Below are positions 1-64,000 of a DNA stretch of 64,000 nucleotides, piece after piece. The notes under the pieces were generated by a model. It had not been told where the DNA came from, did no database searches, and saw only the letters and a list, made by a program, of their open reading frames with translations. How positions within the stretch are numbered: position 1 is the first letter of the stretch; each line of letters begins with the position of its first letter. The translations under genes were made by a program, and so were the position numbers. Source of the stretch: Acidimicrobiales bacterium (GTDB lineage: Bacteria; Actinomycetota; Acidimicrobiia; Acidimicrobiales; Bin134); assembly GCA_965208785.1 (NCBI GenBank), contig OZ242356.1, forward strand, positions 447,890-511,889, read 5' to 3'.

Positions 1-339
<339 letters not shown>

Positions 340-374
340 TGTCGTTTGGGAGTGGTTCGGATCGGGTACAGGAG

Positions 375-1628
375 TCAGGCCGCGGGGCGGAGCTTGTAGC
401 GAACCGGAAGCTGCTTGGTGCCCACGATGAGGTTGGATTCGGTGCGAACGGCTGGCCCGGCCGGCTCGATCTCGACAACCCGCTCCGCCATCTGCGTGAT
501 GAGGGCCTCGGTGCTGGCCCGGGCCAGGTGCGCCCCCAGGCAGTAGTGCTCGGCCCAGCCGAATCCCAGATGGCGGTTGGGATGGCGACCGATGTCGAAG
601 TCGTGGGGCCGGTCGAACACCGCCTCGTCCCGATTGCCCGAGGCGTAGAGCAGCATCAAAAAATCGCCTTCACTCACCGGCTGGCCCGCCACCTCGGCAT
701 CGGCCATCACGGTGCGCTTCATGTAGTTGACCGGGGTGGACCACCGGATCACCTCCTCCACCGCGTCCTTGGCCAACTCTGGGTGCTCCCGCAGCCGCTG
801 AAGCTGGTCGGGATGGGCCAAAAACGCCTCCATCGCCCCCGATAACGCATTGCGGGTGGTGTCGTGGCCAGCGACGAACACAATCAGGTAGTAGCCGAAG
901 GTCTCAATCTCGCCCAAGGGCTGGCCGGTCGGGAGGTGGGCATGGGCCAGCATGGAGGCCAGGTCTTGGGTGGGATTCGTCCGGCGGTCCTTGATGATGC
1001 GGTCGAACATGGCATAGAACTCCATGCCCACTTCCTGGCTGGCCTCGTATCGGCTCTCCGCCTCCCGCCGGTAGTCGGGGTCGTCGCCGGCCAAAAGCTG
1101 CTGGGTCAGCACCAAGAGGCGCTCCTCGTCGTCGCGGTCGATGCCCAAGATGGTGGCCAGCACCCGCAGCGGGTGGCGCTGGGCGATGATGTCCACAAAA
1201 TCGCACTCGCCATCGTCGCCGAGGCTGTCGAGCAGGCCCTTGGCGCTCTCGTTGACGATCTGGTCGAGGCGGCTGATCCCCCGGGGAGTGAAGAAACCGC
1301 TGGCCACCTTGCGATAGAGCCGGTGATCGGGCGGATCCATGCTTATGATCGTGCGCATGTTGCCGATGATGGTTCCGCCTTCGGACTGGTCGGCCACCTG
1401 TTGGTCGCTGAGCACCACGATGCCGTCGGCCTCATTGCTGAAGATCTCAGGCTGGGTGGAGACCTCGATGATGTCGGTGTGACGGGTTATGGCCCAGAAG
1501 TCTTGGAACCCGTCTGGCTCGCACCTGTGTACAGGGGAGTTCTGGCGCATCCAGGCCAGCAGGTCGTGAGGCTGGCCGTTCTCGCCATAGCGCTTGGGAG
1601 AGATGAGATCGAGGGGGTCGACGTCCAC
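375..1628 (-). CDS. Cytochrome P450
   Basis: I-helix AGHDTT, ExxR (EEVIR), heme motif FGWAEHYCLG. Confidence 0.95.
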   Translation of the reverse strand: MDVDPLDLISPKRYGENGQPHDLLAWMRQNSPVHRCEPDGFQDFWAITRHTDIIEVSTQPEIFSNEADGIVVLSDQQVADQSEGGTIIGNMRTIISMDPPDHRLYRKVASGFFTPRGISRLDQIVNESAKGLLDSLGDDGECDFVDIIAQRHPLRVLATILGIDRDDEERLLVLTQQLLAGDDPDYRREAESRYEASQEVGMEFYAMFDRIIKDRRTNPTQDLASMLAHAHLPTGQPLGEIETFGYYLIVFVAGHDTTRNALSGAMEAFLAHPDQLQRLREHPELAKDAVEEVIRWSTPVNYMKRTVMADAEVAGQPVSEGDFLMLLYASGNRDEAVFDRPHDFDIGRHPNRHLGFGWAEHYCLGAHLARASTEALITQMAERVVEIEPAGPAVRTESNLIVGTKQLPVRYKLRPAA

Positions 1629-1651
1629 GGGTGGAACGTTAGTGCAACCCT

Positions 1652-2740
1652 TTACTGGCTGAGGATTCCGCTGCTTTGGATGATTTCCTCGGTGGTCTCG
1701 AAGCCGCCGCCGAGGGCGTCGAAATCAACGGAGCCGATCGACAGAGCAGCCAGAGGCGGGAGTGCGGGGTTGGGCTCGACGCCGCCAGCAAGCGGGTACT
1801 CGTAGGTGTTTGTTGTGAAGTAGCGCTGGGCCGATGGCGAAAGCAGGTAGGAGATCAGGTTTTGGGATGCTACCCGGTCGTTCACGTTGGAGGTCATGGT
1901 GGCGGCAGTGATGATGAGCAGGGCACCGATGTCTTCATCCGACAAGTCGTGGTTGGCCGCCTGATGCGGCGTGCCAGCTGCTTCCGCGTCGGCTGCCAAC
2001 CGGTAGTTGTAGTAGTGATTCACGAGGCCCATGTCGACCTCGCCCCGAGCGGCCGCTTCCACGATGGCCACGTTGTTGGGGTAGTAGCGGGCGTCGTTGT
2101 CCACCATGTCGCTCAGCCACTGGGTGGCTGCATCATTGCCGTATTGGTCGCGGAACACAGTGAACCAGTCGACGAACGATCCGTTGGTGGCTGGTATGGC
2201 CACTCGACCCCGCCACTGCGACTCGGTGAGGTCGAACACCGAGTTCGGCAGCTCGGCCGCAGGCACGCTGTCCAGATTGTGTACCAGCACCCGCTTGCGT
2301 CCGGAGAACCCGATCCAGGTGCCGTTGGCCCCCCGATGCTCTGGGGCCACCAAGTCGAGCACGTTGAAGTCCATCGAGTTGAGCAAGCCCTTGGACTCAA
2401 GGAACCCCACCGGACCTGGTGATCGGGAGATGAACACATCAGCTTCGGTGCGGTCGCCCTCTTCGGCGATCAGCAGAGCCAGGTCGGTAGAAGAAGCCCA
2501 GCGAACCCGCACAGAGGTGCCGGATTCGCAGGCGAACGCGTCGAGAACCGGCTTGATCAGGTTCTCGCTGCGACCGGAGTACACGGTTACCGAAAAGCCG
2601 TTGGCATCGACGCATGGGCCGTCGTAGATGGTGGCGGCCACACCGTCGAGTCTCGTGCCGCCGCCGCAGGACGAGGCCAGCAGGGCCACCGCAAGAATCG
2701 CCCCCACCAGCCCAAGACGAAAAATGTTGGTCATGGGCAT
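1652..2740 (-). CDS. Fe(3+) ABC transporter substrate-binding lipoprotein (FbpA/FutA-like)
   Basis: Lipobox LASSC, TVYSGRSE, GLVNHYY iron-ligand tyrosines, YEYPL; IdeR-like box upstream. Confidence 0.9.
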   Translation of the reverse strand: MPMTNIFRLGLVGAILAVALLASSCGGGTRLDGVAATIYDGPCVDANGFSVTVYSGRSENLIKPVLDAFACESGTSVRVRWASSTDLALLIAEEGDRTEADVFISRSPGPVGFLESKGLLNSMDFNVLDLVAPEHRGANGTWIGFSGRKRVLVHNLDSVPAAELPNSVFDLTESQWRGRVAIPATNGSFVDWFTVFRDQYGNDAATQWLSDMVDNDARYYPNNVAIVEAAARGEVDMGLVNHYYNYRLAADAEAAGTPHQAANHDLSDEDIGALLIITAATMTSNVNDRVASQNLISYLLSPSAQRYFTTNTYEYPLAGGVEPNPALPPLAALSIGSVDFDALGGGFETTEEIIQSSGILSQ

Positions 2741-2768
2741 CGGACCTTAGGGCAGCCAGCTCAGTGTG

Positions 2769-2787
2769 TCAAGTTAGCCTAACATAA
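2769..2787. promoter_or_regulatory. DtxR/IdeR-type iron box
   Basis: TCAAGTTAGCCTAACATAA matches TTAGGTTAGCCTAACCTAA at 16/19 and lies 28 bp upstream of the iron-binding protein start. Confidence 0.8.
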
Positions 2788-2811
2788 TATGTATGGGAAT
2801 CGGCATAGCCT

Positions 2812-4032
2812 CTAAGCAGCGGGTTTGACCGACTTCCAGCGCAGAGGCATCTCGGCATAGCCGTCGATCAGGGTGGAGTGCAGACGGGGCAGGGCGCTGG
2901 GGTCGTCCACGGCCAACTCCAAGCCCTCGAAACGGTCGACGATGGCCTCGAACATTATCTTGGCCTCCAAGCGGGCCAGCGACGCTCCCAAACAGAAGTG
3001 GGGTCCACCGGCGCCAAAGGCCACGTGCTGGCTGGCGTCTCGGGTCACGTCCAGAGTGTCGGGGTTCTCGAAGGCCCGCTCGTCCCGATTGGCCGAGGAA
3101 TACCAGATCACCACCGGCTCGCCCGCCTTCACCTCCTGGCCGCCCACCACGGTGTCGCGGCTGGGCCGGCGAACGAACTGGGTCACCGGTGTGGTGTAGC
3201 GCAACAGCTCTTCCACGGCGTTGGGAATGAGCGACCGGTCGTCTTTGAGCATCTGCATCTGGCGGGGATTGCGAATAAGCTCCAGCGTGCCGGTGGTGAT
3301 CAGGTTGCGGGTGGTCTCAGAGCCGGCATTTTGAAGGAGCATGAAGAACACATCGATCTGCATCTGATCCAGCGACTCCCCGTCGATTTCGGCTTCCATC
3401 AGCACGCTTATGAGGTCGTCGTGGGGCTCGGCTTTGCGGATCTCGCACATCTGGTCGGCATAGGCGAACATCTGCGCTCCGGCTTCGGCCTGCTGGTCGG
3501 GGGTGTGTTTCTCGTCGAAGCCGAAGGTGATCTCGGTCCAGTGGAAGATCTGATGGCGATCCTGCTCGGGAACGCCCACCAGATCGGCAATAACCTGCAA
3601 GGGCAGCTCCACCGCGACCTCGCTCACCATCTCACAGCCGTTCTTGTCTGCCACCTGATCGATAAGCCGGTCGACCTGGGCCTGGATCCTCTCCTCCAAG
3701 TCGCGCACCCGTCGGGGCGTGAACCCCCGGTTGACGAGCTTGCGCATCTTGGTGTGATCGGGTGGGTCCAGGCTGATGAGAAACAGCGAGTTGGAGCCGT
3801 CGTCCACCGCAGGGGCCCGGTCGTCGGCCAAAAACGGGTTGGGCTGGCTCTTGAAGCAGTCTGAGTCGCGGGACACCCGCTGCACGTCGGCGTGGCGGGT
3901 GACGTTCCAAAAGCCCCCCCACACCGGGTGCTCGCACCAGAACACCGGGTCGGTGTCGCGCCTGTGACGGAAGTAGTCGTGGGGGAATCCGTTCTTGAAG
4001 GTTGCGGGGTTCCATAGTTCAAGTGGTTCCAT
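2812..4032 (-). CDS. Cytochrome P450 (CYP125/CYP142-like)
   Basis: AGSETT, EELLR, FGAGGPHFCLG. Confidence 0.95.
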   Translation of the reverse strand: MEPLELWNPATFKNGFPHDYFRHRRDTDPVFWCEHPVWGGFWNVTRHADVQRVSRDSDCFKSQPNPFLADDRAPAVDDGSNSLFLISLDPPDHTKMRKLVNRGFTPRRVRDLEERIQAQVDRLIDQVADKNGCEMVSEVAVELPLQVIADLVGVPEQDRHQIFHWTEITFGFDEKHTPDQQAEAGAQMFAYADQMCEIRKAEPHDDLISVLMEAEIDGESLDQMQIDVFFMLLQNAGSETTRNLITTGTLELIRNPRQMQMLKDDRSLIPNAVEELLRYTTPVTQFVRRPSRDTVVGGQEVKAGEPVVIWYSSANRDERAFENPDTLDVTRDASQHVAFGAGGPHFCLGASLARLEAKIMFEAIVDRFEGLELAVDDPSALPRLHSTLIDGYAEMPLRWKSVKPAA

Positions 4033-4050
4033 CTCTGCCTCCTTGGCTCA

Positions 4051-4836
4051 CTACTGCGTTGGCTTTCGGCCGACCACGGCGATCGAGACCGTGCTCATCA
4101 TGACAAATCCAGGCTCGCGAACCTGTGCCAGGGCGGTCTCGCCGTCCTCGGCGGTCACCAGACCGGCCTCCACCAGCCGGGGAATGGCGCGCTCCAAGGC
4201 CATGAACCACCACTCCCCGCCCGGCTCTCCGGGCCGCATGGCCCAAACATCGCCGATGACGTCGATGTCGGCCGCGCCCAGGTCGCGGAAGCGGCCGGGC
4301 AGCCGCACTCCGTAGTCGGCGTCGCGCCACTCGGTGGTGACCCCCGCCGACACGTAGCGGTGAACGGTGGCGTAGGGCTCGGGCAGGGTCTGCTCGGCGA
4401 ACGATCCGAAAGCGCCGTCCTCCACTGCCAGCCAGCCGCCGGGCACCAGAGCCGCCCACAGCTTCTCCATAACCTGATCGCGCTCGGGCAGATGCTGGAG
4501 CACGGCCCTGGCGTGGATGAGGTCGAACGCCGAATCAGGAACGGGGTCGCGGGTCACGTCGTGTTGTTCCACCACCGCGTTGGGCAGCACCGACCGGTGG
4601 AACTGGAGGTCGACGTCGGTGGACCACACCGACCCCTCGGGACCGACCCGTCTGCCGAGCCATGCCGACACCGTGCCCCCTCCCGCGCCCACCTCCCAGC
4701 ACCGCCACCCGGGGCACAGCCCCGTGCTGTCCAGAATTCGCCGCGTTCGGGGATCGCGGGCCTCGGCCAGCATCTCAAGGCGGTGGCGCTCAATCTCCAC
4801 CTCTTCGTCGCGAACCCCGTATCGATCATCGGCCAT
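4051..4836 (-). CDS. Class I SAM-dependent methyltransferase (alternative start 4896 in the duplicated RBS/ATG)
   Basis: WEVGAGGG motif I, FDLIHARAVL, LVPGG; GAGGAG RBS before ATG. Confidence 0.85.
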   Translation of the reverse strand: MADDRYGVRDEEVEIERHRLEMLAEARDPRTRRILDSTGLCPGWRCWEVGAGGGTVSAWLGRRVGPEGSVWSTDVDLQFHRSVLPNAVVEQHDVTRDPVPDSAFDLIHARAVLQHLPERDQVMEKLWAALVPGGWLAVEDGAFGSFAEQTLPEPYATVHRYVSAGVTTEWRDADYGVRLPGRFRDLGAADIDVIGDVWAMRPGEPGGEWWFMALERAIPRLVEAGLVTAEDGETALAQVREPGFVMMSTVSIAVVGRKPTQ

Positions 4837-4912
4837 AGGCTCTTCTCCTCTGCAACTGGCATTGGGCTCCAAGACGGCTGGGCCTGCGCCAGCCATAGGC
4901 GCTTCTCCTCTG
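4832..4912. repeat. 21-bp direct repeat (RBS+ATG) flanking a 39-bp insert, period 60
   Basis: GCCATAGGC(T/G)CTTCTCCTCTG at 4832-4852 and 4892-4912. Confidence 0.85.
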
Positions 4913-4944
4913 TGTCCGGTGACGCCATACCGTATCTTCGTAGT

Positions 4945-6183
4945 GTGGGCCAGCACTCAGAGGACACTTTGCCGCAGGCCGCGTTCCGCGCCGAGGTGCG
5001 GGGCTGGCTCGAGGCCAGAGCCCCGCGGCGTGAGGAGGGCGATGGATGGTCAACCCGAACCACCCACCCCGATGCCGCCGCCGAGAGAGCCCATATGGAC
5101 CGCTGTCGAGCCTGGCAGCGGGAGCTGTACGAGGGCGGTTGGGCGGCCATCGACTGGCCGGTTGACCACGGCGGGCGGGGCGGCGAGCGGTGGCAGCGGC
5201 AGATCTTCCAGCAGGAGGTGGCCCAATTCGATGTGACCAGCGGATTTCTGGCCGCCGGCATCGCACTGGCCGGGCCGGCCATCGGCCGCTTCGGCACCGA
5301 CGAGCAGCGGGCGCGCCACCTCAAGCCCATGCTGCGGGGCGATATGGTGTGGTGCCAGCTTTTCAGCGAGCCCGGCGCCGGGTCGGATATGGCCAACCTC
5401 GCCACCCGGGCCGAGCGCGACGGCGATGAGTTCGCAGTGAACGGACAGAAGGTGTGGAACACGTCGGCCCACCTGTCGGACTGGGGAATCCTGCTGGCCC
5501 GCACCGACCCCGACGCCCCCAAGCACAAGGGCATCACCTTCTTTTTGGTCGACATGTCCACCCCCGGAGTGGACCCCCGGCCCATCCGCACCATCAACGG
5601 CTCGGCCCACTTCAATGAGGTGTTCTTGAGCGACGTGCGGATTCCAGCCGACAATGTGTTAGGCGAGGTGAACGGCGGATGGGCGGTGGCCCGGCTGGTG
5701 CTGGCCAACGAGTCCGCCATGATCGGCGGGGGCATGGACCGGGCCGACAGCGCGGCCAACCTGATCGGGCTGGCTCGGCGATGGGGCGCGTCCCGCAACC
5801 TGGTGGTCCGCCAAGAGCTGGCTGAGGCCTACACCAGAGAGAAGCTGCTCGAATGGATGGGCCGGAGGCTTCAGGAGGATGCGCGGAGGGGGCGTCGGCC
5901 CGCCTTCGACGGCTCGGTGCTGAAGGTGTACTGGTCGGAGAGTCGTCGTGATCGAGGCGACCTCGGCGTGGGGATCCTCGGAGGTTTCGGGGTGGCCGGC
6001 GACCACGCCGACACGGGAGTTTGGGCCAACGAGGTGCTGAACCGATTCTGGGGCTCCATTGGGGGAGGCACCGACGAGGTACACCGCAACAACATGGCCG
6101 AGCGAGTGCTCGGACTGCCGCCCGAGCCCCGGGTGGACAAACACATTCCGTGGCGGGAGCAGGTGGGCGGTGTCGGAAGATGA
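4945..6183 (+). CDS. Acyl-CoA dehydrogenase family protein
   Basis: WCQLFSEPGAGSD, NGQKVWNT, FNEVFL, IGGGTDEV; start estimated at GTG 4945. Confidence 0.93.
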   Translation: MGQHSEDTLPQAAFRAEVRGWLEARAPRREEGDGWSTRTTHPDAAAERAHMDRCRAWQRELYEGGWAAIDWPVDHGGRGGERWQRQIFQQEVAQFDVTSGFLAAGIALAGPAIGRFGTDEQRARHLKPMLRGDMVWCQLFSEPGAGSDMANLATRAERDGDEFAVNGQKVWNTSAHLSDWGILLARTDPDAPKHKGITFFLVDMSTPGVDPRPIRTINGSAHFNEVFLSDVRIPADNVLGEVNGGWAVARLVLANESAMIGGGMDRADSAANLIGLARRWGASRNLVVRQELAEAYTREKLLEWMGRRLQEDARRGRRPAFDGSVLKVYWSESRRDRGDLGVGILGGFGVAGDHADTGVWANEVLNRFWGSIGGGTDEVHRNNMAERVLGLPPEPRVDKHIPWREQVGGVGR

Positions 6184-6225
6184 CTCGCACCGGCTGCGGG
6201 CATTTCCCTCGATCGCGGCAATATC

Positions 6226-6825
6226 ATGGCTGACCAAGCCACTTTTGCCGACCAGGCCATGGTCTACATGGACCAACTCTACTCGGCGGCCCGGCGTATG
6301 ACCCGCAATGCAGCAGATGCCGAAGACCTGGTGCAGGAAACCTACCTGCGGGCCTACCGCGGCTTCGGCAGCTTCCAGCAGGGCACCAACCTGCGGGCCT
6401 GGCTGTTCCGCATTCTCACCAATGCGTTCATCAATTCGTATCGGAGCAAGCAGCGCAAGCCGAAGTCGGTCGATTTGGCCGATGTCGAGGATCTGTATCT
6501 GCACCAGCGACTGGCGGGCGACGTTCGGGCCGCGCTGGGGGCCAGCGCCGAAGACGTGCTGATGGATTCGATCACCGAGTCGGAGATCGTGGACGCCCTG
6601 GAGTCGCTGCCCGAGGAGTACCGGATAGCCGTGCTGTTGGCCGATGTAGAGGGTTTTGCCTACAAGGAGATAGCCGAGATACTCGGCATTCCCATAGGAA
6701 CGGTCATGAGCAGGCTCCATCGGGGAAGAAAAACACTCCAAAAGCGGTTGTTAGAGTTCGGAACAGCGCGGGGCTGGGTGGCCCAACCCGGTCCCGCCCA
6801 AGCGCCGGCTGCGGCTGGCCAGTGA
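6226..6825 (+). CDS. sigH: ECF sigma factor, SigH/SigR family
   Basis: [39 protein letters not shown]. Confidence 0.88.
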
Positions 6826-6842
6826 TTTTCGGAGGCACCGCG

Positions 6843-7127
6843 ATGAGCAGAGACCGGCCTTGCTTGGGGGTTCCCAACCAGTGCGATTACTCGCGCGAGC
6901 TCATCGCAATGGCTCTGGACGGGCAACCGACACTGGAGGGCCTCAACCGGGCCCGAGCCGAACTGGGCGACTGCCTCCCGTGCGCGCAAGCTCTCGACGT
7001 CGAGGTTCGCTTCAAGCTGGCCATGAACCAGGCCGGACGAGTATCGGCGCCCGCCACCTTGCAAACCCGCATCACCGAGACCCTCCAGCGCGTCGAGCTA
7101 GATGATCTGGGCATCCAAGACTTCTGA
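6843..7127 (+). CDS. Anti-sigma factor, RshA/RsrA-like, with atypical ZAS motif
   Basis: Downstream of sigH, GGAGG RBS, ExxxCxxC in place of HxxxCxxC, APATLQTRI C-terminal motif. Confidence 0.75.
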   Translation: MSRDRPCLGVPNQCDYSRELIAMALDGQPTLEGLNRARAELGDCLPCAQALDVEVRFKLAMNQAGRVSAPATLQTRITETLQRVELDDLGIQDF

Positions 7128-7286
7128 GCGTGTCCCATCATCGACCTGGAAGACCATGTGGCTGACCAACTGAGATGATCTGGGCATCCAAGACTTCTGA
7201 GCGTGTCCCATCATCGACCTGGAAGACCATGTGGCTGACCAACTGAGATGATCTGGGCATCCAAGACTTCTGAGCGTGTCCCATCA
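7100..7286. repeat. R-S-R-S-R structure: three 41-bp repeats and two identical 32-bp inserts, period 73
   Basis: AGATGATCTGGGCATCCAAGACTTCTGAGCGTGTCCCATCA at 7100, 7173 and 7246; insert TCGACCTGGAAGACCATGTGGCTGACCAACTG. Confidence 0.97.
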
Positions 7287-7330
7287 CTGCCCGCGTGGAG
7301 TCGGCCCGAGCAGACCACTAGGGTGAGCGC

Positions 7331-7507
7331 ATGGAATTGATCGCGGCGGTGGTGTGGCACTGGTGGATCGCCCTGCTGCTGGTTATTGGCACGGTTCCTC
7401 TGGTCATCGCCACCATCGTCGGCTACTTCACCAAGGTGGTCGCACCCCGCTACAACAGTCGGCACCAGCGGGAAACCAGATCTCAGAGTGCCGCCGAAAC
7501 CGACTAG
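7331..7507 (+). CDS. Small membrane protein, 58 aa (not in ORF track)
   Basis: MELIAAVVWHWWIALLLVIGTVPLVIATIVGYFTKVVAPRY...; one hydrophobic segment; fills the gap before the next gene. Confidence 0.7.
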   Translation: MELIAAVVWHWWIALLLVIGTVPLVIATIVGYFTKVVAPRYNSRHQRETRSQSAAETD

Positions 7508-7525
7508 AAGCGACAGGATTCCCCG

Positions 7526-8614
7526 ATGGTTGCGGCGGCTGAGCCTGTCGACTGGCGGCTGGCGGAGCGAGTGGCCAAGAGAGTCGGGGGCCACGAGCCG
7601 TTTCTCGACTCCTACCACTACCGCAGCCTCACCCCCGAGCTGATCGAGCTGACCGCCCAAGCTGAGGAACTGGTAACCGCCGAAACCGGGCTGAAGTCAA
7701 CCGCGGGAGCGGCCCGGGCCCAGGTGACCACCCGAGCCCAATGGGTGGACGCCAACGTGGCCTCCTTCCAGCGGCTGCTGCGCCCGGTGACGGCCAAGAT
7801 GGCCGAGCGGGTGTCGCGCTCGTGGCTGGCCCCGGTTGCCCAGCGGGTGAGCGGCACCGAGGTCGGGGCGGTGCTGGGCTGGATGTCCACCCGGGTGCTG
7901 GGCCAGTACGACCTGCTCATCATCGAGGACGAGCGCCCCGAAGACCAGGACATGGTCTACTACGTGGGCCCCAACGTGATGGCCATTGAGCACAAGTACG
8001 GCTTCGACGCCCACCAGTTCCGACTCTGGCTGGCCCTGCACGAGACCACCCATCGGGCCCAGTTCACCGGCATCGAATGGCTGCGGCCCCACTTCCTGAG
8101 CTTGGTGCAAGAGGCCCTTGATGCCGCCGAGCCCGATTTGGAACACTTCAGGGCCGTGGCCAAACAGGTGCTCGAAGCCCGGCGGCGAGGCGACGACCTG
8201 CTGGCCGATGGAGGTCTGCCCGCCCTGTTGGCCACTCCCGAGCAAAAGGCGGTGCTGGATCGCATCGGCGGCATGATGAGCCTGCTGGAGGGCCACGGCG
8301 ACATCACCATGGACCGGGCCGGGGCCGGCCATATCCCCGACGCCAGCCGGTTTGCCCGGGTGCTGCGCCAACGCCGCAACTCGGCCAAGGGGGTGTCCAA
8401 GCTGGTGCAGCGCATTATCGGTATCGAGGCCAAGCTCAACCAGTACGCCGCCGGGGAGGCATTCATCGAGACGGTGGAGTCCCGGGGGGGCGCTGAGTTG
8501 CTCAACCGGGTGTGGGAGTCACCTGAGCGGCTTCCCTCCATGACCGAGATCCGCAATCCCCAGCAATGGATCGATCGGGTCAACGGCGCTCCCGTCCTCA
8601 CCGGGCAAGACTGA
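7526..8614 (+). CDS. Zinc-dependent metalloprotease/hydrolase (DUF2342-like)
   Basis: VLGQYD, LHETTH (HExxH), MSLLEGHGD; usual position before tilS. Confidence 0.88.
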   Translation: MVAAAEPVDWRLAERVAKRVGGHEPFLDSYHYRSLTPELIELTAQAEELVTAETGLKSTAGAARAQVTTRAQWVDANVASFQRLLRPVTAKMAERVSRSWLAPVAQRVSGTEVGAVLGWMSTRVLGQYDLLIIEDERPEDQDMVYYVGPNVMAIEHKYGFDAHQFRLWLALHETTHRAQFTGIEWLRPHFLSLVQEALDAAEPDLEHFRAVAKQVLEARRRGDDLLADGGLPALLATPEQKAVLDRIGGMMSLLEGHGDITMDRAGAGHIPDASRFARVLRQRRNSAKGVSKLVQRIIGIEAKLNQYAAGEAFIETVESRGGAELLNRVWESPERLPSMTEIRNPQQWIDRVNGAPVLTGQD

Positions 8615-8638
8615 CGTGCTGCCGGCGGTGCCGGTTCG

Positions 8639-9499
8639 ATGATCTCCGACCTGCTCGAACGCTGCGCCTTTCCCCCGGCTGGCGCCGCGGTACACTGCGC
8701 GGTTTCGGGCGGTCCCGACTCGCTGGCCCTGTTGGTACTGGCCTGCGAGGCAGGCTGTCGGGTGACCGCCTGGCACGTGGACCACGGGCTGCGGCCGGGG
8801 TCAGCGGCCGAGGCCGACATGGTGGCTGCGGCCGCCGCCCGATGGGGTGCGGACTTCGAAGCACGCAGGGCGACGTGCGAGCACGGACCCAACCTGGAGT
8901 CCCGGGCCCGAGCTGCCCGCTACGCAGTGCTGCCCGAGGGGGTTCTCACCGGCCACACTGCCGACGACCAGGCCGAGACGGTGTTGTTGAACTTCATCCG
9001 CGGGGCCGGGCCGAGCGGACTGGCCGGCATCGACCCGGCCCGCCGCCCGCTGCTGGCCATGCGCCGGCGCGAGACCCAAGCGCTGTGCAACCACCTCGGC
9101 CTAGAACCGGTGCAAGACCCGTCCAACCTCGACCCCACCCATCGCCGCAACCGAGTCCGCCATGAGCTGTTGCCGCTGTTGTGCGACATCGCCGATCGCG
9201 ACGTGGTGCCGATCATCGCCCGCAGCGCCTCGCTGATGGGCGGCGTCCGAGACCTGCTCGACGAGCTGGCCGCCGCCATCGACCCTGCCGACGCCAAGGC
9301 GATGGCCAACGCACCCGCGGCCCTGGCCCAAGCGGCGCTGCGGCGGTGGATCCAGCGCGAGACCAACGCCGAGCACCCGCCTGATGCCGCGACCATCGAG
9401 CGGGTCATGGCCGTGGCCCGAAACGAGGCCCGATCCACTGAAATTGGCGGAGGCTGGCGGGTCACCCGATCTTCCCAACGGCTCGGCCTCAGCAGATAG
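8639..9499 (+). CDS. tilS: tRNA(Ile)-lysidine synthetase
   Basis: AVSGGPDS PP-loop, HVDHGLR, GHTADDQAET, RNRVRH. Confidence 0.95.
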   Translation: MISDLLERCAFPPAGAAVHCAVSGGPDSLALLVLACEAGCRVTAWHVDHGLRPGSAAEADMVAAAAARWGADFEARRATCEHGPNLESRARAARYAVLPEGVLTGHTADDQAETVLLNFIRGAGPSGLAGIDPARRPLLAMRRRETQALCNHLGLEPVQDPSNLDPTHRRNRVRHELLPLLCDIADRDVVPIIARSASLMGGVRDLLDELAAAIDPADAKAMANAPAALAQAALRRWIQRETNAEHPPDAATIERVMAVARNEARSTEIGGGWRVTRSSQRLGLSR

Positions 9500-9510
9500 G
9501 CGCCACTAGG

Positions 9511-10077
9511 TTGACCGCCGTGTCCAGCGCGCCAGACCGCGGCAGCGGCGACCCCGGCCCGGTCCTCATTTCCCACGATGAGCTGACGGCCTGCATCGCC
9601 GACCTCGGCGCGCACATCACCGCCGACTATCAGGGGCGGGCGCCGCTGCTGGTGGGCGTGCTCAAGGGCGCCTTCATGTTCATGGCCGATTTGGCCCGGG
9701 CCATCAGCCTGCCGGTGGAGTTCGACTTCATGGCGGTGTCGTCGTATGGAAGTTCCACCCGCACAAGCGGCGTGGTGCGCATTGTCAAAGACCTCGACCT
9801 CGACCTGGCCGGGCGCGACGTGATCTTGGTGGAAGACATCATCGACAGCGGCCTGACCCTCAACTACCTCCGCAAGAACCTTGCCGCCCGCAACCCGGCA
9901 AGCCTGGAGGTGTGCGCTCTTTTGATACGCAAGGGCCGTCAGTACGAAGACCTCGACCTGCGTTACACCGGCTTTGAGATCCCGCCCGACTTCGTGGTCG
10001 GCTACGGCCTCGACGTCGGCGAGCGCTATCGCCAACTCCCCCACATCTGCCAGTACCAGCCAAACGGCAACTCATAG
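9511..10077 (+). CDS. hpt: Hypoxanthine phosphoribosyltransferase
   Basis: VGVLKGA, VEDIIDSGLTL, FVVGYGLD. Confidence 0.97.
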   Translation: MTAVSSAPDRGSGDPGPVLISHDELTACIADLGAHITADYQGRAPLLVGVLKGAFMFMADLARAISLPVEFDFMAVSSYGSSTRTSGVVRIVKDLDLDLAGRDVILVEDIIDSGLTLNYLRKNLAARNPASLEVCALLIRKGRQYEDLDLRYTGFEIPPDFVVGYGLDVGERYRQLPHICQYQPNGNS

Positions 10078-10091
10078 AAATAACTGAAATA

Positions 10092-10117
10092 CATCTTGCT
10101 TTTGCGAGCAAGGTGTG
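10092..10117 (+). terminator. Stem-loop after hpt
   Basis: ACATCTTGCT-TTTGCG-AGCAAGGTGT inverted repeat; no U-tract. Confidence 0.4.
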
Positions 10118-10177
10118 GCAGATTGAGGACATCGGAGCGACTCTACGGCTCCCTCCCCAACCTTTTGGGCACAACTC

Positions 10178-10891
10178 ATGCGGATGGCAAGCGAGGATCG
10201 CCGCCGACAACTGCCCTGGGTGGCACTGGGGCTGACCGTCACCCTCACCGCAGCAATCATCTTCGCCCTATGGGCGTCGTCGCTCAGCAATCGAACTGCG
10301 GTGGCGGTGGCGGCCCGTGACATCGCCGGCGGCTCGATGGTCGACATCGGCGACCTCCGAGCCGTCGAAGTGGCCAGCGGACAAGGGGCGGGGTTTGTGC
10401 CGATGGCCGATTTGGAGTCCGTCGTCGGTCGCACCGTCCGATCCTCGGTGCCCGAGGGGGCGATCCTTCACCCGGGCCTCCTGTCGGCAAGCACGCCGAT
10501 CGACCGGGGAAAGGCCGTGGTCGGCGTCGTGCTGCGACCGGGCGAATACCCGATTTCCCACCTCGGCCCAGGCCAGTTCGTCGGCGTGGTGGTTTTCGCC
10601 GACGAGCATCGCGAACCCAGCGCCGCGGCCGGCGACCGGCGGTTGAGTCGGGCTGATGGGCCCGACGCAGCCAACACCCTCATCCAGGCCGAGGTGGCCG
10701 AGGTGAGCAAGCTGCTCGACTCCGGCCAAGAGGCACTTTTTGTGTCGCTGTTGGCCTCGGCCGATGATGCTGTGCCCATCAGCAGGGCCGCTGCGGCCCG
10801 GGAGCTGCGCTTGATTCTGCTGCCCGAAGAATCCCGGCCGGCCAGCAGCCTGCTGAGCCCCGATCCAGCGCTGGCCGGAGCAGCACGATGA
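10178..10891 (+). CDS. SAF-domain/CpaB(RcpC)-like Tad accessory protein
   Basis: N-terminal TM, VAVAARDIAGG...DLRAVEV SAF motif; first gene of the Tad cluster. Confidence 0.75.
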   Translation: MRMASEDRRRQLPWVALGLTVTLTAAIIFALWASSLSNRTAVAVAARDIAGGSMVDIGDLRAVEVASGQGAGFVPMADLESVVGRTVRSSVPEGAILHPGLLSASTPIDRGKAVVGVVLRPGEYPISHLGPGQFVGVVVFADEHREPSAAAGDRRLSRADGPDAANTLIQAEVAEVSKLLDSGQEALFVSLLASADDAVPISRAAAARELRLILLPEESRPASSLLSPDPALAGAAR

Positions 10892-11634
10892 GCGTCATCG
10901 CGGTGGGGAGCGCCAAAGCCAGTCCGGGGGCGACCAGCCTCTCGGTTGGCCTCGGCCTGTCATGGGAAGCGATCACCGGGCGCCGAGCAGTTCTGGTGGA
11001 GGCAGACAGCGACGGCGGGGTTTTGGCGGCCCGCTTCGGGCTGGCCCTCACTCCCTCCCTGGTGGAGTTTTCCGGCACAACCCGACATGAGCTGACGATC
11101 AACCGGCTGGAGGCCAGCAGCCAACTGCTGGCCGGTCAATTGCCCGCCCTCGTCGCCCCTGGATGCGGAGAAACCACTGCTCTGGTGCTGGACTCGATGG
11201 CAACTCGATTGGCCGACGGCCTTGGCCGCCTCGACGACATCGACGCCGTAGTGGACATCGGACGGGTGCGGTCGCATTCACCTGCTGCTGAGTTGGTCGA
11301 CCGATGCGATCTGCTGGTGCTCGTTGCCCAACCTCAATTCGAACACCTTGTTCCGCTGGTCCATCAAGCCCGAAGAGTGGCCTCTCGCGACATTCCGACT
11401 GCACTGGTTTGCGTGGGCGACCGGCCATATCCGCCAACGGAGATGGCAAAGGCGTCCCAACTCGATCTTCTGGGGATCATGGCTCATGAGCCCAGGGTGA
11501 TTCAGGCACTGAGGGGCGGCCTGCCCGCCAACCGGCGCCACTGCCGGCTGTTGCTGTGGAGAACCCTGGGCGAGCTCGTTCAGCGGATCCACTACCGCGT
11601 GCAGTCCCCCGCAACCGGCCATGCGGTCGCTTAG
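10888..11634 (+). CDS. MinD/ParA-like (CpaE/TadZ-type) protein
   Basis: SAKASPGATS deviant Walker A, LVEADSDGG, VVDIGR. Confidence 0.75.
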   Translation: MSVIAVGSAKASPGATSLSVGLGLSWEAITGRRAVLVEADSDGGVLAARFGLALTPSLVEFSGTTRHELTINRLEASSQLLAGQLPALVAPGCGETTALVLDSMATRLADGLGRLDDIDAVVDIGRVRSHSPAAELVDRCDLLVLVAQPQFEHLVPLVHQARRVASRDIPTALVCVGDRPYPPTEMAKASQLDLLGIMAHEPRVIQALRGGLPANRRHCRLLLWRTLGELVQRIHYRVQSPATGHAVA

Positions 11635-11643
11635 GCAACGCCG

Positions 11644-12828
11644 ATGACCGCCTCCACGCACATCGACCGGGTGCTGGCCATGGTCACCAGTGAATTCGAA
11701 CGGGCGGAAGCGAGCCAGCTTGGTGATCGGCTAGCGCAAAAGGCCATGGCCGGGCAGTTCATTCTGGAGGCGCTCGACGCCATCGCCGCTGAGCGGGCAA
11801 AGGCGTTCTTGCCCCCTATCGACAGCGCCGAAGAGTCCTTCATCACCGAAGAGGTGCTGGCCACTCTGTTCGGGCTCGGATCCATAGAGCGGCTGTTGGC
11901 TGACGACTCCGTGGAGAACGTGAGCATCAACGGCCACGACACGGTTTGGGTACACCACGCCGGCGGGGTCAAGCGCCGGGCCGCCCCCGTAGCCAGTTCG
12001 GACGATGAGTTGGTGGCGCTCATCCGCAAGGCGGCTGCCCGGCTAGGCCGCAACGAAAGGCGGTTCGACCTTGCCAACCCGTTTCTTGATTTGCAGTTGC
12101 CCGACGGATCCCGTCTGAACGCGGTGATGGCGGTATCGGAGCGCCCGGCGGTGTCAATTCGCCGTCATCGCCACGAGCGGGTGACCCTGGACGACTTGTG
12201 CGAGCTGGGCACCCTCGACGAGGCGCTCCGAGACTTCTTGGGCGCTGCCGTGCAAGCTCGAAGGAGCATCATCATCTGCGGTGGAACCAACGCGGGCAAG
12301 ACAACGCTCCTGCGGGCCCTTCTGAACGTCTGCGACCCCGATGAGCGGCTGATCACCATTGAGGATCGGTTGGAATTGAGCCTGGCCGCCGACCCCGACC
12401 GGCACCGCGACGTGATCGAGATGGAAACCAGGACAGCCAACATCGAGGGTTCAGGTGGCATCACCATGCAGCAACTGGTGCGCAATGCCTTGGCCATGTC
12501 TCCCGACCGGTTGATTGTGGGCGAGGTGAGAGGTCCCGAGGTGGTGGACATGCTGGCCGCGCTGTCCACCGGAAACGACGGCTCGATGTGTACCATCCAC
12601 GCCAACTCGTCCCAGGCGGCTTTCAGCAAGATCGCCACCTACGCGCTGCGGTCCGCAGAGCGCATACCGGTAGAAGCCACCAACCGGATGATTGCTGAGA
12701 GCATCGACTTTGCGGTCCATGTAAGCAGAGGGCGCGACGGCCGTAGGCGAGTGAACTCGGTACGAGAGGTCACCGGCGCCTCGATGGGCGAAGTCAAAAG
12801 CGTCGAAGTGTTCAAGGACCAGAAATGA
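11644..12828 (+). CDS. tadA: Tad pilus assembly ATPase CpaF/TadA
   Basis: GGTNAGKTT, ITIED, MSPDRLIVGEVRG, TIHANS. Confidence 0.93.
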   Translation: MTASTHIDRVLAMVTSEFERAEASQLGDRLAQKAMAGQFILEALDAIAAERAKAFLPPIDSAEESFITEEVLATLFGLGSIERLLADDSVENVSINGHDTVWVHHAGGVKRRAAPVASSDDELVALIRKAAARLGRNERRFDLANPFLDLQLPDGSRLNAVMAVSERPAVSIRRHRHERVTLDDLCELGTLDEALRDFLGAAVQARRSIIICGGTNAGKTTLLRALLNVCDPDERLITIEDRLELSLAADPDRHRDVIEMETRTANIEGSGGITMQQLVRNALAMSPDRLIVGEVRGPEVVDMLAALSTGNDGSMCTIHANSSQAAFSKIATYALRSAERIPVEATNRMIAESIDFAVHVSRGRDGRRRVNSVREVTGASMGEVKSVEVFKDQK

Positions 12829-13712
12829 CCTCGCTGCTCGGAGCACTGCTAGGAGCCCTCGCGGGCAGCGGAATGTTCACAGCCATCATCGGCTGGCGAG
12901 GTCTGCCGCGGTGGTCGAAAAAGGGTGGCCTGCTGGTGCTTGAGAGGCTTCGGGGGCCAATTCCGCCACTGGCTCTCCGCTTGGCCATCGCGGGTGCGGG
13001 CTTCGTCGTCGGCACGGCGCTGACCGGATGGTTCGCGGCCGGGCTCATAGCCGGCATAGCCGGTTTCAGTTCGCCAACCGTCATAGGCGCCAAAGCAAGC
13101 CGAGACCGAGAGGTCGATCGTATGACAGCACTGGCAACCTGGGTGGAGATGGTGCGGGACACGACCAGCGCAGCATCAGGGTTGACCGAGACATTGAAGG
13201 CCACCGCGGCCACTGCACCGATGGCCATACGCATCCCGGTGCAGCAACTGGCGGCGCGAGCGGAACGGGAACCGCTGCCCGACGCTTTGGCCAAATTCGC
13301 CGACGAGGTAGACCACGGAGTCGCCGACAGCATTGCGGTCACGCTCCGACTGGCGGCTGCCAACCAAACGGGACCATTGCGGGAGACGCTGGCCGATCTT
13401 GCTGAGAACACCCGCCAAGAAGTCTCAATGCGATTGAGGATAGAGGCCTCTCGAGCCCGGCAATTCACTTCCGCCCGCTTCATCGCCGGCGTTGTGGCCG
13501 TGTTCTCCGTTGGCATGGTGGTCTTCAGCAGACCGTACTTGGCCCCCTACGACACAGCGTGGGGGCAGGTGGCCCTTGGCGTGATCGGCGCCCTCTTCAT
13601 CGGGTCGGCAATCGCCCTTGTGAAGATGGGCCAGTTCAACAGCCCGCCTCGAATCCTCGACATGCGGCAATCCCTTGAGGTCTCGAGCACAACCAGCGGG
13701 GGCCGGAGATGA
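12825..13712 (+). CDS. tadB: TadB-like type II secretion F-family membrane protein
   Basis: TM pattern, YLAPYDTAWGQ motif, follows tadA. Confidence 0.8.
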   Translation: MTSLLGALLGALAGSGMFTAIIGWRGLPRWSKKGGLLVLERLRGPIPPLALRLAIAGAGFVVGTALTGWFAAGLIAGIAGFSSPTVIGAKASRDREVDRMTALATWVEMVRDTTSAASGLTETLKATAATAPMAIRIPVQQLAARAEREPLPDALAKFADEVDHGVADSIAVTLRLAAANQTGPLRETLADLAENTRQEVSMRLRIEASRARQFTSARFIAGVVAVFSVGMVVFSRPYLAPYDTAWGQVALGVIGALFIGSAIALVKMGQFNSPPRILDMRQSLEVSSTTSGGRR

Positions 13713-14587
13713 CCGTCGGCCTAGCCCTGGGCACCGTGATCGGGCTCGGGCTCGCCGTGGTTTTCTGGGGGCTGTTCCCTCCCCGAGAACCGTTGCAGTC
13801 GCGGCTCAGCGAGCTCGATCGGCCAACGGACCAGCGCCGCCGAGTAGCAACGCGCCGCGAGAAGATCGGCCGCGCCGCAGTGCAATCGCTCAGACCCCTG
13901 GGATTGCGGGGTCGCCGGATCGAGCGCGACCTGCGAGTTGCCAGCCAAAGCCTCGAAGAACTGGCCGTCGCCAAACTGGGGATGATGCTGCTCGGCGCCG
14001 GACTGCCAGCGGGGATATGGATCATCGCCTGGTTCAGCCGAGCCTGGGTTTCTCCCGGCCTGGTGGCGGCGGCATCCACCCTGGGGGGAGCGCTGCTTTT
14101 CCTTGTCCCTGATCTGTCGTTGCGAGAAAGAGCCCGGAACCGGCATCGCGAGCTGCGCCACCAGATCAGCGTCTATTTGGATCTCGTGGGCCTTCACTTG
14201 TCAGGGGGCGCGGGAATGGAGCGGGCCCTGAGCGACTCGGCTGCGCTGGGCACTGCCTGGGGGTTTGTCGAGATCAAGCGGACACTGCGGCAAGCCCAAT
14301 TGTCCAACGAGCCGCCGTGGACTGCCCTGGAGAGACTGGGACGCGAGCTCGGCTCGGCAGAGCTCCAAGAGTTGGCCGCATGGCTATTGCTGGCCGGCAC
14401 GTCTGGATCCCGCGTGCGGTTGTCTCTGCACACCAAAGCCCGCGGCTTGCGAGAGCGGGCTCTGAACGAAGCGGAGACGGAGGCCCAGCAGTCCACAGAG
14501 CGCATGTCGCTGCCAGTCGTGCTCATGTTCTCGGGGTTTCTGGGACTGATCGGCTATCCGGCCATTGCCGCCATCGTCAGCTCATGA
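13709..14587 (+). CDS. tadC: TadC-like type II secretion F-family membrane protein
   Basis: YLDLV..LSGGAG, PPWTALERLG, TERMSLPVV. Confidence 0.82.
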   Translation: MTVGLALGTVIGLGLAVVFWGLFPPREPLQSRLSELDRPTDQRRRVATRREKIGRAAVQSLRPLGLRGRRIERDLRVASQSLEELAVAKLGMMLLGAGLPAGIWIIAWFSRAWVSPGLVAAASTLGGALLFLVPDLSLRERARNRHRELRHQISVYLDLVGLHLSGGAGMERALSDSAALGTAWGFVEIKRTLRQAQLSNEPPWTALERLGRELGSAELQELAAWLLLAGTSGSRVRLSLHTKARGLRERALNEAETEAQQSTERMSLPVVLMFSGFLGLIGYPAIAAIVSS

Positions 14588-14668
14588 GTGTCCGGGGACC
14601 CACAGTCCCGAGGCTTCCCCTTATCGGCGCATTGAACCGCCCCAACCAAAATCCCGTAGGAGACACAA

Positions 14669-14869
14669 GTGAAAACGGCATTCAAATTCCATCTTCTGGT
14701 TACCGCAGCGTGGGCCAAGTTCGAGCAGCGAGCCCACAAGGTCTGGCAAAGCGAGCGGGGCGACGTGACCTCAACGGTGATCATCATCGCGGTTCTCGTG
14801 GCCGCCGCGGTGGCCGCTGGCGTGGTCATCACAAGCTTCGTTTCCGGGCAGACCAGCAAGATCAGCTGA
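14669..14869 (+). CDS. Flp-type pilin
   Basis: 66 aa, ERG|DV prepilin cleavage site followed by a hydrophobic helix; AGGAG RBS. Confidence 0.75.
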   Translation: MKTAFKFHLLVTAAWAKFEQRAHKVWQSERGDVTSTVIIIAVLVAAAVAAGVVITSFVSGQTSKIS

Positions 14870-14980
14870 TCGACCGCAATGGGACCAGTCCGCCATTGGA
14901 ATGCGAGCGCGGCGAAGTCACTGCTGATCGACCGCAATGGGACCAGTCCGCCATTGGAATGCGAGCGCGGCGAAGTCACT
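14865..14980. repeat. Perfect 58-bp tandem duplication at the pilin stop / TadE start
   Basis: GCTGATCGACCGCAATGGGACCAGTCCGCCATTGGAATGCGAGCGCGGCGAAGTCACT at 14865 and 14923. Confidence 0.97.
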
Positions 14981-15331
14981 ACCACCGTTCTGGTCGTTCC
15001 CATTGCCATGTTCTTGATTTTTGTCGTTGTCCAAGCTGCTCTGGTCTTCCACGCCCAGGCCATTGTCGATGCCGCGGCCCAAGACGGCGCCCAGGCTGGT
15101 CAGGGCGAGACCGGCACGGAGGAAGCCGTTCGAACCGCGGTTCAGTCGGTTATCGGAACAAGCGCAGAGAACCTGCTGGCAAATGTAGAGGTCTTTGTCG
15201 ACACGGGCTCATCGCTGTCCTCGGTTACCGTTCAGGCCACCGTGAAGTCGCTGATCCCCGGATACGCCCCCGCGGTCTCGTCCACCGCGTCCGGACCCCG
15301 CGAGATCTTCATGCCTGAGAGCGCAAGATGA
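14879..15331 (+). CDS. TadE-like pseudopilin
   Basis: ERG|EVTTTVLVVP hydrophobic helix, AAAQDGA; start uncertain because of the duplication. Confidence 0.8.
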   Translation: MGPVRHWNASAAKSLLIDRNGTSPPLECERGEVTTTVLVVPIAMFLIFVVVQAALVFHAQAIVDAAAQDGAQAGQGETGTEEAVRTAVQSVIGTSAENLLANVEVFVDTGSSLSSVTVQATVKSLIPGYAPAVSSTASGPREIFMPESAR

Positions 15332-15777
15332 GAGGAGCAACTCGGTGGCCTCGACCAGCCCATGGGGCCGGTGAGCGAGGCAGCAGCGTGATCGGACTGG
15401 TGGTCCTCACCCCGGTCATGGCCTTGCTCTTTTTCTTTGTCGTAGCCGCCGGCCGAGTGGGTGTGGTCGAGAGCAAGTTGACCGCTGCCGCCCGCGGCGC
15501 GGCCCGCGCCGCCTCCCAAGCCAGGTCGACGGACGCGGCCCGCGCCGCGGCCACTGCGATAGCCGAGACCTCTTTGGGCCACTTGGAGGTGGAGTGCCAA
15601 GGCGGGCCCCAGGTTCGTGTTCTAAAGATGGACCTCCGGCCAGGAGGAAGAGTGCAGATTCAGGTTTCATGCACCGTGCGGCTGTCGGATCTGACCATCA
15701 CCGGCGTTCCCGGAAGCCGAATAATGACAGCAGAGTCTGCATCAGTGGTGGACCGCCATCGAAGCGGAAGCCAGTAG
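15328..15777 (+). CDS. TadE-like pseudopilin
   Basis: ERG|SSVIGLVVLTP, AARGAARAAS, C-terminal VVDRHR. Confidence 0.8.
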   Translation: MRGATRWPRPAHGAGERGSSVIGLVVLTPVMALLFFFVVAAGRVGVVESKLTAAARGAARAASQARSTDAARAAATAIAETSLGHLEVECQGGPQVRVLKMDLRPGGRVQIQVSCTVRLSDLTITGVPGSRIMTAESASVVDRHRSGSQ

Positions 15778-15779
15778 TC

Positions 15780-16241
15780 GTGTACCAGCGCAGATCTAAC
15801 AGGCGCTCCGGCTCGACGCCAGCACCGAGACACCGCCAACGGGGGCAGGTCACCGTGATGTTTGTCGTTTTGACTGTGGCACTGGTCATGCTCGGCGGAT
15901 TGGCATTCGACGGCGCCCAGATTTTGAATGCCAGACGGAAGGCCTCGACATTGGCCCTTGAGACAGCCAGAGCCGGGGCACAGGCAATCTCCATTGAATC
16001 GCTGTACCCGAAGCCGGCGACCGTGCTCGTTGATTCATCAAAGGCTCAAATCGCCGCGTCCGACTATTTGGGCCAGCACGATGACTGGTCGATCTCGGTT
16101 CGGGGCGACACGGTTTCAGCAACTGTGTGGCTGACCCAGCCCCTTCAAATCCTCTCTTTTCTGGGCATGGATTCACGTCGCGTAGCCGGCACCGCCACTG
16201 CCCGGGCAGTGCAAGGCATCCGAACAGGAGATGATCTATGA
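15780..16241 (+). CDS. TadG-like pilus assembly protein
   Basis: QRG|QVTVMFVV, GLAFDGA, ARAGAQ; start estimated at GTG 15780. Confidence 0.75.
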   Translation: MYQRRSNRRSGSTPAPRHRQRGQVTVMFVVLTVALVMLGGLAFDGAQILNARRKASTLALETARAGAQAISIESLYPKPATVLVDSSKAQIAASDYLGQHDDWSISVRGDTVSATVWLTQPLQILSFLGMDSRRVAGTATARAVQGIRTGDDL

Positions 16242-19200
16242 TCTCGAACGACGATCAACGCAAAGACCTCCTTCGCGGCCTGTCTTCAGCAGCGTTGCTG
16301 GCCGGTTTGCTGATAGGCGTCCCGACGCTCCTCATCTTTGGCGTGGGTTGGCCACTGCCCCAAGGAACGTCATCAGCCTCTGACGTAACCACCGCCATAA
16401 GAACTGGTGCGATTCCTCCTTCTTTCATTTCAAAGTCGATATCTTTTGTGCTGTGGATTCTCTGGTTGCAAATTCTGACCGGAGTAACAATAGAATTGTG
16501 GGCTCATTTCCATGGCCGGGTTGCCCCTCAAGTTGCGTTCCTCCCCCGATTTGTCCAAAGCCTATCGTCTCGATTTATAGGTGCAGCTTTGGCAATGATA
16601 TTTTCACTTCAACATCCCGGAATTGCAACGGCTGACAACCAAGAACTGCTGACTCCTACGATAAGCGTGATGGATGTCGACCACCAGATCGCAGAGGAAG
16701 AGCGTTCTCCGCACCCAGGGCATCAACAAGAAAGACTAAGGGTGCTCGCTGAACACTACTTGGGTGATCCAAGCAGATGGGATGAAGTATATGTGCTCAA
16801 CCAAAAACAAGAACAGATAGTTGATGAATCACTTACAGACTCAACGCGAATTCAACCAGGATGGAAATTCCTTATACCTGATGATACTCCCCTTCCACCA
16901 TTACTCGAATTGAAGCGCAACACGCCCGCTGCGAGTAATCAGCAGTTTGATCTCCAGTCAACCGATTCCGATACCATCAAGATCACGGTAAAGAAAGGAG
17001 ATACTCTGTGGCAGTTGGCAACTCACCATTTCGGTGACCCAAAAAAATGGGTAGATATCTATAATTCAAATCAGGACATAATTCAAGATCCCAACGTGAT
17101 CTTGCCTGGATGGGAGCTCCAATTACCTGCACATAATTCTAAGTTTGAAATATCATTGTTTGTGGAACCACTCACGATGCCAACTGCTAAACCTTCTGTA
17201 GAATTGTCGGACCACTCAACATCTGTTATGGCCTACACCACATCCAAAGCCTCCGTGGTAGCCAACGTTGCTTCGAACCGTGAACACGAACAACTCGAAT
17301 TGGCTCCGTCGGCAGCATCCCCGTTGGCGGCGACCAGCGTCGCTTCTCGCGGTGCCGACGAACCGTCTGCTCTCACCACGCAGACAGTGTTTGCGATCGG
17401 CGGTCTCGGCATGTTCGCCAGCAGCCTTGGCTGGATTTTGGCCCGTCTCTATCGAAGTCAACGTCGTCGCCTGCCAAGCGAACGCCTACTTGCTTCATCC
17501 ACAAGTGAAGCTGTCCAACTCGAACAGCAATTGCTGGATGCATCGGACACCGACAGTGCTCTTTTTTTGGACGCCTCACTGAGAGCTATGTCCATTCGAA
17601 TCGCTGGTCGCACCCCGCCCAAGATCATCGGAGTGATGTTGGATTCTGATGCCGTATCAATCTTGCTGGATGCTCCTGCTGAAGCGCCCAGCGGTTTCAA
17701 TGGCAGTGAAGACAACCTGATCTGGAGCTTTTCGAGAAGCGAGCGGCTGGAACATCTTCTGACGGAAGCCGAAGGCGTCTCCGCGCCACTCCCCACCCTG
17801 GTCTCTGTGGGAAAGAACTCCGATTCAGAGCTTTTGCTGAATCTTGAACATGTGACCGCTCTGAACCTCCAGGGTGATCCAGAGGCTATTGAGAAGTCGT
17901 GCGCAGCCATGGCCGTCCAGCTAGCCAGCAGTCATCTGGCCGATGACCTCACCGTGGTGTGTGTGGGTTTCGGCCAAGATCTGAGCGTCTTTGAACGGGT
18001 TGAATATGTACCTGATGTGGCCTCCGCTATCGGTCGTATCGCCCACCAACACCGTCAGAATCGAGCTTTGTCTGACAACCACGCTCCTTTCGCGATCACC
18101 CGAATGGGCAATGGCAGTGATTGCTCGCAACCTGCCGTAGTGATAATTCCCGGCGAGTTGGCCGGAGAAGAAGCCCGCCGTCTCCTGGAAGAGTGCGGGT
18201 CGTCAGTCTGCATCGCAGCCCACGGGCTGAGCGGTGCCACTTGGCTGGGGCAGTTCGATGACTACGGCCTTCTAGTGGAGCCAATCGGCCTGCGGCTAGA
18301 GCCTTACGGCCTATCAGCTGCGGCCGTCGCAGCCGTCGCTGAATTGGCCACTACTGCGGAAGACTCTCGTCGCACAAACCCGGCGGGAGATATACGCGCA
18401 ACACCGGTCGCTAAATTGGCTACCACTGCCCAAGACTCTCATGGGGTGGTGCCGGAAATGCCATCGGTACTGTCTCCGACAGATATCGAAGCACCCGCTC
18501 CCGTCCACGAACAACCGCCGATCGACGTGGAAGCCCGGGTATTGGGCGCCGTGGCGACATCGCAGATTCCAGAGCCCGCGCGGAGGCCGCCGACCGATGT
18601 GGAAGTCCGGGTGTTGGGCACCGTTGATGTGCTGGGCGCCGCGCAGTCGTTCACCTCCCGGCGAGCCCTCGATCTGGTTGCCTACCTGGCCTTCCACCCC
18701 GAAGGAGCCGACCGAGACCAGTTGAAAACCCATCTCTGGCCACCGGACGATCCACCCTCAGAGTCCACTCTTGCCAACACCGTGAGCCGAGCCCGCAAGG
18801 CGCTGGGAGTTGACGACAACGGCAAGCCGTACCTGCCCAGAGTAAGCCGGACGGGCATCTACCGATTGCGACCAGAGGTGGGAACCGACGTCGCCCGATT
18901 CGAAGAACTCGCTTCTGCCGCTCGCAGTGATGCCGGCGAACGGGGACGACAGCAACTGCAAACGGCATTGGAATTGGTGCGGGGCACTCCCTTCACCGGG
19001 GGCGGCGGCGAGATGTTCCGCTGGGCTGACTTCGGGTTGCGAACCCACATCGACTGCATGGTGGACACCACGGCCCACGAGTTGGCCGAACGGTGTTTGG
19101 AAGCCGGCGACCCCGAAGGGGCCCGAAGAGCGGTGATGACCAGCCTCCGGTTGGTGGGAGTGTGCGAGCAATGCTACCGCTGGCGGCTCATGGCTGCGGC

Positions 19201-19351
19201 GGAGAACCCCACTGAATTGCGCCGGATCATGGCCGAACTGCTGGGCTTGCTCCAGCGCGAGAGCGATCAGCCTGAGGCCGACAACCTGATCAGCCCCGAC
19301 TTGTTGGAGCTCTACGACCAATTGATGTCGGGCTGCATGGTACTCAGCTAG
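16238..19351 (+). CDS. Membrane protein with LysM domain(s) and C-terminal SARP-type wHTH/BTAD domain, 1037 aa
   Basis: TM helices; VKKGDTLWQLA...ILPGWELQLP LysM; second TM; VRVLG...LVAYLA...LWP...VSRARKALG and TDVARFE...ALELVRGTPF BTAD-like segment. Confidence 0.8.
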   Translation: MISNDDQRKDLLRGLSSAALLAGLLIGVPTLLIFGVGWPLPQGTSSASDVTTAIRTGAIPPSFISKSISFVLWILWLQILTGVTIELWAHFHGRVAPQVAFLPRFVQSLSSRFIGAALAMIFSLQHPGIATADNQELLTPTISVMDVDHQIAEEERSPHPGHQQERLRVLAEHYLGDPSRWDEVYVLNQKQEQIVDESLTDSTRIQPGWKFLIPDDTPLPPLLELKRNTPAASNQQFDLQSTDSDTIKITVKKGDTLWQLATHHFGDPKKWVDIYNSNQDIIQDPNVILPGWELQLPAHNSKFEISLFVEPLTMPTAKPSVELSDHSTSVMAYTTSKASVVANVASNREHEQLELAPSAASPLAATSVASRGADEPSALTTQTVFAIGGLGMFASSLGWILARLYRSQRRRLPSERLLASSTSEAVQLEQQLLDASDTDSALFLDASLRAMSIRIAGRTPPKIIGVMLDSDAVSILLDAPAEAPSGFNGSEDNLIWSFSRSERLEHLLTEAEGVSAPLPTLVSVGKNSDSELLLNLEHVTALNLQGDPEAIEKSCAAMAVQLASSHLADDLTVVCVGFGQDLSVFERVEYVPDVASAIGRIAHQHRQNRALSDNHAPFAITRMGNGSDCSQPAVVIIPGELAGEEARRLLEECGSSVCIAAHGLSGATWLGQFDDYGLLVEPIGLRLEPYGLSAAAVAAVAELATTAEDSRRTNPAGDIRATPVAKLATTAQDSHGVVPEMPSVLSPTDIEAPAPVHEQPPIDVEARVLGAVATSQIPEPARRPPTDVEVRVLGTVDVLGAAQSFTSRRALDLVAYLAFHPEGADRDQLKTHLWPPDDPPSESTLANTVSRARKALGVDDNGKPYLPRVSRTGIYRLRPEVGTDVARFEELASAARSDAGERGRQQLQTALELVRGTPFTGGGGEMFRWADFGLRTHIDCMVDTTAHELAERCLEAGDPEGARRAVMTSLRLVGVCEQCYRWRLMAAAENPTELRRIMAELLGLLQRESDQPEADNLISPDLLELYDQLMSGCMVLS
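18335..18440. repeat. Diverged 34-bp direct repeat around a 38-bp insert, period 72, in frame
   Basis: 18335-18368 vs 18407-18440, 29/34 identical (VAELATTAEDS / VAKLATTAQDS). Confidence 0.85.
18515..18624. repeat. Diverged 38-bp direct repeat around a 34-bp insert, period 72, in frame
   Basis: 18515-18552 vs 18587-18624, 33/38 identical (PPIDVEARVLGAV / PPTDVEVRVLGTV). Confidence 0.88.
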
Positions 19352-20775
19352 TGGTTGGTGCTGGGTTGGCCGCTCTCCGAGGAGCTTTGCCGCTCTCCGG
19401 AGGGGTTGGCTGCTCTCCGGATGCGGCGGCGGACCCACCAGATGACCGCAGCGATCACCGCAATGATGGGCAGGAAGGGCAAGAGCACACCGACAACGAT
19501 GAGGATCACGCTGAACACGGCCCTCACTCCGCTGGCGCCATCGGAGATTGAGTCACCGAAGCCGGGCAGCGCATCGTCGGTGTCGATCTGAACCCACACC
19601 ACCGACTCTTCCCACACCTCGTCTAGGGCAGTGCCGTCGAAGTCGACGGGGGTCGCGGTCACCTCCAGCTCAATGGGCAGTCCCCGGGTGGCCACCCGGC
19701 CGGCCAGCCGGCCCTCTTCGATGGGCAGTTCCAACACCGCAGCCATGAGGCCGTTGGGCTCGATGCGGTTGAAGCGGCCTTGGACAACTTGGAAGGAGTC
19801 CAGGTTCAAGCGCAGATTGCGGGTGCTCACCTTCACATCAGTGAGCGCCGAAGCGCCGGGATTCTCCACTTCGAGGCATAGGTAGACCTCGGCGTCGGAC
19901 TCCACGGTGAGGTTCTGCACGCCCAGGCACGGGTCGTCGGCGTCTTCAGACACCCAGGCAGTGACCACGATCCCGGTGTCGGGCAGCACGGTGGGCGATT
20001 GGGTGATGGCCAGGGTGATGGTGGCCAGATCAACCTGGTCTTGCAGGGTACGAAGCTGGCCCCGCAGCCGCTCCAGGGTGGTCTCGCGGTCGAGCAGCTC
20101 CCGCTCGAGCTCGGCCACGTCCTCGAGTCGGGTGGCTTCCTCAAGGAAATTCCGCAGGCGGTCGACACTGGCCTCGGCGGTGACGATACGGCTCCGCAAG
20201 TCGACAACAATCTCGGTCACATCGTCGGAGCTGATCCGCTGGTCGACCAGCTTGCCCACCCCTGACAGCCGCTCGAGCGCAGTGGAGAAGTCGGCGGGCA
20301 CCACCTTGAAGGTGATCTCGATGCGGGGCCGGGGTTCGGTGCGGGTGGTTTGGGAGAACACGATGCCGCCCAAACCCTGCACGATGGACACCGCTTCTCG
20401 GCTGGCCGCTTCCACATCGTCGGCCTGCACGGAGATCTCGGCGGTGTAGATGATGTCGCGGCCCAAATCAGCGGGGGTGAGAGCGGCGGGCACGGCCAAT
20501 CCTTCGCTGTCGAGCGAATCGGGCGATTCAACAGCCGCCTCTTCCGCGGCCATTGCTTCAACCATTGCCTCTTCTGCTGGGGCAGCCGCATCTTCCTCCG
20601 TTGCGTCAGCATCCACATCGAAATCGGCCGGTGCGTCCAAGGCCAGTGACATGTCATCGTCGCCGTTGGATTCGCAGGCGGCAAGAAGCGCACACAAAGC
20701 AAAGAGCACGGCCAGAAGCATGAAGCTGAACGTGCGCCGCCGAGATCTGTTTGGAGTGCGGTTTGCGTCGTGCAT
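19348..20775 (-). CDS. DUF4349-domain lipoprotein
   Basis: Lipobox LAAC, RDIIYTAEISV, DDVTEIVVDLRSRI coiled coil, C-terminal TM; start ATG 20775. Confidence 0.8.
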   Translation of the reverse strand: MHDANRTPNRSRRRTFSFMLLAVLFALCALLAACESNGDDDMSLALDAPADFDVDADATEEDAAAPAEEAMVEAMAAEEAAVESPDSLDSEGLAVPAALTPADLGRDIIYTAEISVQADDVEAASREAVSIVQGLGGIVFSQTTRTEPRPRIEITFKVVPADFSTALERLSGVGKLVDQRISSDDVTEIVVDLRSRIVTAEASVDRLRNFLEEATRLEDVAELERELLDRETTLERLRGQLRTLQDQVDLATITLAITQSPTVLPDTGIVVTAWVSEDADDPCLGVQNLTVESDAEVYLCLEVENPGASALTDVKVSTRNLRLNLDSFQVVQGRFNRIEPNGLMAAVLELPIEEGRLAGRVATRGLPIELEVTATPVDFDGTALDEVWEESVVWVQIDTDDALPGFGDSISDGASGVRAVFSVILIVVGVLLPFLPIIAVIAAVIWWVRRRIRRAANPSGERQSSSESGQPSTNH

Positions 20776-20901
20776 GGTGATCCTCCCCGTGAGTGGTGAC
20801 AGATATGACGAAAGCCAAGCTCGCTGAGTTCCCCGAGCGATCAACGAAACTGTGGCCGCGGTGGATACCCTCAAAGTATCGGAGGTGCGGCTGACGACAC
20901 A

Positions 20902-21453
20902 GTGCTGGTGAATAGAGCCCGAAAGGGCGACCAGGCCGCGTTCGATGCCCTGCTGCGGCGGCACTACAACCATATCTACGCCATCTGCCGACGGCTGGCC
21001 GGCAACGAGGCCGACGCACTGGACGCGGCCCAGGAGGCGCTCATCACCCTGGTCCGGCGCATTGACCGTTTCGACGGGCGCTCGAAGTTCACCACTTGGA
21101 TGCACCGGGTGGTGACCAACGCCTGCCTCGACGAGCTGCGGCGGCGGGGCCGGCGTCCGGTGCCGTCGCCCGTGGAGGAGCAGCCCCTGGCGGCTGTCGA
21201 GCGGCCGGTGGCCGAATCGGCAGGCGACCGGGTGGACATCGAGGCCGCCCTGGCCCAGCTCCCCGAGGCGTTCCGGGTGCCGGTGGTGCTGTGCGACCAG
21301 CTAGGACTCACCTACGAGGAGATCGCCGAAGAGATGGACATCGCCATTGGGACGGTCCGGTCCCGCATCTCCCGGGGACGTCGGCGCTTGGCCGAGCTCT
21401 TGAGCGGGAACCCAGACAACCCCAGCCAACGTCACACTGGGGAGAGACCATGA
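20902..21453 (+). CDS. ECF sigma factor, SigM-like
   Basis: DALDAAQEA, FDGRSKFTTWMHRVVTNACLD, GTVRSRISRGR; position upstream of trxB. Confidence 0.88.
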   Translation: MLVNRARKGDQAAFDALLRRHYNHIYAICRRLAGNEADALDAAQEALITLVRRIDRFDGRSKFTTWMHRVVTNACLDELRRRGRRPVPSPVEEQPLAAVERPVAESAGDRVDIEAALAQLPEAFRVPVVLCDQLGLTYEEIAEEMDIAIGTVRSRISRGRRRLAELLSGNPDNPSQRHTGERP

Positions 21454-21548
21454 ACGACGAACGCGGCCACATGACCCTTCCAACATCGGCCAAATGGACC
21501 ACCCGGCTGCGGAAAAGACCATGAACGACGAACGCGGCCACATGACCC
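21445..21548. repeat. 33-bp direct repeat around a 38-bp insert, period 71
   Basis: AGACCATGAACGACGAACGCGGCCACATGACCC at 21445 and 21516. Confidence 0.95.
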
Positions 21549-22543
21549 CGCAGGAACTCGACGAGTTGGCCTCCGCCTATTTGGACGGGGAGGCCACGGC
21601 GGAAGAGGCCGTCCTGGTGGAGAGCGACCCCCCCTTGCAGACGCTGGTGGAGGAGCTCCGGACCGTGCGGGATCTGGTGGCCGAACCGGCCGAGCTGCCC
21701 TCCGACGAAGTACGCGACCAGATGATTGCCCGCGCACTCGACCACCGCGCTCCGGTTGTGTCGCTGGAAAAGGCCCGACACCAGCTGCGGACCGTTGCTC
21801 CGCAGGCCAGGGTGGTTCTGGCCGCGGCTGCGGTGGTTGCGGCCATAGCCGTGGTTGGTGTGACCATTTTTCAGAGGCAAGGCAGCGAATTGGCCGACGA
21901 CGACATGGCCTCAGCTCCCGCGATGGCGGATGCGCCGGCCGATGTTGAACCTGAAGCACCTGCGCCCGTTCCCGCCGCCGAGCCCGAAAGCGCAGATCTT
22001 GTCGAGGAATCGCTCCCCGCCGCCGACGCCGAACCCCCACAGCCCGACATAGCCGCCGACGCCGAACCCCCACAGCCCGACGATCTCACAGAACCAGAAG
22101 AGGAGGCTGCATCCGAGGATCATGCCGTGGCCCAGCGCGAGTCTCTGTTCGATGAACCGGCGGAAAGCCTCAGCGTCGAGCTAGTCGAGCCCCAGGCGAT
22201 GATGGCGGACGAGGCAGAAGTAGCGCCAACCTCGGACGGAGCAACCTTGGTGTTTGAAACCACCGCCGATCTCGCCGCCCACGCCATGCAGCTCGCTGAG
22301 GAGCAGCATGATCCTGTGGTCATCGAGCGGCTGGATGAGGCTGCTGCCACCGACCTCATGGGCTGCCCGCTGCTGCTTGACGATGGACTCGAGCTGCTGG
22401 CCCGATTCGACGCAATCGTGGATGGCGTCGAAACCCAGGTATCGGTGTACTTGACTGTGAGCGACTTGCAGCTCGCTGAGACAACGCCGCCCCCCGAGTG
22501 CGAGCTGCTCGATTCCCACAGCCTCCTCGACTGGTCGGAGTAG
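21521..22543 (+). CDS. Putative membrane anti-sigma factor
   Basis: ELASAYLDGE N-terminal motif, single TM, acidic extracytoplasmic tail; follows the ECF sigma factor. Confidence 0.75.
   Translation: MNDERGHMTPQELDELASAYLDGEATAEEAVLVESDPPLQTLVEELRTVRDLVAEPAELPSDEVRDQMIARALDHRAPVVSLEKARHQLRTVAPQARVVLAAAAVVAAIAVVGVTIFQRQGSELADDDMASAPAMADAPADVEPEAPAPVPAAEPESADLVEESLPAADAEPPQPDIAADAEPPQPDDLTEPEEEAASEDHAVAQRESLFDEPAESLSVELVEPQAMMADEAEVAPTSDGATLVFETTADLAAHAMQLAEEQHDPVVIERLDEAAATDLMGCPLLLDDGLELLARFDAIVDGVETQVSVYLTVSDLQLAETTPPPECELLDSHSLLDWSE
22019..22081. repeat. 33-bp in-frame tandem duplication
   Basis: GCCGCCGACGCCGAACCCCCACAGCCCGAC at 22019 and 22052 (AADAEPPQPD x2). Confidence 0.92.
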
Positions 22544-22604
22544 CCCCCTCCTCACTCTCCCCCAACATCTGATGTGACGCACCTCGGCGGTAGTCTTGGC
22601 TCCT

Positions 22605-22937
22605 ATGGCTGATGCCGCCGAGCCGAAAAAAGAAGCAACCGCCGCGTCCATGCTGGGCTTGTCGGAGGACTGGCCCGAACAAGCCTCCGATGCTGTGGTC
22701 AATGCCGTGGACAAGGTCCGCAATGTGACCACTGGACCGGTGGTCAACCTCTCTCGGCTCTTGGCCTATCTCGTTTTCGGTGTGTTCCCCCTCGTTATCG
22801 TGCTGGTGTTGGGCACCATCGCCGCGGTGCGGGGTTTGGAGATAGCCACCGGACGGGCTTGGGCCGCCCACGGCATCCTCGGCCTGGTGTTCGTGTCACT
22901 GGGCGCGCTGGCCTGGCGCAGGCGGCCTTCCTCATGA
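22605..22937 (+). CDS. Hypothetical membrane protein (2 TM)
   Basis: DWPEQASDAVV..VDKVR, hydrophobic C-terminal half; ATGA overlap with trxB. Confidence 0.7.
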   Translation: MADAAEPKKEATAASMLGLSEDWPEQASDAVVNAVDKVRNVTTGPVVNLSRLLAYLVFGVFPLVIVLVLGTIAAVRGLEIATGRAWAAHGILGLVFVSLGALAWRRRPSS

Positions 22938-23920
22938 CCGACACCCCCGTGACCGATCAGAGCATCCGCAACGTGGTCATCATCGGCTCAGGGCCAGCCG
23001 GGCTGACCGCAGCCGTCTACTCGGCTCGGGCCAACCTCGCCCCCCTGGTGATCGAAGGCGAGCCATCGTCCACCAGCGACCAGCCCGGCGGCCAGTTGAT
23101 GCTCACCACCGACGTGGAGAACTACCCCGGCTTCCCCGATGGGGTGATGGGCCCGGAGTTGATGGTCAGATTCCGGGAACAGGCCCAGCGGTTCGGCGCG
23201 GAGATGCTCACCGAAAGGGTCAGCCGGGTTGATCTGTCGGGCCCGCCGCACGGCATTTGGGTGGGCGACCCGAACGCGACCGAGCCCACCTACCAGGCCT
23301 GGGCGGTGATCGTGTCCACCGGGGCCCAGTCGCTCATGCTGGGTTTGGAGGCCGAGGAGCGGCTGATCGGACACGGCCTGTCCACCTGTGCCACCTGTGA
23401 CGGCTTCTTCTTCCGAGACCAGCACATCGCAGTGGTCGGCGGTGGTGACTCTGCTATGGAAGAGGCTACCTTTTTGACGCGATTTGCATCAAAGGTTACG
23501 GTAATACATCGAAGAGACGAGCTGCGAGCTTCAAAGATCATGCAGGATCGGGCGTTCGCCAACGACCGTATCGAGTTCCTCTGGAACAACGTGATAACCC
23601 ATGTTCGGGGCCAAGACAGGCTCGCGGGCGTGGAAGTACAGAACACCGCGACCGGAGAAGCCTCGGTGCTAGACGTGACCGGCCTCTTCATCGCCATAGG
23701 CCACCGGCCCAACACCGACCTGTTCGAAGGGCAGCTGAAGCGCAAGGAGAACGGCTATCTGGTTACCCAGCCCGATTCCAGCCACACCGACGTCGAGGGG
23801 GTTTTCGCCTGTGGCGATGTGCAAGACGATGTGTACCGCCAAGCAGTGACCGCCGCCGGTTCAGGCTGCATGGCAGCCATCGACGCCGAGCGGTGGCTGG
23901 AATCCGCTGGACACGGCTGA
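22934..23920 (+). CDS. trxB: Thioredoxin-disulfide reductase
   Basis: IIGSGPAG, CATCDG, VVGGGDSAMEE, GVFACGD. Confidence 0.97.
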   Translation: MTDTPVTDQSIRNVVIIGSGPAGLTAAVYSARANLAPLVIEGEPSSTSDQPGGQLMLTTDVENYPGFPDGVMGPELMVRFREQAQRFGAEMLTERVSRVDLSGPPHGIWVGDPNATEPTYQAWAVIVSTGAQSLMLGLEAEERLIGHGLSTCATCDGFFFRDQHIAVVGGGDSAMEEATFLTRFASKVTVIHRRDELRASKIMQDRAFANDRIEFLWNNVITHVRGQDRLAGVEVQNTATGEASVLDVTGLFIAIGHRPNTDLFEGQLKRKENGYLVTQPDSSHTDVEGVFACGDVQDDVYRQAVTAAGSGCMAAIDAERWLESAGHG

Positions 23921-23983
23921 ATCCGAAAACCGCTGATAGGCTGACTGTTCTTCGACCTATGCAAACCGAAGGGACCCCGAAAC

Positions 23984-24313
23984 ATGGCTGAGAGCATCAC
24001 CACGCTCACCAACGAGACCTTTGATGAGATTATCGGCAGCTCAGAACTGCCGGTTGTCGTCGACTTCTGGGCCGAGTGGTGCGGCCCGTGCAAGATGATC
24101 GCCCCGATTCTCGATGAGATAGCGGTTGAGAAGGCCGGTGTCCTCAACGTGGCCAAGCTCAACGTCGACGATGCTCAAGACGTGGCGCTGCGATACCAAG
24201 TTATGAGCATTCCCACGCTGATCGTGTTCAAAGACGGTGAGCCGGCCAAGCGGATCGTGGGCGCCAAGGGCAAGCAGCAACTGCTCCAAGAGATCGGCGA
24301 AGTCGCCTTCTGA
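23984..24313 (+). CDS. trxA: Thioredoxin
   Basis: WCGPC active site. Confidence 0.98.
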   Translation: MAESITTLTNETFDEIIGSSELPVVVDFWAEWCGPCKMIAPILDEIAVEKAGVLNVAKLNVDDAQDVALRYQVMSIPTLIVFKDGEPAKRIVGAKGKQQLLQEIGEVAF

Positions 24314-24355
24314 TCCATACCCATAGGCTGCGGGGTTGTTGCAGGAGCACCGATT

Positions 24356-25336
24356 TTGGCCGATACCCAGCCCCCCACTTTGAAACGAGGAGACGAGAGC
24401 GAAGGCGTCGCCCTCCTGCAACAGCAGTTGGCGACAGCCGGGTTCGCCCTCGCGTTGGCGGCAAACGGAAGTTTCGATGCCGCTACTGCGGCGGCCGTGG
24501 CTGACTTCCAAGCCAGTCGGGGCCTGACAGTTGACGGAATCTGCGGTCCGCATACCTGGACCGCATTGCAAGAAGCCAATTGGTCTCTGGGCGATCGAAA
24601 CCTGTACTTGAGCCGACCGATGCTGCGAGGAGACGACGTCGCCGAATTGCAACTCCGCCTGGGCTCATTGGGCTTTGACGCGGGGCGGGTAGACGGCATA
24701 TTCGGATCCGACACTGCTGATGCCTTGAAGGAGTTCCAGGTCAACAGCGGTCTGATCGCAGATTCTGTTTGCGGCGAGGACACCACCGCTTCGCTCAAGC
24801 GCATGTCGGCCCGAGTCACTCCGGCCACCGTGGCCGCGGTTCGCGAGCGGGCCAAACTCCAAAGGGCTCCTCGGCGGCTTACCGAACAGCACATCATGAT
24901 CGCATCAGCAAGGGACATGGCCTCAGTGGCCGGCGAGTTGGCCACCGGTTTGCGCCGATCTGGGGCTACCGTGAGCGAAATCTCCAACTGGCCAGAGACC
25001 GAGCGAAGCGACGAGGCCAACCGCCTGGAGGTGGATGTGTACCTGGGACTGCTCCCTTCTGAAGAAGCAGAATGCCGAGTGGCCTATTTTGCCACTGAGG
25101 GATTCGTCTCCCCTGGCGGGCACCGATTGGCCAGTATCCTGGGCCAACGACTCCCTGCCGCCTTGGGCATCGACGAGGCCGACATGAGGGGAATGCGCTT
25201 GCCGGTGCTGAGGCACACCCGCATGACCGCAGTCCAATGCCTTATCGGGCCCCCGGGCCTCGTCCAAGCCCGCCTTTCGCCCCTTGCCCGCACCATTGAA
25301 GGAAGCCTGGCCCAATGGGCCACAATGCCAGCCTGA
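24356..25336 (+). CDS. CwlM-like protein: two peptidoglycan-binding domains plus a degenerate amidase_3 domain
   Basis: FQASRGLTVDGICG and GRVDGIFG PG-binding repeats; RSDEAN and LPVLRHTRMTAV amidase remnants; conserved position after trxA. Confidence 0.8.
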   Translation: MADTQPPTLKRGDESEGVALLQQQLATAGFALALAANGSFDAATAAAVADFQASRGLTVDGICGPHTWTALQEANWSLGDRNLYLSRPMLRGDDVAELQLRLGSLGFDAGRVDGIFGSDTADALKEFQVNSGLIADSVCGEDTTASLKRMSARVTPATVAAVRERAKLQRAPRRLTEQHIMIASARDMASVAGELATGLRRSGATVSEISNWPETERSDEANRLEVDVYLGLLPSEEAECRVAYFATEGFVSPGGHRLASILGQRLPAALGIDEADMRGMRLPVLRHTRMTAVQCLIGPPGLVQARLSPLARTIEGSLAQWATMPA

Positions 25337-25394
25337 GGCACCACCCAGCCAAGGGGCGCTGGTGCTTGCTCTGGAACCAGGCCACAATGCCCGG

Positions 25395-26276
25395 CTAACC
25401 GGCTTGGAGCATTACCCGGTAGATACGCTCCAGGTCATCCAGGTCGGCAAACTGAATCACCATCTTTCCCTGACCCTTGCCGAGCGTCACATCCACCTTG
25501 GTGTCAAGGTGATCGCTCAACAGGCTCTCCAGTTCAAGCACCGCCGCGCCCCGGTCACCGCCGCCCGGTCTCGGTGCCGACTGTTCCGCGTTCTTCGCCG
25601 TCGGCGACACTCCCCGAGCAGCTTGCTCCACCATTCGCACCGTCATGCCGTCGGCCACTGCTTTCTTGGCCAGTTTGATCAATCGCTGACTGCTGGATAC
25701 GCCCAGCAATGCTCGAGCATGGCCAGCCGACAGCGAGCCGTTGACGACCATGGCCTTGACTTCGTCGGGGAGTTGCAAGAGCCGCACTGTGTTGGCCACC
25801 GCCGACCGACTCCGGCCCAGCCGCTTGGCCACGGTCTCCTGTGTGAATCCAAACTCCTCAATGAGCTGCTGGCACGCGACTGCCTCTTCAATGGCGTTCA
25901 GATCTTCACGGTGCAGGTTTTCCAGCAGAGACTGCTCAAGGGCGTCGGCGTCCTCCGCGGTGCGGACAACAGCGGGAATCCGATCAAGCCCTGCCTGTCG
26001 AGCAGCTCGGCAGCGGCGCTCGCCGGCAATCAATTCGTATGCTCCGTCGGCGCGGAGACGGACCAACACCGGCTGAAGCACGCCGACCTCGCGGATCGAC
26101 TCCGTCAGCACGTTCAATGCCGCCTGATCGAACTTGTCCCGGGGCTGGTACGGGTTTACCGAGATGGCATCGAGGGGAAGTTCGAAGAATGACGACGAGC
26201 GCACTCCATCGGTCGTCGAGGAGGAGTCGGAAATGAGTGCGCTGAGTCCTCTACCCAACCCTGGCGAGCGAGCCAT
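25395..26276 (-). CDS. parB: Chromosome partitioning protein ParB
   Basis: GLGRGLSAL, NPYQPR, IAGERR, ENLHREDLN, HTH. Confidence 0.97.
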   Translation of the reverse strand: MARSPGLGRGLSALISDSSSTTDGVRSSSFFELPLDAISVNPYQPRDKFDQAALNVLTESIREVGVLQPVLVRLRADGAYELIAGERRCRAARQAGLDRIPAVVRTAEDADALEQSLLENLHREDLNAIEEAVACQQLIEEFGFTQETVAKRLGRSRSAVANTVRLLQLPDEVKAMVVNGSLSAGHARALLGVSSSQRLIKLAKKAVADGMTVRMVEQAARGVSPTAKNAEQSAPRPGGGDRGAAVLELESLLSDHLDTKVDVTLGKGQGKMVIQFADLDDLERIYRVMLQAG

Positions 26277-27057
26277 CGGCCACCTCCTTGGCTAGTTCAC
26301 GGTAGGCCAGTGCTCCTCGCGACCTTGGATGAGTCACGATTACCGGTGCTCCATACGAAGGTGCCTCGGCCAAGCGAATATTCCGAGGGATCATCTGATG
26401 GCAAACTTTGTCGCCGAAGTAGCTCCGTATCTCCGAGGCCACCTGAGCCGACAGCTTGGTTCGACCGTCGTACATGACAAGCACGATGAGGGAGATCTCC
26501 AGATCGCTGTTGAGGCTGTTGCGGACCAATTCGATGTTCCGCATCAACTGGCCAAGGCCCTCCAAAGCGTAGTACTCGCACTGGATCGGAACCATGACCT
26601 CGTGGGCGGCAGCCATCGCGTTAACCGTGAGCAAGCCCAGCGACGGAGGACAGTCCACGAAGACAAAATCAAATTCGCCATACACGGTGGCCAGGGCAGA
26701 GTCCAGTCTCCGCTCCCTGTTGAACGCGGGCACAAGCTCTATCTCAGCACCGGCAAGATCCAAGGTGGAAGGCGCCACCCAGAGCCTCTCCACCTGGGTC
26801 GGGACAATGCTCTCCCTCAGACTCCCGTTTTGCAGCAAGACGTCGTAGGTGGACACGCCACCGGAAAAAGGATCGATTCCCAGACCGGTGGTGGCGTTGG
26901 CCTGCGGGTCCAAGTCCACCACCAGTACCCGGTGGCCGATCTCGGCAAGGCACGCAGAGAGGTTGACGGTCGTTGTGGTTTTCCCAACCCCGCCCTTTTG
27001 ATTGGCAACCGCGACCACGCGGCGCAGCCGAGGTTGATCCATTTCGCCAATAGACAC
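26251..27057 (-). CDS. parA: ParA/Soj ATPase
   Basis: NQKGGVGKTTT, DLDPQANAT, DCPPSLG, IQCEYYALEG. Confidence 0.97.
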   Translation of the reverse strand: MSIGEMDQPRLRRVVAVANQKGGVGKTTTTVNLSACLAEIGHRVLVVDLDPQANATTGLGIDPFSGGVSTYDVLLQNGSLRESIVPTQVERLWVAPSTLDLAGAEIELVPAFNRERRLDSALATVYGEFDFVFVDCPPSLGLLTVNAMAAAHEVMVPIQCEYYALEGLGQLMRNIELVRNSLNSDLEISLIVLVMYDGRTKLSAQVASEIRSYFGDKVCHQMIPRNIRLAEAPSYGAPVIVTHPRSRGALAYRELAKEVADGSLARVG

Positions 27058-27107
27058 TTGCAGAATTCTCCCTTACCCTAAATCTCAGATCAAGGATACC
27101 CGCTACA

Positions 27108-27123
27108 TGTTCCACGTGAAACA
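27108..27123. promoter_or_regulatory. parS site
   Basis: TGTTCCACGTGAAACA, 15/16 to TGTTTCACGTGAAACA, just upstream of parA. Confidence 0.92.
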
Positions 27124-27138
27124 ACTGCGGTTGACTCG

Positions 27139-27699
27139 CTACACCATTTTAGCTCGATGAAATCTGGGGGGTGCGGAGGTCAGGTCGTCGGGCGTGAAGC
27201 CGTGTGCAGAGAGAAGCTCAGACGGCCAGGGGGTGGCGTCGGGGGCGGCGCTGACGACGAGTTCGCCGCCAGAGCGGAGAAGAGGGGCGGCGGCTTCGAT
27301 CACAAGTGCTGGAGGTCCGAGGCTGCGGGCCGTCACCAGGTCGGCTCGACCCCGATACTGCTCCTGTTCTACCAGGCTCTGGACTGGAGCTTGGTTGACG
27401 ACCACCCGCTTCGACCACCCGAGTCGAGCGCAGTGCAATTCCAGGAAAGCAGCCCTGGACAGCGAGGTCTCAACCAGCGTCCACGACGATTGCGGCCAGA
27501 CTGCGGCCAACACGAGGGCTGGCAGGCCACCGCCGCTTCCCAAGTCCACCGCCACCGTTGGAGTCGCGGCGACTGCCGAGGCGAACCCCAAAGAGTGCTC
27601 GATGTGCTGGTCTATATTCGGACCGCCAACCCAGCCGCGCGTCTGGGCTTGACCGAGCACATCAGCCAGCTTCGATCGGTCTGCACTGTTCAAGTGCAC
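27139..27699 (-). CDS. rsmG: 16S rRNA m7G methyltransferase RsmG (GidB)
   Basis: VDLGSGGGLP, DLVTARS; position between jag and parA. Confidence 0.88.
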   Translation of the reverse strand: MHLNSADRSKLADVLGQAQTRGWVGGPNIDQHIEHSLGFASAVAATPTVAVDLGSGGGLPALVLAAVWPQSSWTLVETSLSRAAFLELHCARLGWSKRVVVNQAPVQSLVEQEQYRGRADLVTARSLGPPALVIEAAAPLLRSGGELVVSAAPDATPWPSELLSAHGFTPDDLTSAPPRFHRAKMV

Positions 27700-27702
27700 A
27701 GA

Positions 27703-28677
27703 TCAATCAGGAATGATCACGACCCAGCGGCGAGGCTCTTGACCCTCTGACACAGTGCTGACACCGTCGATATCGGCCACAACATCGTGAACCACTTTGC
27801 GATCAGCGGCATTCATCGGCTCAAGGGGTCGATCTTCGCCACTGTCCCGCACTTCCAAGGCGATCTTCTCGCAGAAAGACTCGAGAGCTGCCCGGCGGCG
27901 TTCTCGGTAACCACCGATGTCAACCCGAATACGGCCCTCGCAGTTTCCATCCGACTTGCGCTGCACCAGCATCCGGGACAAGTCCTCCACCGCCCTCAGG
28001 GTGTTGCCCTTGGGCCCGATGAGCAAACCCACTCCTGCGGTGTTCTCAACCCTCATCTCCACGGTCTCATCATCGACCCGCGAGGCATACACCTCGGCGT
28101 CCAACTCAAAGGCATCCAAGAGTCCGTCGAGGAACTCGGTCACCAAGGTGCTCTGCTCCTCCAAGCTCATTTGATCTTCCACTGGTCTGCTCTCCCTTTT
28201 TCCTTCCCCCTTCGGGGCTTTTGCTGCTCGGCTATTGCTCGTTTCCTCACTGCCCTTACCGGCATTCTGAGACCTCTGCTGTCGCGACCCCTGCGGCGGA
28301 CGGCCTCCACCGCGAGACTGCGACTTCTGATTGTGATTCTGACCCTGGCCACTCCGCCCTCCACGAGAGCCCCCGGTCGGCGAATTGCCTCGACCCTTTC
28401 CGGAGCCCCCGGTCGGCGAATTGCCTCGACCCTTTCCGGCATTTCGACCCCGGCTTCTGGCATTGGCGTTGCGGCGATTCCGGTTCTGCTTCTCTCGAGG
28501 CACAACTGGCCGCACTCGGGCTCTAATACGCGCCTCTGTGCGCCGAAGACCCAGCAAAGCCGACTTGGGCTCGTCCACTACGGAAAACTCGGCTTCACTG
28601 CGGTCCACACCCAGCCGGTCGAGAGCTGCCTCTTCGGCCTGGGCAATGGTCTTGCCGGTGACTTCCAGCCATTCCAT
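27703..28677 (-). CDS. jag: Jag/EloR (KhpB) RNA-binding protein
   Basis: Jag_N domain, KH motif LLIGPKGNTL, R3H motif DRKVVHD. Confidence 0.93.
   Translation of the reverse strand: MEWLEVTGKTIAQAEEAALDRLGVDRSEAEFSVVDEPKSALLGLRRTEARIRARVRPVVPREKQNRNRRNANARSRGRNAGKGRGNSPTGGSGKGRGNSPTGGSRGGRSGQGQNHNQKSQSRGGGRPPQGSRQQRSQNAGKGSEETSNSRAAKAPKGEGKRESRPVEDQMSLEEQSTLVTEFLDGLLDAFELDAEVYASRVDDETVEMRVENTAGVGLLIGPKGNTLRAVEDLSRMLVQRKSDGNCEGRIRVDIGGYRERRRAALESFCEKIALEVRDSGEDRPLEPMNAADRKVVHDVVADIDGVSTVSEGQEPRRWVVIIPD
28367..28439. repeat. 36-bp in-frame tandem duplication in the jag linker
   Basis: GAGCCCCCGGTCGGCGAATTGCCTCGACCCTTTCCG x2 (GKGRGNSPTGGS x2). Confidence 0.95.
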
Positions 28678-28679
28678 GG

Positions 28680-29888
28680 CTATTTTCTCCTCTTCTTCCG
28701 CCGACGCCGACGATCCGTGGGATGTGACTGATGGCCCTTTTGCGTGGTCCGGCTCGTCTGGCGTTGCTCCGGCGCTGTCTTTGACGACTCTCTGCTGTTC
28801 GTTTTTGTCTCCGAACCCTTGGAGTCTTTTGCCCGCGCCTCTTTCGCCTCAGAGCTCTTCGCCACCCTGGGCGGTGTCCGCTGGCCAGCGGACGCAGCCG
28901 TGGTTCGGCGACTGTCGGTGCGCCTCTTCGGCGGAGTTCTCGATGTGGGTCGCCGGGTACCGTGATCGGCCTCCGGCGCACGGGTACGAGTCGGAGTCTG
29001 AGGGACCGGTTCGGCCGGCACAGGGGGCTGTTCTTCTTCGTCTTCTCTGGAACGGTCGAGAAGTGCTTGCCGCTCGCGGTGAGGGTTGTAAATGCGACGG
29101 GTGATCACAGCCTGCTGTCCTACGCGCACAATGTTCGAGCTCACAAAGTACAAATTCAGGCCGGCGGGAAAAGTTACCGAGATGATCGGCAAGAACCAGG
29201 GCATGACCTTCATGATCATCTGCTGTTGGGGGTTGACCGGCGTGTCAGGATCGCGTCGACCAGCGATCTGGCGCTGCTGGATGTAGCTGGTCACGCCGAT
29301 CAGTATGATCAGCAACAAGAACGGCAGGGCAGTGGAGAAGGAGTCTCGGAATGCACCAGTGAGGCTGGCCGACAGATCCATGCCCAAGAAGTTCATCTCG
29401 GTCGACTCTTCGAGAGCGGCTCTCAATGGGGAGTCAGCCGCCAGATACTCCGGATTAAAGGTCCGCTCTTCAAAATTCGGACTGGATACTGCGCCCTCCC
29501 CAAGAGGCAGCCGCCAACCAACGGTGGACCCTAAATCGCTGACCCGTCGTGTCAACCCCTGAATAAGTCGAAAAAGCACAAAAAATACTGGAAGCTGAGC
29601 GAGCATGGGAAGGCAGCTTCCCAGGGGATTCACGTTGTTAGCCTGGTAGAAGCGCATCGTCTCTTCGTTCATCCGCTGGCGGTCGCCTTGGTATTGCGCC
29701 TGTATCTTCTTGACCTCCGGTTGAAGGGCCTGCATCCGAAGCATCGACCGCGTGGTGTAGAAGGTGATCGGGGTCAAAATCAGCATCACCGTAAGCGTGA
29801 ACAGCATGATGGCGATGCCGTAGCTCTCCCCCAGGGTGTAGTACACCGCCAGCAGCCAGGCGAGCCCGTCGAACAATGCGTCAAACAC
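28680..29888 (-). CDS. yidC: Membrane protein insertase YidC with long basic C-terminal tail
   Basis: MQALQPEVKKIQ, NPLGSCLPMLAQLP, PAGLNLYF. Confidence 0.93.
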   Translation of the reverse strand: MFDALFDGLAWLLAVYYTLGESYGIAIMLFTLTVMLILTPITFYTTRSMLRMQALQPEVKKIQAQYQGDRQRMNEETMRFYQANNVNPLGSCLPMLAQLPVFFVLFRLIQGLTRRVSDLGSTVGWRLPLGEGAVSSPNFEERTFNPEYLAADSPLRAALEESTEMNFLGMDLSASLTGAFRDSFSTALPFLLLIILIGVTSYIQQRQIAGRRDPDTPVNPQQQMIMKVMPWFLPIISVTFPAGLNLYFVSSNIVRVGQQAVITRRIYNPHRERQALLDRSREDEEEQPPVPAEPVPQTPTRTRAPEADHGTRRPTSRTPPKRRTDSRRTTAASAGQRTPPRVAKSSEAKEARAKDSKGSETKTNSRESSKTAPEQRQTSRTTQKGHQSHPTDRRRRRKKRRK

Positions 29889-30273
29889 GGGTCACCGCCC
29901 TGCGAGCCGCGGTGCGGGGTACGTCGGAAACCTCGCATGAACGAGTCGGCTGAAGCGTGGGATCAGGCGCCAGTCGACCGTTTGCGTCTGGTACTGGATC
30001 CCAGCCTGACCGTGCCCCCGGCCGACAGCGCAGCAGCCGGCGCAAGCCCAGCCAGGCACCCTTGGCCGCACCATGCACCTCCACGGCTTCCAATGCATAG
30101 TAGGAGCAGCTCGGAACGTACCGACACGGAGTGGGACGGTGGTCAGTGGCCCGCTGGTAACCCCTGATCAGGCCCTTCACCGCTCGGGCAGCCTTGCTCA
30201 TCCCCAAGTGCTTGCTCTGTCTCATGCGCTTGCTCATCCCAAAGTGCTTGCTCTGATGGCTCACCGAGTTCAT
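29881..30273 (-). CDS. yidD: Membrane protein insertion efficiency factor YidD
   Basis: CRYVPSCSYYA, HGAAKG, LLRCRP, GWDPVP; ATG overlaps the rnpA stop. Confidence 0.92.
   Translation of the reverse strand: MNSVSHQSKHFGMSKRMRQSKHLGMSKAARAVKGLIRGYQRATDHRPTPCRYVPSCSYYALEAVEVHGAAKGAWLGLRRLLRCRPGARSGWDPVPDANGRLAPDPTLQPTRSCEVSDVPRTAARRAVTRV
30193..30255. repeat. 27-bp direct repeat, period 36, in frame at the yidD N-terminus
   Basis: CTTGCTCATCCC(C/A)AAGTGCTTGCTCTG at 30193 and 30229. Confidence 0.9.
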
Positions 30274-30614
30274 GGCCTCGTTCGCTCCAGCCTCGACAAG
30301 CACTCCTGCAACGAAAACCGCAAGTCAGCGTATGGCAACTGTCCCGCACCCCGCTTGGCGCCTATGAGATAGAGGCCCGCTGGCAAGCCACCGGACGATT
30401 CTTGATCGAGGGCGCCCACAATCGCGCGCAAACGGCGCCGGATCGTGTTCCGGATCACCGCTGAACCCACTTGCCGGGGCAATGCATACGCCACGCAGGC
30501 CGCGCCGACGAAGGGGTCCGGCGAGAACCGGACCCACAGCAGCCCATGGCCAACGCGGACACCATCGGCCCTCAGCCGCGCGAACGCCGACCGTCCCCGG
30601 ACCCGCTCAATCAG
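30270..30614 (-). CDS. rnpA: Ribonuclease P protein component (probable CTG start)
   Basis: [18 protein letters not shown]-like motif; the frame extends upstream to CTG overlapping the rpmH TGA. Confidence 0.85.
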
Positions 30615-30745
30615 GCCGACAGCCTCTTGCGACCACGGCGCCGGCGAGCACTGATGATCGCCCGCCCGCTTCTTGTCGTCATCCGATGCCGAAAACCGTG
30701 GCGCCGTGCCCGGCGCTGCACATTCGGCTGATACGTTCGCTTCAC
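30611..30745 (-). CDS. rpmH: 50S ribosomal protein L34 (not in ORF track)
   Basis: [44 protein letters not shown]; GGAGG RBS. Confidence 0.98.
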
Positions 30746-31031
30746 AACTTCCTCCAAGACCGGGGTACCGTCATCGTGGGGCCCGCCCTACAAGCGCCTC
30801 CCGTCTCCCGGCGTCTCCCCTACGCTACGGCCTTAGCCGGCGTCGTGACAAACATTGCCGCCAACATTGTCACAATTGCCACCTGAGCGACAATAGCAAC
30901 TCTTTCAACATAAGCCCCTGACCTGCTAAAACCACCCAAACGCCCGTGCAAGAACCGGCACGAGGTGCTAAAGTCCCGGATTCCAGGCGAGGCGGTGCCG
31001 ACTTGGTTGGGCAAGACAATAGGAACACTAG

Positions 31032-31062
31032 TTATCCACAGTTTATACACATTTGTGGATAC
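31032..31062. promoter_or_regulatory. DnaA boxes upstream of dnaA
   Basis: TTATCCACA 31032, TTATACACA 31043, TGTGGATAC 31054. Confidence 0.9.
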
Positions 31063-31093
31063 TATATGTCATTTTTTTGGAGTTGCCAACAAA

Positions 31094-32473
31094 ATGGTGT
31101 CTGCAACATTTCTCTGGTCTTCCTTCGAGAGCAGCATACGTGCTCAAATACCTGATGCTGTCTGGCAATCCACATTCAACCCAGCAAGGGCAATGGCGCT
31201 CGAGGAAGATACCCTCGAAATAGTTGTTCCGAACACCATCATCAAAGATCGTCTTGAGGGTGAATATTTTGAAGTCTTGAGAAACGCTTTAGCTAGTTCG
31301 AATGCGGCCCACATAACTCTGAAGATCAGCACTGAGCAGAGTTCCAATGATGACGGCAACCATGTTTCCGTTGTTTCTCCACCTCCAGTCAAGCCACAAG
31401 CAACGAGCACGCCCTCAATGAGCCGAGCGACCACTGCCCTGCATCCAAACTACGTTTTCGACAAATTTGTAACAGGGCCATCTAATCGATTTGCCTTGGC
31501 AGCTGCACTCTCCGTTGCTGAAACCCCTGGTAAATCCTACAATCCACTCTTTATCCACGGTCATGCTGGCCTTGGCAAAACGCATCTGCTGCAAGCCATT
31601 GGCCACTACGTCCAGAGTCACTACGTCGAAGATCAACGTCATCCAATCAAACGAATAGTTTATGTTTCTACCGAGACTTTTCTTAACCAATTTGTGGATG
31701 CAATCAGAACTAACACTCGGAGTGAGTTTAAGAAAATCTACCGAGATGTAGATGTCCTTCTTGTAGATGACATTCAATTTCTTGAAGGTAAAGAAGGGCT
31801 TCAGGAAGAGTTTTTCCACACGTTCAACTCGCTTCATGAAGTAAACAAACAAATTGTTCTTACCAGTGATCGATCTCCTGATGCGATACCTACACTCGAA
31901 GACCGTATGACAAGTCGATTCAAGATGGGATTATTAACCGACATCCAGCCTCCTGATCTTGAAACACGGTTGGCTATTCTTCGGAAAAAGGCAGAACAAT
32001 CGAATGTAGTTCTGGAAGATGACGTACTCACATTTATCGCGAGCAACATTAAGGACAACATTCGAGAACTAGAAGGAGCCCTCACTCGAGTTACTGCATA
32101 CGCCAGCTTTAACGACAAAGCTCTTGATCTTGAACTCGCTCAACTCATTCTTCGAGATATCATGACTCGCCACGAGCCGCAGCCGGTCACAGCCGACGGT
32201 ATCCTGAACGCGACTGCGGAGCTGTTCAGGTTCAGTGTGGATGAGATCGTGGGACCACGGCGACAGCGACCTCTCGTGAAGGCACGCCAGATTTCCATGT
32301 ACGTCTTTCGGGAATTGACCGAGTTAAGCTACCCGGACATCGCGCGCGTCTTCGGAGGTCGCGACCACACCACAGCGATACACGCGGTGCAGAAAATCAC
32401 CAAGCAAATGGCTGAGCAACCGGAGACATTCAATCAGATAAACCAGCTTATACAGAAGATCAAGAATGCTTGA
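31094..32473 (+). CDS. dnaA: Chromosomal replication initiator DnaA
   Basis: YNPLFIHGHAGLGKTHLL, LLVDDIQFL, FFHTFN, GGRDHTT; start placed at ATG 31094, after the DnaA boxes. Confidence 0.98.
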   Translation: MVSATFLWSSFESSIRAQIPDAVWQSTFNPARAMALEEDTLEIVVPNTIIKDRLEGEYFEVLRNALASSNAAHITLKISTEQSSNDDGNHVSVVSPPPVKPQATSTPSMSRATTALHPNYVFDKFVTGPSNRFALAAALSVAETPGKSYNPLFIHGHAGLGKTHLLQAIGHYVQSHYVEDQRHPIKRIVYVSTETFLNQFVDAIRTNTRSEFKKIYRDVDVLLVDDIQFLEGKEGLQEEFFHTFNSLHEVNKQIVLTSDRSPDAIPTLEDRMTSRFKMGLLTDIQPPDLETRLAILRKKAEQSNVVLEDDVLTFIASNIKDNIRELEGALTRVTAYASFNDKALDLELAQLILRDIMTRHEPQPVTADGILNATAELFRFSVDEIVGPRRQRPLVKARQISMYVFRELTELSYPDIARVFGGRDHTTAIHAVQKITKQMAEQPETFNQINQLIQKIKNA

Positions 32474-32715
32474 ACTCAGACGCTGGGGAACGCAATCGGA
32501 ACAACGTGGGTATAGATTGCCCGCGACTGGGGACAACCACCAACTCCTCCACAAGGCACCGGCGCCCACAGCGAGTAATGCACCCGCCTGGGGAAAGGAG
32601 AGACGGATAGTCATGTGCTCTGACCAGGGAAAATGGTATCTTTCCACATTTCCACCGGCCTACTGCTACTAGCAGTAAATATATAAACTAATACAGGCAA
32701 GAAAGTGAGCAACCT
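32474..32715. other. oriC (dnaA-dnaN intergenic region) with degenerate DnaA boxes and unwinding element
   Basis: TGGGGACAA, CTCCTCCACA, TGGGGAAAG, CTTTCCACA-TTTCCACC-GGCC-TACTGCTACTAG followed by an AT-rich tract. Confidence 0.88.
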
Positions 32716-33810
32716 GTGAAATTCCGATGCGAGCGAGACATCCTTTTGGAAGCACTGACGGTAACGGGCAGAGCAGCGGGAACCCGAGGAGGGTTTCACC
32801 TTGTGCTCTCAGGAGTCCACCTGGCGCTGGAAGGCGACGAGCTCACCCTTACGGCAACTGACAGGGAGTTGACCATAGCCGTTCGGCTGACGGTGTCCGG
32901 TGCCGGAGACGGAGCCGCGGTGGTCACCTCTCGGTTGGCGTGCGATGTGGTTCGATCTCTGGATGCCGGGGCGGTGAATGTGACAGTGGATGATGACGGC
33001 ATCCATATCGATTCAGCCCGTTCTAAATTCTCATTGCAGACGATGGGAGCAGAGGACTTTCCACAAGTGGAGGCGCTGGAGGGTGATCCGGTGGTGCTTG
33101 AAGCAGATGGCTTGCTGACAGCCCTGCGTCAAGTGGTGAAAGCGGCATCGGCCGACGAGTCCCGTCCTGTTTTGACCGGTGTGCTGTTGTCAGCAGAGGA
33201 TGAGGGGCTGCGGCTGGTGACAACTGATTCCTATCGGTTGGCTCTGTGCGACTTGCCCGGATTGGAGGTTCTCGGTTCCGACCAAACTGTTTTGGTTCCT
33301 TCACGGGCGCTAAACGAAGTGATTCGCCTGCTCACCGATGTGGAGCAGGTCAGTGTGAGGTTCAATGACCGGGAGGCCTCTTTTGGCCTGGGGGCGATAA
33401 CGGTGAGCACCAGGCTGATTGAGGGGGAGTTTCCCAGCTATCAAGGGTTGATTCCCACTCACCAGCCCAACCGCCTCACTGTCAACAGGGAGGGCTTCAT
33501 CAACGCGGTACGCAGAGTTCGCCTGATGGCCCAGGATTCAACCCCGATTCGGATGGAGATGTCGACGGCTGGTTTGGAGTTGTCGGCAACAACCCAGGAT
33601 GTCGGCGAGGCGACCGAGCAGTTGGATGCCGTCTTTGAGGGTGAAGACCTCACCGTGGCCTTCAATCCCGAATACCTGCTCGATGGGGCCGAGGCAGCGC
33701 CCGGCGAGGAGATCGTGCTGAACACGGTGGACGCCCTGAAACCAGCGGTGATTCGCACACCGGAAACCGAGCAATTCCTGTACTTGCTCATGCCTGTTCG
33801 CATCAACTGA
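32716..33810 (+). CDS. dnaN: DNA polymerase III beta clamp
   Basis: SRPVLTGV, TDSYRL, RLIEGEFP, AFNPEYL, YLLMPVR. Confidence 0.97.
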   Translation: MKFRCERDILLEALTVTGRAAGTRGGFHLVLSGVHLALEGDELTLTATDRELTIAVRLTVSGAGDGAAVVTSRLACDVVRSLDAGAVNVTVDDDGIHIDSARSKFSLQTMGAEDFPQVEALEGDPVVLEADGLLTALRQVVKAASADESRPVLTGVLLSAEDEGLRLVTTDSYRLALCDLPGLEVLGSDQTVLVPSRALNEVIRLLTDVEQVSVRFNDREASFGLGAITVSTRLIEGEFPSYQGLIPTHQPNRLTVNREGFINAVRRVRLMAQDSTPIRMEMSTAGLELSATTQDVGEATEQLDAVFEGEDLTVAFNPEYLLDGAEAAPGEEIVLNTVDALKPAVIRTPETEQFLYLLMPVRIN

Positions 33811-33817
33811 GCGGGAT

Positions 33818-34903
33818 GTGCGGCTTCGGCACCTCTGGTTGGCGAATTTTCGCAGCTATTCCCATCTCGAGCTGGAACTGCCCGCGGGAACCAGCCTGTT
33901 CGTGGGGTCCAACGGCGAGGGCAAGAGCAATCTCTTGGAGGCTGTTTATTACCTGACCACGATGTCGTCGTTTCGAGTCACGGCCGTCGACTCGCTGATC
34001 CGAGCCGGCACAGACGTCTCTGAGGCGGTGGTGAGGGGCGAACTCGTCGCCGGCCAGCGGGAACTCCTGTTGGAGGCAGCACTGCGGGCCACGGGCCGCT
34101 GTCGGTTGCAGGTTAACCGCCAAAGGGTGCGCCGCCGGGAGCTGCTGGGGCTGGTGCCCGTGTCCATTTTCGTGCCCGATGACTTGGTGCTGGTGAAGGG
34201 CGGACCGGGGGAACGCCGTCGATTTGTCGACCATGCACTTGGTCAGATTGACCCCCGACTGGATGCGACCAGGGCCGATGTGGAAAGCATCTTGCGTCAG
34301 CGGAACGCCCTGCTGCGCCGTGCAGGAGGCCGGATTGACTCGGAGACGGCGGTCACGTTGGACGTGTGGGATGAGAAGCTTGCCAACGCAGGCGAGCAGC
34401 TGGCGAGCGCTCGGCGGCATTTGGTGGCAAGCCTCGAGCCCAAGGCGGCGGCGGCGTATGAAGAGATAGCGGTTGATTCGACACCCGTGAAATTGTCTTA
34501 TGAGTCGTCTTGGCCACCGGGTGAGCTGGGCGAGGCCTTGGGACGGGTCCGACGGGAAGACCTCCGCCGAGGAGCAAGCACCGTGGGTCCTCACCGCGAC
34601 GATGTGTCGGTTGTTCTTGCCGGACGGCCGGCTCGCACTCATGCCTCCCAGGGCGAGCAGCGGTCGCTGGCGCTGGCTCTGCGCTTGGCCGTACACCGGG
34701 AGCTGGCAGATGTGACTGGCCAGTCTCCCCTGCTGCTGCTGGACGACGTGTTCTCGGAGTTGGACCCGGAGCGCTCGAAGGGGGTCTTGGAGGCGCTGCG
34801 GTCTGAGCAGACGCTTCTGACCACGGCTGGCACGCTCCCCTCCGGCATCAACTACAACGCTCGATTTCGGGTAGCGGACGGTCGAATCATCCGAGAGGCG
34901 TGA
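33818..34903 (+). CDS. recF: DNA repair protein RecF
   Basis: NFRSY, GSNGEGKSN, GPHRDD, SQGEQRS, LLDDVFSELD. Confidence 0.97.
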   Translation: MRLRHLWLANFRSYSHLELELPAGTSLFVGSNGEGKSNLLEAVYYLTTMSSFRVTAVDSLIRAGTDVSEAVVRGELVAGQRELLLEAALRATGRCRLQVNRQRVRRRELLGLVPVSIFVPDDLVLVKGGPGERRRFVDHALGQIDPRLDATRADVESILRQRNALLRRAGGRIDSETAVTLDVWDEKLANAGEQLASARRHLVASLEPKAAAAYEEIAVDSTPVKLSYESSWPPGELGEALGRVRREDLRRGASTVGPHRDDVSVVLAGRPARTHASQGEQRSLALALRLAVHRELADVTGQSPLLLLDDVFSELDPERSKGVLEALRSEQTLLTTAGTLPSGINYNARFRVADGRIIREA

Positions 34904-34937
34904 CGGTTGCGGCCGTGGAATGGGGCAGACTGGGGCG

Positions 34938-35258
34938 ATGGGGTGGGAACCCTTGCCCAACCGGTCGGGACCGAGGCAGCTGAGCGAAGCTCTAGACAAG
35001 GTGGCATCTCAGCTGAAAGCGCCGCGGCCCCAAGTGCTGAAGAGGGTCTTCGCCGCTTGGGACGAGTTGGTGGGCTCTGTGATGGCGGCTCATTCGTCAC
35101 CGGTGCGACTGGTGGACAAAGAGCTGGTCGTAGCGGTGGACGACCCTGTATGGGCGACCGAGATGAGGTTCTTCAGCGCAGAGCTGATCGATCGGATCAA
35201 CGCGGCGGCGGAAGAAGAAGCCGTCACGAGCTTGAAGGTTCGAGTGCGCCCTCGGTAA
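34938..35258 (+). CDS. DUF721/DciA family protein
   Basis: WDELVG..MAAH, LVVAVDDPVWATEM; position between recF and gyrB. Confidence 0.85.
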   Translation: MGWEPLPNRSGPRQLSEALDKVASQLKAPRPQVLKRVFAAWDELVGSVMAAHSSPVRLVDKELVVAVDDPVWATEMRFFSAELIDRINAAAEEEAVTSLKVRVRPR

Positions 35259-35319
35259 TTCGTGGCGGAAGCCGATTACCGCGTCTCCGGTGAGTCAATC
35301 TGACATCGGGAACTGGTAG

Positions 35320-37422
<2,103 letters not shown>

Positions 37423-37437
37423 GCGACTGGGAGACCC

Positions 37438-39906
37438 GTGTCCGACGAGCCTGACATCCTGCCGGAGCCTGGGGAGACACCGGCGGGCGCAGTCCAGGAC
37501 ATCGACATACAAACCGAGATGGAGCAGTCCTTTCTGGACTACGCCATGTCGGTCATCACCGCTCGTGCGCTCCCCGATGTGCGCGATGGGCTGAAGCCGG
37601 TCCACCGCCGCATCCTGTGGGGGATGTACGACCAGGGCACCCGGCCCAATCGGCCGTATGTGAAGTGCGCCCGGGTGGTGGGCGATGTTATGGGGAAGTA
37701 CCACCCCCACGGAGACCAGGCCATTTACGATGCTCTGGTTCGGCTGGGGCAGGCCTTTTCGCTGCGGCATCCGCTGATCGATCCCCATGGGAACTTCGGT
37801 TCTCCCAACGATCCGCCGGCGGCCATGAGATACACGGAGTGCCGCCTCGACGAGTTGGCCATGAGGCTGTTGGACGGCATTGACGAGCAGACCGTCGATT
37901 TCTCCGACAACTTCGACTCCACCGAGCAGGAGCCGGTGGTATTGCCGTCGCGGTTCCCGAACCTTCTGGTGAACGGCAGCCAGGGCATAGCGGTGGGCAT
38001 GGCCACCAACATCCCGCCCCACAACCTCGGAGAAGTGATCGATGCCGTCATCCACCTGCTGGAGAACCCCGAGGCTGCCAACGAGAGCCTGATGGAATTC
38101 GTGAAGGGCCCGGATTTCCCCACACGGGGCCTCATCATGGGATACCAGGGCATTCGAGACGCCTACGCCACCGGCCAGGGCGCCATCAAGGTGCGAGCCG
38201 CTGCGGAGATCGCGGAGAGCGGTTCCAGCACCAGGATCGTGGTCACCGAGATTCCCTATCAGACCAGCGCGGAGACCATCGAGGAAAAGGTGGCCGATTT
38301 GGTGAACCGGCGCGTGATCGACGGAATTCGCCAGATACACAACGAGTCGGCCAAGGGCCAGACCAGGCTGGTATTCGAGTTGAAGCGGGACGCTCCCGCG
38401 TTGGTGGTGCTCAACAACCTCTACAAGCACTCCCCTTTGCAATCCAATTTCCCCGTGAACATGGTGGCGCTCGTCGACGGCGTGCCCCGGACCATGACGC
38501 TGCGCGACTGCTTGGCCGCCTACGCCGCCCACCAGCAAGAAGTGGTGCGGCGCCGGACCGAGTTCCGCTTGGACGAGGCTCGCCGCCGGGAGCACATCTT
38601 GGAGGGATTGGTGCGGGCGGTGGACAGGATCGACGAGATCATTGCCGCCATTCGAGCGTCGGAGAACCGGGCAGCAGCCCGGGCCACCCTGATGGGCGAG
38701 CAATTCGAGTTCAGCGAGATCCAGGCCAACCACATCCTGGATCTGCCCCTGGGCCGGCTCACTCAGCTCGGTCGCCAAGAACTGGGCGACGAGCTCGCTG
38801 AGAAGCGAGCACTCATCGTTGAGTTGGAAGCCATCTTGGCCGACGAGGCCAAACTTCGAGCCGTCATTCGAGAAGAGCTCTTGGAAGTGCGAGAGGCCTA
38901 TGCCACTGACCGGCGGACCCGGATCGTGGCTGACGAGGGCGACATCGACATCGAAGCGCTGATCGACGACGAGGACTTGATGTTCAGCCTGAGCGCGGCC
39001 GGGTACGCCAAGACCGTGACCCCCGATGAATTCAAGATCCAGGGGAGGGGGGGCAAGGGAGTCATCGGCGCCAACCTGAAGGACGGTGACTACATCGCCA
39101 CGCTGATCCACACCACTGCTCACGCCTACCTGATGTTCTTCACCAACATGGGCAGGGTTTACCGCATCAAGGCCCATGAAGTGCCCCGAACCAGTCGCAC
39201 GGCCCGGGGCATGGCCATTGTCAACCTGCTCCAGCTGGCGCCCGAGGAGACCGTTTCCGCGGTGATCGACACCCGGGATTACGAGACGATGCGGTACCTG
39301 CTCTTCGTCACCCGGCGGGGAGTGGTGAAGCGAACCCGGTTCTTGGAGTACGACAAGACCCGCTCCCGGGGGCTCATCGCCATCAACCTCCGGGAAGGCG
39401 ACGAGCTGGTGCGGGTGCTGCCCACCAGCGGGGCCGACGATATTTGCCTGGTGAGCGCGTCGGGCAAGCTCATGCGGTTCGAGGAGACCGAGGTGCGGGC
39501 CATGGGACGGAACGCAGCCGGCGTGTGGGGCATGAGACTGCAAGGTGACGATGTGGTGGTGGCGGCCAGCGCGGTGCAGCCCGGCGACGAGATGCTGCTG
39601 GTCACCGACCAGGGGTTCGGCAAGCGCACACCGCTGGATGAGTTCCGGGCCAAGCATCGGGGTGGCATGGGCATGCGGGCCATGAAGATGATGGACGGCC
39701 GGGGCACGGTGATCGCGGCGCGGGTGGTGGCCCCGACCGATGAGGTGTTCGTGGTGGCCTCCAACGGGGTGACAATCCGAATACCGGTTTCATCGGTTTC
39801 GTTGATGGGACGCGAGGCCGCGGGGGTGCGGGTGATGAGCTTGGCCGAAGACCATCTGGTGGCCGCGGTCGCCCCCGTTCTTTCCAGTGCAGAAGACGAG
39901 GAGTAG
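37438..39906 (+). CDS. gyrA: DNA gyrase subunit A
   Basis: DGLKPVHRR, YHPHGD, AAMRYTE, GyrA box QGRGGKG. Confidence 0.98.
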   Translation: MSDEPDILPEPGETPAGAVQDIDIQTEMEQSFLDYAMSVITARALPDVRDGLKPVHRRILWGMYDQGTRPNRPYVKCARVVGDVMGKYHPHGDQAIYDALVRLGQAFSLRHPLIDPHGNFGSPNDPPAAMRYTECRLDELAMRLLDGIDEQTVDFSDNFDSTEQEPVVLPSRFPNLLVNGSQGIAVGMATNIPPHNLGEVIDAVIHLLENPEAANESLMEFVKGPDFPTRGLIMGYQGIRDAYATGQGAIKVRAAAEIAESGSSTRIVVTEIPYQTSAETIEEKVADLVNRRVIDGIRQIHNESAKGQTRLVFELKRDAPALVVLNNLYKHSPLQSNFPVNMVALVDGVPRTMTLRDCLAAYAAHQQEVVRRRTEFRLDEARRREHILEGLVRAVDRIDEIIAAIRASENRAAARATLMGEQFEFSEIQANHILDLPLGRLTQLGRQELGDELAEKRALIVELEAILADEAKLRAVIREELLEVREAYATDRRTRIVADEGDIDIEALIDDEDLMFSLSAAGYAKTVTPDEFKIQGRGGKGVIGANLKDGDYIATLIHTTAHAYLMFFTNMGRVYRIKAHEVPRTSRTARGMAIVNLLQLAPEETVSAVIDTRDYETMRYLLFVTRRGVVKRTRFLEYDKTRSRGLIAINLREGDELVRVLPTSGADDICLVSASGKLMRFEETEVRAMGRNAAGVWGMRLQGDDVVVAASAVQPGDEMLLVTDQGFGKRTPLDEFRAKHRGGMGMRAMKMMDGRGTVIAARVVAPTDEVFVVASNGVTIRIPVSSVSLMGREAAGVRVMSLAEDHLVAAVAPVLSSAEDEE

Positions 39907-39954
39907 CCTTCCTCAAGCGAAACTTCCCCCTCCACATGGCGACGGAGCAGCGAA

Positions 39955-40323
39955 ATGGACGAGCGGGGATCGATCTCGCTTTTGGGCGTGGGAATCTTGG
40001 CGGTCATCGGGATGGCCGCGGTGCTGTTGGGTGATCTCGGGGCCGAAGCGGTTCGTAGCGCCCGGGCGACAGCGGTTGCAGATGTGGTTGCGATGGCCGC
40101 GGCCGTCGATCCGCTTACAGCCTCGAAGGTGGCCGCGGCCAACCGGGCAACGCTGGTTTCGTCGCTGAAAGAGGGCTTCCAAACCGAGGTTGTCGTGCGC
40201 AGGGACGGGACCACGGCAACAGCCAGAGCGGAGTTCCGCCCCCTTGGGTGGTGGCGGTGCCAATCACTTCCGACCAGCGATCCCGTACACTTCGGGGCGT
40301 GTCCATTGACCCCGGTCGGGTGA
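39955..40323 (+). CDS. Orphan TadE/Rv3654c-like pseudopilin
   Basis: MDERG|SISLLGVGILAV hydrophobic helix, ARATAVADVVAMAAA, ATARA. Confidence 0.6.
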   Translation: MDERGSISLLGVGILAVIGMAAVLLGDLGAEAVRSARATAVADVVAMAAAVDPLTASKVAAANRATLVSSLKEGFQTEVVVRRDGTTATARAEFRPLGWWRCQSLPTSDPVHFGACPLTPVG

Positions 40324-40829
40324 GCGACCCTCCTGTTGCGCCGCCGAGCCAGGCAGTGGCGCGCCAACCGGTGAAGGTCACCCCGAGGGAGTATCGCCGG
40401 GCCGTGCGATTGCAGGCTCGCAAGGTGCGCCGAGTGGTCCGGCACATTGAGCCCTGGTCGGTGTTGAAGATCTCGTTGATCTTCTACCTGTGCCTGTGGG
40501 TGATCGTGATGTTGGCCGCCGTGATGCTGTGGAGCATCGCGGTGGGATCGGGCACTGTGGACGACACCGAGTCGTTCATCGAGGAGCTGTTCGCGTTGCA
40601 GGAGTTCAAGTTCAACGCCAGCCAGATATTCCGCGGCTTTGCCATCGGCGGGTTGGTGCTGGTGGTGGCGGGCACGTTCTTCAACGTGCTGCTGTGCGTG
40701 CTCTTCAACCTCATCAGCGATCTGACCGGGGGGATGAGGGTCACGGTCATCGAGGAGGAGTCAGCCCGCCAGCGCCCTCGGACGCGCCCTCGGCGATTTC
40801 GTTGGCCTGCCTGGAATCCTCGCAAGTAG
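40320..40829 (+). CDS. DUF3566 membrane protein
   Basis: HIEPWSVLKISL, LFNLISDLTGG; conserved position after gyrA. Confidence 0.9.
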   Translation: MSDPPVAPPSQAVARQPVKVTPREYRRAVRLQARKVRRVVRHIEPWSVLKISLIFYLCLWVIVMLAAVMLWSIAVGSGTVDDTESFIEELFALQEFKFNASQIFRGFAIGGLVLVVAGTFFNVLLCVLFNLISDLTGGMRVTVIEEESARQRPRTRPRRFRWPAWNPRK

Positions 40830-40851
40830 GCTCTTCACTCGGTTTGGCTTT

Positions 40852-40925
<74 letters not shown>

Positions 40926-40975
40926 CGCTGTTCTGGCCAATCGGCCCGGTTGCATCTCTGGTGGGGAGGGTTACG

Positions 40976-41122
40976 ATGGAAGCCGTGAAGATTCTGCGGA
41001 GAGCGTTGGTTGCTCTGGCAGGGGCGGCCGCTATTGCGACTATTCTGCGTGCTCGGGGCACCGGGGGCGTACCGCCTCAGTCGGGCGGTTGGCGTCAGAT
41101 CAGCGGAACCAGCAAGTTCTGA
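40976..41122 (+). CDS. Small 48-aa membrane-associated protein (not in ORF track)
   Basis: GGGAGG RBS; MEAVKILRRALVALAGAAAIATILRARGTGGVPPQSGGWRQISGTSKF. Confidence 0.6.
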   Translation: MEAVKILRRALVALAGAAAIATILRARGTGGVPPQSGGWRQISGTSKF

Positions 41123-41141
41123 TCTGCGTTAGCAGAACTGC

Positions 41142-42116
41142 ATGGACGTCTTGGTTGTCGGTGCGGGTGTGGTCGGCGCCGGAGTGGCGAAGCGCTTGGC
41201 CGGCTCGTCGTCAGCTCCTATCGGACGGGTGGCGGTAGTCGACCGGAATCCGGACAGGGCCTGGCGTTTGTCCGAAAGGCAGGGCGCCCCGGCCGCAGCA
41301 GGCAGCCTTGACGACACGGCAGACATCGTGATTTTGGCCACTGCGTCTGGCAGCCAGGCTCGACTGGCCCAGCGGTTTCTCGGCAAGGCGCAGGTTGTGC
41401 TGGCCACATCTGACTCACTGGGTGATGTGAGACGGCTGTTGGGCATGAATGGAGCAGTCCGGCAGCGAAACTCGCTGGTCGTTGCCGGGGTGGGAATGGC
41501 GCCTGGGCTGAGCGACGTTCTGGCTGTACGGGCCGCTGCGGACCTCGACCGGGTGACCGAGGTGCATGTGGCCAAGTTCGGCACCGGAGGACCGGCTTGC
41601 GCCCGCCAGCACCACAAGGCCTTGGGGTCGCTGGCCTTGGAGTGGCGGGGTGGGTGGAGGCAGCGACCGGGGGGCTCAGGCCGGGAGCTTTGCTGGTTTC
41701 CGGGACCGGTGGATGCGGCCGATTGCTATCGAGCGGCATTGCCCGACCCGCTGCTGCTGGCCCGGAAGTTCAACCGGGCTGATCGGATCACCGCTCGGAT
41801 GGCGGCCACGAGGCGGGACCGCTTCAGCTCTTGGCTGCCGATGCTGAGGCCGCCGCACCCTGAGGGGAGGCTCGGTGCGATAAGGGTTGAAGTGCGGGGG
41901 CAGAAGGGCCAAGCGTGGGTGGGGCGGATTCTGGGGGCGTCGGCACCGCCGGGTTTTGCGACCGCGGCGGTGGTGACAAGTGTGGTCAAGCTGATCGGGT
42001 CGGGGAAAGTTGACGGGGCCGGGGTGATGGGGCTTTCCGAGATTGTGGATGCGGGGGAGTTTTTGCGCGTTCTTGAGGGGCAAGGGATTGTTTGCGAGGA
42101 GTTCTCTGGACCTTAG
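41142..42116 (+). CDS. NAD(P)-binding oxidoreductase, saccharopine-dehydrogenase-like
   Basis: VVGAGVVG Rossmann motif, GVGMAPGLSDVLA. Confidence 0.65.
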   Translation: MDVLVVGAGVVGAGVAKRLAGSSSAPIGRVAVVDRNPDRAWRLSERQGAPAAAGSLDDTADIVILATASGSQARLAQRFLGKAQVVLATSDSLGDVRRLLGMNGAVRQRNSLVVAGVGMAPGLSDVLAVRAAADLDRVTEVHVAKFGTGGPACARQHHKALGSLALEWRGGWRQRPGGSGRELCWFPGPVDAADCYRAALPDPLLLARKFNRADRITARMAATRRDRFSSWLPMLRPPHPEGRLGAIRVEVRGQKGQAWVGRILGASAPPGFATAAVVTSVVKLIGSGKVDGAGVMGLSEIVDAGEFLRVLEGQGIVCEEFSGP

Positions 42117-42155
42117 GGCCTGCGGTCCACGGTCTTGCCTGCCGTTCTTGTTCTT

Positions 42156-42977
42156 TCAACCGTTATTTTGCAGGAGAGCCCTCAGCTCCTCGTGGATGGT
42201 TCCGTTGGTGGCGAGCCAGTGGCCGGCCTCAGGGGTGGTGGATCCGCTCCATTGGGTGATCTGGCCGCCGGCTTCAGGGACAATGACCATCATCGGGGCG
42301 ATGTCCCAGAGGTTGAGGCCGGGGTCGATCATGGCCTCGGTCCGGCCGGTGGCCACCAAGACGTAGCCGTAGCCGTCTCCCCAGGTCCGCATCCTGGCCT
42401 CGGTTCGGCTCACCCGGTCGAAGGCGCCTTCGGGCCACCATTCGAAGCCCGATGCACACAGGTACGATCGGCTCAGCTCGGCCTGCAAACTGACCTGGCA
42501 GCGGCGACCGTTGTGATAGCAGCCCAGTCCTCGGCCCGCCCATACCGCTTCGTCGAGAGGGGGGACGGCCGCCACACCGATAGCGGGGCCTTGTTGGTCG
42601 AACATGGCCAACAAGGTGGTGTACAGGGGCACGCCGCGCACAAAGCTCCGGGTGCCGTCGACAGGGTCGATGATCCATGTTCGCCCCGATGTCCCCTGCT
42701 CGTCGGGGAACTCCTCGCCGATAACGGCGTCGTCGGGGAACCTGTTGGCCAGATTCTCTCGGAGAAACGATTCCGCGGCCTTGTCGGCATCGGTCACCGG
42801 CGAGCCGTCGTCCTTGCGGTCCACCGACAGCTCGTGATCGTTGAACCAGTTCAGCGTCAACTCCCCGGCTTGGCGAGCCAGGTGGACTGCTTCGTCCAGC
42901 AGTTCGGCGGAAACCGAACCGGGATCGGCCGGCAGTGGCGCCGGTTGTGCCAACGGCCCAGGCGCCGGCCGGTCCAT
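42156..42977 (-). CDS. hisN: Histidinol-phosphatase / inositol monophosphatase family
   Basis: KDDGSPVTDAD, GEE, WIIDPVDGT, WGDGYGY, LWDIAP. Confidence 0.8.
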   Translation of the reverse strand: MDRPAPGPLAQPAPLPADPGSVSAELLDEAVHLARQAGELTLNWFNDHELSVDRKDDGSPVTDADKAAESFLRENLANRFPDDAVIGEEFPDEQGTSGRTWIIDPVDGTRSFVRGVPLYTTLLAMFDQQGPAIGVAAVPPLDEAVWAGRGLGCYHNGRRCQVSLQAELSRSYLCASGFEWWPEGAFDRVSRTEARMRTWGDGYGYVLVATGRTEAMIDPGLNLWDIAPMMVIVPEAGGQITQWSGSTTPEAGHWLATNGTIHEELRALLQNNG

Positions 42978-44209
42978 CAGCCCAGGATGCCCTGGTCCCG
43001 AAGGGCGGCCAGCCGGTCTTCGCCCAGTCCCAGCACTTCGCCCAGCACCTCGTCGGTTTGCTGGCCGACAGTGGGGGCATGGGTGGGCACGGGGAGTTCC
43101 TCGTCGAAGAACTTGACGGGAAGGGGGAGCTGCTCGCAGCCGAGCTGTTCGGTGGTGAACAGCGGCATCCGGTCTTGGAACTGTGGGTCGTCGACCACGT
43201 TCTTGGCGTTGTTCACCGGGGCGATGGGGGTGTTGACGCGGTCGCCGAACTCCAGCCACTCCGCGCTGGTCTTGGTGCGGAAGACGTCGCGCAGCTCCCG
43301 GTGCAATTCCAAGTTGCCCCGGGCATGGTCGGCGTACTTGGACCCCGGCCAGCGGTCGAACAGGTCCATCCGGTCGAGGGCTTCGCAGAAGTTGCGCCAG
43401 AAAGCCTGCTCAGAGGCCATGAACAGCACATGGCCGTCCGACGACTCGTACATCTGGTAGCGGACGCCCTCCCACATGCCGGCCAAGCCCGGTGCTCGGC
43501 GCTCATAGTCGTCAGCCGGATTGCCGGTCACCTCGTCTTCGGGCCGCTCATAGGCCTTCCACGTCTCGATGCGGTACCAGTCCATGTAAGCAGCCGCGTC
43601 GGACTGGGCGAGCTCGAGTCGACATCCCTCTCCGGTCTCCCGAGCCCGGACAATCCCCGCGAGAAGGGCGAACGCGCCGATGAGCGGCGCGATGTTGATG
43701 CCGACGTTGGGCATCTCCGGGATGCGGCAGAAGCCGTCGTCGTCGTACACGGGAGGAATGAGCCCGGCCCACGTGTCATAGGCGATCCCGTGGCTGGGCA
43801 TGTCCTTGTACGGGCCGGTCATGCCATAGCCGCTGATGGTGGCGAACACGATCTTGGGGTTCACCTCCTTGAGCTGCTCGTAGCCCAGGCCTCGCCGCTC
43901 CAGCGCTCCCGGTCTCATGGCCTCGACCACGGCATCGGCACTGCGGGCCAGATCCAGGTACAGCTCCACCCCTTCGGGCTGGCGGAGGTCGAGCACGATG
44001 CTGCGCTTGCCCCGGTGCGTGTGCAGATGCAGCAGCGAGACCCCGTTGACAATGGGCCAGGTCATCTGGCGGATGTAATCGCCCTGAGGTGGCTCGACCT
44101 TGATGACATCGGCGCCAAGATCGGACAGGAATGTGGTGAGAAAACCCGGTCCGAGCAGCGAACTCTCAATGACCCGAACCCCGGCCAGCGGCGGCATTGA
44201 GGGGCTCAT
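42977..44209 (-). CDS. CaiB/BaiF class III CoA-transferase
   Basis: DLGADVIKVEPPQGD, GKRSIVLDL, ISGYGMTGP, APTVGQQTDEVL. Confidence 0.92.
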   Translation of the reverse strand: MSPSMPPLAGVRVIESSLLGPGFLTTFLSDLGADVIKVEPPQGDYIRQMTWPIVNGVSLLHLHTHRGKRSIVLDLRQPEGVELYLDLARSADAVVEAMRPGALERRGLGYEQLKEVNPKIVFATISGYGMTGPYKDMPSHGIAYDTWAGLIPPVYDDDGFCRIPEMPNVGINIAPLIGAFALLAGIVRARETGEGCRLELAQSDAAAYMDWYRIETWKAYERPEDEVTGNPADDYERRAPGLAGMWEGVRYQMYESSDGHVLFMASEQAFWRNFCEALDRMDLFDRWPGSKYADHARGNLELHRELRDVFRTKTSAEWLEFGDRVNTPIAPVNNAKNVVDDPQFQDRMPLFTTEQLGCEQLPLPVKFFDEELPVPTHAPTVGQQTDEVLGEVLGLGEDRLAALRDQGILG

Positions 44210-44919
44210 GCCTGCATTCCTCCGTCGACTCGGATAACGATCCCGTTGCAGTAGCTGGCGTCGTCGCTGGCCAAAAAGGCGAATGCCGCGGCCAGCTCTG
44301 AGGGGTTGGCCGGCCGCTCAAAGGGGAGAATACGAGACATGATGGTGAGGTCGACGTCTTCGGGCGGGGTGAACTGCTCGGCAATGGGAGTATCGACACC
44401 GCCGGGGGCGATGCAGTTCACCCGGATCCCCGACCGGCCGTTGGTGATGGCCATGGTCTGGGTGAGGGCGATCACCCCGCCCTTGGAGGCCGAATATGCG
44501 GAACTCCAAGGTTGGGCGTTGGTGCCCGCGGTGGAGGCGGTGTTGACGATGCTGCCCTGGGATTCGAGCAAGTGGGGCAAACAGGCTTGGGACATGAAGA
44601 AGGTGCCGGTGAGGTTCACGCCGATCACCCGGTTCCAGGCTTCAGCGGTTTCATCCTCGTCACGGGCAAAATGACCGAGACCGGCGATGTTGCACAGCAC
44701 ATCGATGCGACCATGGGCATCAACCGCTTGGGCGACGGCGGGGCCGATTGCGTCGAGGTCGAGCAGGTCGAGTTGGATGGTCATGTCGACGTCGGTGACT
44801 GGATTCCGGTCGATGCCCACAACTGTTCCGCCCTCTGATCGGAGCCGAGCAGCCGTGGCCTGACCGATGCCGGAAGCGGCGCCAGTAACGATGGCGACCT
44901 TGTTTTCGAATCGCTTCAT
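44206..44919 (-). CDS. SDR family oxidoreductase
   Basis: TGAASGIG, YSASK, RVNCIAPG, VDGG. Confidence 0.95.
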   Translation of the reverse strand: MKRFENKVAIVTGAASGIGQATAARLRSEGGTVVGIDRNPVTDVDMTIQLDLLDLDAIGPAVAQAVDAHGRIDVLCNIAGLGHFARDEDETAEAWNRVIGVNLTGTFFMSQACLPHLLESQGSIVNTASTAGTNAQPWSSAYSASKGGVIALTQTMAITNGRSGIRVNCIAPGGVDTPIAEQFTPPEDVDLTIMSRILPFERPANPSELAAAFAFLASDDASYCNGIVIRVDGGMQA

Positions 44920-44933
44920 GCCCCAAGCATGGC

Positions 44934-45419
44934 CTATTGGATCGGTCGGCGATGTATCAGAGCAGTGCGCACGGCCCTGCAAACCAAGATCTCGGTGCTC
45001 ACCGAGTAGGCTCGATGCTCAAGGGTGACCACCCCCTGGGCGGGCCGGGACTGGGACGGGCGGGCCTCCAGCACCTCGGTTTCCACTCTGATGGTGTCGC
45101 CGGGGAACACGGGGGCGCCGAAGACGACCTCTGTGAATCCCAGATTGGCCACAGTGGTCCCCATGGTCGTCTCGTGGACGCTGATTCCCACTGCCAGTCC
45201 CAGTGTGAGCATGGAGTTCACCAGCGGCTGGCCGAACTCAGTGCCCGCGGCGTAGTCGGCATCGAGATGAATGGGCGCGGGGTTCATGGTCATGGTGGTG
45301 AAGGCCACGTTGTCGGCCTCGGTGATCGTGCGGCGAATGGCGTGGTGGACAATCAGCCCCGGGGTCAGCTCCTCGAACCAAAGGCCGGTGACAGGACGAG
45401 CGGTTTGGTGGTCGGCCAC
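44934..45419 (-). CDS. MaoC family dehydratase
   Basis: [27 protein letters not shown]. Confidence 0.9.
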
Positions 45420-45429
45420 AGCGAGAAAA

Positions 45430-46062
45430 TCAACCGCTGGAATTGGCCGCCACAGTTCGGGCGGGCGCCTCAATGATTCCCGCCAACATGTCCACCAGGT
45501 TATCGGCATACACATCGTCGGGAGTGGGCAGGGGATCGCCTGCTTCGGTGCGGCGGGCTCGCTCGGCCAGAGAGGCAGTCATGAGCTGTATCATGCCCAG
45601 CACCCGCTCGTCGCGCTGGCATTTGTCGCCGACCGCGGCCTGGTCGCGCAGCAGGCGCAGGATGGCGTTGAGATTGGCCGGAACGTGGGTGGGATCGAAG
45701 TCCCAGCGGCTGAACTCGGCGCTGAGCTGGGCCACAATGCGCAGATAGCACCGCCCGCTGGAGGTGGACAGTCGCCGGGTGAGAGGCTGGATCAGGGCTT
45801 CGATGAGGCCCACGGTGCAGTCGTCGTCCAAGGTGGCCCACACATCGCCTCGGTCTTGGTCGATGGGCTCGCCGTGTTCTTTCAGGATGGCATCGAGCAC
45901 CCCCCGACGGGAGCCGAAATGGTATGTGAGGGCTGAGCTGTTCTTTTGGCCGGCGGAGGCCACGATGTCTTGCACTCGCACCCGCCAGATGCCCTGCTCG
46001 GCGAACAGCCGCTCGGCTTCGGCGATCAGCCGGCTCCGAGTCTCAGTGGCATCGCGCGGCAC
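45430..46062 (-). CDS. TetR family transcriptional regulator
   Basis: AERLFAEQG...[18 protein letters not shown]. Confidence 0.9.
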
Positions 46063-46074
46063 AGACGCTACCCC

Positions 46075-47307
46075 TCAATCCTTTGGCTGCTTGCCGTGGC
46101 CTAGGGGCAGCAGGGCGGTGTCGGGGATGAGCTCCACGTTGATGCCTTCGGGCAGCGGGAATTGGAAGTCGGGATACCGTCGTTGGGCAGTGGCCCGGTA
46201 GTGGTCGGTGGAGTGGACCGGGTCGGGGTCGTACTCGGGGATCACCTTGGTGCCGAACACCTCGAGCATCTCGCTGATCTCGTCGTGTTCCATGCCTTCG
46301 CCGGGCAGGCCGAACACCACTTGATCGCAGCCCACCGTCTGATAGCGGGCAACCTGCTCGCACACTTCTTCGGCGTTGCCGCACAGCATGTAGCCGCCGG
46401 CGATGGCCCCGTCGAGCATCTCGTCGGTCCACTCGATCTGGGTGGGGGCGGAAGGCCAGGTAATGGCATCCGGGGATTTGGGCATGGTGTCGTGGTAGAG
46501 ATTCACCATCGTGACCAGATAACCCCGTCCCTGAGCCTTGGCGATCTCCCGGGCCCGATCCCGGTCTTCCAGGCAGATTACGGCGTTGGTCATCATCACG
46601 TTGTCGTTCTTGAACTGGCCGATCTGCTCCTCCGGGCTCTGGATGGCCTCCTTGTAGGCGTCTATCCGCCCCCGGAGGTTGAAGATGGGCTCGAAGTTGA
46701 ACGCGATCGCGCCGATGCCCAGCGAGCCGGCCTTGGCGAACGTGGGGGGGTTGCCGCACGCCACCCAGATGGGAGGATGCCCGTGGCCGTAGGGCTTAGG
46801 CAGCACGTTGTGGGGTTTGGGAACCGAGAAGTGCTCGCCCTCAAAGCAGTAGTCGCGCTGTTCCCACATACGGGGGATTTCTCGGATGACCTCGTCCCAC
46901 ATTGATTTGGTCTCGGGCGGGGTCAGCCCGCCGAAGGTGGCGACTTCGTGGCTGCCCGCCCCCCGGCCGGTGCCGAACTCAAAGCGGTTTCCCGTGATGT
47001 GGTCGAGCATGGCGGCCCGTTCGGCGATGCGCACCGGGTGCTCCTTGGCGGTGGGCAGGCTGGTGATGCCGGTGGAGAGGTGAATGCGCTCAGTTTGTGC
47101 GGCCACATAGCCCATGACCGGGGCGGGGGCCGACAAGTGGCTGTACTCGGTGAGGCAGTGGTGCTCGCCGAACCAGGCGTATTTCCAGTTGTACTTGTCA
47201 GCGGTGATCACGTAGTGGGCTTCCCTCATCAAAGCGGTGTGTTCTGCCTCAGTGTCATGAGCTGCTGGCCCGGGAATGTAGCCGTTGACGAAAATGCCGA
47301 ATTCCAT
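46075..47307 (-). CDS. LLM class flavin-dependent oxidoreductase
   Basis: WFGEHH, HPVRIAERAAMLDH, FGTGRG, PKP..HPPIW. Confidence 0.92.
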   Translation of the reverse strand: MEFGIFVNGYIPGPAAHDTEAEHTALMREAHYVITADKYNWKYAWFGEHHCLTEYSHLSAPAPVMGYVAAQTERIHLSTGITSLPTAKEHPVRIAERAAMLDHITGNRFEFGTGRGAGSHEVATFGGLTPPETKSMWDEVIREIPRMWEQRDYCFEGEHFSVPKPHNVLPKPYGHGHPPIWVACGNPPTFAKAGSLGIGAIAFNFEPIFNLRGRIDAYKEAIQSPEEQIGQFKNDNVMMTNAVICLEDRDRAREIAKAQGRGYLVTMVNLYHDTMPKSPDAITWPSAPTQIEWTDEMLDGAIAGGYMLCGNAEEVCEQVARYQTVGCDQVVFGLPGEGMEHDEISEMLEVFGTKVIPEYDPDPVHSTDHYRATAQRRYPDFQFPLPEGINVELIPDTALLPLGHGKQPKD

Positions 47308-47348
47308 GGTCTTCTCCGCATCCGGTGGGGTGACGATGACGGAGCAAA

Positions 47349-47376
47349 TCTAATGGAATATATTAGAACCGGTCAA
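47349..47376 (-). promoter_or_regulatory. Sigma70-type promoter with overlapping palindromic operator
   Basis: TTGACC -35 with TAGATT -10; TCTAAT-N7-ATTAGA palindrome at 47349-47367. Confidence 0.65.
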
Positions 47377-47377
47377 A

Positions 47378-48325
47378 TCAAGTTGCTCCCACTTGGCTGC
47401 GGAGGTTTTCGATCCAATTGCGGGCCTCAGACCACGCGGAGGTTGCCACGTTGGTTCGCTCTTCGTTTCCCCTGGTGGAAGCGGGATAGGAGCCGAGAAA
47501 CTTCACCTCGCCGTGCTTGGCAACGATGCTGGTCAGGCAGTCGGCCACCAGTTGATCGGCCACATGGCCCTCCAGGTCGATGAGGAAGCAATAGTCGCCC
47601 AGTGCCTTCTTGGTGGGCCGCGACTCCAGCTTGGTGAGATTGATGGACCGGGCTGCAAATTCGGCGAGGATGCCCATGAGCGACCCCGACCGATCGGCGC
47701 GCTGAAAGACCACGATGGACGTTTTGTCATGGCCGGTGGGCGCCGGAACTCCAGTGTGGGCCACCGCCACGAACCGGGTTTGGTTTTCGGGGTGGTCCTC
47801 GATGTCGGTGGCGATCATGTCCAGCCCGTAGATTTCCTGCGACAAGGCGGTACCGATGGCAGCCGCGGTCCTGTCATTGGAGACGGCGAGATCACGAGCC
47901 GCGGCAGCGGTGGAGTTGGCCGCGATCTCCTCGGCGTGGGGGAGCTTCTCGGTCAAATAGCGTCGACACTGAGCAGTTGCGACCGGGAAGCTGATGACGC
48001 GGCGAATCTCATCCATCGAGGTTCCGGAGAAGCCCAATAGATGGAGGTGGACGTCGATGACCACTTCTCGCTGAATGAGCAGGTCGTGCTCAAAGATGAG
48101 GGCGTCGAGGGCCACATTGACCGTCCCCTCGATGGAGTTCTCGATAGCGGTAAAGCCCAATGCGGCCCGGCCGTCGGCGGCGGCACCAAGGACTTCGGGG
48201 ATCGACCGGCACAAGAGGCGGTCGGCTTCAGCCAAATCGGCTTGGGTGAGAAGCGCTTCTTCGGTGAATGTGCCCGGAGGTCCCAGGTAGGCCACCTGGC
48301 TTGCGGATCGGACAGCGGCAGTCAC
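47378..48325 (-). CDS. pheA: Prephenate dehydratase with ACT domain
   Basis: AYLGPPGTFT, IENSIEG, NQTRF, INLTKLESRP, FLGSYP. Confidence 0.96.
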   Translation of the reverse strand: MTAAVRSASQVAYLGPPGTFTEEALLTQADLAEADRLLCRSIPEVLGAAADGRAALGFTAIENSIEGTVNVALDALIFEHDLLIQREVVIDVHLHLLGFSGTSMDEIRRVISFPVATAQCRRYLTEKLPHAEEIAANSTAAAARDLAVSNDRTAAAIGTALSQEIYGLDMIATDIEDHPENQTRFVAVAHTGVPAPTGHDKTSIVVFQRADRSGSLMGILAEFAARSINLTKLESRPTKKALGDYCFLIDLEGHVADQLVADCLTSIVAKHGEVKFLGSYPASTRGNEERTNVATSAWSEARNWIENLRSQVGAT

Positions 48326-48345
48326 AAAGAGGCAGGATAGTGGTA

Positions 48346-49131
48346 GTGGATGAGGCTTTTGTTCGGCAATTGATGGCAGATGTGCGCGACGGCACGGTGG
48401 CAGCGGACGACGCGGTCCGACAATTGCGCCGTTTGCCGTTTGCCGATTTGGGATTTGCCCGGGTGGACCATCATCGCAGCCTCCGCCAAGGAGTGGCCGA
48501 GGTGGTCTATGGGCCCGGCAAGACTCCGGGCCAGTGCGCGGCAATTGTGGAGGAGCTGCTCGACCAACCGGGTGGGCCAGTGCTGCTGACTCGGGCATCA
48601 GCCGAGCAGGCGGCGACTTCGCTGAGCCTCAACCCCGGTGGGGAGCGCTACGGCGCCACGGTGGTCTGGCGGCCAGCTCACCCACGGCCCGAGCGGGTGG
48701 CGCTGGCCGCGGCGGGCACAGCTGATCTCCCGGTGGCCGACGAATGCGGGGTGGTGCTGGCCGCTCACGGCCTGGCCCCGCAGCGCTTGAACGATGTGGG
48801 GGTGGCAGGTCTTCACCGGATTCTCGGCGAAGTCGAGGATTTGGCCTCGGCTGATGCTGTAGTGGTGGTTGCCGGCATGGAGGGGGCGCTGGCCTCGGTG
48901 GTGGGTGGGCTCACCATGGCCCCGGTGGTGGCGGTGCCCACCAGCGCCGGTTACGGCTCTTCGCTTGAAGGGGTCACACCGCTGTTGGCCATGCTGTCGT
49001 CGTGTGCTGCCGGGGTGACCGTGGTGGGTGTGGACAATGGATTTGGAGCGGCCTGCGCGGTGCTGCGCCTGCTCAAGTCGAGAGAGCGGGCAGCATCGGA
49101 GGCGGAGTTGAGTGGGGCGAGCGATGGCTGA
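48346..49131 (+). CDS. larB: Nickel-pincer cofactor biosynthesis protein LarB
   Basis: DHHRSLRQG, GTADLPVADE, DVGVAGLHR, VAGMEGAL, PTSAGYG, DNGFGA. Confidence 0.93.
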   Translation: MDEAFVRQLMADVRDGTVAADDAVRQLRRLPFADLGFARVDHHRSLRQGVAEVVYGPGKTPGQCAAIVEELLDQPGGPVLLTRASAEQAATSLSLNPGGERYGATVVWRPAHPRPERVALAAAGTADLPVADECGVVLAAHGLAPQRLNDVGVAGLHRILGEVEDLASADAVVVVAGMEGALASVVGGLTMAPVVAVPTSAGYGSSLEGVTPLLAMLSSCAAGVTVVGVDNGFGAACAVLRLLKSRERAASEAELSGASDG

Positions 49132-50311
49132 TCCGGCGCAGATCGCTTGGTTTCACTGTTTTAGCGGGATTGCCGGCGACATGGCGTTGGGGGCGTTGAT
49201 AGATGCCGGTGCCGATGTGGCTGAAGTGCGGGAGATATGCGAATTGCTGCCCTTGGGAGGCTGGGATCTGCAAGCCCATCCCACCCAGCGGGGAGGCATT
49301 GCCGCCACCGATGTGCGGGTGATCACCAGGGAGACGTCGGTTGTGCGCACTGCGAGCCACATCAACGCGCTCATCGGGGAGGCCCGGTTGCCCGACCGGG
49401 TGGCCGACCGGGCCTTGGCGGTGTTCGACGCGCTGTCGCAAGCCGAGGGGAAGCTGCACCGTCGGCCGCCAGAACAAGTCCATTTCCATGAGGTCGGCGG
49501 GCTGGATGCCATCATCGACGTGGTGGGCACCTGCGCGGCGTTGGAGGTGCTGGGAATCGACGAAGTCCACTCCAGCGCGGTGGCATGCGGGCGGGGGATG
49601 ATTCGCAGTGTCCATGGGAGACTGCCCAACCCACCGCCGGCCGTGGTGGAGTTGCTGGTGGGGTGTCCGACGTTTGGATTGGATGTGGGATTGGAGTTGA
49701 CCACCCCGACCGGGGCGGCGGTTCTGTCGGCGCTCGCGGTGGGGTGGGGGCCCATGCCTCCGATGACCATCTCGGCCGCCGGCTTCGGTGCCGGTGACAA
49801 TCAACTGGAGGATCGTCCCAACCTCACCCAAGTGGTGGTGGGGACTATGGCGGCATCTCGGCCGGAGGGTCAGCCGGTGATGCTGTTCGAGACCAACGTG
49901 GACGACGCCACCGGGGAAACGCTGGCTCACACAGTGGCGTCGTTGTTGGAGGCGGGTGCTCACGATGCGTGGATCACGCCGATCGTGATGAAGAAAGGTC
50001 GCCCGGCGTACACGGTGAGCGCGTTGGCCGATCCTGCGTTGGGGGATCAGGTGGCGGCAACGTTGATTGAGGAAACGGGCTCGCTAGGGGTGCGGGGACA
50101 GTTGCTAGAGCGGTGGCCTCGAGAGCGTCTGGAGCACGAGGTTGACGTGGACGGGCGGCGGGTGCGGGTCAAGGTGAGTGCCGGGCGGGTGAAGGTGGAG
50201 CACGATGAGGCGGTGCGGGCCGCGAAGTTGCTGGGGTTGCCGGCGCGGGAGGTCGTCTCTCTGGCTGAAGAAGCTTGGCGGCGACAGGGCGACGACGAGC
50301 CGGTTGCCTAG
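49124..50311 (+). CDS. larC: Nickel insertase LarC
   Basis: FSGIAGDMALGAL, VHFHEVG, ELTTPTGAA, ETNVDD, MKKGRP. Confidence 0.93.
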   Translation: MADPAQIAWFHCFSGIAGDMALGALIDAGADVAEVREICELLPLGGWDLQAHPTQRGGIAATDVRVITRETSVVRTASHINALIGEARLPDRVADRALAVFDALSQAEGKLHRRPPEQVHFHEVGGLDAIIDVVGTCAALEVLGIDEVHSSAVACGRGMIRSVHGRLPNPPPAVVELLVGCPTFGLDVGLELTTPTGAAVLSALAVGWGPMPPMTISAAGFGAGDNQLEDRPNLTQVVVGTMAASRPEGQPVMLFETNVDDATGETLAHTVASLLEAGAHDAWITPIVMKKGRPAYTVSALADPALGDQVAATLIEETGSLGVRGQLLERWPRERLEHEVDVDGRRVRVKVSAGRVKVEHDEAVRAAKLLGLPAREVVSLAEEAWRRQGDDEPVA

Positions 50312-50321
50312 TATCGAGGGA

Positions 50322-51038
50322 GTGGAAGACGAGCGTTTTTATTTTCGGCAGTTGTTGTCGGGGCGGGACTTGGCTTTGGGGGACAGGTTGGCTCGGCAGA
50401 TGGTCAACTTTGTCTACCTGATTGGGGACCGGGAGACGGGGGAGGCGGTGGTGGTGGATCCGGCGTATGACCCAGCGGGGATTGTGGCGCTGGCTGAGGC
50501 CGACGGGATGCGGCTCATTGGGGTGTTGGCCACCCATTACCACCCCGATCATGTGGGCGGGTCGATGATGCAGTTCTCGATCACAGGGGTGGCCGAGCTG
50601 TTGGAGTTGGTGTCGGTTCCGGTGCATGTGCAGGCCGACGAGGCCCAGTACGTGACCATGACCACCGGCATCGGAGAAGACGATCTGTGCCAGCACGCCA
50701 GCGGCGATGTGCTGTCGGTGGGGGCGGTGGACATCGAGATGATCCACACACCGGGCCACACGCCCGGGAGCCAGTGCTTTTTGACCAACGGCCGGCTGGT
50801 GGCCGGCGACACGCTGTTTTTGGAGGGGTGCGGCAGAACCGATCTGCCGGGAAGCGATCCGACGGCCATGTACGAGAGCCTCACGCAGCGCCTGGCCCGG
50901 GTTCCCGACAGCGCAACGCTGTATCCCGGCCATCTGTACTCGCCCCAGCCTTCGGCCTCGATGGGCGAAACCCGGCGCACCAACTATGTGTTCATGCCCC
51001 GCTCCCCCGAGCAGTGGCTGGCCATGTTCGGCGGGTAA
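50322..51038 (+). CDS. MBL-fold metallo-hydrolase (glyoxalase II-like)
   Basis: THYHPDHVGG, HTPGHTPG, GDTLF..GCGR, YPGH. Confidence 0.92.
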   Translation: MEDERFYFRQLLSGRDLALGDRLARQMVNFVYLIGDRETGEAVVVDPAYDPAGIVALAEADGMRLIGVLATHYHPDHVGGSMMQFSITGVAELLELVSVPVHVQADEAQYVTMTTGIGEDDLCQHASGDVLSVGAVDIEMIHTPGHTPGSQCFLTNGRLVAGDTLFLEGCGRTDLPGSDPTAMYESLTQRLARVPDSATLYPGHLYSPQPSASMGETRRTNYVFMPRSPEQWLAMFGG

Positions 51039-51057
51039 TGGGAATGAGCCCGAGGAG

Positions 51058-51141
<84 letters not shown>

Positions 51142-51329
51142 TGGTTGTCGGGGTGGTCATCGTACAAGACGGGCGCACCGATCAGTAACCTGTTTGCTCG
51201 CCTGTTGTCGCATCAGCCGCAACACAGCTCTGGGGCATCACCGGGCGTTTGCCCCTTTGACGCGTTGATTGGCTTTAGCTGTGGTTATAGTCCACCGCAA
51301 CATAGGAGAATCACGGCTATGGAACTCTG

Positions 51330-52121
51330 ATGATCCGGCTAGACGCGGGGCAAGCTACCGACCGAGGCCGACGTCGAGAAAAGAACGAGGATTCGATGTT
51401 GGTTGCCAACGGCCTCTTCGCGGTTGCAGACGGGCTGGGCGGCCATCGGGGGGGAGAGGTGGCATCGGCCTTGGCGGTGAATACGCTGGCTGCGGAGGTG
51501 CAAGCTGCGGTCGAGGCTCGCACTGCCGCCCGTCGCCGCTCGCTGCGCCGTCACCTGCCGTCGCCTGCGCCCACGGTGGAGGAGTTGTTGGGTGCGGTGG
51601 ACTGGGCCAATCAGGAGATCCTGGCCAGATCCAAGTCGACCTTCGAATTGGCCGGTATGGGGACCACCCTGTGCGTGCTGGCCGTGGTTGAGTGCGATGA
51701 CAGCGAAGCGCTGGCAGTGGCGAACGTCGGTGACTCCCGGGTCTATTGCTGCGACGAGGGCGGCCTCCGCCAATTGACGGAGGATCACACCGTGGTGCAG
51801 GAAATGTTGAAAGCAGGAATGATCACGCCGGAAGAGGCTGAAAGCCATGAAAGACGGAATCGCCTCAGCCGAGCCTTGGGCATTGAGCCGAAGGTTGCAG
51901 TCGACGATTGGACGCTGGATCCGGTGGCCGGTCACCGCTATCTGCTGTGCTCCGATGGCTTGACCCATGAAGTGGCAGATCGGGATATTCACGCCGTTCT
52001 GCTGCAATTCGATGCTCCGGGCGATGCCGCGGGAGCGCTGGTGGACTTGGCCTTGCGTCGGGGCGGAAGCGACAACATCACGGTGATCGTGGTGGATGTG
52101 GCGGATGTAGCCCTCCAATAA
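51330..52121 (+). CDS. PP2C-family Ser/Thr phosphatase (PstP-like, no TM)
   Basis: NED, VADGLGG, GMGTT, NVGDSR, LCSDGL, GGSDNIT. Confidence 0.93.
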   Translation: MIRLDAGQATDRGRRREKNEDSMLVANGLFAVADGLGGHRGGEVASALAVNTLAAEVQAAVEARTAARRRSLRRHLPSPAPTVEELLGAVDWANQEILARSKSTFELAGMGTTLCVLAVVECDDSEALAVANVGDSRVYCCDEGGLRQLTEDHTVVQEMLKAGMITPEEAESHERRNRLSRALGIEPKVAVDDWTLDPVAGHRYLLCSDGLTHEVADRDIHAVLLQFDAPGDAAGALVDLALRRGGSDNITVIVVDVADVALQ

Positions 52122-52154
52122 ATCGGGCAGGCAAAGAACTACGCTGGTTTTGCC

Positions 52155-54470
52155 ATGTCAGACACGGGTCCTGAACTTTTGGGCAGTCGCTATCAACTGC
52201 GGAATCAGATAGCCCGCGGCGGCATGACTGATGTTTTTCTGGGCCAGGACACCCTGCTGTCCCGCCCGGTGGCCATCAAACGCCTGTTCCCCGAATTTGC
52301 CGCCGATCCGAGCTTCGTGGAGAGATTCAGGCGGGAGGCCACGGCTGCGGCCAACCTCAATCATCCCAACATTGTGGCGGTGTATGACTGGGGCTCGGCT
52401 GAGGGCACGTATTACCTCGTTATGGAGTACATCGAGGGGCACAGCCTGGCTGAACTGCTGCGCTCGGGAGGCCCTTTGGCCCCGGAACGGGCTGCGGGGA
52501 TTGCCATGGATGTGGCGGAGGCGCTGGGCTTCGCTCACAGCAACGGGGTAATCCACCGGGATGTGAAGCCTGGCAATGTTCTGCTCTCACCCGACGGCCA
52601 GGTGAAGGTGACCGATTTCGGCATCGCCATAGTGGCGTTTGGCGGAGCGGAGTCGAATCTAACCCAAACCGGGGCGGTGATGGGCACGGCGACTTATTTT
52701 TCGCCGGAACAGGCCCAGGGAAAGCCTCTGGATTACCGCAGTGATCTGTATTCGCTGGGAATCGTGCTGTACGAGATGCTGTGCGGTCGCCCTCCGTTCA
52801 CCGGCGACACTTCTGTGGCCGTCGCATACAAGCATGTGCAACAGCCCGTGCCCTCCCCCTCGTCGCTGGGAGTCGTACTGCCGGAGTCGCTGGAAGCCAT
52901 TGCCATGAAGCTGTTGGCCAAGAACCCGGCGGAGCGGTACCCGGCGGCCAGAGACGTCAGGCGCGACTTGCAGCGCTACCGCGAGGGTCGCCATCAGCTA
53001 TCGGCAGCACGCAAGCCATCAGAGGCCCAACCCGCGGGGCCGCCTCCACCGGAGAAGACGCCAGAAGAACCCCTGCTGCCTCCGCAGGCTGCTCCGCCGC
53101 CGTCGCCCGGTGGGCCTGTGCAGCCCCCGCCATCACCCCCGCCGTCGCCGGTGGCCGTTTTGGAACCCTCTTCGCGGGCGGGGCTTTACACGGCGGCCGC
53201 AGTCATCTTCATCGCGGTGGCGGTGCTGGTGTTCTTCGTGCTGTCGAACGTGCTCGATAACGGCGACGACGCCGTTTCGCCCGCCGCGACCAGCACAGCA
53301 GTTCCCGTGGTTTCTGTGCCTGATGTGGTGGGGTTGTCCAGTCAGTCGGCGATACGGGAGCTTCGTGCCGCCGGCTTTGTGGTCAGCCAAGTGTTCGAAG
53401 CAAGCGAAACGGTGGCCAGCAACGAGGTGGTCTCCCAATCACCCGAGGCGCGGGCTGAAGTGGAGCAAGGGGCGGAAATAGAGATCACCGTGAGTTCGGG
53501 AGCGGTTCCCGTGCTTGTGCCCGGGGTCGTGGGACAGAGTGCCGGCGATGCGGCCCGCCATTTGCAGGACCGCGGGTTTGCCCCTGAATTGCAGGAGGTT
53601 GAGGGTTCCACTGCCCCCTCGGGACAAGTGCTGCGCCAAGACCCCCCGGCTGGGAGCGAGGCTGCTCCGGGCAGCTCTGTGGTGCTCTATGTGGCAGAGG
53701 GGGTTCAGGCCGTGGAAGTTCCTGATGTGGCGGGAATGACCTTGTTGCGGGCGACTCAGGTTTTGGCGCAAGCCGGCTTGCAGGTGAGCGAGGAGATCGT
53801 GGAGCAGCCCTCCGGCGACGTGGACAAGGATTTGGTGATCGGCACTGATCCCTCACCGCCTGCGCTGTTGTTGCCGGGCTCCCAGATTGTGATTCTGGTC
53901 TCTTTGGGATCGGAGAATGCGGTGGTTCCCAGTTTGGTTGGGCTAACCCCGGAAACGGCTGCCGAACAGCTTGGGGAATTGGAACTCGTGCTGGCCGAGC
54001 CCATCGCCGAGTGTGATTTCCCGAACGATGCCGGAGAGCTCGTAGGCCGGATCATGGGGCAAGTGCCGCCCGCTGAAGAGGAGCATCCGCTGGGGACGGA
54101 AGTGACCGTGTGTTTGGGGCGCCCGACCTCGGGCGGACCGGGGCCAACACCCACGGAGGTCGTTGATGAGCTCACTCCCCGCCGGATCGAGGCAAGGGTT
54201 GATGCCGCAGCGATAACCGCGCGAGCTGTTGCCGCGGGTCGCGAGCCCGACGCCTTGGGCAGTATTCCAAGATGGAATGCCCTGTCGGCCAGATTTGCCG
54301 CCGAGTGCGCCGACTTGGCGACGGCCTACTCAGATGTGCCTGGTCTGGTGGTGGAGTGGAATTTGGAGAACCCGTACCCGATGCCCGCCGTCGCGGCGAA
54401 CGCTGACAACTGGGCGGAGGGCCTCGACGGCGACACGCCTGATGTAGACGACGGATGCAGCGTGCGCTAG
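52155..54470 (+). CDS. pknB: PASTA-domain Ser/Thr kinase PknB
   Basis: HRDVKPGN, DFG, SPEQ, TM, four PASTA repeats, extra C-terminal segment. Confidence 0.93.
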   Translation: MSDTGPELLGSRYQLRNQIARGGMTDVFLGQDTLLSRPVAIKRLFPEFAADPSFVERFRREATAAANLNHPNIVAVYDWGSAEGTYYLVMEYIEGHSLAELLRSGGPLAPERAAGIAMDVAEALGFAHSNGVIHRDVKPGNVLLSPDGQVKVTDFGIAIVAFGGAESNLTQTGAVMGTATYFSPEQAQGKPLDYRSDLYSLGIVLYEMLCGRPPFTGDTSVAVAYKHVQQPVPSPSSLGVVLPESLEAIAMKLLAKNPAERYPAARDVRRDLQRYREGRHQLSAARKPSEAQPAGPPPPEKTPEEPLLPPQAAPPPSPGGPVQPPPSPPPSPVAVLEPSSRAGLYTAAAVIFIAVAVLVFFVLSNVLDNGDDAVSPAATSTAVPVVSVPDVVGLSSQSAIRELRAAGFVVSQVFEASETVASNEVVSQSPEARAEVEQGAEIEITVSSGAVPVLVPGVVGQSAGDAARHLQDRGFAPELQEVEGSTAPSGQVLRQDPPAGSEAAPGSSVVLYVAEGVQAVEVPDVAGMTLLRATQVLAQAGLQVSEEIVEQPSGDVDKDLVIGTDPSPPALLLPGSQIVILVSLGSENAVVPSLVGLTPETAAEQLGELELVLAEPIAECDFPNDAGELVGRIMGQVPPAEEEHPLGTEVTVCLGRPTSGGPGPTPTEVVDELTPRRIEARVDAAAITARAVAAGREPDALGSIPRWNALSARFAAECADLATAYSDVPGLVVEWNLENPYPMPAVAANADNWAEGLDGDTPDVDDGCSVR

Positions 54471-54491
54471 GCGGGCCAACCAGGGTGGATG

Positions 54492-55073
54492 CTACGGGGA
54501 CACCTGGCCCAGGAAGTTCTTCAGCAGATCATGGCCTGATGAGGTCAAGATTGACTCGGGATGGAACTGCACCCCTTCCACCGGGTGATCGCGGTGGCGC
54601 AGTCCCATCACCAGTCCGTCGTCGGTTTCCGCCGTAACGGTCAGGATGTCGGGGACCGACGATCGCTCCACAACGAGCGAGTGATAGCGGGTGGCTTCGA
54701 TGGGGTTGGGGAGTCCCGCGAAAACCCCTTCGCTGGTGTGGTGGATAATCGACGTCTTGCCGTGCATGACCTGATCTGCCCGAACCACCCGGCCGCCGAA
54801 AACCTCCCCGATGCACTGCAATCCGAGACACACGCCGAGCAGAGGCCGCGCGCCGCTGAACTGCTGGATAAGGGCATTGCTCAGCCCGGCATCGGAAGGC
54901 TGTCCTGGTCCGGGGCTGATGAGAACACCATCGGGATCGATGTCGAGGGCCTGCTCGACGGTTATGGCATCGTGGCGGTAGACCAGGGGCTCAGCCCCCA
55001 GCTCGCCCAAGTACTGGACCAGGTTGTAGACGAAGGAGTCGTAGTTGTCGATCACCAGTATGCGAGGAGTCAC
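54492..55073 (-). CDS. trpG: Aminodeoxychorismate/anthranilate synthase component II
   Basis: IDNYDSF, SPGPG, GVCLG, RYHSL, QFHPES. Confidence 0.93.
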
Positions 55074-55128
55074 CGCGGCCAACGTTATCGAGGGGTTGCT
55101 CGGAGTTCGAAGCGCGTATCCTTTGTCC

Positions 55129-55404
55129 ATGGCCAAACCGACCAAGCGCAGAGTGCAGGGTGGTCGGGTTACCCCGAGGGGCACCCGACCCGAAAACGAG
55201 GTGGCGCCCCGGGTGCCGGTCTCAGCAGAGAAAATCAGCCCGACTTGGGTGCCGGTGCTGATGCTTACCCTGCTGGCGTTGGGGGCAATCATGATTGTGC
55301 TGAACTACGTCGCTCTGCTGCCGGGCGACACCAGCAACTGGTACCTGCTGGGGGGCCTTGGCCTGCTGCTGGCTGGCATGCTGGTGGCCACGCAGTGGCA
55401 TTAG
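55129..55404 (+). CDS. crgA: Cell division protein CrgA
   Basis: SPTWVPVLM, two C-terminal TMs, NWYL, TQWH; divergent from trpG. Confidence 0.85.
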
Positions 55405-55451
55405 CCACCCTGATCGTTGTCTAGTTACGGCTTTGTAGTTTGTTCCCAGGT

Positions 55452-55472
55452 TTATCCACAGGTTGTGGATAG
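55452..55472. promoter_or_regulatory. Pair of DnaA boxes outside oriC
   Basis: TTATCCACA 55452-55460 and TGTGGATAG 55464-55472, in inverted orientation. Confidence 0.75.
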
Positions 55473-55478
55473 TTGGCC

Positions 55479-55736
55479 CTACTCGTCTATGGGGGCGACG
55501 AAGTCCATGTCGTCGCCGCAGTGACGGGGAGGCTCAGGGTCTTCCTCGGGAGCTGTGGTCATACGGACCTCGGCGTAGCAGATCGAGCATCGGTACGTGA
55601 TCTTGACCCTGCGAAGCTGGCCTGGCGGCGGTGGCGGCGGCAGCGGCTGGCGAATCATCAACAGCACACCGATGCCGACCCGGATCAGGGTCATTCCCGC
55701 AAGGATGGCGATCAGCACGCTGAGCCAGAGAGGCAC
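55479..55736 (-). CDS. Small membrane-anchored putative zinc-ribbon protein
   Basis: TM, poly-Pro linker, YRCSIC...PRHCGDDM. Confidence 0.75.
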   Translation of the reverse strand: MPLWLSVLIAILAGMTLIRVGIGVLLMIRQPLPPPPPPGQLRRVKITYRCSICYAEVRMTTAPEEDPEPPRHCGDDMDFVAPIDE

Positions 55737-55738
55737 AT

Positions 55739-55850
55739 GTCCAGCCTAGATGGGCCGGTACTGTGGGCCCATGGATGAGCTCGGCCGGCGCGGGCGGCCC
55801 CTCCGAGACGGTCCAGCCTAGATGGGCGGTACTGTGGGCCCATGGATGAG
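55739..55850. repeat. 41/40-bp direct repeat around a 31-bp insert, period 72
   Basis: GTCCAGCCTAGATGGGC(C)GGTACTGTGGGCCCATGGATGAG at 55739 and 55811. Confidence 0.95.
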
Positions 55851-56354
55851 ATGAATCTGGCAATGTTGATCCTGCGGGTAGGCATCGGGCTTACGTTCGC
55901 GGCTCACGGTTACGGCAAGATCTTTCAGGGCGGCCGCATTCCCGGTACCGCGGGCTGGTTCGACAGCATGGGGATGAAGCCGGGCAAGCTGCATGCCTGG
56001 ATGGCCGCCCTCACCGAGATTGGCGCCGGATTGCTATTGGCCCTGGGGCTGTTCACGCCGTTGGCTGCCGCGGGCATGATCGGGGTCATGGTGGTGGCTG
56101 GGTGGACGGTTCACCGGCACAACGGCTTCATGATCGTGAGAGAGGGCTGGGAGTACACCTTCGTTCTGGCCGTGGTCGCGGCAGCGGTGGCCACCTTGGG
56201 ACCCATGGAGTGGTCGATCGACAGCGCACTGGGGATCGATGACAACTGGGACGGCTATGTGGGCCTGGCCATTGGCGCCGGTGGTGGAGTGCTGGCCGGT
56301 TTGACCCAGCTCCTGTTGTTCTATCGCCCCCCCAAATCCCAAGAGACTGCCTGA
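55842..56354 (+). CDS. DoxX family membrane protein
   Basis: LRVGIG..FAAHGYGK, EIGAGLLLALGLFTP, EGWEY. Confidence 0.92.
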   Translation: MDEMNLAMLILRVGIGLTFAAHGYGKIFQGGRIPGTAGWFDSMGMKPGKLHAWMAALTEIGAGLLLALGLFTPLAAAGMIGVMVVAGWTVHRHNGFMIVREGWEYTFVLAVVAAAVATLGPMEWSIDSALGIDDNWDGYVGLAIGAGGGVLAGLTQLLLFYRPPKSQETA

Positions 56355-56357
56355 GCG

Positions 56358-57428
56358 GTGAGCGACGCGGGGGTGATCCGGCTGGACCATGAGGAGCTGC
56401 GGCGCTACGAGGTCGCCATTCTGAGCGGGCTGGGGGTCCCCACCGAACAGGCCGAGATCGTGGCCGACAATCTGGTGGAAGCCGACCTCCGCGGGGTGGA
56501 CTCGCATGGGGTCCATCTGGTGGAGCTCTATGTGGCTCGGCTGAGATCGGGACATCTGCGGCCGGTAACCGAGGTGAAGGTGGTGCGCGACGACGGCGCC
56601 ACGGTGATGCTGGACGGCGGCATCGGATTCGGGCAGGTCTCCGGTGTTGCGGCCATGGAGCTGGCGGTGGAACGGGCCAAAGCCCACGGGGTGGCCGCGG
56701 TAACCGTGCGAGAGGGCACTCATCTGGGGGCTTTGGCCTACTACACCCTGCCCGCCGCGGAGGCTGGGTGCTTTGCCATGGCGGTGCAGAACGGCCCGGC
56801 CATCGTTCCCCCCCATGGCGGTAGATCGGGCATCTTCTCGACCAATCCATTCTCCTGGGCGGCGCCCGCCGGCCGCGAGCTGCCGGTGGTGTACGACATC
56901 GCGACTACTGCGGTGGCCGGCAACAAAATCCTGCTGGCCAAAAAGCGCGGCGATCCGACCATTCCCGAGGGGTGGGCCAACGACGACTTGGGGCGGCCAA
57001 CCACGGACACGGCCGCCGCATCGGCTCAGAATCTGTGCTGGTTTGGGGGCTACAAGGGGTTTGGCATCGCGCTGATGGTGGAAGTCCTGTCGGGCATCGT
57101 GGCTGGGAGCAGCTTCGGCCACACCGAGCAGACGGAATGCGAATTGGTGGGAAACCGCCGTTTGGCCAAGGGCTGGATGTTTCTGACCTTGGACTTGGAG
57201 CGCTTCTGCGGATTGGACAAGTTTCAGGAGCAGATGGACCAGCTCATCCGAGACGTACACAACACCGAGCGGGCCGAAGGGGTGGACCGGATCTATGTGC
57301 CCGGCGAGATCGAGCACGAGAACCGGGCCGAGCGATTGGCCAGAGGCATTCCCCTGCCGGTTGCCCTGGTGGAGGAGATCAGCGCCATCGGCGCCGATTT
57401 CGGATTGGCCCCGCTGGCCTCGCAGTGA
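56358..57428 (+). CDS. Ldh_2 (malate/L-lactate/sulfolactate dehydrogenase-like) oxidoreductase
   Basis: ADLRGVDSHG, HLGAL, STNPFS, GYKGFG, YVPGE. Confidence 0.9.
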   Translation: MSDAGVIRLDHEELRRYEVAILSGLGVPTEQAEIVADNLVEADLRGVDSHGVHLVELYVARLRSGHLRPVTEVKVVRDDGATVMLDGGIGFGQVSGVAAMELAVERAKAHGVAAVTVREGTHLGALAYYTLPAAEAGCFAMAVQNGPAIVPPHGGRSGIFSTNPFSWAAPAGRELPVVYDIATTAVAGNKILLAKKRGDPTIPEGWANDDLGRPTTDTAAASAQNLCWFGGYKGFGIALMVEVLSGIVAGSSFGHTEQTECELVGNRRLAKGWMFLTLDLERFCGLDKFQEQMDQLIRDVHNTERAEGVDRIYVPGEIEHENRAERLARGIPLPVALVEEISAIGADFGLAPLASQ

Positions 57429-58595
57429 TCAGGCGCTCTGTTCGAATACCACTTTGATGGCACCCCGAGAGCCGGCTTCGGCGGCGTGGGCGATGGCTTC
57501 TCGATAGCGGTCCAGGGGGTAGCGGGCTGACACCAGCCGCTCGAGTTTGGCTGAGTCCACCAGGTCGAATGCCAGATCGAAGCTGGTGGCGGTGCGGCCG
57601 TGGGCGAGGGTTTCAGTGCCGTAGGTGTAGGCGCCCACGAGCTCGGTTTCCCGGTGCCACAACCCGGTCAGATCGACTCGGGCCGCCTCGGGCATGCCCA
57701 ACAGCACCACTCGGCCGCGGGGACGGGTGATGGCGATGGCATCGGCCACCGAAGCAGGGCTGCCCACTGCGTCGATGGTTATGTCCATCCCGCTGGACAG
57801 GTAGCTGCCCAGCATCCGGCAACCGCAGAATCGCCGCACTGCTCGCCGCATTTCGCCGGGGTCCACCACGATATCGGCGCCCAACTCGGAGGCCAGGTTC
57901 CGCTGATGGGGATACTTGGCGGTGACGATGATCGTTCCCGCTGGCGTCAACGCCCGCAGCGCAGCCACCGAGCACAGCCCCATGGTGCCCGCTCCGAGCA
58001 CTGCCACCGAGGCCCCTGACTCGACTTGGGCCTTCAGGGCGGCGTGGACCCCGCCCGCGGCCGGCTCCAGCATCACCGCGGCCTCATCGCTGAAGTGCTC
58101 TGGCACAGGGTGAAGCTGGCTCTGGTGGGCTACCAGCGCCTCTCCCCATCCGCCGCCGGTGCTGGAGCAGAAGCCGATCTGGATGCCGTCCTTGATTTCG
58201 CCCCCCAGCAGGTAGCCGTAGTCGTTGCCGTCGCCGGGGGCGGCACCGGGAAAGGGAAGAGGCTCATTTCGGGTCGCCGGTCCCAAAACCGGCTCGAGGG
58301 CCAAGCGGCGGCCGTTGTGGTCGATGCCCACCACCTCGTGGCCGGGGATGAAGGGAAACGAGACCAAGGGCTCGAAATAGCGGGAGGACCGGCCCTCCAC
58401 GGTGGCCAGATCTGATCCGCAGATGCCGGTCAGCCGGGGTCTGATCGTGCGCCAGTCAGGTCCGGGCAGCTCGGGCGTATCAACCTCGCGCAGGCTCAGA
58501 GGCCCTACCTTGCCGCCGGCGCCGGGGACCATCCGGGAGGCCGCGGCGGCGGCCGCATATCGAGCGAGTTTGCGCTCGAAGATCAATGCCTGCAC
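57429..58595 (-). CDS. Zinc-binding (MDR) dehydrogenase
   Basis: GICGSD, GHE, GAGTMG. Confidence 0.88.
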   Translation of the reverse strand: MQALIFERKLARYAAAAAASRMVPGAGGKVGPLSLREVDTPELPGPDWRTIRPRLTGICGSDLATVEGRSSRYFEPLVSFPFIPGHEVVGIDHNGRRLALEPVLGPATRNEPLPFPGAAPGDGNDYGYLLGGEIKDGIQIGFCSSTGGGWGEALVAHQSQLHPVPEHFSDEAAVMLEPAAGGVHAALKAQVESGASVAVLGAGTMGLCSVAALRALTPAGTIIVTAKYPHQRNLASELGADIVVDPGEMRRAVRRFCGCRMLGSYLSSGMDITIDAVGSPASVADAIAITRPRGRVVLLGMPEAARVDLTGLWHRETELVGAYTYGTETLAHGRTATSFDLAFDLVDSAKLERLVSARYPLDRYREAIAHAAEAGSRGAIKVVFEQSA

Positions 58596-58619
58596 GAAGA
58601 CGCCTGTCTGCCCGCGGGG

Positions 58620-59954
58620 TTAGAGGTACTTCGCCGGGTCGCGGGGCGAGCCCTTGTAGCGGATTTCGAAGTGGAGGTGGGGGCCGGTGGACCAGCCGGT
58701 GCTGCCGATCCCACCGATGACCTCGCCGATTGCCACTTGGTCGCCGACGGACACGTCGTAGCGCGAGAGGTGGGCGTACAGCGTGGTCCACCCACCGCCG
58801 TGGTCGATGACTATCGTGTTTCCGTATCCCCCGCGAGATTGAACCTGGATCACGGTACCGGAGGCCGCGGCCTGAATGGGATCGCCGGTGTTGGCGGCGT
58901 AGTCCAGGCCAGCGTGGAAGCGCACGGTGCCGAAGATGGGGTGAACCCGGTTTCCATACCCTGATACAAGCGGACCCGTCACCGGTGTGAAGAACCTGGG
59001 TGGAGCGGGGATCTCGATATCGTCGAACTGGCCGAGGCGCTCTTGGGCAGCAAGGAGGTCCAAGTCGGCTTGCCTCTGGCGCTCCAACTCGGCCAAGCGG
59101 GCCAGCTCCGCTTCGCGCTTCTGCCGCTCTTCCTCGAGACGGATTCGCTCTCTCTCCCGCTCGATCTCATCTTCGATTGCTTCGATGTCTTGGTTGAGTC
59201 CAGATATTTCACCCTCGAGGTCGGCTTGGGCTTGGGCTTCGGCATCGATTCTCGCTTGGAGGAGATCCCGTTTGCGGTTCCACTCGTCTTGCAGCTTCTT
59301 CTGCGCTCTTTCGAGTTCGGCCAGGTCGGCCAGGGCTTCTTCGATTTCGGCTTGGGCTTGCTCTATCTCGACCTGGGCCCGCTCGGCTTGCTGCACCGTG
59401 ACGTGCTGATCGTCTTTGGCTTGGCGCAGTCGGTCGATGAGCACTTGAGCGTCGGCGCCGAGCTCTTCGATGTAGTACTGGCGGCGGGCGTTCCGGTTGG
59501 GGTCGCCGTCTTGGAGCAGGAAGTTCTGCTCGTACACCAAGTCCAGATAGATGTCGACCACTTGGGTGCGCAGCCGCTCTTGGATGGCCTCGATATCCTC
59601 GTCTAGCTCAGCATCCCGCTTTCGGGCCACGGCAACACGCTCTTGGGCTGCGGTTTGGGAAAGCTCTACCGCTCGCAGCCGAGCCTCCGCTGCGGCGATC
59701 CAATTGTTGACCTCGATCAGGGCGGCGTTCACCTCTTCGATCTGAGCGTTGGTCACATTCAGCTCTTCGATGGCGAACAGCGCATCGCTCTTCAGCATCT
59801 CCTGCTCTCGCTGCCGCGCTTCTATTTCCCGTTTTTTCTCCTCGATCTGGCGCTCGCGCTCTTCGAAGAACGAGTCTTGGGCCGCGCTGGGAGTACACAC
59901 GGCCAGCGGCATAATGGCCGCTAACAGGCAGACAATCCGCAAGAACTTGTGCAT
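58620..59954 (-). CDS. Secreted coiled-coil M23 peptidase (EnvC/NlpD-like)
   Basis: Signal peptide, long coiled coil, HAGLD, YAHL, STGPHLHFE. Confidence 0.92.
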   Translation of the reverse strand: MHKFLRIVCLLAAIMPLAVCTPSAAQDSFFEERERQIEEKKREIEARQREQEMLKSDALFAIEELNVTNAQIEEVNAALIEVNNWIAAAEARLRAVELSQTAAQERVAVARKRDAELDEDIEAIQERLRTQVVDIYLDLVYEQNFLLQDGDPNRNARRQYYIEELGADAQVLIDRLRQAKDDQHVTVQQAERAQVEIEQAQAEIEEALADLAELERAQKKLQDEWNRKRDLLQARIDAEAQAQADLEGEISGLNQDIEAIEDEIERERERIRLEEERQKREAELARLAELERQRQADLDLLAAQERLGQFDDIEIPAPPRFFTPVTGPLVSGYGNRVHPIFGTVRFHAGLDYAANTGDPIQAAASGTVIQVQSRGGYGNTIVIDHGGGWTTLYAHLSRYDVSVGDQVAIGEVIGGIGSTGWSTGPHLHFEIRYKGSPRDPAKYL

Positions 59955-59997
59955 AAGGGGAAGTGGACAGCGGCGCCGACTACGGCATTAGCAACAA

Positions 59998-60025
59998 TTG
60001 TAACCAAATTGCAATATTATTACAA
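59998..60025. promoter_or_regulatory. AT-rich palindrome between divergent genes
   Basis: TTGTAA-CCAA-ATTGCAAT-ATTA-TTACAA. Confidence 0.5.
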
Positions 60026-60123
60026 GTGCTCATCGCTGTGGGTTGTGTAGTTTGTGTGGCCGATGACTTGGCTGGTGAACCGGCGGTTTCTCTGGACGCT
60101 GCCGACATGGATACCCTGAGACA

Positions 60124-60525
60124 GTGTCCGGGCCGCTGAATCGCCGAGAACGAGTGATCTTGGCCGAGGATTTGGCCGGGGTGGCTGAGGGCACCCCCGG
60201 CGAGGTGATGCTCCACACCGGCATGCGGTGGGTGCGCTACAGGGTTCGATTCGACAATGGGGCCGAGCGGGGGTCCATCCACCGCGCCAAGTTGGTGAAG
60301 GCCGAGGAGTGGGAGGACTTTCTGGCCGGCCGGGCGGCCGCCGAGGCTGCGGCCGAGGCGGCCGCTGAGGCGGGAGAGTTGGCTGAAGGGTCGAGCGTCG
60401 ACGTTGGGGAGCAGCCTTCCGAAGCCGGCGATGCCGCCGGAGGCGACATGGTTGTGAACGGGGCGACGCTGCCTGCTCACTTGCTGGCCCGCAGTGCCGC
60501 AGCCCGCGAGCGTTTGGACGGTTAG
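60124..60525 (+). CDS. Hypothetical protein
   Basis: Small beta-rich N-terminal domain (WVRYRVRFDNG), AAAE linker, PAHLLARSAAARERL tail. Confidence 0.7.
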   Translation: MSGPLNRRERVILAEDLAGVAEGTPGEVMLHTGMRWVRYRVRFDNGAERGSIHRAKLVKAEEWEDFLAGRAAAEAAAEAAAEAGELAEGSSVDVGEQPSEAGDAAGGDMVVNGATLPAHLLARSAAARERLDG

Positions 60526-60538
60526 GGGCCACCCCTAA
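60522..60538. terminator. Hairpin between convergent genes
   Basis: TTAGGGG-CCA-CCCCTAA. Confidence 0.4.
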
Positions 60539-60583
60539 CAACGCCCCAATCCCCGAATCTCCGCTTAGACGCGAGACACACCA

Positions 60584-62299
60584 CTAGTCCAGCGCAGCGG
60601 CGCCAGAGGTCACCGCTGGAAGAAGAGCCGGGGCGGTCGGGAGGATCTGGTCGAGGTAGAACCGGCTGGAGTGCTCCTTGGCGGTCCAAAACCCGGACCG
60701 ATGCGGTTCAGCCGGCCCAAGCTGCTGAGCTGCGTCCCAGGTTCGGGCCATGACCCAGCCGCCGATCGTGAGGCCGAGCATGTGCAGGAACGGGGTTGCG
60801 CCCGCCAGAGCGTCGTCGCCGGGGTGGTCGCGCAGCCACCGTGCGGCTTCGGCCACCGCGTCGGCGGCTTCGTCAAGGCTTTTGTCCAAGCCGGCCATTT
60901 CTTGAAGCAGCTCGGCCAAAGGAGCGCCGTCGCCCATGGAGAGCTTGCGACTCACGAGATCTATGGCCTGGATGCCGTTGGTGCCTTCGTAGATGGGGGC
61001 GATGCGGCTGTCGCGCCAGTGCTGGGCCGCACCGGTCTCCTCGATGAAGCCCATTCCCCCGTGTACCTGGATGCCCATTGACGCCACCTCGACTCCCTGG
61101 TCGGTACACCAGGCTTTCGATACCGGGGTGAGCAGCTCAGCGCGGTGCTGGGCGCGCCGTCGGCGCGTGGCATCGGGGTGGCGGGCAGCCCGGTCGTCCT
61201 CTATTGCGTTGAGATACAGCACCCCCCGCATGGCCTCGGTGCGGGCTCGCATGTCGAGCAGCATTCGGCGCACGTCGGGGTGCTGGTTGATGGGAGCTTG
61301 GGTACCCGGCTCGGTGTCGGCGCGGCGGCCCTGGCGACGCTCGGCGGCGAAGGCTGCCGCTTGCTGGTAGGCCCGCTCGGCCACGGCCAGACCCTCCAGC
61401 CCCACGAGAAGGCGGGCTTTGTTCATCATGGTGAACATCAGGCGCATCCCCTCGTGGGGCTCTCCCACGAGCTCGCCGACCGCGCCGTCGAGTTCCATGA
61501 CGCAGGTGGGGCTGGCGTGAATGCCGACCTTGTGCTCCAGGCCGATGCACCGGATGGCGTTGCGCTCGCCGAGAGCGCCGTCTGGTCCCAGCGAGTATTT
61601 GGGCACGATGAACAGGGATATGCCCCGGGTGCCGTCCGGCGCGTCGGGCGTGCGGGCGAGCACGCAATGGACGATGTTGTCGGCCATATCGTGCTCGCCC
61701 CAGGTTATGAAGATCTTCTGGCCCCACAGCCGGTAGCTTCCATCAGCTTGAGGCTCGGCCCGAGTGGCGAGCGCGCCGACATCGGAGCCGGCTTGAGGCT
61801 CGGTCAGCAGCATGGTGCCGGTCCATGTGCCGCTGACCAGCGAAGGCAGCCAACGACGTTTCTGCTCCGGACTGCCGTGGGCGCTGAGCGCACCGATCGC
61901 GCTCTGGCTGAGCATCGGGCACAAGGAGAACGCCATATTGGCCGACGCGACCATTTCCTGGATGGCCACGTCGACCACCAGCGGAAACCCGGCACCCCCG
62001 TGCTCAGCATCAGCCGACACTGCGGTCCAGCCCCCGCTGATGAACTGCTGGTACGCCTGACGGAAGCCCTCAGGGGTGACCACGTCGCCGCTGTCGCTGA
62101 GCACACTGCCGGTTTGATCTCCTGTCCGGTTGGTGGGAGCGATGACCTCGGCGGCCAGCCGCCCGGCCTCAGCCAGGAGATCCTCGGTATGGTCGAGGCC
62201 GATTTCCGACCACGCGGGTAGCCGGGCCAAGTCGTCCAAGCCTGCGATGTGGCGCAGTGCGAAGGCAATGTCGTCCAGGGGAGGGTTGTAGGGGCTCAT
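60584..62299 (-). CDS. Acyl-CoA dehydrogenase (long, DmdC/FadE5-like)
   Basis: GTMLLTEPQAGSD, KIFITWGEHD, EHKVGIHASPT, IYEGTNGIQA. Confidence 0.93.
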   Translation of the reverse strand: MSPYNPPLDDIAFALRHIAGLDDLARLPAWSEIGLDHTEDLLAEAGRLAAEVIAPTNRTGDQTGSVLSDSGDVVTPEGFRQAYQQFISGGWTAVSADAEHGGAGFPLVVDVAIQEMVASANMAFSLCPMLSQSAIGALSAHGSPEQKRRWLPSLVSGTWTGTMLLTEPQAGSDVGALATRAEPQADGSYRLWGQKIFITWGEHDMADNIVHCVLARTPDAPDGTRGISLFIVPKYSLGPDGALGERNAIRCIGLEHKVGIHASPTCVMELDGAVGELVGEPHEGMRLMFTMMNKARLLVGLEGLAVAERAYQQAAAFAAERRQGRRADTEPGTQAPINQHPDVRRMLLDMRARTEAMRGVLYLNAIEDDRAARHPDATRRRRAQHRAELLTPVSKAWCTDQGVEVASMGIQVHGGMGFIEETGAAQHWRDSRIAPIYEGTNGIQAIDLVSRKLSMGDGAPLAELLQEMAGLDKSLDEAADAVAEAARWLRDHPGDDALAGATPFLHMLGLTIGGWVMARTWDAAQQLGPAEPHRSGFWTAKEHSSRFYLDQILPTAPALLPAVTSGAAALD

Positions 62300-62300
62300 T

Positions 62301-63263
62301 TCAGCCTTCAGGGGGGTTGTCGGGGTTAAGCGGCGAAAGCAGCAGTTCGGCGGCGGCGGCGGGGGAGAGCTCATAGCGGTCTACTCGCTCAAGGACGGTT
62401 TCTCCTGACTCGTTTTGAACGATCTGGTGAACTCGTTCGCTCAGATGGAGTTTGATGCGGTCGGCCACCTCACCTCGGCGCCTTCGGCTGCGTCGGTGGA
62501 CCAGCTCGCCGGAGCGGTGAAGATGAGCAATGTGGCGCCCGATCTCCGTCCACAGGTCGTCGATGCCCTCCCCCTCGGTGGCGGCGGTCAGCACGATGGG
62601 GGCCCGCCACCCGCACTGATGGCCGAGGTCTAGCATCACCTCCAAGTCCCGGCGGGTGCCGCGGGCATCGGGGCGGTCGGCTTTGTTCACCACGAGAACG
62701 TCGGCGACCTCTAGCAGCCCGGCTTTGTTGGCCTGCACGGCATCACCCCAGCCAGGGGTCACAACCACCACGGCGGTATCGGCAGCAGTCGCAATCGAAA
62801 CCTCCACCTGGCCCACGCCCACGGTCTCCACAAAGATGGGATCGCACCCGGCGGCATCGAGCACGCGGACAGCGTCGGGCACCGCCACCGACAGTCCGCC
62901 GGCGTGGCCGCGGGTGGCCATCGACCGGATGAAGGCGCCGCTGCCCGCATAGTTGTCCATGCGGATCCGGTCGCCCAAAATGGCGCCACCGGTGAGCGGT
63001 GAGCTGGGATCGACGGCCAGTATGGCGGGCCGGGCTGTTCCTGCGACTGCGGCCAGTCGCCCGGTTATGGTGGACTTTCCCACTCCCGGCGCGCCGGTGA
63101 CTCCCACAATCCTGGCCTGGCCGGCGTCGCGATGAGCCCGCTCCGACACCCTGGCGGCGACCTCGCTCTGCCGTTCCACCATGGTGAGCAGCTTTCCGAG
63201 TCCCCGCTGGTCCCCGCCGCGGGCCGAGTCGAACAACTCGTCGATGAGGTTGTGGTTCACCAT
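62301..63263 (-). CDS. meaB: MeaB/ArgK GTPase (methylmalonyl-CoA mutase chaperone)
   Basis: TGAPGVGKST, VDPSSP..GGAILGDRIRM, ETVGVGQ, NKAD. Confidence 0.95.
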   Translation of the reverse strand: MVNHNLIDELFDSARGGDQRGLGKLLTMVERQSEVAARVSERAHRDAGQARIVGVTGAPGVGKSTITGRLAAVAGTARPAILAVDPSSPLTGGAILGDRIRMDNYAGSGAFIRSMATRGHAGGLSVAVPDAVRVLDAAGCDPIFVETVGVGQVEVSIATAADTAVVVVTPGWGDAVQANKAGLLEVADVLVVNKADRPDARGTRRDLEVMLDLGHQCGWRAPIVLTAATEGEGIDDLWTEIGRHIAHLHRSGELVHRRSRRRRGEVADRIKLHLSERVHQIVQNESGETVLERVDRYELSPAAAAELLLSPLNPDNPPEG

Positions 63264-63291
63264 TCGGGATGCTTGACGACGGGATCGGGGT

Positions 63292-63744
63292 TCACTGGGA
63301 GGCGGCCTGGCGACTCACAGAGGCCTTCACTGCGGACACCACTTCCTCGGCCGATGCGCCGGGGCCGATGACTGCGGCCACTCCCGAATCGGTGAGGGTG
63401 GGGACGTCGTCGGCGGGCACGATTCCGCCGATCACCACCGGCACATCCAAGCCGGCCTGGTCGACCGCCTGCACCATTCGCGGGGCCAGGGTGAGATGGC
63501 CGGCATTGTGCATGGAAAGCCCGATGACATCGGCGTCTTCCTGCTCGCAGGCAGCCACAATGCTGTCGGTGGTCTGACGCAGACCCAGATAGATCACTTC
63601 CATGCCGGCGTCCCTCAGGGTGCGGGCCACGACCTTCAGGCCTCGGTCGTGCCCGTCGAACCCCAGTTTGGCCAAGACCACCCGAATCGGGGCCTCGGTT
63701 TCGGCGCTTGGGGGAAGGGATGCGTTGACAGGAGGCTCGCCCAT
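63292..63744 (-). CDS. Cobalamin-binding subunit of acyl-CoA mutase
   Basis: DGHDRG (DxHxxG), GLRQT, IGLS, GGIVP. Confidence 0.93.
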   Translation of the reverse strand: MGEPPVNASLPPSAETEAPIRVVLAKLGFDGHDRGLKVVARTLRDAGMEVIYLGLRQTTDSIVAACEQEDADVIGLSMHNAGHLTLAPRMVQAVDQAGLDVPVVIGGIVPADDVPTLTDSGVAAVIGPGASAEEVVSAVKASVSRQAASQ

Positions 63745-63748
63745 CAGC

Positions 63749-64000
63749 TCATACCACCGCGGTCTCCACATAGGTGCCGAACACCGTTTCCAGCGCGGCG
63801 ACGATTTCGCCCTCGGTAGCGTAGGTTCGCACCGCGTCGATCATGGGGGGCATGAGGTTTGCGTCGGGCTGCCCGGCGGCTTCGATCAGCGCGGCGAGGG
63901 AAGCCCTCACCGCATCGTCGTCGCGGTCGCCGCGAACTTGGGCAAGGCGCTTGAGCTGCAACTCTTCGGTTTCGTGGCTGATGGACAACAGACTGGTTTC
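63749..64000 (-). CDS. Methylmalonyl-CoA mutase family large subunit, C-terminal end (partial)
   Basis: NLMPPMIDAVRTYATEGEI...VFGTY. Confidence 0.88.
   Translation of the reverse strand, partial: ETSLLSISHETEELQLKRLAQVRGDRDDDAVRASLAALIEAAGQPDANLMPPMIDAVRTYATEGEIVAALETVFGTYVETAVV

Follow-up and report, generated by a model that had tools for sequence, protein, structure and literature searches.

What process places an unrelated insert between two copies of ordinary local sequence, at site after site along a bacterial chromosome? The window analysed here, 64,000 nucleotides of the chromosome of a sponge-symbiotic member of Acidimicrobiales (contig OZ242356.1 of assembly GCA_965208785.1, positions 447,890 to 511,889), had been described in a first-pass annotation as holding five loci of one shared architecture, and this description is borne out. 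All five show the order A-B-A, in which A is the duplicated stretch and B the insert, each at the place given there (Table 1), and they are not explained by chance, a shuffled genome having 0 interrupted repeats of period 55-80. At the 7100 locus, the annotation did not note the presence of two identical inserts; the A-B-A-B-A arrangement is a single insert that was duplicated afterwards, not two acquisitions.

Table 1. Coordinates of the interrupted repeats, a contrast locus and a candidate insert source in the window
Feature	Position	Strand	Structure
7100 locus	7100-7286	.	A-B-A-B-A; perfect 73-bp unit, 2.6 copies
7100 locus, A (41 nt)	7100-7140, 7173-7213, 7246-7286
7100 locus, B (32 nt)	7141-7172, 7214-7245		The two B are mutually identical
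18330 locus	18330-18440	+	A-B-A, period 72; A1 18330-18368, B 18369-18401 (33 nt), A2 18402-18440
18515 locus	18515-18619	+	A-B-A, period 72; A1 18515-18547, B 18548-18586 (39 nt), A2 18587-18619
21440 locus	21440-21548	+	A-B-A, period 71; A1 21440-21477, B 21478-21510, A2 21511-21548
55740 locus	55740-55850	+	A-B-A, period 71-72; A1 55740-55779 (40 nt), B 55780-55811 (32 nt), A2 55812-55850 (39 nt)
14865 locus	14865-14980	.	Plain tandem duplication, 58 nt x 2, 100% identity; contrast case, not A-B-A
Candidate source segment of the 7100 insert	47549-47583	-	89% identity over 35 nt, 28/32 ungapped (G000:495438-495472, minus)

The scars alter real genes, namely a regulator (in its linker), a sigma/anti-sigma pair (at its junction) and a DoxX gene (at its start). 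Specifically, two of them lie in frame in the ORF at 16238-19351: the 18330 locus, with 82% identity between its A copies, amounts to a 24-residue insertion, and the 18515 locus, with A copies identical at 28/33 positions by hand count on the sequence, is located directly upstream of a weak Trans_reg_C match. At the 21440 locus, A carries the ATGA stop/start overlap between an ECF sigma gene (20902-21453) and the ORF that follows it, and its two copies are 95% identical with an exact core of 33 nt. The A copies of the 55740 locus differ by a 1-nt indel and include the start of the DoxX gene (55842-56354), and at the 7100 locus the TGA stop codon (7125-7127) with which the upstream gene ends lies within A.

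In relatives, a single A without B is found at 8/8 loci with an aligned orthologous site, comprising the five window loci and three further ones (a ninth locus, at 2004016, sits in a variable region and is outside this count); such empty alleles had been predicted. At the 7100 locus, five relatives align with one A present and the 146-nt B-A-B-A absent. One relative, G009, is shorter by exactly 72 nt at the 18330 locus and again at the 18515 locus. Flank alignments overlap by 33-39 nt in G018, G004, G010 and G001 at the 21440 locus, leaving a single A, and by 37-41 nt in 5/5 relatives at the 55740 locus, leaving a single A and no B. These observations support the view that unrelated DNA was inserted at each locus and the target duplicated. 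Contigs of two other sponge-metagenome studies contain the four window loci checked. An independent 92-nt metagenome contig covers A-B-A at 7111-7202, and contigs span the 18330 locus (X1, X3 and X2), the 18515 locus and the 21440 locus (X1 and X3) with 0 gaps.

Genome-wide, insertion-plus-duplication structures of period 55-80 are in excess of chance: there are 45 such interrupted repeats against 0 in the shuffled genome, which was the genome permuted by triplets within 300-nt blocks. Seven A-B-A-B-A loci, each with identical inserts, come in addition to the 45, and the symbiont carries ~50 of these scars. Outside this range, 20 interrupted repeats have a period of 20-54 and 14 a period of 81-200. 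A fixed period of ~72 bp, as first claimed, is contradicted by the distribution of 48 events, of which 21 fall into 70-75, 15 into 64-69 and 12 into 55-63; the peak that had been predicted for a genome-wide scan is present at 71-74, together with further modes at 65-66 and 59-63 that the prediction did not contain. In the 71-74 class (14 well-defined events), the median A is ~36-37 nt and the median B 36 nt, with A ranging over 33-45 nt and thus not strictly 36. The median A is ~34 nt in the 64-69 class (A+B ~33-34 + 32) and ~32 nt in the 59-63 class (A+B ~32 + 30), and inserts outside the 71-74 class are ~20-35 nt. The total period is steadier than A or B alone, for example 41+32, 45+28 and 39+33, and the lengths of A and B appear to co-vary over the classes, as would follow if a single complex, through its two active sites, fixed both.

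The events are scattered across the whole chromosome. In the 64-69 class, 14/15 events lie within 1.50-2.45 Mb, a region that does not stand out in GC content or in its identity to relatives, and the A copies of this class are as mutually similar as those of the 70-75 class. Over all events, A-copy identities run from 82% to 100%, close to the range from identical to about 85% described at first, and indicate that the process has recurred. The events avoid gene interiors, with 14/52 classed inside ORFs, in keeping with the claim that they are kept to gene junctions or in-frame positions.

Two readings would deny that these structures are insertions in a real genome. An artefact of assembly or sequencing in this one assembly would fit an excess that is specific to it among the four genomes scanned; however, the four window loci checked are present in contigs of the two other studies and so are not an assembly artefact, contigs are interrupted at the 58-bp duplication of the 14865 locus where it would break them, the copies of A differ by now in many cases (82-97% identity), events inside genes are in frame, and we regard this reading as close to negligible. 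Replication slippage or tandem duplication with later divergence, or repetition in protein-coding sequence, is very improbable. True tandem duplications are indeed many in the genome, including those at 14865, 22019 (33x2) and 28367 (36x2) in the window, which have other periods, and a few low-scoring "interrupted" hits (A of 20-22 nt) sit in proline-rich coding repeats. Slippage, however, duplicates a whole unit and gives a match of at least one period, which loci like these three alone fit; at 79/139 single-hit loci, the match falls short of the period by 9 nt or more. The A copies, often 100% identical, flank a B unlike A or the flanks, relatives have neither B nor the second A, and periods of 71, 73, 65 and 62 are not multiples of three.

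The dimensions of the largest class lead to the CRISPR-Cas system of the same genome. The annotation had seen no cas gene in the window; cas genes are present in the genome, ~560 kb outside it, as one locus of a type I-G-like system with a Cas4-Cas1 fusion and Cas2. Cas4/1 and Cas2 are apparently intact, Cas4/1 having 2 private changes at otherwise invariant columns compared with 1-28 in the other 14 orthologues. The genome has only one Cas1 and only one array (1008910-1010095), with 17 repeats of 36 nt, spacers of 36-38 nt and a period of 72-74. In the comparison with a real array that had been proposed, this unit agrees with the 71-74 class, which suggests that the CRISPR integrase also inserts elsewhere in the chromosome. 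The dispersed loci themselves are not canonical CRISPR arrays: each has its own A, the multi-copy loci (n=7) carry identical inserts, and none resembles the resident repeat or stands beside cas genes or a leader. By BLAST, the resident repeat matches the array alone, plus one 18-nt hit at chance level.

In line with the claim that the repeats are unrelated to each other, BLAST of 45 A sequences against the genome gave a long second copy elsewhere for only two. The inserts match each other by BLAST over only 10-16 nt, at chance level, and share no sequence, by which insertion of a MITE or IS element is rejected; neither a local template for the inserts nor a kinship to A was found. An origin by capture, as inferred at first, holds for some of them. 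Against the chromosome, 4/50 inserts beat all 500 shuffled controls and 2 more are borderline; the four resemble genes 40 kb to ~810 kb away at 82-97% identity, and none is an exact copy of host DNA, although self-derived fragments are common in naive CRISPR adaptation. At least 4/50 inserts are therefore diverged fragments of genes elsewhere and represent captured DNA; for 44/50, the search against the chromosome found no source. The candidate source of the 7100 insert is ~40 kb from the insertion, and the orthologous positions in relatives match the insert too. Another insert, with A copies identical at 38/38, is nearer to the allele of a congener (31/34) than to the host's own (28/34). Of the genuine spacers, 0/133 resemble host genes. 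No motif was seen at the event boundaries, and a search for a shared PAM, as the annotation had proposed, gave no PAM-like flank at the candidate sources (n=6).

We consider off-target integration by Cas4/1-Cas2 the best reading of these data, unproven and, in our judgement, with an even chance of being right. In the proposed mechanism, the A-B-A structures would be scars of cut-and-fill insertion: B, a fragment of ~30-38 nt from elsewhere, would be joined into staggered nicks ~33-38 bp apart in ordinary chromosomal DNA, and gap filling would duplicate the stretch between the nicks to give two A. The likeliest enzyme, at least for the 70-75-bp class, would be the symbiont's own adaptation integrase (the type I-G-like Cas4-Cas1 fusion together with Cas2), working outside its array. 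Some A-B-A would later become A-B-A-B-A, or be deleted, by recombination or slippage between the A copies, and selection would leave mainly events at gene ends, in intergenic positions or in frame. The relaxed-specificity Cas1-type integrase first proposed thus keeps its insertion architecture, its size match to the array and its captured inserts, and loses a shared PAM and a demonstrable dependence on Cas. Our inference is that the enzyme was Cas4/1-Cas2 and that all size classes come from a single enzyme.

Several observations stand against a Cas origin, and they bear on two further readings. The 55-69 classes hold 27/48 events with dimensions unlike any array seen in the genus, the A of the 71-74 class varies over 33-45 nt, the regional confinement of the 64-69 class is not predicted for a freely diffusing integrase, there is no boundary motif, PAM or exact host-derived insert, and event counts show no correlation with Cas1 presence in the four genomes sampled. 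Specifically, G010, which has the same Cas4/1 system and also an array, has 0 events of period 55-80 in 0.8 Mb, compared with 16 in the host genome (G000) under the same sampling; the Cas1-negative G001 has 3 in 1.2 Mb (19 in an equal sample of G000), and the 0.4 Mb sampled from the Cas1-negative G039 yield 1, a perfect 36+36+36 (4 in an equal sample of G000). A Cas-independent mechanism, an unrecognised integrase or repair pathway that joins short pieces of foreign DNA at staggered breaks and holds the summed length of insert and duplication to ~59-75 bp, could then have made all events, the match to the CRISPR unit being coincidental. It would accommodate the counts, the confinement of the 64-69 class, the three size modes of which one alone fits the array, and a total period better conserved than A or B separately. 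It would also suit the excess of plain short tandem duplications, which are ~2-3x commoner in G000 than in its relatives and hint at a broader tendency of this genome to gain or keep duplications. Nevertheless, we hold this reading to be unlikely, if by no means negligible: by our own rough estimate, the prior for a chance match to the 36 + 36-38 array that this genome carries is ~5-10%, and a candidate enzyme is missing, with matches to Ku in 0/40 genus genomes and to reverse transcriptase (RVT_1) in 0/4, a lack of rivals that we count in favour of Cas4/1-Cas2. We know of no bacterial pathway besides Cas1-type integrases that gives ~35-bp target duplications with ~35-nt inserts.

Alternatively, two or more adaptation modules may have acted, the resident I-G system making the 70-75 class and one or more other Cas1-Cas2 modules with shorter rulers the 59-69 classes, the latter being lost, plasmid-borne or active in a lineage that donated the 1.5-2.45 Mb region. 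Discrete size classes in which A and B shorten together, the limitation of the 64-69 class to one region, and a genus in which Cas1 is gained and lost often (present in 26/40 genomes, in two main types) would all fit. We nonetheless think this improbable. The genome has just the one Cas1 and array, the region in question does not differ in GC content or identity, and the similarity of the 64-69 A copies would make the loss very recent. Arrays beside either Cas1 type have periods of ~70-76, and none of period 60-67 occurs among the 16 arrays read at 19 Cas1 loci of relatives.

Compared with known systems, the scars resemble transposon and casposon insertions in that a staggered cut with fill-in leaves a copy of the target at either side of the insert. 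Known target-site duplications of transposons and casposons measure 2-15 bp, and all sites carry one and the same element, which encodes a transposase or borrows one; our loci have duplications of ~33-38 bp, and no two inserts are alike. Actinobacterial minisatellite (VNTR) loci such as MIRU are short intergenic repeats of 50-80 bp with variable copy number. The A-B-A-B-A loci behave as young VNTRs; VNTRs, however, are tandem copies of whole units, often in sequence families, whereas the present loci have 1.5 or 2.5 units and no shared sequence. Canonical type I-G (I-U) adaptation with a Cas4-Cas1 fusion offers the same dimensions (36-nt repeat, 36-38-nt spacer), the repeat-spacer-repeat layout and foreign inserted DNA. 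In contrast to it, each dispersed locus has its own local "repeat", without a leader or a shared repeat family, at gene ends or inside genes, and the share of inserts resembling host genes exceeds that of the genuine spacers.

The closest published case, as far as passages citing it report, is the off-target Cas1-Cas2 integration that gave "neo-CRISPR" loci in E. coli overproducing Cas1-Cas2, with "circumstantial evidence" alone in two other species (Nivala, Shipman and Church 2018, cited in 10.1101/148544, PMC7054753 and PMC6698737). As described there, it shares with our loci a spacer-sized insert at a non-CRISPR site, a duplicated target of repeat size and Cas1-Cas2 in the same genome, and in the 70-75 class insert and duplication match the resident array. 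The symbiont differs from that account in several ways. Its ~50 events, those checked being common to natural populations, fall into three size classes, and they give no sign of arrays growing where they sit, A-B-A-C-A not having been seen. A target motif could not be detected, and in the sampled relatives the events do not correlate with Cas1.

The same secondary accounts describe off-target spacer integration only for E. coli with overproduced Cas1-Cas2 and for in vitro reactions. We propose, tentatively and as something possible rather than probable, that in nature the integrase of CRISPR adaptation, or another enzyme that measures with a comparable two-site ruler, works as an insertional mutator across the genome. 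It would write foreign DNA, including that of related bacteria, into ordinary sites, creating peptide insertions of 20-24 residues, duplicated start or stop regions and small VNTRs that are fixed in the symbiont population; some scars do hold gene fragments resembling those of related bacteria. If Cas4/1-Cas2 is the enzyme, the scars would gauge what CRISPR adaptation costs in hidden mutations, as well as its creative side, and would be a natural record of raw spacer uptake, unfiltered by autoimmunity; if it is not, they would point to a new class of DNA-capture machinery that applies a molecular ruler to short foreign DNA. Either way, the question can now be put to the test, on a known list of sites and with a single candidate enzyme.

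The plain duplication at 14865 provides a point of comparison for the interrupted loci. Relatives have one copy of it, their alignments overlapping by ~57 nt, and the contigs of three runs are interrupted at 14894 and 14951, as expected for a 58-bp duplication.

Direct repeats are present at all five places in the window where the first-pass annotation had described a duplicated local target sequence (A) on either side of an unrelated insert (B) with a period (A+B) of about 72 nt, as established by repeat search, Tandem Repeats Finder and inspection of the sequences. The observation is confirmed and extends beyond the window. At the 7100 locus, the identity of the two inserts indicates one insert that was duplicated later.

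Repeat features of the window (coordinates count from the window start)
Feature	Position	Dimensions	Identity
A-B-A	18330	A 39 nt, B 33 nt, period 72	A copies 82% identical
A-B-A	18515	A 33 nt, B 39 nt, period 72	A copies 28/33 identical
A-B-A	21440	A 38 nt, B 33 nt, period 71	A copies 95% identical
A-B-A	55740	A 40 and 39 nt, B 32 nt	
A41-B32-A-B-A	7100-7286	73-bp unit, 2.6 copies	Perfect unit, both inserts identical
Plain tandem duplication, two copies	14865-14980	58 nt	100%
Plain tandem duplication, two copies	22019-22081	33 nt	100%
Plain tandem duplication, two copies	28367-28438	36 nt	100%
21-nt repeat	4832-4912	Period 60	

The host genome, a single contig of 3,535,727 bp with 65% GC, was scanned for high-identity matches at every period from 20 to 200, and a locus was termed interrupted (A-B-A) when the match fell short of the period by 9 nt or more. 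Of the 237 repeat loci in the scan, 139 show a single period and 79 of those 139 are interrupted, with a period of 55-80 in 45, 20-54 in 20 and 81-200 in 14. Shuffling the genome by triplets within 300-nt blocks leaves no interrupted repeat with a period of 55-80. Specifically, interrupted loci occur at periods 59 (4 loci), 61 (2), 62 (3), 63 (1), 65 (6), 66 (8), 67 (1), 68 (1), 71 (4), 72 (8), 73 (2), 74 (1), 75 (1) and 78 (2), and seven further loci are A-B-A-B-A with identical inserts (periods 73, 72, 73, 69, 66, 60 and 60). The genome-wide peak predicted at 71-73 does exist, but as only one of three modes. In well-defined events, A+B measures ~36-37 + 36 in the 71-74 class, ~34 + 31-32 in the 64-69 class and ~32 + 30 in the 59-63 class, A and B becoming shorter together across classes. 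The 64-69 class is strongly clustered, with 14 of its 15 events located within 1.50-2.45 Mb of the host chromosome, or 27% of its length (binomial P ~1e-7, for a region picked after the data had been inspected), and the 21 events of the 70-75 class are dispersed, 8 of them in that region. GC content and identity to relatives are ordinary there and offer no account of the confinement. The class counts comprise 48 events under the same inclusion rules as a set of 50 inserts, which excludes interrupted repeats with A shorter than 24 nt and to which the seven A-B-A-B-A loci and two older window loci were added by hand.

Congeneric genomes are syntenic with the host at 76-86% DNA identity, and the empty, single-copy alleles that the first-pass annotation had proposed to look for are seen in them at window loci and at three loci outside the window. 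In the alignment of the 7100 locus, five relatives carry one A, which contains the stop codon of the upstream gene, and lack the 146-nt B-A-B-A. Exactly 72 nt are missing in the alignment of relative G009 at each of 18330 and 18515. The two flank alignments of the relatives overlap by 33-39 nt at 21440 and, in 5/5 relatives, by 37-41 nt at 55740. Outside the window, relatives again carry one copy only at host positions 1995453 (period 66), 1995967 (period 68) and 2007491 (period 72); 1995453 was aligned base by base in four, and its flank alignments overlap in all five relatives searched. Locus 2004016, which sits in a variable region, was left out of this comparison.

Sponge-metagenome runs from several studies contain the window stretch, and contigs of two other studies and of the probable source were placed on window positions 5000-24000, a check made at the level of contigs and for window loci. 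A 92-nt contig of run X1 covers 7111-7202, that is, A-B-A; the 21440 locus is spanned without gaps by contigs of X1 and X3, and 18330 and 18515 by those of X1, X3 and X2. The contigs of three runs stop at 14894 and restart at 14951, the break expected for a 58-bp duplication. For the window loci checked, the contigs from other sponge-metagenome studies rule out an assembly artefact. Among the contig joints listed, none has the length of 71-73 or 146 nt that would mark an empty allele. In runs X11 and X2, contigs skip 248 nt at a joint crossing the 7100 locus (window 7096-7345); this joint may come from a different strain, or from a related organism whose intergenic region differs.

The inserts bear no detectable relation to their surroundings. 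When B was aligned with A, with its reverse, complement and reverse complement, and with both flanks, local alignment scores equalled those of permuted controls (34 loci), which dismisses a hidden relation between B and A; apart from extensions of A, no match to B of at least 17 nt lies within 1.5 kb, which dismisses local templating. In a permissive ungapped BLAST against the chromosome, 4 of the 50 inserts score 23-29, compared with a maximum of 21 in 500 shuffled controls, and two more score 21, level with that maximum. All chromosomal matches are diverged copies, 82-97% identical and 40 kb to 1.7 Mb distant; the first two sources lie 40 and 79 kb off, but the sensitive search placed others at 0.8-1.7 Mb, so that a preference for sources close to the insertions was rejected. 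Genuine spacers from arrays of the genus gave 0/133 chromosomal matches at a score of at least 22 in the same test. For most inserts no source was detected. In a 2.7-Mb sample of relatives' DNA, 16 of 52 random host 33-mers find a match, compared with one convincing match for 52 inserts (three when a low-complexity insert and the paralogue-derived 941710 insert are counted), which indicates that the genus core genome was not the source of most inserts. Two inserts had no exact match in genome, viral and metagenome collections, in a search of low power that possibly excluded the window's own records.

The clearest case is the insert at 1640612, where 34 nt from a class-III aminotransferase gene match the host copy at 28/34 positions and a congener's allele at 31/34, and the A copies of this locus are identical at 38/38. 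We infer from these identities that a related organism, rather than the host chromosome, probably supplied the fragment; alternatively, gene conversion may have kept the A copies identical. The 7100 insert has a diverged candidate source within the window (47549-47583, minus strand). Because the fragment end and the target share a 3-nt identity, A appears to be 41 nt long at this locus, and the true event was more likely about 38 + 35. At 941710-941796 (period 59), one of the four high-scoring cases, the insert is 30/31 identical to 140055-140085, 800 kb away, and the upstream flank of the source resembles the flank of the insertion site; B may therefore be native there, and the locus may reflect a different kind of event between paralogous sequences. 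Neither the 35 aligned events nor the 6 candidate sources show a target motif or a shared PAM, which the first-pass annotation had also raised, on inspection of boundaries and flanks with neither orientation nor true PAM to go by.

According to a crude GC3-based gene call (2878 ORFs, 78% of the genome), 14 of 52 events fall within ORFs, and several of these 14 are no more than 45 nt from a start that was over-extended; the other events cover gene starts or stops or sit between genes. The events at 18330 and 18515 are in-frame insertions of 24 residues in the linker of a 1037-aa ORF with a LysM domain and a weak Trans_reg_C match. At 21440 the duplicated stretch includes the ATGA in which the stop of an ECF sigma gene overlaps the start of the following ORF, and at 55740 it includes the start of a DoxX gene. 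Low-GC stretches occur at window 16001-18000, which covers the N-terminal part of the 1037-aa LysM ORF, and at 30001-34000 (52-56% GC, compared with 63-68% in the surroundings).

Cas1 and Cas2 each have a single match in the host genome, ~560 kb from the window, in an operon that encodes Cas3, a 780-aa protein without a Pfam match, a GSU0053-family protein, a weak GSU0054-family match, a 546-aa Cas4-Cas1 fusion (Cas4/1) and Cas2. From this gene set, we take the system to be type I-G (I-U)-like. The adjoining array comprises 17 repeats of 36 nt with spacers of 36-38 nt, and its period of 72-74 agrees with the dimensions of the 71-74 event class, a comparison that the first-pass annotation had proposed. 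The closest relatives of Cas4/1 in the genome collection are from sponge-associated Acidimicrobiales MAGs, several titled Candidatus Poriferisocius. The host Cas4/1 carries two private substitutions, within the range of its 14 orthologues, which lends no support to an aberrant integrase. All 17 repeats of the host array (stretch L003:13912-15115, host 1008910-1010106) start with A (ATTCGGGG...), whereas in the 12 other I-G-type arrays read in the genus (stretches L017-L030) the first base is G (GTTCGG...). This base lies at the junction of leader and repeat, and the change might influence on-target integration. The poly-C run is expanded in the last repeat of the host array, and a DUF222-HNH endonuclease ORF (L003:15240-16484) lies directly downstream.

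Slippage cannot be the origin of the A-B-A loci, since it would not place an unrelated B, missing from relatives, between A copies that are identical. End-joining capture is unlikely, with Ku found in 0/40 genomes of the genus, as is a reverse-transcriptase route, with RVT_1 found in 0/4 genomes. With slippage excluded and both Ku and RVT_1 missing, Cas4/1-Cas2 is the sole recognised enzyme left for joining short foreign DNA into staggered cuts. Rare off-target integration has been described in E. coli overproducing Cas1-Cas2, in section 16 of 10.1101/148544 and in passages of PMC7054753 and PMC6698737 on Nivala et al. 2018; the same excerpts mention new arrays being spawned and circumstantial evidence in two other species. 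Off-target integration in vitro is also reported at sites that share features with repeats (passages of PMC6698737), and the general idea of a ruler comes from a Cas1-Cas2/DEDDh integrase that is not type I-G (excerpts of PMC10284694). In the portions of the literature that the search returned, no report was found of many dispersed natural events in one genome, which falls short of proving that none exists. For the 70-75 class, the mechanism with the best support is off-target integration by the resident Cas4/1-Cas2, and we hold the chances that it applies to be about even.

The distribution of events among genomes bears on how far Cas4/1-Cas2 can account for them. Cas1 is found in 26/40 genomes of the genus, in two main types, a fusion (ORFs of 549-585 aa) and a shorter form (ORFs of ~362-369 aa), and arrays adjoining both types have periods of ~70-76. 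An identical scan of evenly spaced 20-kb samples for interrupted repeats with a period of 55-80 found 3 events in 1.2 Mb of the Cas1-negative congener G001 (19 in the host under the same sampling), 0 in 0.8 Mb of G010, which has the same Cas4/1 system and array (16 in the host), and 1 in 0.4 Mb of the Cas1-negative G039 (4 in the host). The sole G039 event, in a genome without a Cas1 match, is a perfect A36-B36-A36 (stretch L151:2178-2285). The excess of events is therefore specific to the host lineage and, in this small sample, does not track Cas1 presence. This cross-genome evidence, with the ordinary integrase, the lack of a boundary motif or PAM-like flank and the confinement of the 64-69 class, weighs against off-target Cas4/1-Cas2 integration as the whole story; together with the extra size classes, the counts favour another, unrecognised mechanism, which possibly made the events. 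Taken together, the phenomenon is real: captured DNA has been inserted repeatedly and specifically in this lineage, with target duplications of a ruler-like kind.

Short direct-repeat loci of all kinds are ~2-3 times more numerous in the host than in the congeners. Two-copy tandem duplications per megabase are ~2-10 times as frequent in the host as in three relatives sampled. Runs of 18-20 C occur at stretch L004:10490-10562. Additionally, a ~145-nt sequence at stretch L156:11557-11701 (host ~2005556-2005700) has matches of 78-95% identity at many separate sites in G039, G010 and G018; it may represent either a repeat dispersed in the genus or one of its small mobile elements.

Follow-up and report, generated by a model that had tools for sequence, protein, structure and literature searches.

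A pheA-derived insert between duplicated gene-end sequences in an Acidimicrobiales bacterium, probably left by ectopic type I-G spacer integration

In a 64,000-nucleotide window from an Acidimicrobiales bacterium (contig OZ242356.1, assembly GCA_965208785.1), positions 7100-7286 hold 2.56 copies of a 73-bp unit that are 100% identical and free of indels, and judging from sequence comparison the unit holds a captured piece of a pheA allele between copies of a local gene end. With a probability of about two in three, the unit arose by ectopic spacer integration through the Cas4/Cas1-Cas2 machinery of a type I-G CRISPR-Cas system and was duplicated afterwards. The site is empty in relatives, the genome carries a type I-G system with matching geometry, and the locus is one of a genome-wide family of the same geometry.

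The unit follows the layout A-B-A-B-A, in which A is 41 bp, B is 32 bp and the period is 73. On the forward strand, the duplicated target A occupies 7100-7140, 7173-7213 and 7246-7286, while two identical copies of the insert B occupy 7141-7172 and 7214-7245, and the ancestral right flank CTGCCCGCGTGGAGTC... lies next to the third A. The initial annotation had described a repeat-spacer-repeat-spacer-repeat arrangement with identical spacers, which the perfect 73-bp period bears out. It had also assigned the repeat to the 3' end and stop codon of an anti-sigma gene, and this assignment stands: A comprises the final 28 nt, including the stop codon, of the open reading frame at 6822-7127 plus 13 nt downstream. 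This frame comes after a SigH-type ECF sigma gene at 6226-6825 (236.7 bits to TIGR02947), and its own match to the RsrA anti-sigma family is weak (33.8 bits, below the 62.5 cut-off). As the first A retains the stop codon of the gene, the insertion is considered harmless or neutral. The last 3-4 nt of A (TCA or ATCA) can be assigned equally to the insert, and the real duplication at 7100 is therefore probably 37-38 bp (7100-7136/7137) rather than 41 bp. Thus the duplication may be read as 41 bp, perfect, or as 37-38 bp with TCA/ATCA given to the insert, the native CRISPR repeat being 36 bp, and the insert has a unique part of 32 nt and a pheA match of 35 nt, or of 36 nt with a first-base mismatch. 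The identity of the two B copies points to a secondary duplication of the unit rather than a second capture.

The 35-mer at 7138-7172, which is the first B together with the TCA at 7138-7140, agrees at 31/35 with the reverse complement of 47549-47583. The matched sequence lies in pheA, an open reading frame on the minus strand (47378-48598) with PDT and ACT domains, and the full resident homologue of the insert is a 36-nt protospacer-like stretch at 47549-47584 (minus strand, 31/36 identical) in the ACT-domain region encoding LIDLEGHVADQL. Across the 3.5-Mb genome no other such match exists (E 9.2e-6, the next best having E 0.06), and within the window the 32-mer, allowing up to 3 mismatches, would not be expected by chance. 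All four mismatches are transitions; three of them fall at synonymous third positions (GAG/GAA, GCC/GCT, GAT/GAC), and the fourth changes Gly to Asp (GGC/GAC) in a conserved EGH motif. The match, the four transitions with three synonymous changes, and the membership of the first three matching nucleotides (TCA) in the repeat had all been recorded by the initial annotation, and each of these details was reproduced.

The initial annotation had further remarked that TTC stands one base upstream of the match in pheA and resembles a type I PAM; this holds, and it fits the system in this genome, which is of type I-G, a type whose PAM is given as TTN. On the pheA coding strand, TTC (47585-47587, minus strand) lies directly 5' of a stretch of exactly 36 nt that closes with the final base of the insert; the TTC site reads TTC or TTT (TTY) in 30 of the 30 genus pheA orthologs examined. 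In the available portion of the G. sulfurreducens study, the Cas4/1-Cas2 of type I-G (then I-U) is described as acquiring spacers mainly of 36 bp with an upstream TTN PAM (PMC6547450); the PAM assignment made here takes TTN from that system, plus one internal datum (TTT) from the native spacers. If the spacer is read as 36 nt, its first base is A, vs C or T in every pheA seen; if it is read as 35 nt, the PAM is displaced by one base. With either length, 3-4 nt at the junction are common to the insert and the ancestral flank, and a 36/36 fit requires about 3-5 junction nucleotides (TCA or ATCA) to coincide by chance or microhomology.

It had been proposed to compare the 35-mer with pheA of relatives for a perfect match, and this comparison gave none: the best identity among 30 pheA orthologs is 31/36, in the resident gene and in genome G048, and, with as many as 3 mismatches allowed, the 35-mer occurs in 0 of 39 other genus genomes. 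When both alleles were covered by one IUPAC pattern, there were likewise 0 matches in the genome-contig collection and 0 in the metagenome-contig collection, so that no collection searched contained an exact donor. The three synonymous states of the insert (GAA, GCT, GAC) are natural states in the pheA of relatives, all three being present in G048, and the Gly-to-Asp state is absent from all 30 orthologs. A similar case is the insert of another family member, C1:1640612, which agrees with a conserved gene of relatives at 31-32/35 and with the resident ortholog at 29/35; its counterpart in the relatives seen has no adjoining TTN. Since the synonymous differences are natural in the pheA of other species, the three A copies are undiverged and the C1:1640612 insert is nearer to relatives, the resident pheA was probably not the donor. 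The insert has the look of a genuine allele from a relative outside the sample rather than of a decayed resident copy, and its donor would hence be non-self DNA. Of the origin first suggested, from a pheA allele of older self or of a related strain with later duplication of the unit, the capture of pheA sequence between duplicated local sequence, the empty site in relatives and the identical inserts are upheld, while the resident gene 40 kb away is probably to be set aside as the source.

The ancestral state of the locus is preserved in same-genus relatives, where both flanks of the array are joined through a single A. In the nine relatives aligned, one A is followed by the right flank and B is absent in 9/9, so on this alignment 146 bp (twice B+A) has been gained in the present lineage. 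With A alone as the ancestral state, B would have been brought in from elsewhere. As slippage of unique DNA yields whole-number copies, the 41-bp remainder of the 2.56 copies calls for an earlier A-B-A stage, which in turn implies that a foreign B was inserted together with a duplication of the target A. A slippage-born tandem repeat (VNTR) was tried as an account of 7100-7286 and rejected on these same grounds, namely 2.56 copies with a 41-bp remainder and an ancestor with A alone.

A complete type I-G locus encoding Cas3g, Cas8g1/Csx17, Csb1, Csb2, Cas4g/Cas1g and Cas2 is located about 550 kb away. Its Cas4g/Cas1g fusion scores 782 bits (cut-off 560) and is full length, with no stop codons and 3 private conservative substitutions, and Cas2 scores 40 bits (cut-off 24.5). 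The adjoining native array contains 16 intact 36-bp repeats and one degenerate repeat; the 15 spacers read are 36-38 nt long, giving a period of 72-74, and the period of 73 at 7100-7286 falls inside this range. Cas1 and the CRISPR array occur once each in this genome. Native spacers 2 and 4 overlap (19/22 identical, offset 15), and spacer 2 shows TTT as the 3 nt immediately ahead of spacer 4. The native array had no match in the phage collection, three native-spacer patterns and one ectopic insert gave 0 matches each against viral contigs, and the native spacers have no self match in the genome.

The locus does not stand alone. A genome-wide scan for isolated perfect direct repeats with a repeated part A of at least 28 bp, in which d denotes the start-to-start spacing, recovered 50 isolated structures, 44 of them with d of 30-100. 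Thirteen loci fall at d 71-74, eight at exactly 72, with zero at 67-70 and zero at 75-83, an excess with P = 5.7e-7 under a uniform null (d 30-100, 44 structures), and a mismatch-tolerant scan gave the same peak. Across these 13 loci, A measures 29-41 bp and the insert 32-44 bp, with 36/36, 37/35, 34/38 or 37/37 as the usual combination. The A sequences all differ from one another and each is local; no insert is related to its own A, and none is copied from nearby DNA. Of the 14 inserts checked at d 71-74, the one derived from pheA is alone in matching the genome. The duplicated targets match the native repeat at a mean of 13.7 of 36 positions, as do random 36-mers (also 13.7), and no target motif was found among them. 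The units lie mostly at gene ends or between genes, which is what selection would spare. It was also observed that 7 of the 13 cluster between 1.54 and 2.09 Mb; cumulative GC skew showed no clear origin or terminus with which to compare this clustering.

Empty sites were found in relatives for 8 of the 13 loci. Besides 7100-7286, these include a second unit inside the window at 21445-21548 (C1:469334; A at 21445-21477 and 21516-21548, 33 bp each, insert at 21478-21515, 38 bp, period 71), the site of which is empty in 5/5 relatives, and 1540671, empty in 4/4 relatives holding both flanks. At 1729321, 2007491 and 2091977 the empty sites show a 36-37-bp overlap, while a 36-bp overlap is seen in 5/5 relatives at 2476718 and in G007 at 3471817; these last two seem shorter in the scan and prove to be 36-bp duplications with one mismatch once set beside relatives. 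The count leaves out 975832, 1620769, 1640612, 1761790 and 3336569, the flanks of which are unconserved or rearranged. Two identical inserts are present in 3/13 loci (7100-7286, 975832 and 3471817), consistent with the unit having been duplicated later.

Units also form a second mode, at d 59-66, where the inserts measure about 30-32 nt; B at 7100-7286 is likewise 32. No second CRISPR type was found that could account for this mode, the other Cas1-bearing loci of relatives having periods of 71-76, and a clean empty site was found neither at 2299037, in a variable intergenic region, nor at 1557407, which adjoins a multicopy element. One locus of the d 55-66 class, 941710, was considered as a further captured insert and rejected, its match being a low-complexity paralog. 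That the 41/32 locus itself belongs to this looser d 59-66 class and has a period of 73 by chance is rather improbable.

The structure was also compared over 6500-22500 with contigs of four other public runs from three studies (X2, X3, X4 and X16), which are labelled sponge metagenomes and were used for structure only. Contigs end at 7129 in X2, X3 and X16 and restart at 7257 in X2, X3 and X4, and X3 holds a 92-nt inner piece (7111-7202) with 0 differences. The structure is taken as real because these breaks match the expectation for a k=31 graph in which A has two left and two right neighbours. Lack of support for the three-repeat structure had been named as evidence that would count against it; the junctions are present in the contigs of other runs, copy number being beyond contigs. 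In X3 the inner piece has a depth of 33.1, vs 33.6 and 33.8 for its flanks, which hints at a single insert copy there, as a depth from contigs that cannot give copy number. The 21445-21548 unit shows the same kind of breaks in X16 (21474 and 21519) and is spanned ungapped by contigs of X2 and X3 with scattered substitutions relative to the window, so it is older than the divergence of the strains.

Within the genus, Cas4g/Cas1g above the family cut-off is present in 15 of 40 genomes and no Cas1 was found in 16 of 40, and the type I-G arrays seen have repeats of about 36 bp (34-36 bp shared in the fetched loci) and periods mostly of 70-76. Control scans covered 0.796 Mb each of G001, which is without Cas1, and of G048, which carries type I-G. 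G001 had 0 units at d 55-74, and G048 had 0 at d 71-74 and two at d 55-70, vs five at d 71-74 and five at d 55-70 in the same 0.796-Mb span of the present genome. These scans indicate that the units are a trait of this lineage and that the presence of type I-G is insufficient to produce them.

Under the favoured reading, the Cas4/Cas1 fusion and Cas2 would have captured a prespacer of about 36 nt from the pheA allele of a related bacterium, beside a TTC PAM. The complex would have bypassed the leader-repeat junction of the array and joined the two strands at staggered points, about 37 bp from each other, where the RsrA-like gene ends; gap repair would then have duplicated about 37 bp on either side of the insert to give repeat-spacer-repeat. 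Finally, slippage or unequal recombination between the long direct repeats might have duplicated the unit into A-B-A-B-A with identical inserts; the sequence of these steps is a reconstruction and presumably ran in this order. That the integrase made the units is supported by the pile-up at d 71-74, which is the period of the native array, together with the empty sites, the TTC with 36 nt and the lineage specificity. It is weakened by the 41/32 rather than 36/36 geometry at 7100-7286, the unlikeness of the targets to the native repeat, the lack of TTN at C1:1640612, the absence of d 71-74 units from G048, the Gly-to-Asp state found in no ortholog and the want of an exact donor. The wider proposal is a natural burst of ectopic adaptation, in which type I-G Cas4/Cas1-Cas2 left at least 13 scars at repeat-unlike sites, mostly at gene ends, with two traceable inserts from chromosomal genes of relatives and three units expanded to two spacers; this is held with less assurance, at slightly better than an even bet.

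The most serious competitor, itself rather improbable, is a duplication with filler that is independent of CRISPR, in which a break or template switch would duplicate about 40 bp and copy a 32-35-nt pheA-like filler by way of the TCA microhomology, slippage would expand the unit, and the period of 73 would be coincidental. A route of this kind to the same topology exists in the genus, given the filler arrays of this genome and a duplication in a relative where no Cas1 was found. The genome has 31 perfect tandem arrays of period 20 or more, several of which are A-b-A-b-A with fillers of 5-18 nt. Only one A is present in relatives at C1:1633775 and, in G010 and G001, at C1:2770269; at the gene junction of the latter an independent duplication, about 35 bp long and with a 14-nt filler, is seen in G009, the relative in question. 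The 41/32 geometry with 3-nt microhomology and the looser class at d 59-66 with its 30-32-nt inserts also agree with such a process. However, it leaves unexplained why 13 units pile up at d 71-74, the native array period, with none at 67-70 or 75-83, and why TTC is placed 36 nt from the end of the insert. Moreover, the inserts are not copied from nearby DNA, and with a donor that is probably other than the resident gene, a template switch within one molecule does not account for the insert. Far less credible still is an ordinary tandem repeat with a chance likeness to pheA, or an assembly artefact. Tandem repeats are indeed many in this genome and contigs cannot show copy number, but the pheA match has an E value of 9e-6 in the whole genome, three of its four differences are synonymous and coincide with natural alleles, the fractional copy number with its 41-bp remainder is foreign to slippage of unique DNA, and the junctions recur in public runs of different samples and studies.

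It is also most unlikely that the unit functions as a mini-CRISPR array or regulatory RNA, reached by transcription of the anti-sigma operon, processed and pairing with pheA DNA or RNA. In its favour, the gene upstream of the repeat-spacer-repeat layout is transcribed, pheA is matched by the 13 PAM-proximal nt that come after the first base, and the resident pheA has a TTC PAM. Yet A resembles the native repeat only at chance level (at best 16/36 matches; random mean 13.7), lacks the 7-bp G/C hairpin stem of that repeat and folds no better than shuffles (z -0.27). No Rfam family matched at 7100-7286, no promoter-like or terminator-like site was found for the unit, and the unit is absent altogether from relatives. 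A leader and several different spacers are lacking as well, the inserts being identical and the sequence upstream being a coding gene. In type I interference, a self-targeting crRNA is harmful to the cell, and a working one would be so here. A functional CRISPR array was accordingly rejected on the unlikeness of A to the native repeat, the missing hairpin and leader and the identical spacers; the unit is not expected to yield crRNA, and the earlier suggestion that it could pair with pheA DNA or antisense RNA finds no support in the chance-level repeat likeness and the lack of a hairpin, an Rfam match or a promoter site. In annotating the window, the 'mini-array' is thus to be treated as a neutral scar, neither a gene nor a regulator.

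As for known systems, Nivala, Shipman and Church reportedly described in 2018 non-canonical integration in the type I-E system of E. coli, creating 'neo-CRISPR' loci. The present units would resemble those loci in having a spacer-sized insert outside the array, a local duplication about one repeat long and an active-looking Cas1-Cas2. As far as the available accounts of those loci go, the present units differ in being natural rather than products of over-expression, in involving a type I-G Cas4/Cas1 fusion, in numbering at least 13 loci in one genome with empty sites in relatives, in having targets unlike the native repeat, in having traceable inserts from chromosomal genes of related bacteria and in the expansion of some units to two spacers. 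Canonical or orphan CRISPR mini-arrays share the regular alternation of repeat and spacer at a period of about 73 bp; in contrast to them, the repeat here is the end of a host gene that is single in relatives, the spacers are identical, and neither a leader nor a Cas6-type hairpin is present. VNTR-like duplications with filler or templated insertions share the A-b-A-b-A topology, known in this genome and genus with 5-18-nt fillers, but such loci have no preferred period, whereas the family that 7100-7286 joins by its period has a sharp peak at the length of one CRISPR unit.

Over-expressed Cas1-Cas2 of E. coli has been reported to integrate spacers off target (cited in the accessible parts of 10.1101/148544, PMC7054753, PMC6698737 and PMC11788318), and for natural genomes the evidence was termed circumstantial, in two species, in the available portion of one of these papers (10.1101/148544). 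Off-target sites in P. furiosus resembled the repeat, according to the part of that report consulted (PMC6698737), unlike the targets here, which match the native repeat no better than random sequences do (13.7 vs 13.7). The type I-G system of G. sulfurreducens is alike in its fused Cas4/Cas1, spacers of about 36 bp and TTN PAM, with which the TTC plus 36 nt and the native spacers of 36-38 nt agree; the work on it (Almendros et al. 2019) describes integration at the leader-repeat junction, and the term 'off-target' is absent from the available text (PMC6547450). In the limited literature searched, nothing described a natural genome that carries numerous scars of this kind, or any such scars for type I-G. 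The stretch at 7100-7286 is therefore best regarded as a natural new example of an already known kind of event, off-target spacer integration.

If the integrase reading is true, the genome-wide family is a more interesting result than the single unit. It would show the first steps in the birth of CRISPR-like arrays de novo, caught in the wild, and would supply a collection of actual off-target sites of a Cas4/Cas1 fusion system. The inserts would form a readable record of the foreign DNA sampled by the adaptation machinery, including that of close relatives, and would show that this sampling extends to the chromosomal DNA of related bacteria. Moreover, the scars would be evidence from nature that adaptation carries a mutational cost and can give rise to new repeat-spacer loci.

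The window carries a second isolated repeat-insert-repeat unit at 21445-21548, in which 33-bp repeats flank a 38-bp insert at a period of 71. The unit spans a gene end. All five relatives (5/5) have an empty site at this position. Contigs of two other public runs, X2 and X3, read through the unit and carry repeat copies with substitutions. A direct repeat of 24 bp at window 55756-55850 has the same spacing of 71, and allowing one indel extends the repeat to about 40 bp and reduces the insert to about 30 bp; it may belong either to the period-72 class, that is, the units whose spacing of 71-74 matches the native type I-G array, or to a looser class. Across the source genome (G000:C1), 7 of the 13 period-72 units lie within a 0.55-Mb stretch at 1.54-2.09 Mb; neither an origin nor a terminus stood out clearly in the GC skew, against which this cluster might have been placed.

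In addition to the period-72 units, about 17 loci in G000:C1 form a second mode of isolated units at a spacing of 55-66, with repeats of 28-37 bp and inserts of approximately 30-32 nt, as exemplified by those at 1557407, 1726924, 1862629, 2299037 and 1258379. This mode is nearly missing as well from the two relatives sampled (type I-G G048 and Cas1-less G001), and none of the CRISPR geometries in the genus accounts for it. Duplication with short filler is also found at the stop/start-overlapping gene junction ACTGATGG (G000:C1:2770269-2770376; locus L212 in the same-genus relative G009), where the source genome has 32 bp plus 6 nt, twice, and G009 has about 35 bp plus 14 nt. These duplications are independent of each other and differ in their fillers, and G010 and G001 have one copy only; the junction appears to be a hot spot for filler-bearing duplications.

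Perfect arrays with a period of at least 20 number 31 genome-wide, and the window contains perfect tandem duplications at 14865-14980 (58 bp, two copies), 22019-22081 (33 bp, 1.9 copies) and 28367-28439 (36 bp, 2.0 copies). Contigs of other runs end at 14894 and 14951, within the first of these, which is what a real 58-bp duplication predicts. A 102-bp unit doubled in tandem at G000:C1:858815-859019 has seven further exact copies elsewhere in the genome and probably belongs to a mobile or repeated element.

In the native array, spacers 2 (G000:C1:1009019-1009055) and 4 (G000:C1:1009164-1009200) have overlapping, slightly different targets (19/22 identical), which indicates that acquisition from related invaders was repeated or primed. 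The last repeat (G000:C1:1010071-1010106), in which a long C run replaces the hairpin loop and part of the 3' half, reflects either degeneration of the terminal repeat or an assembly error in a homopolymer. The Cas4/Cas1 protein (G000:C1:1006814-1008433) departs from residues invariant in 11 genus orthologs at three positions (K99R, E238D and P399S, in the numbering of the matched region), with no obvious catalytic residue among them, and these substitutions might offer a candidate lead for loose integration in the source lineage.
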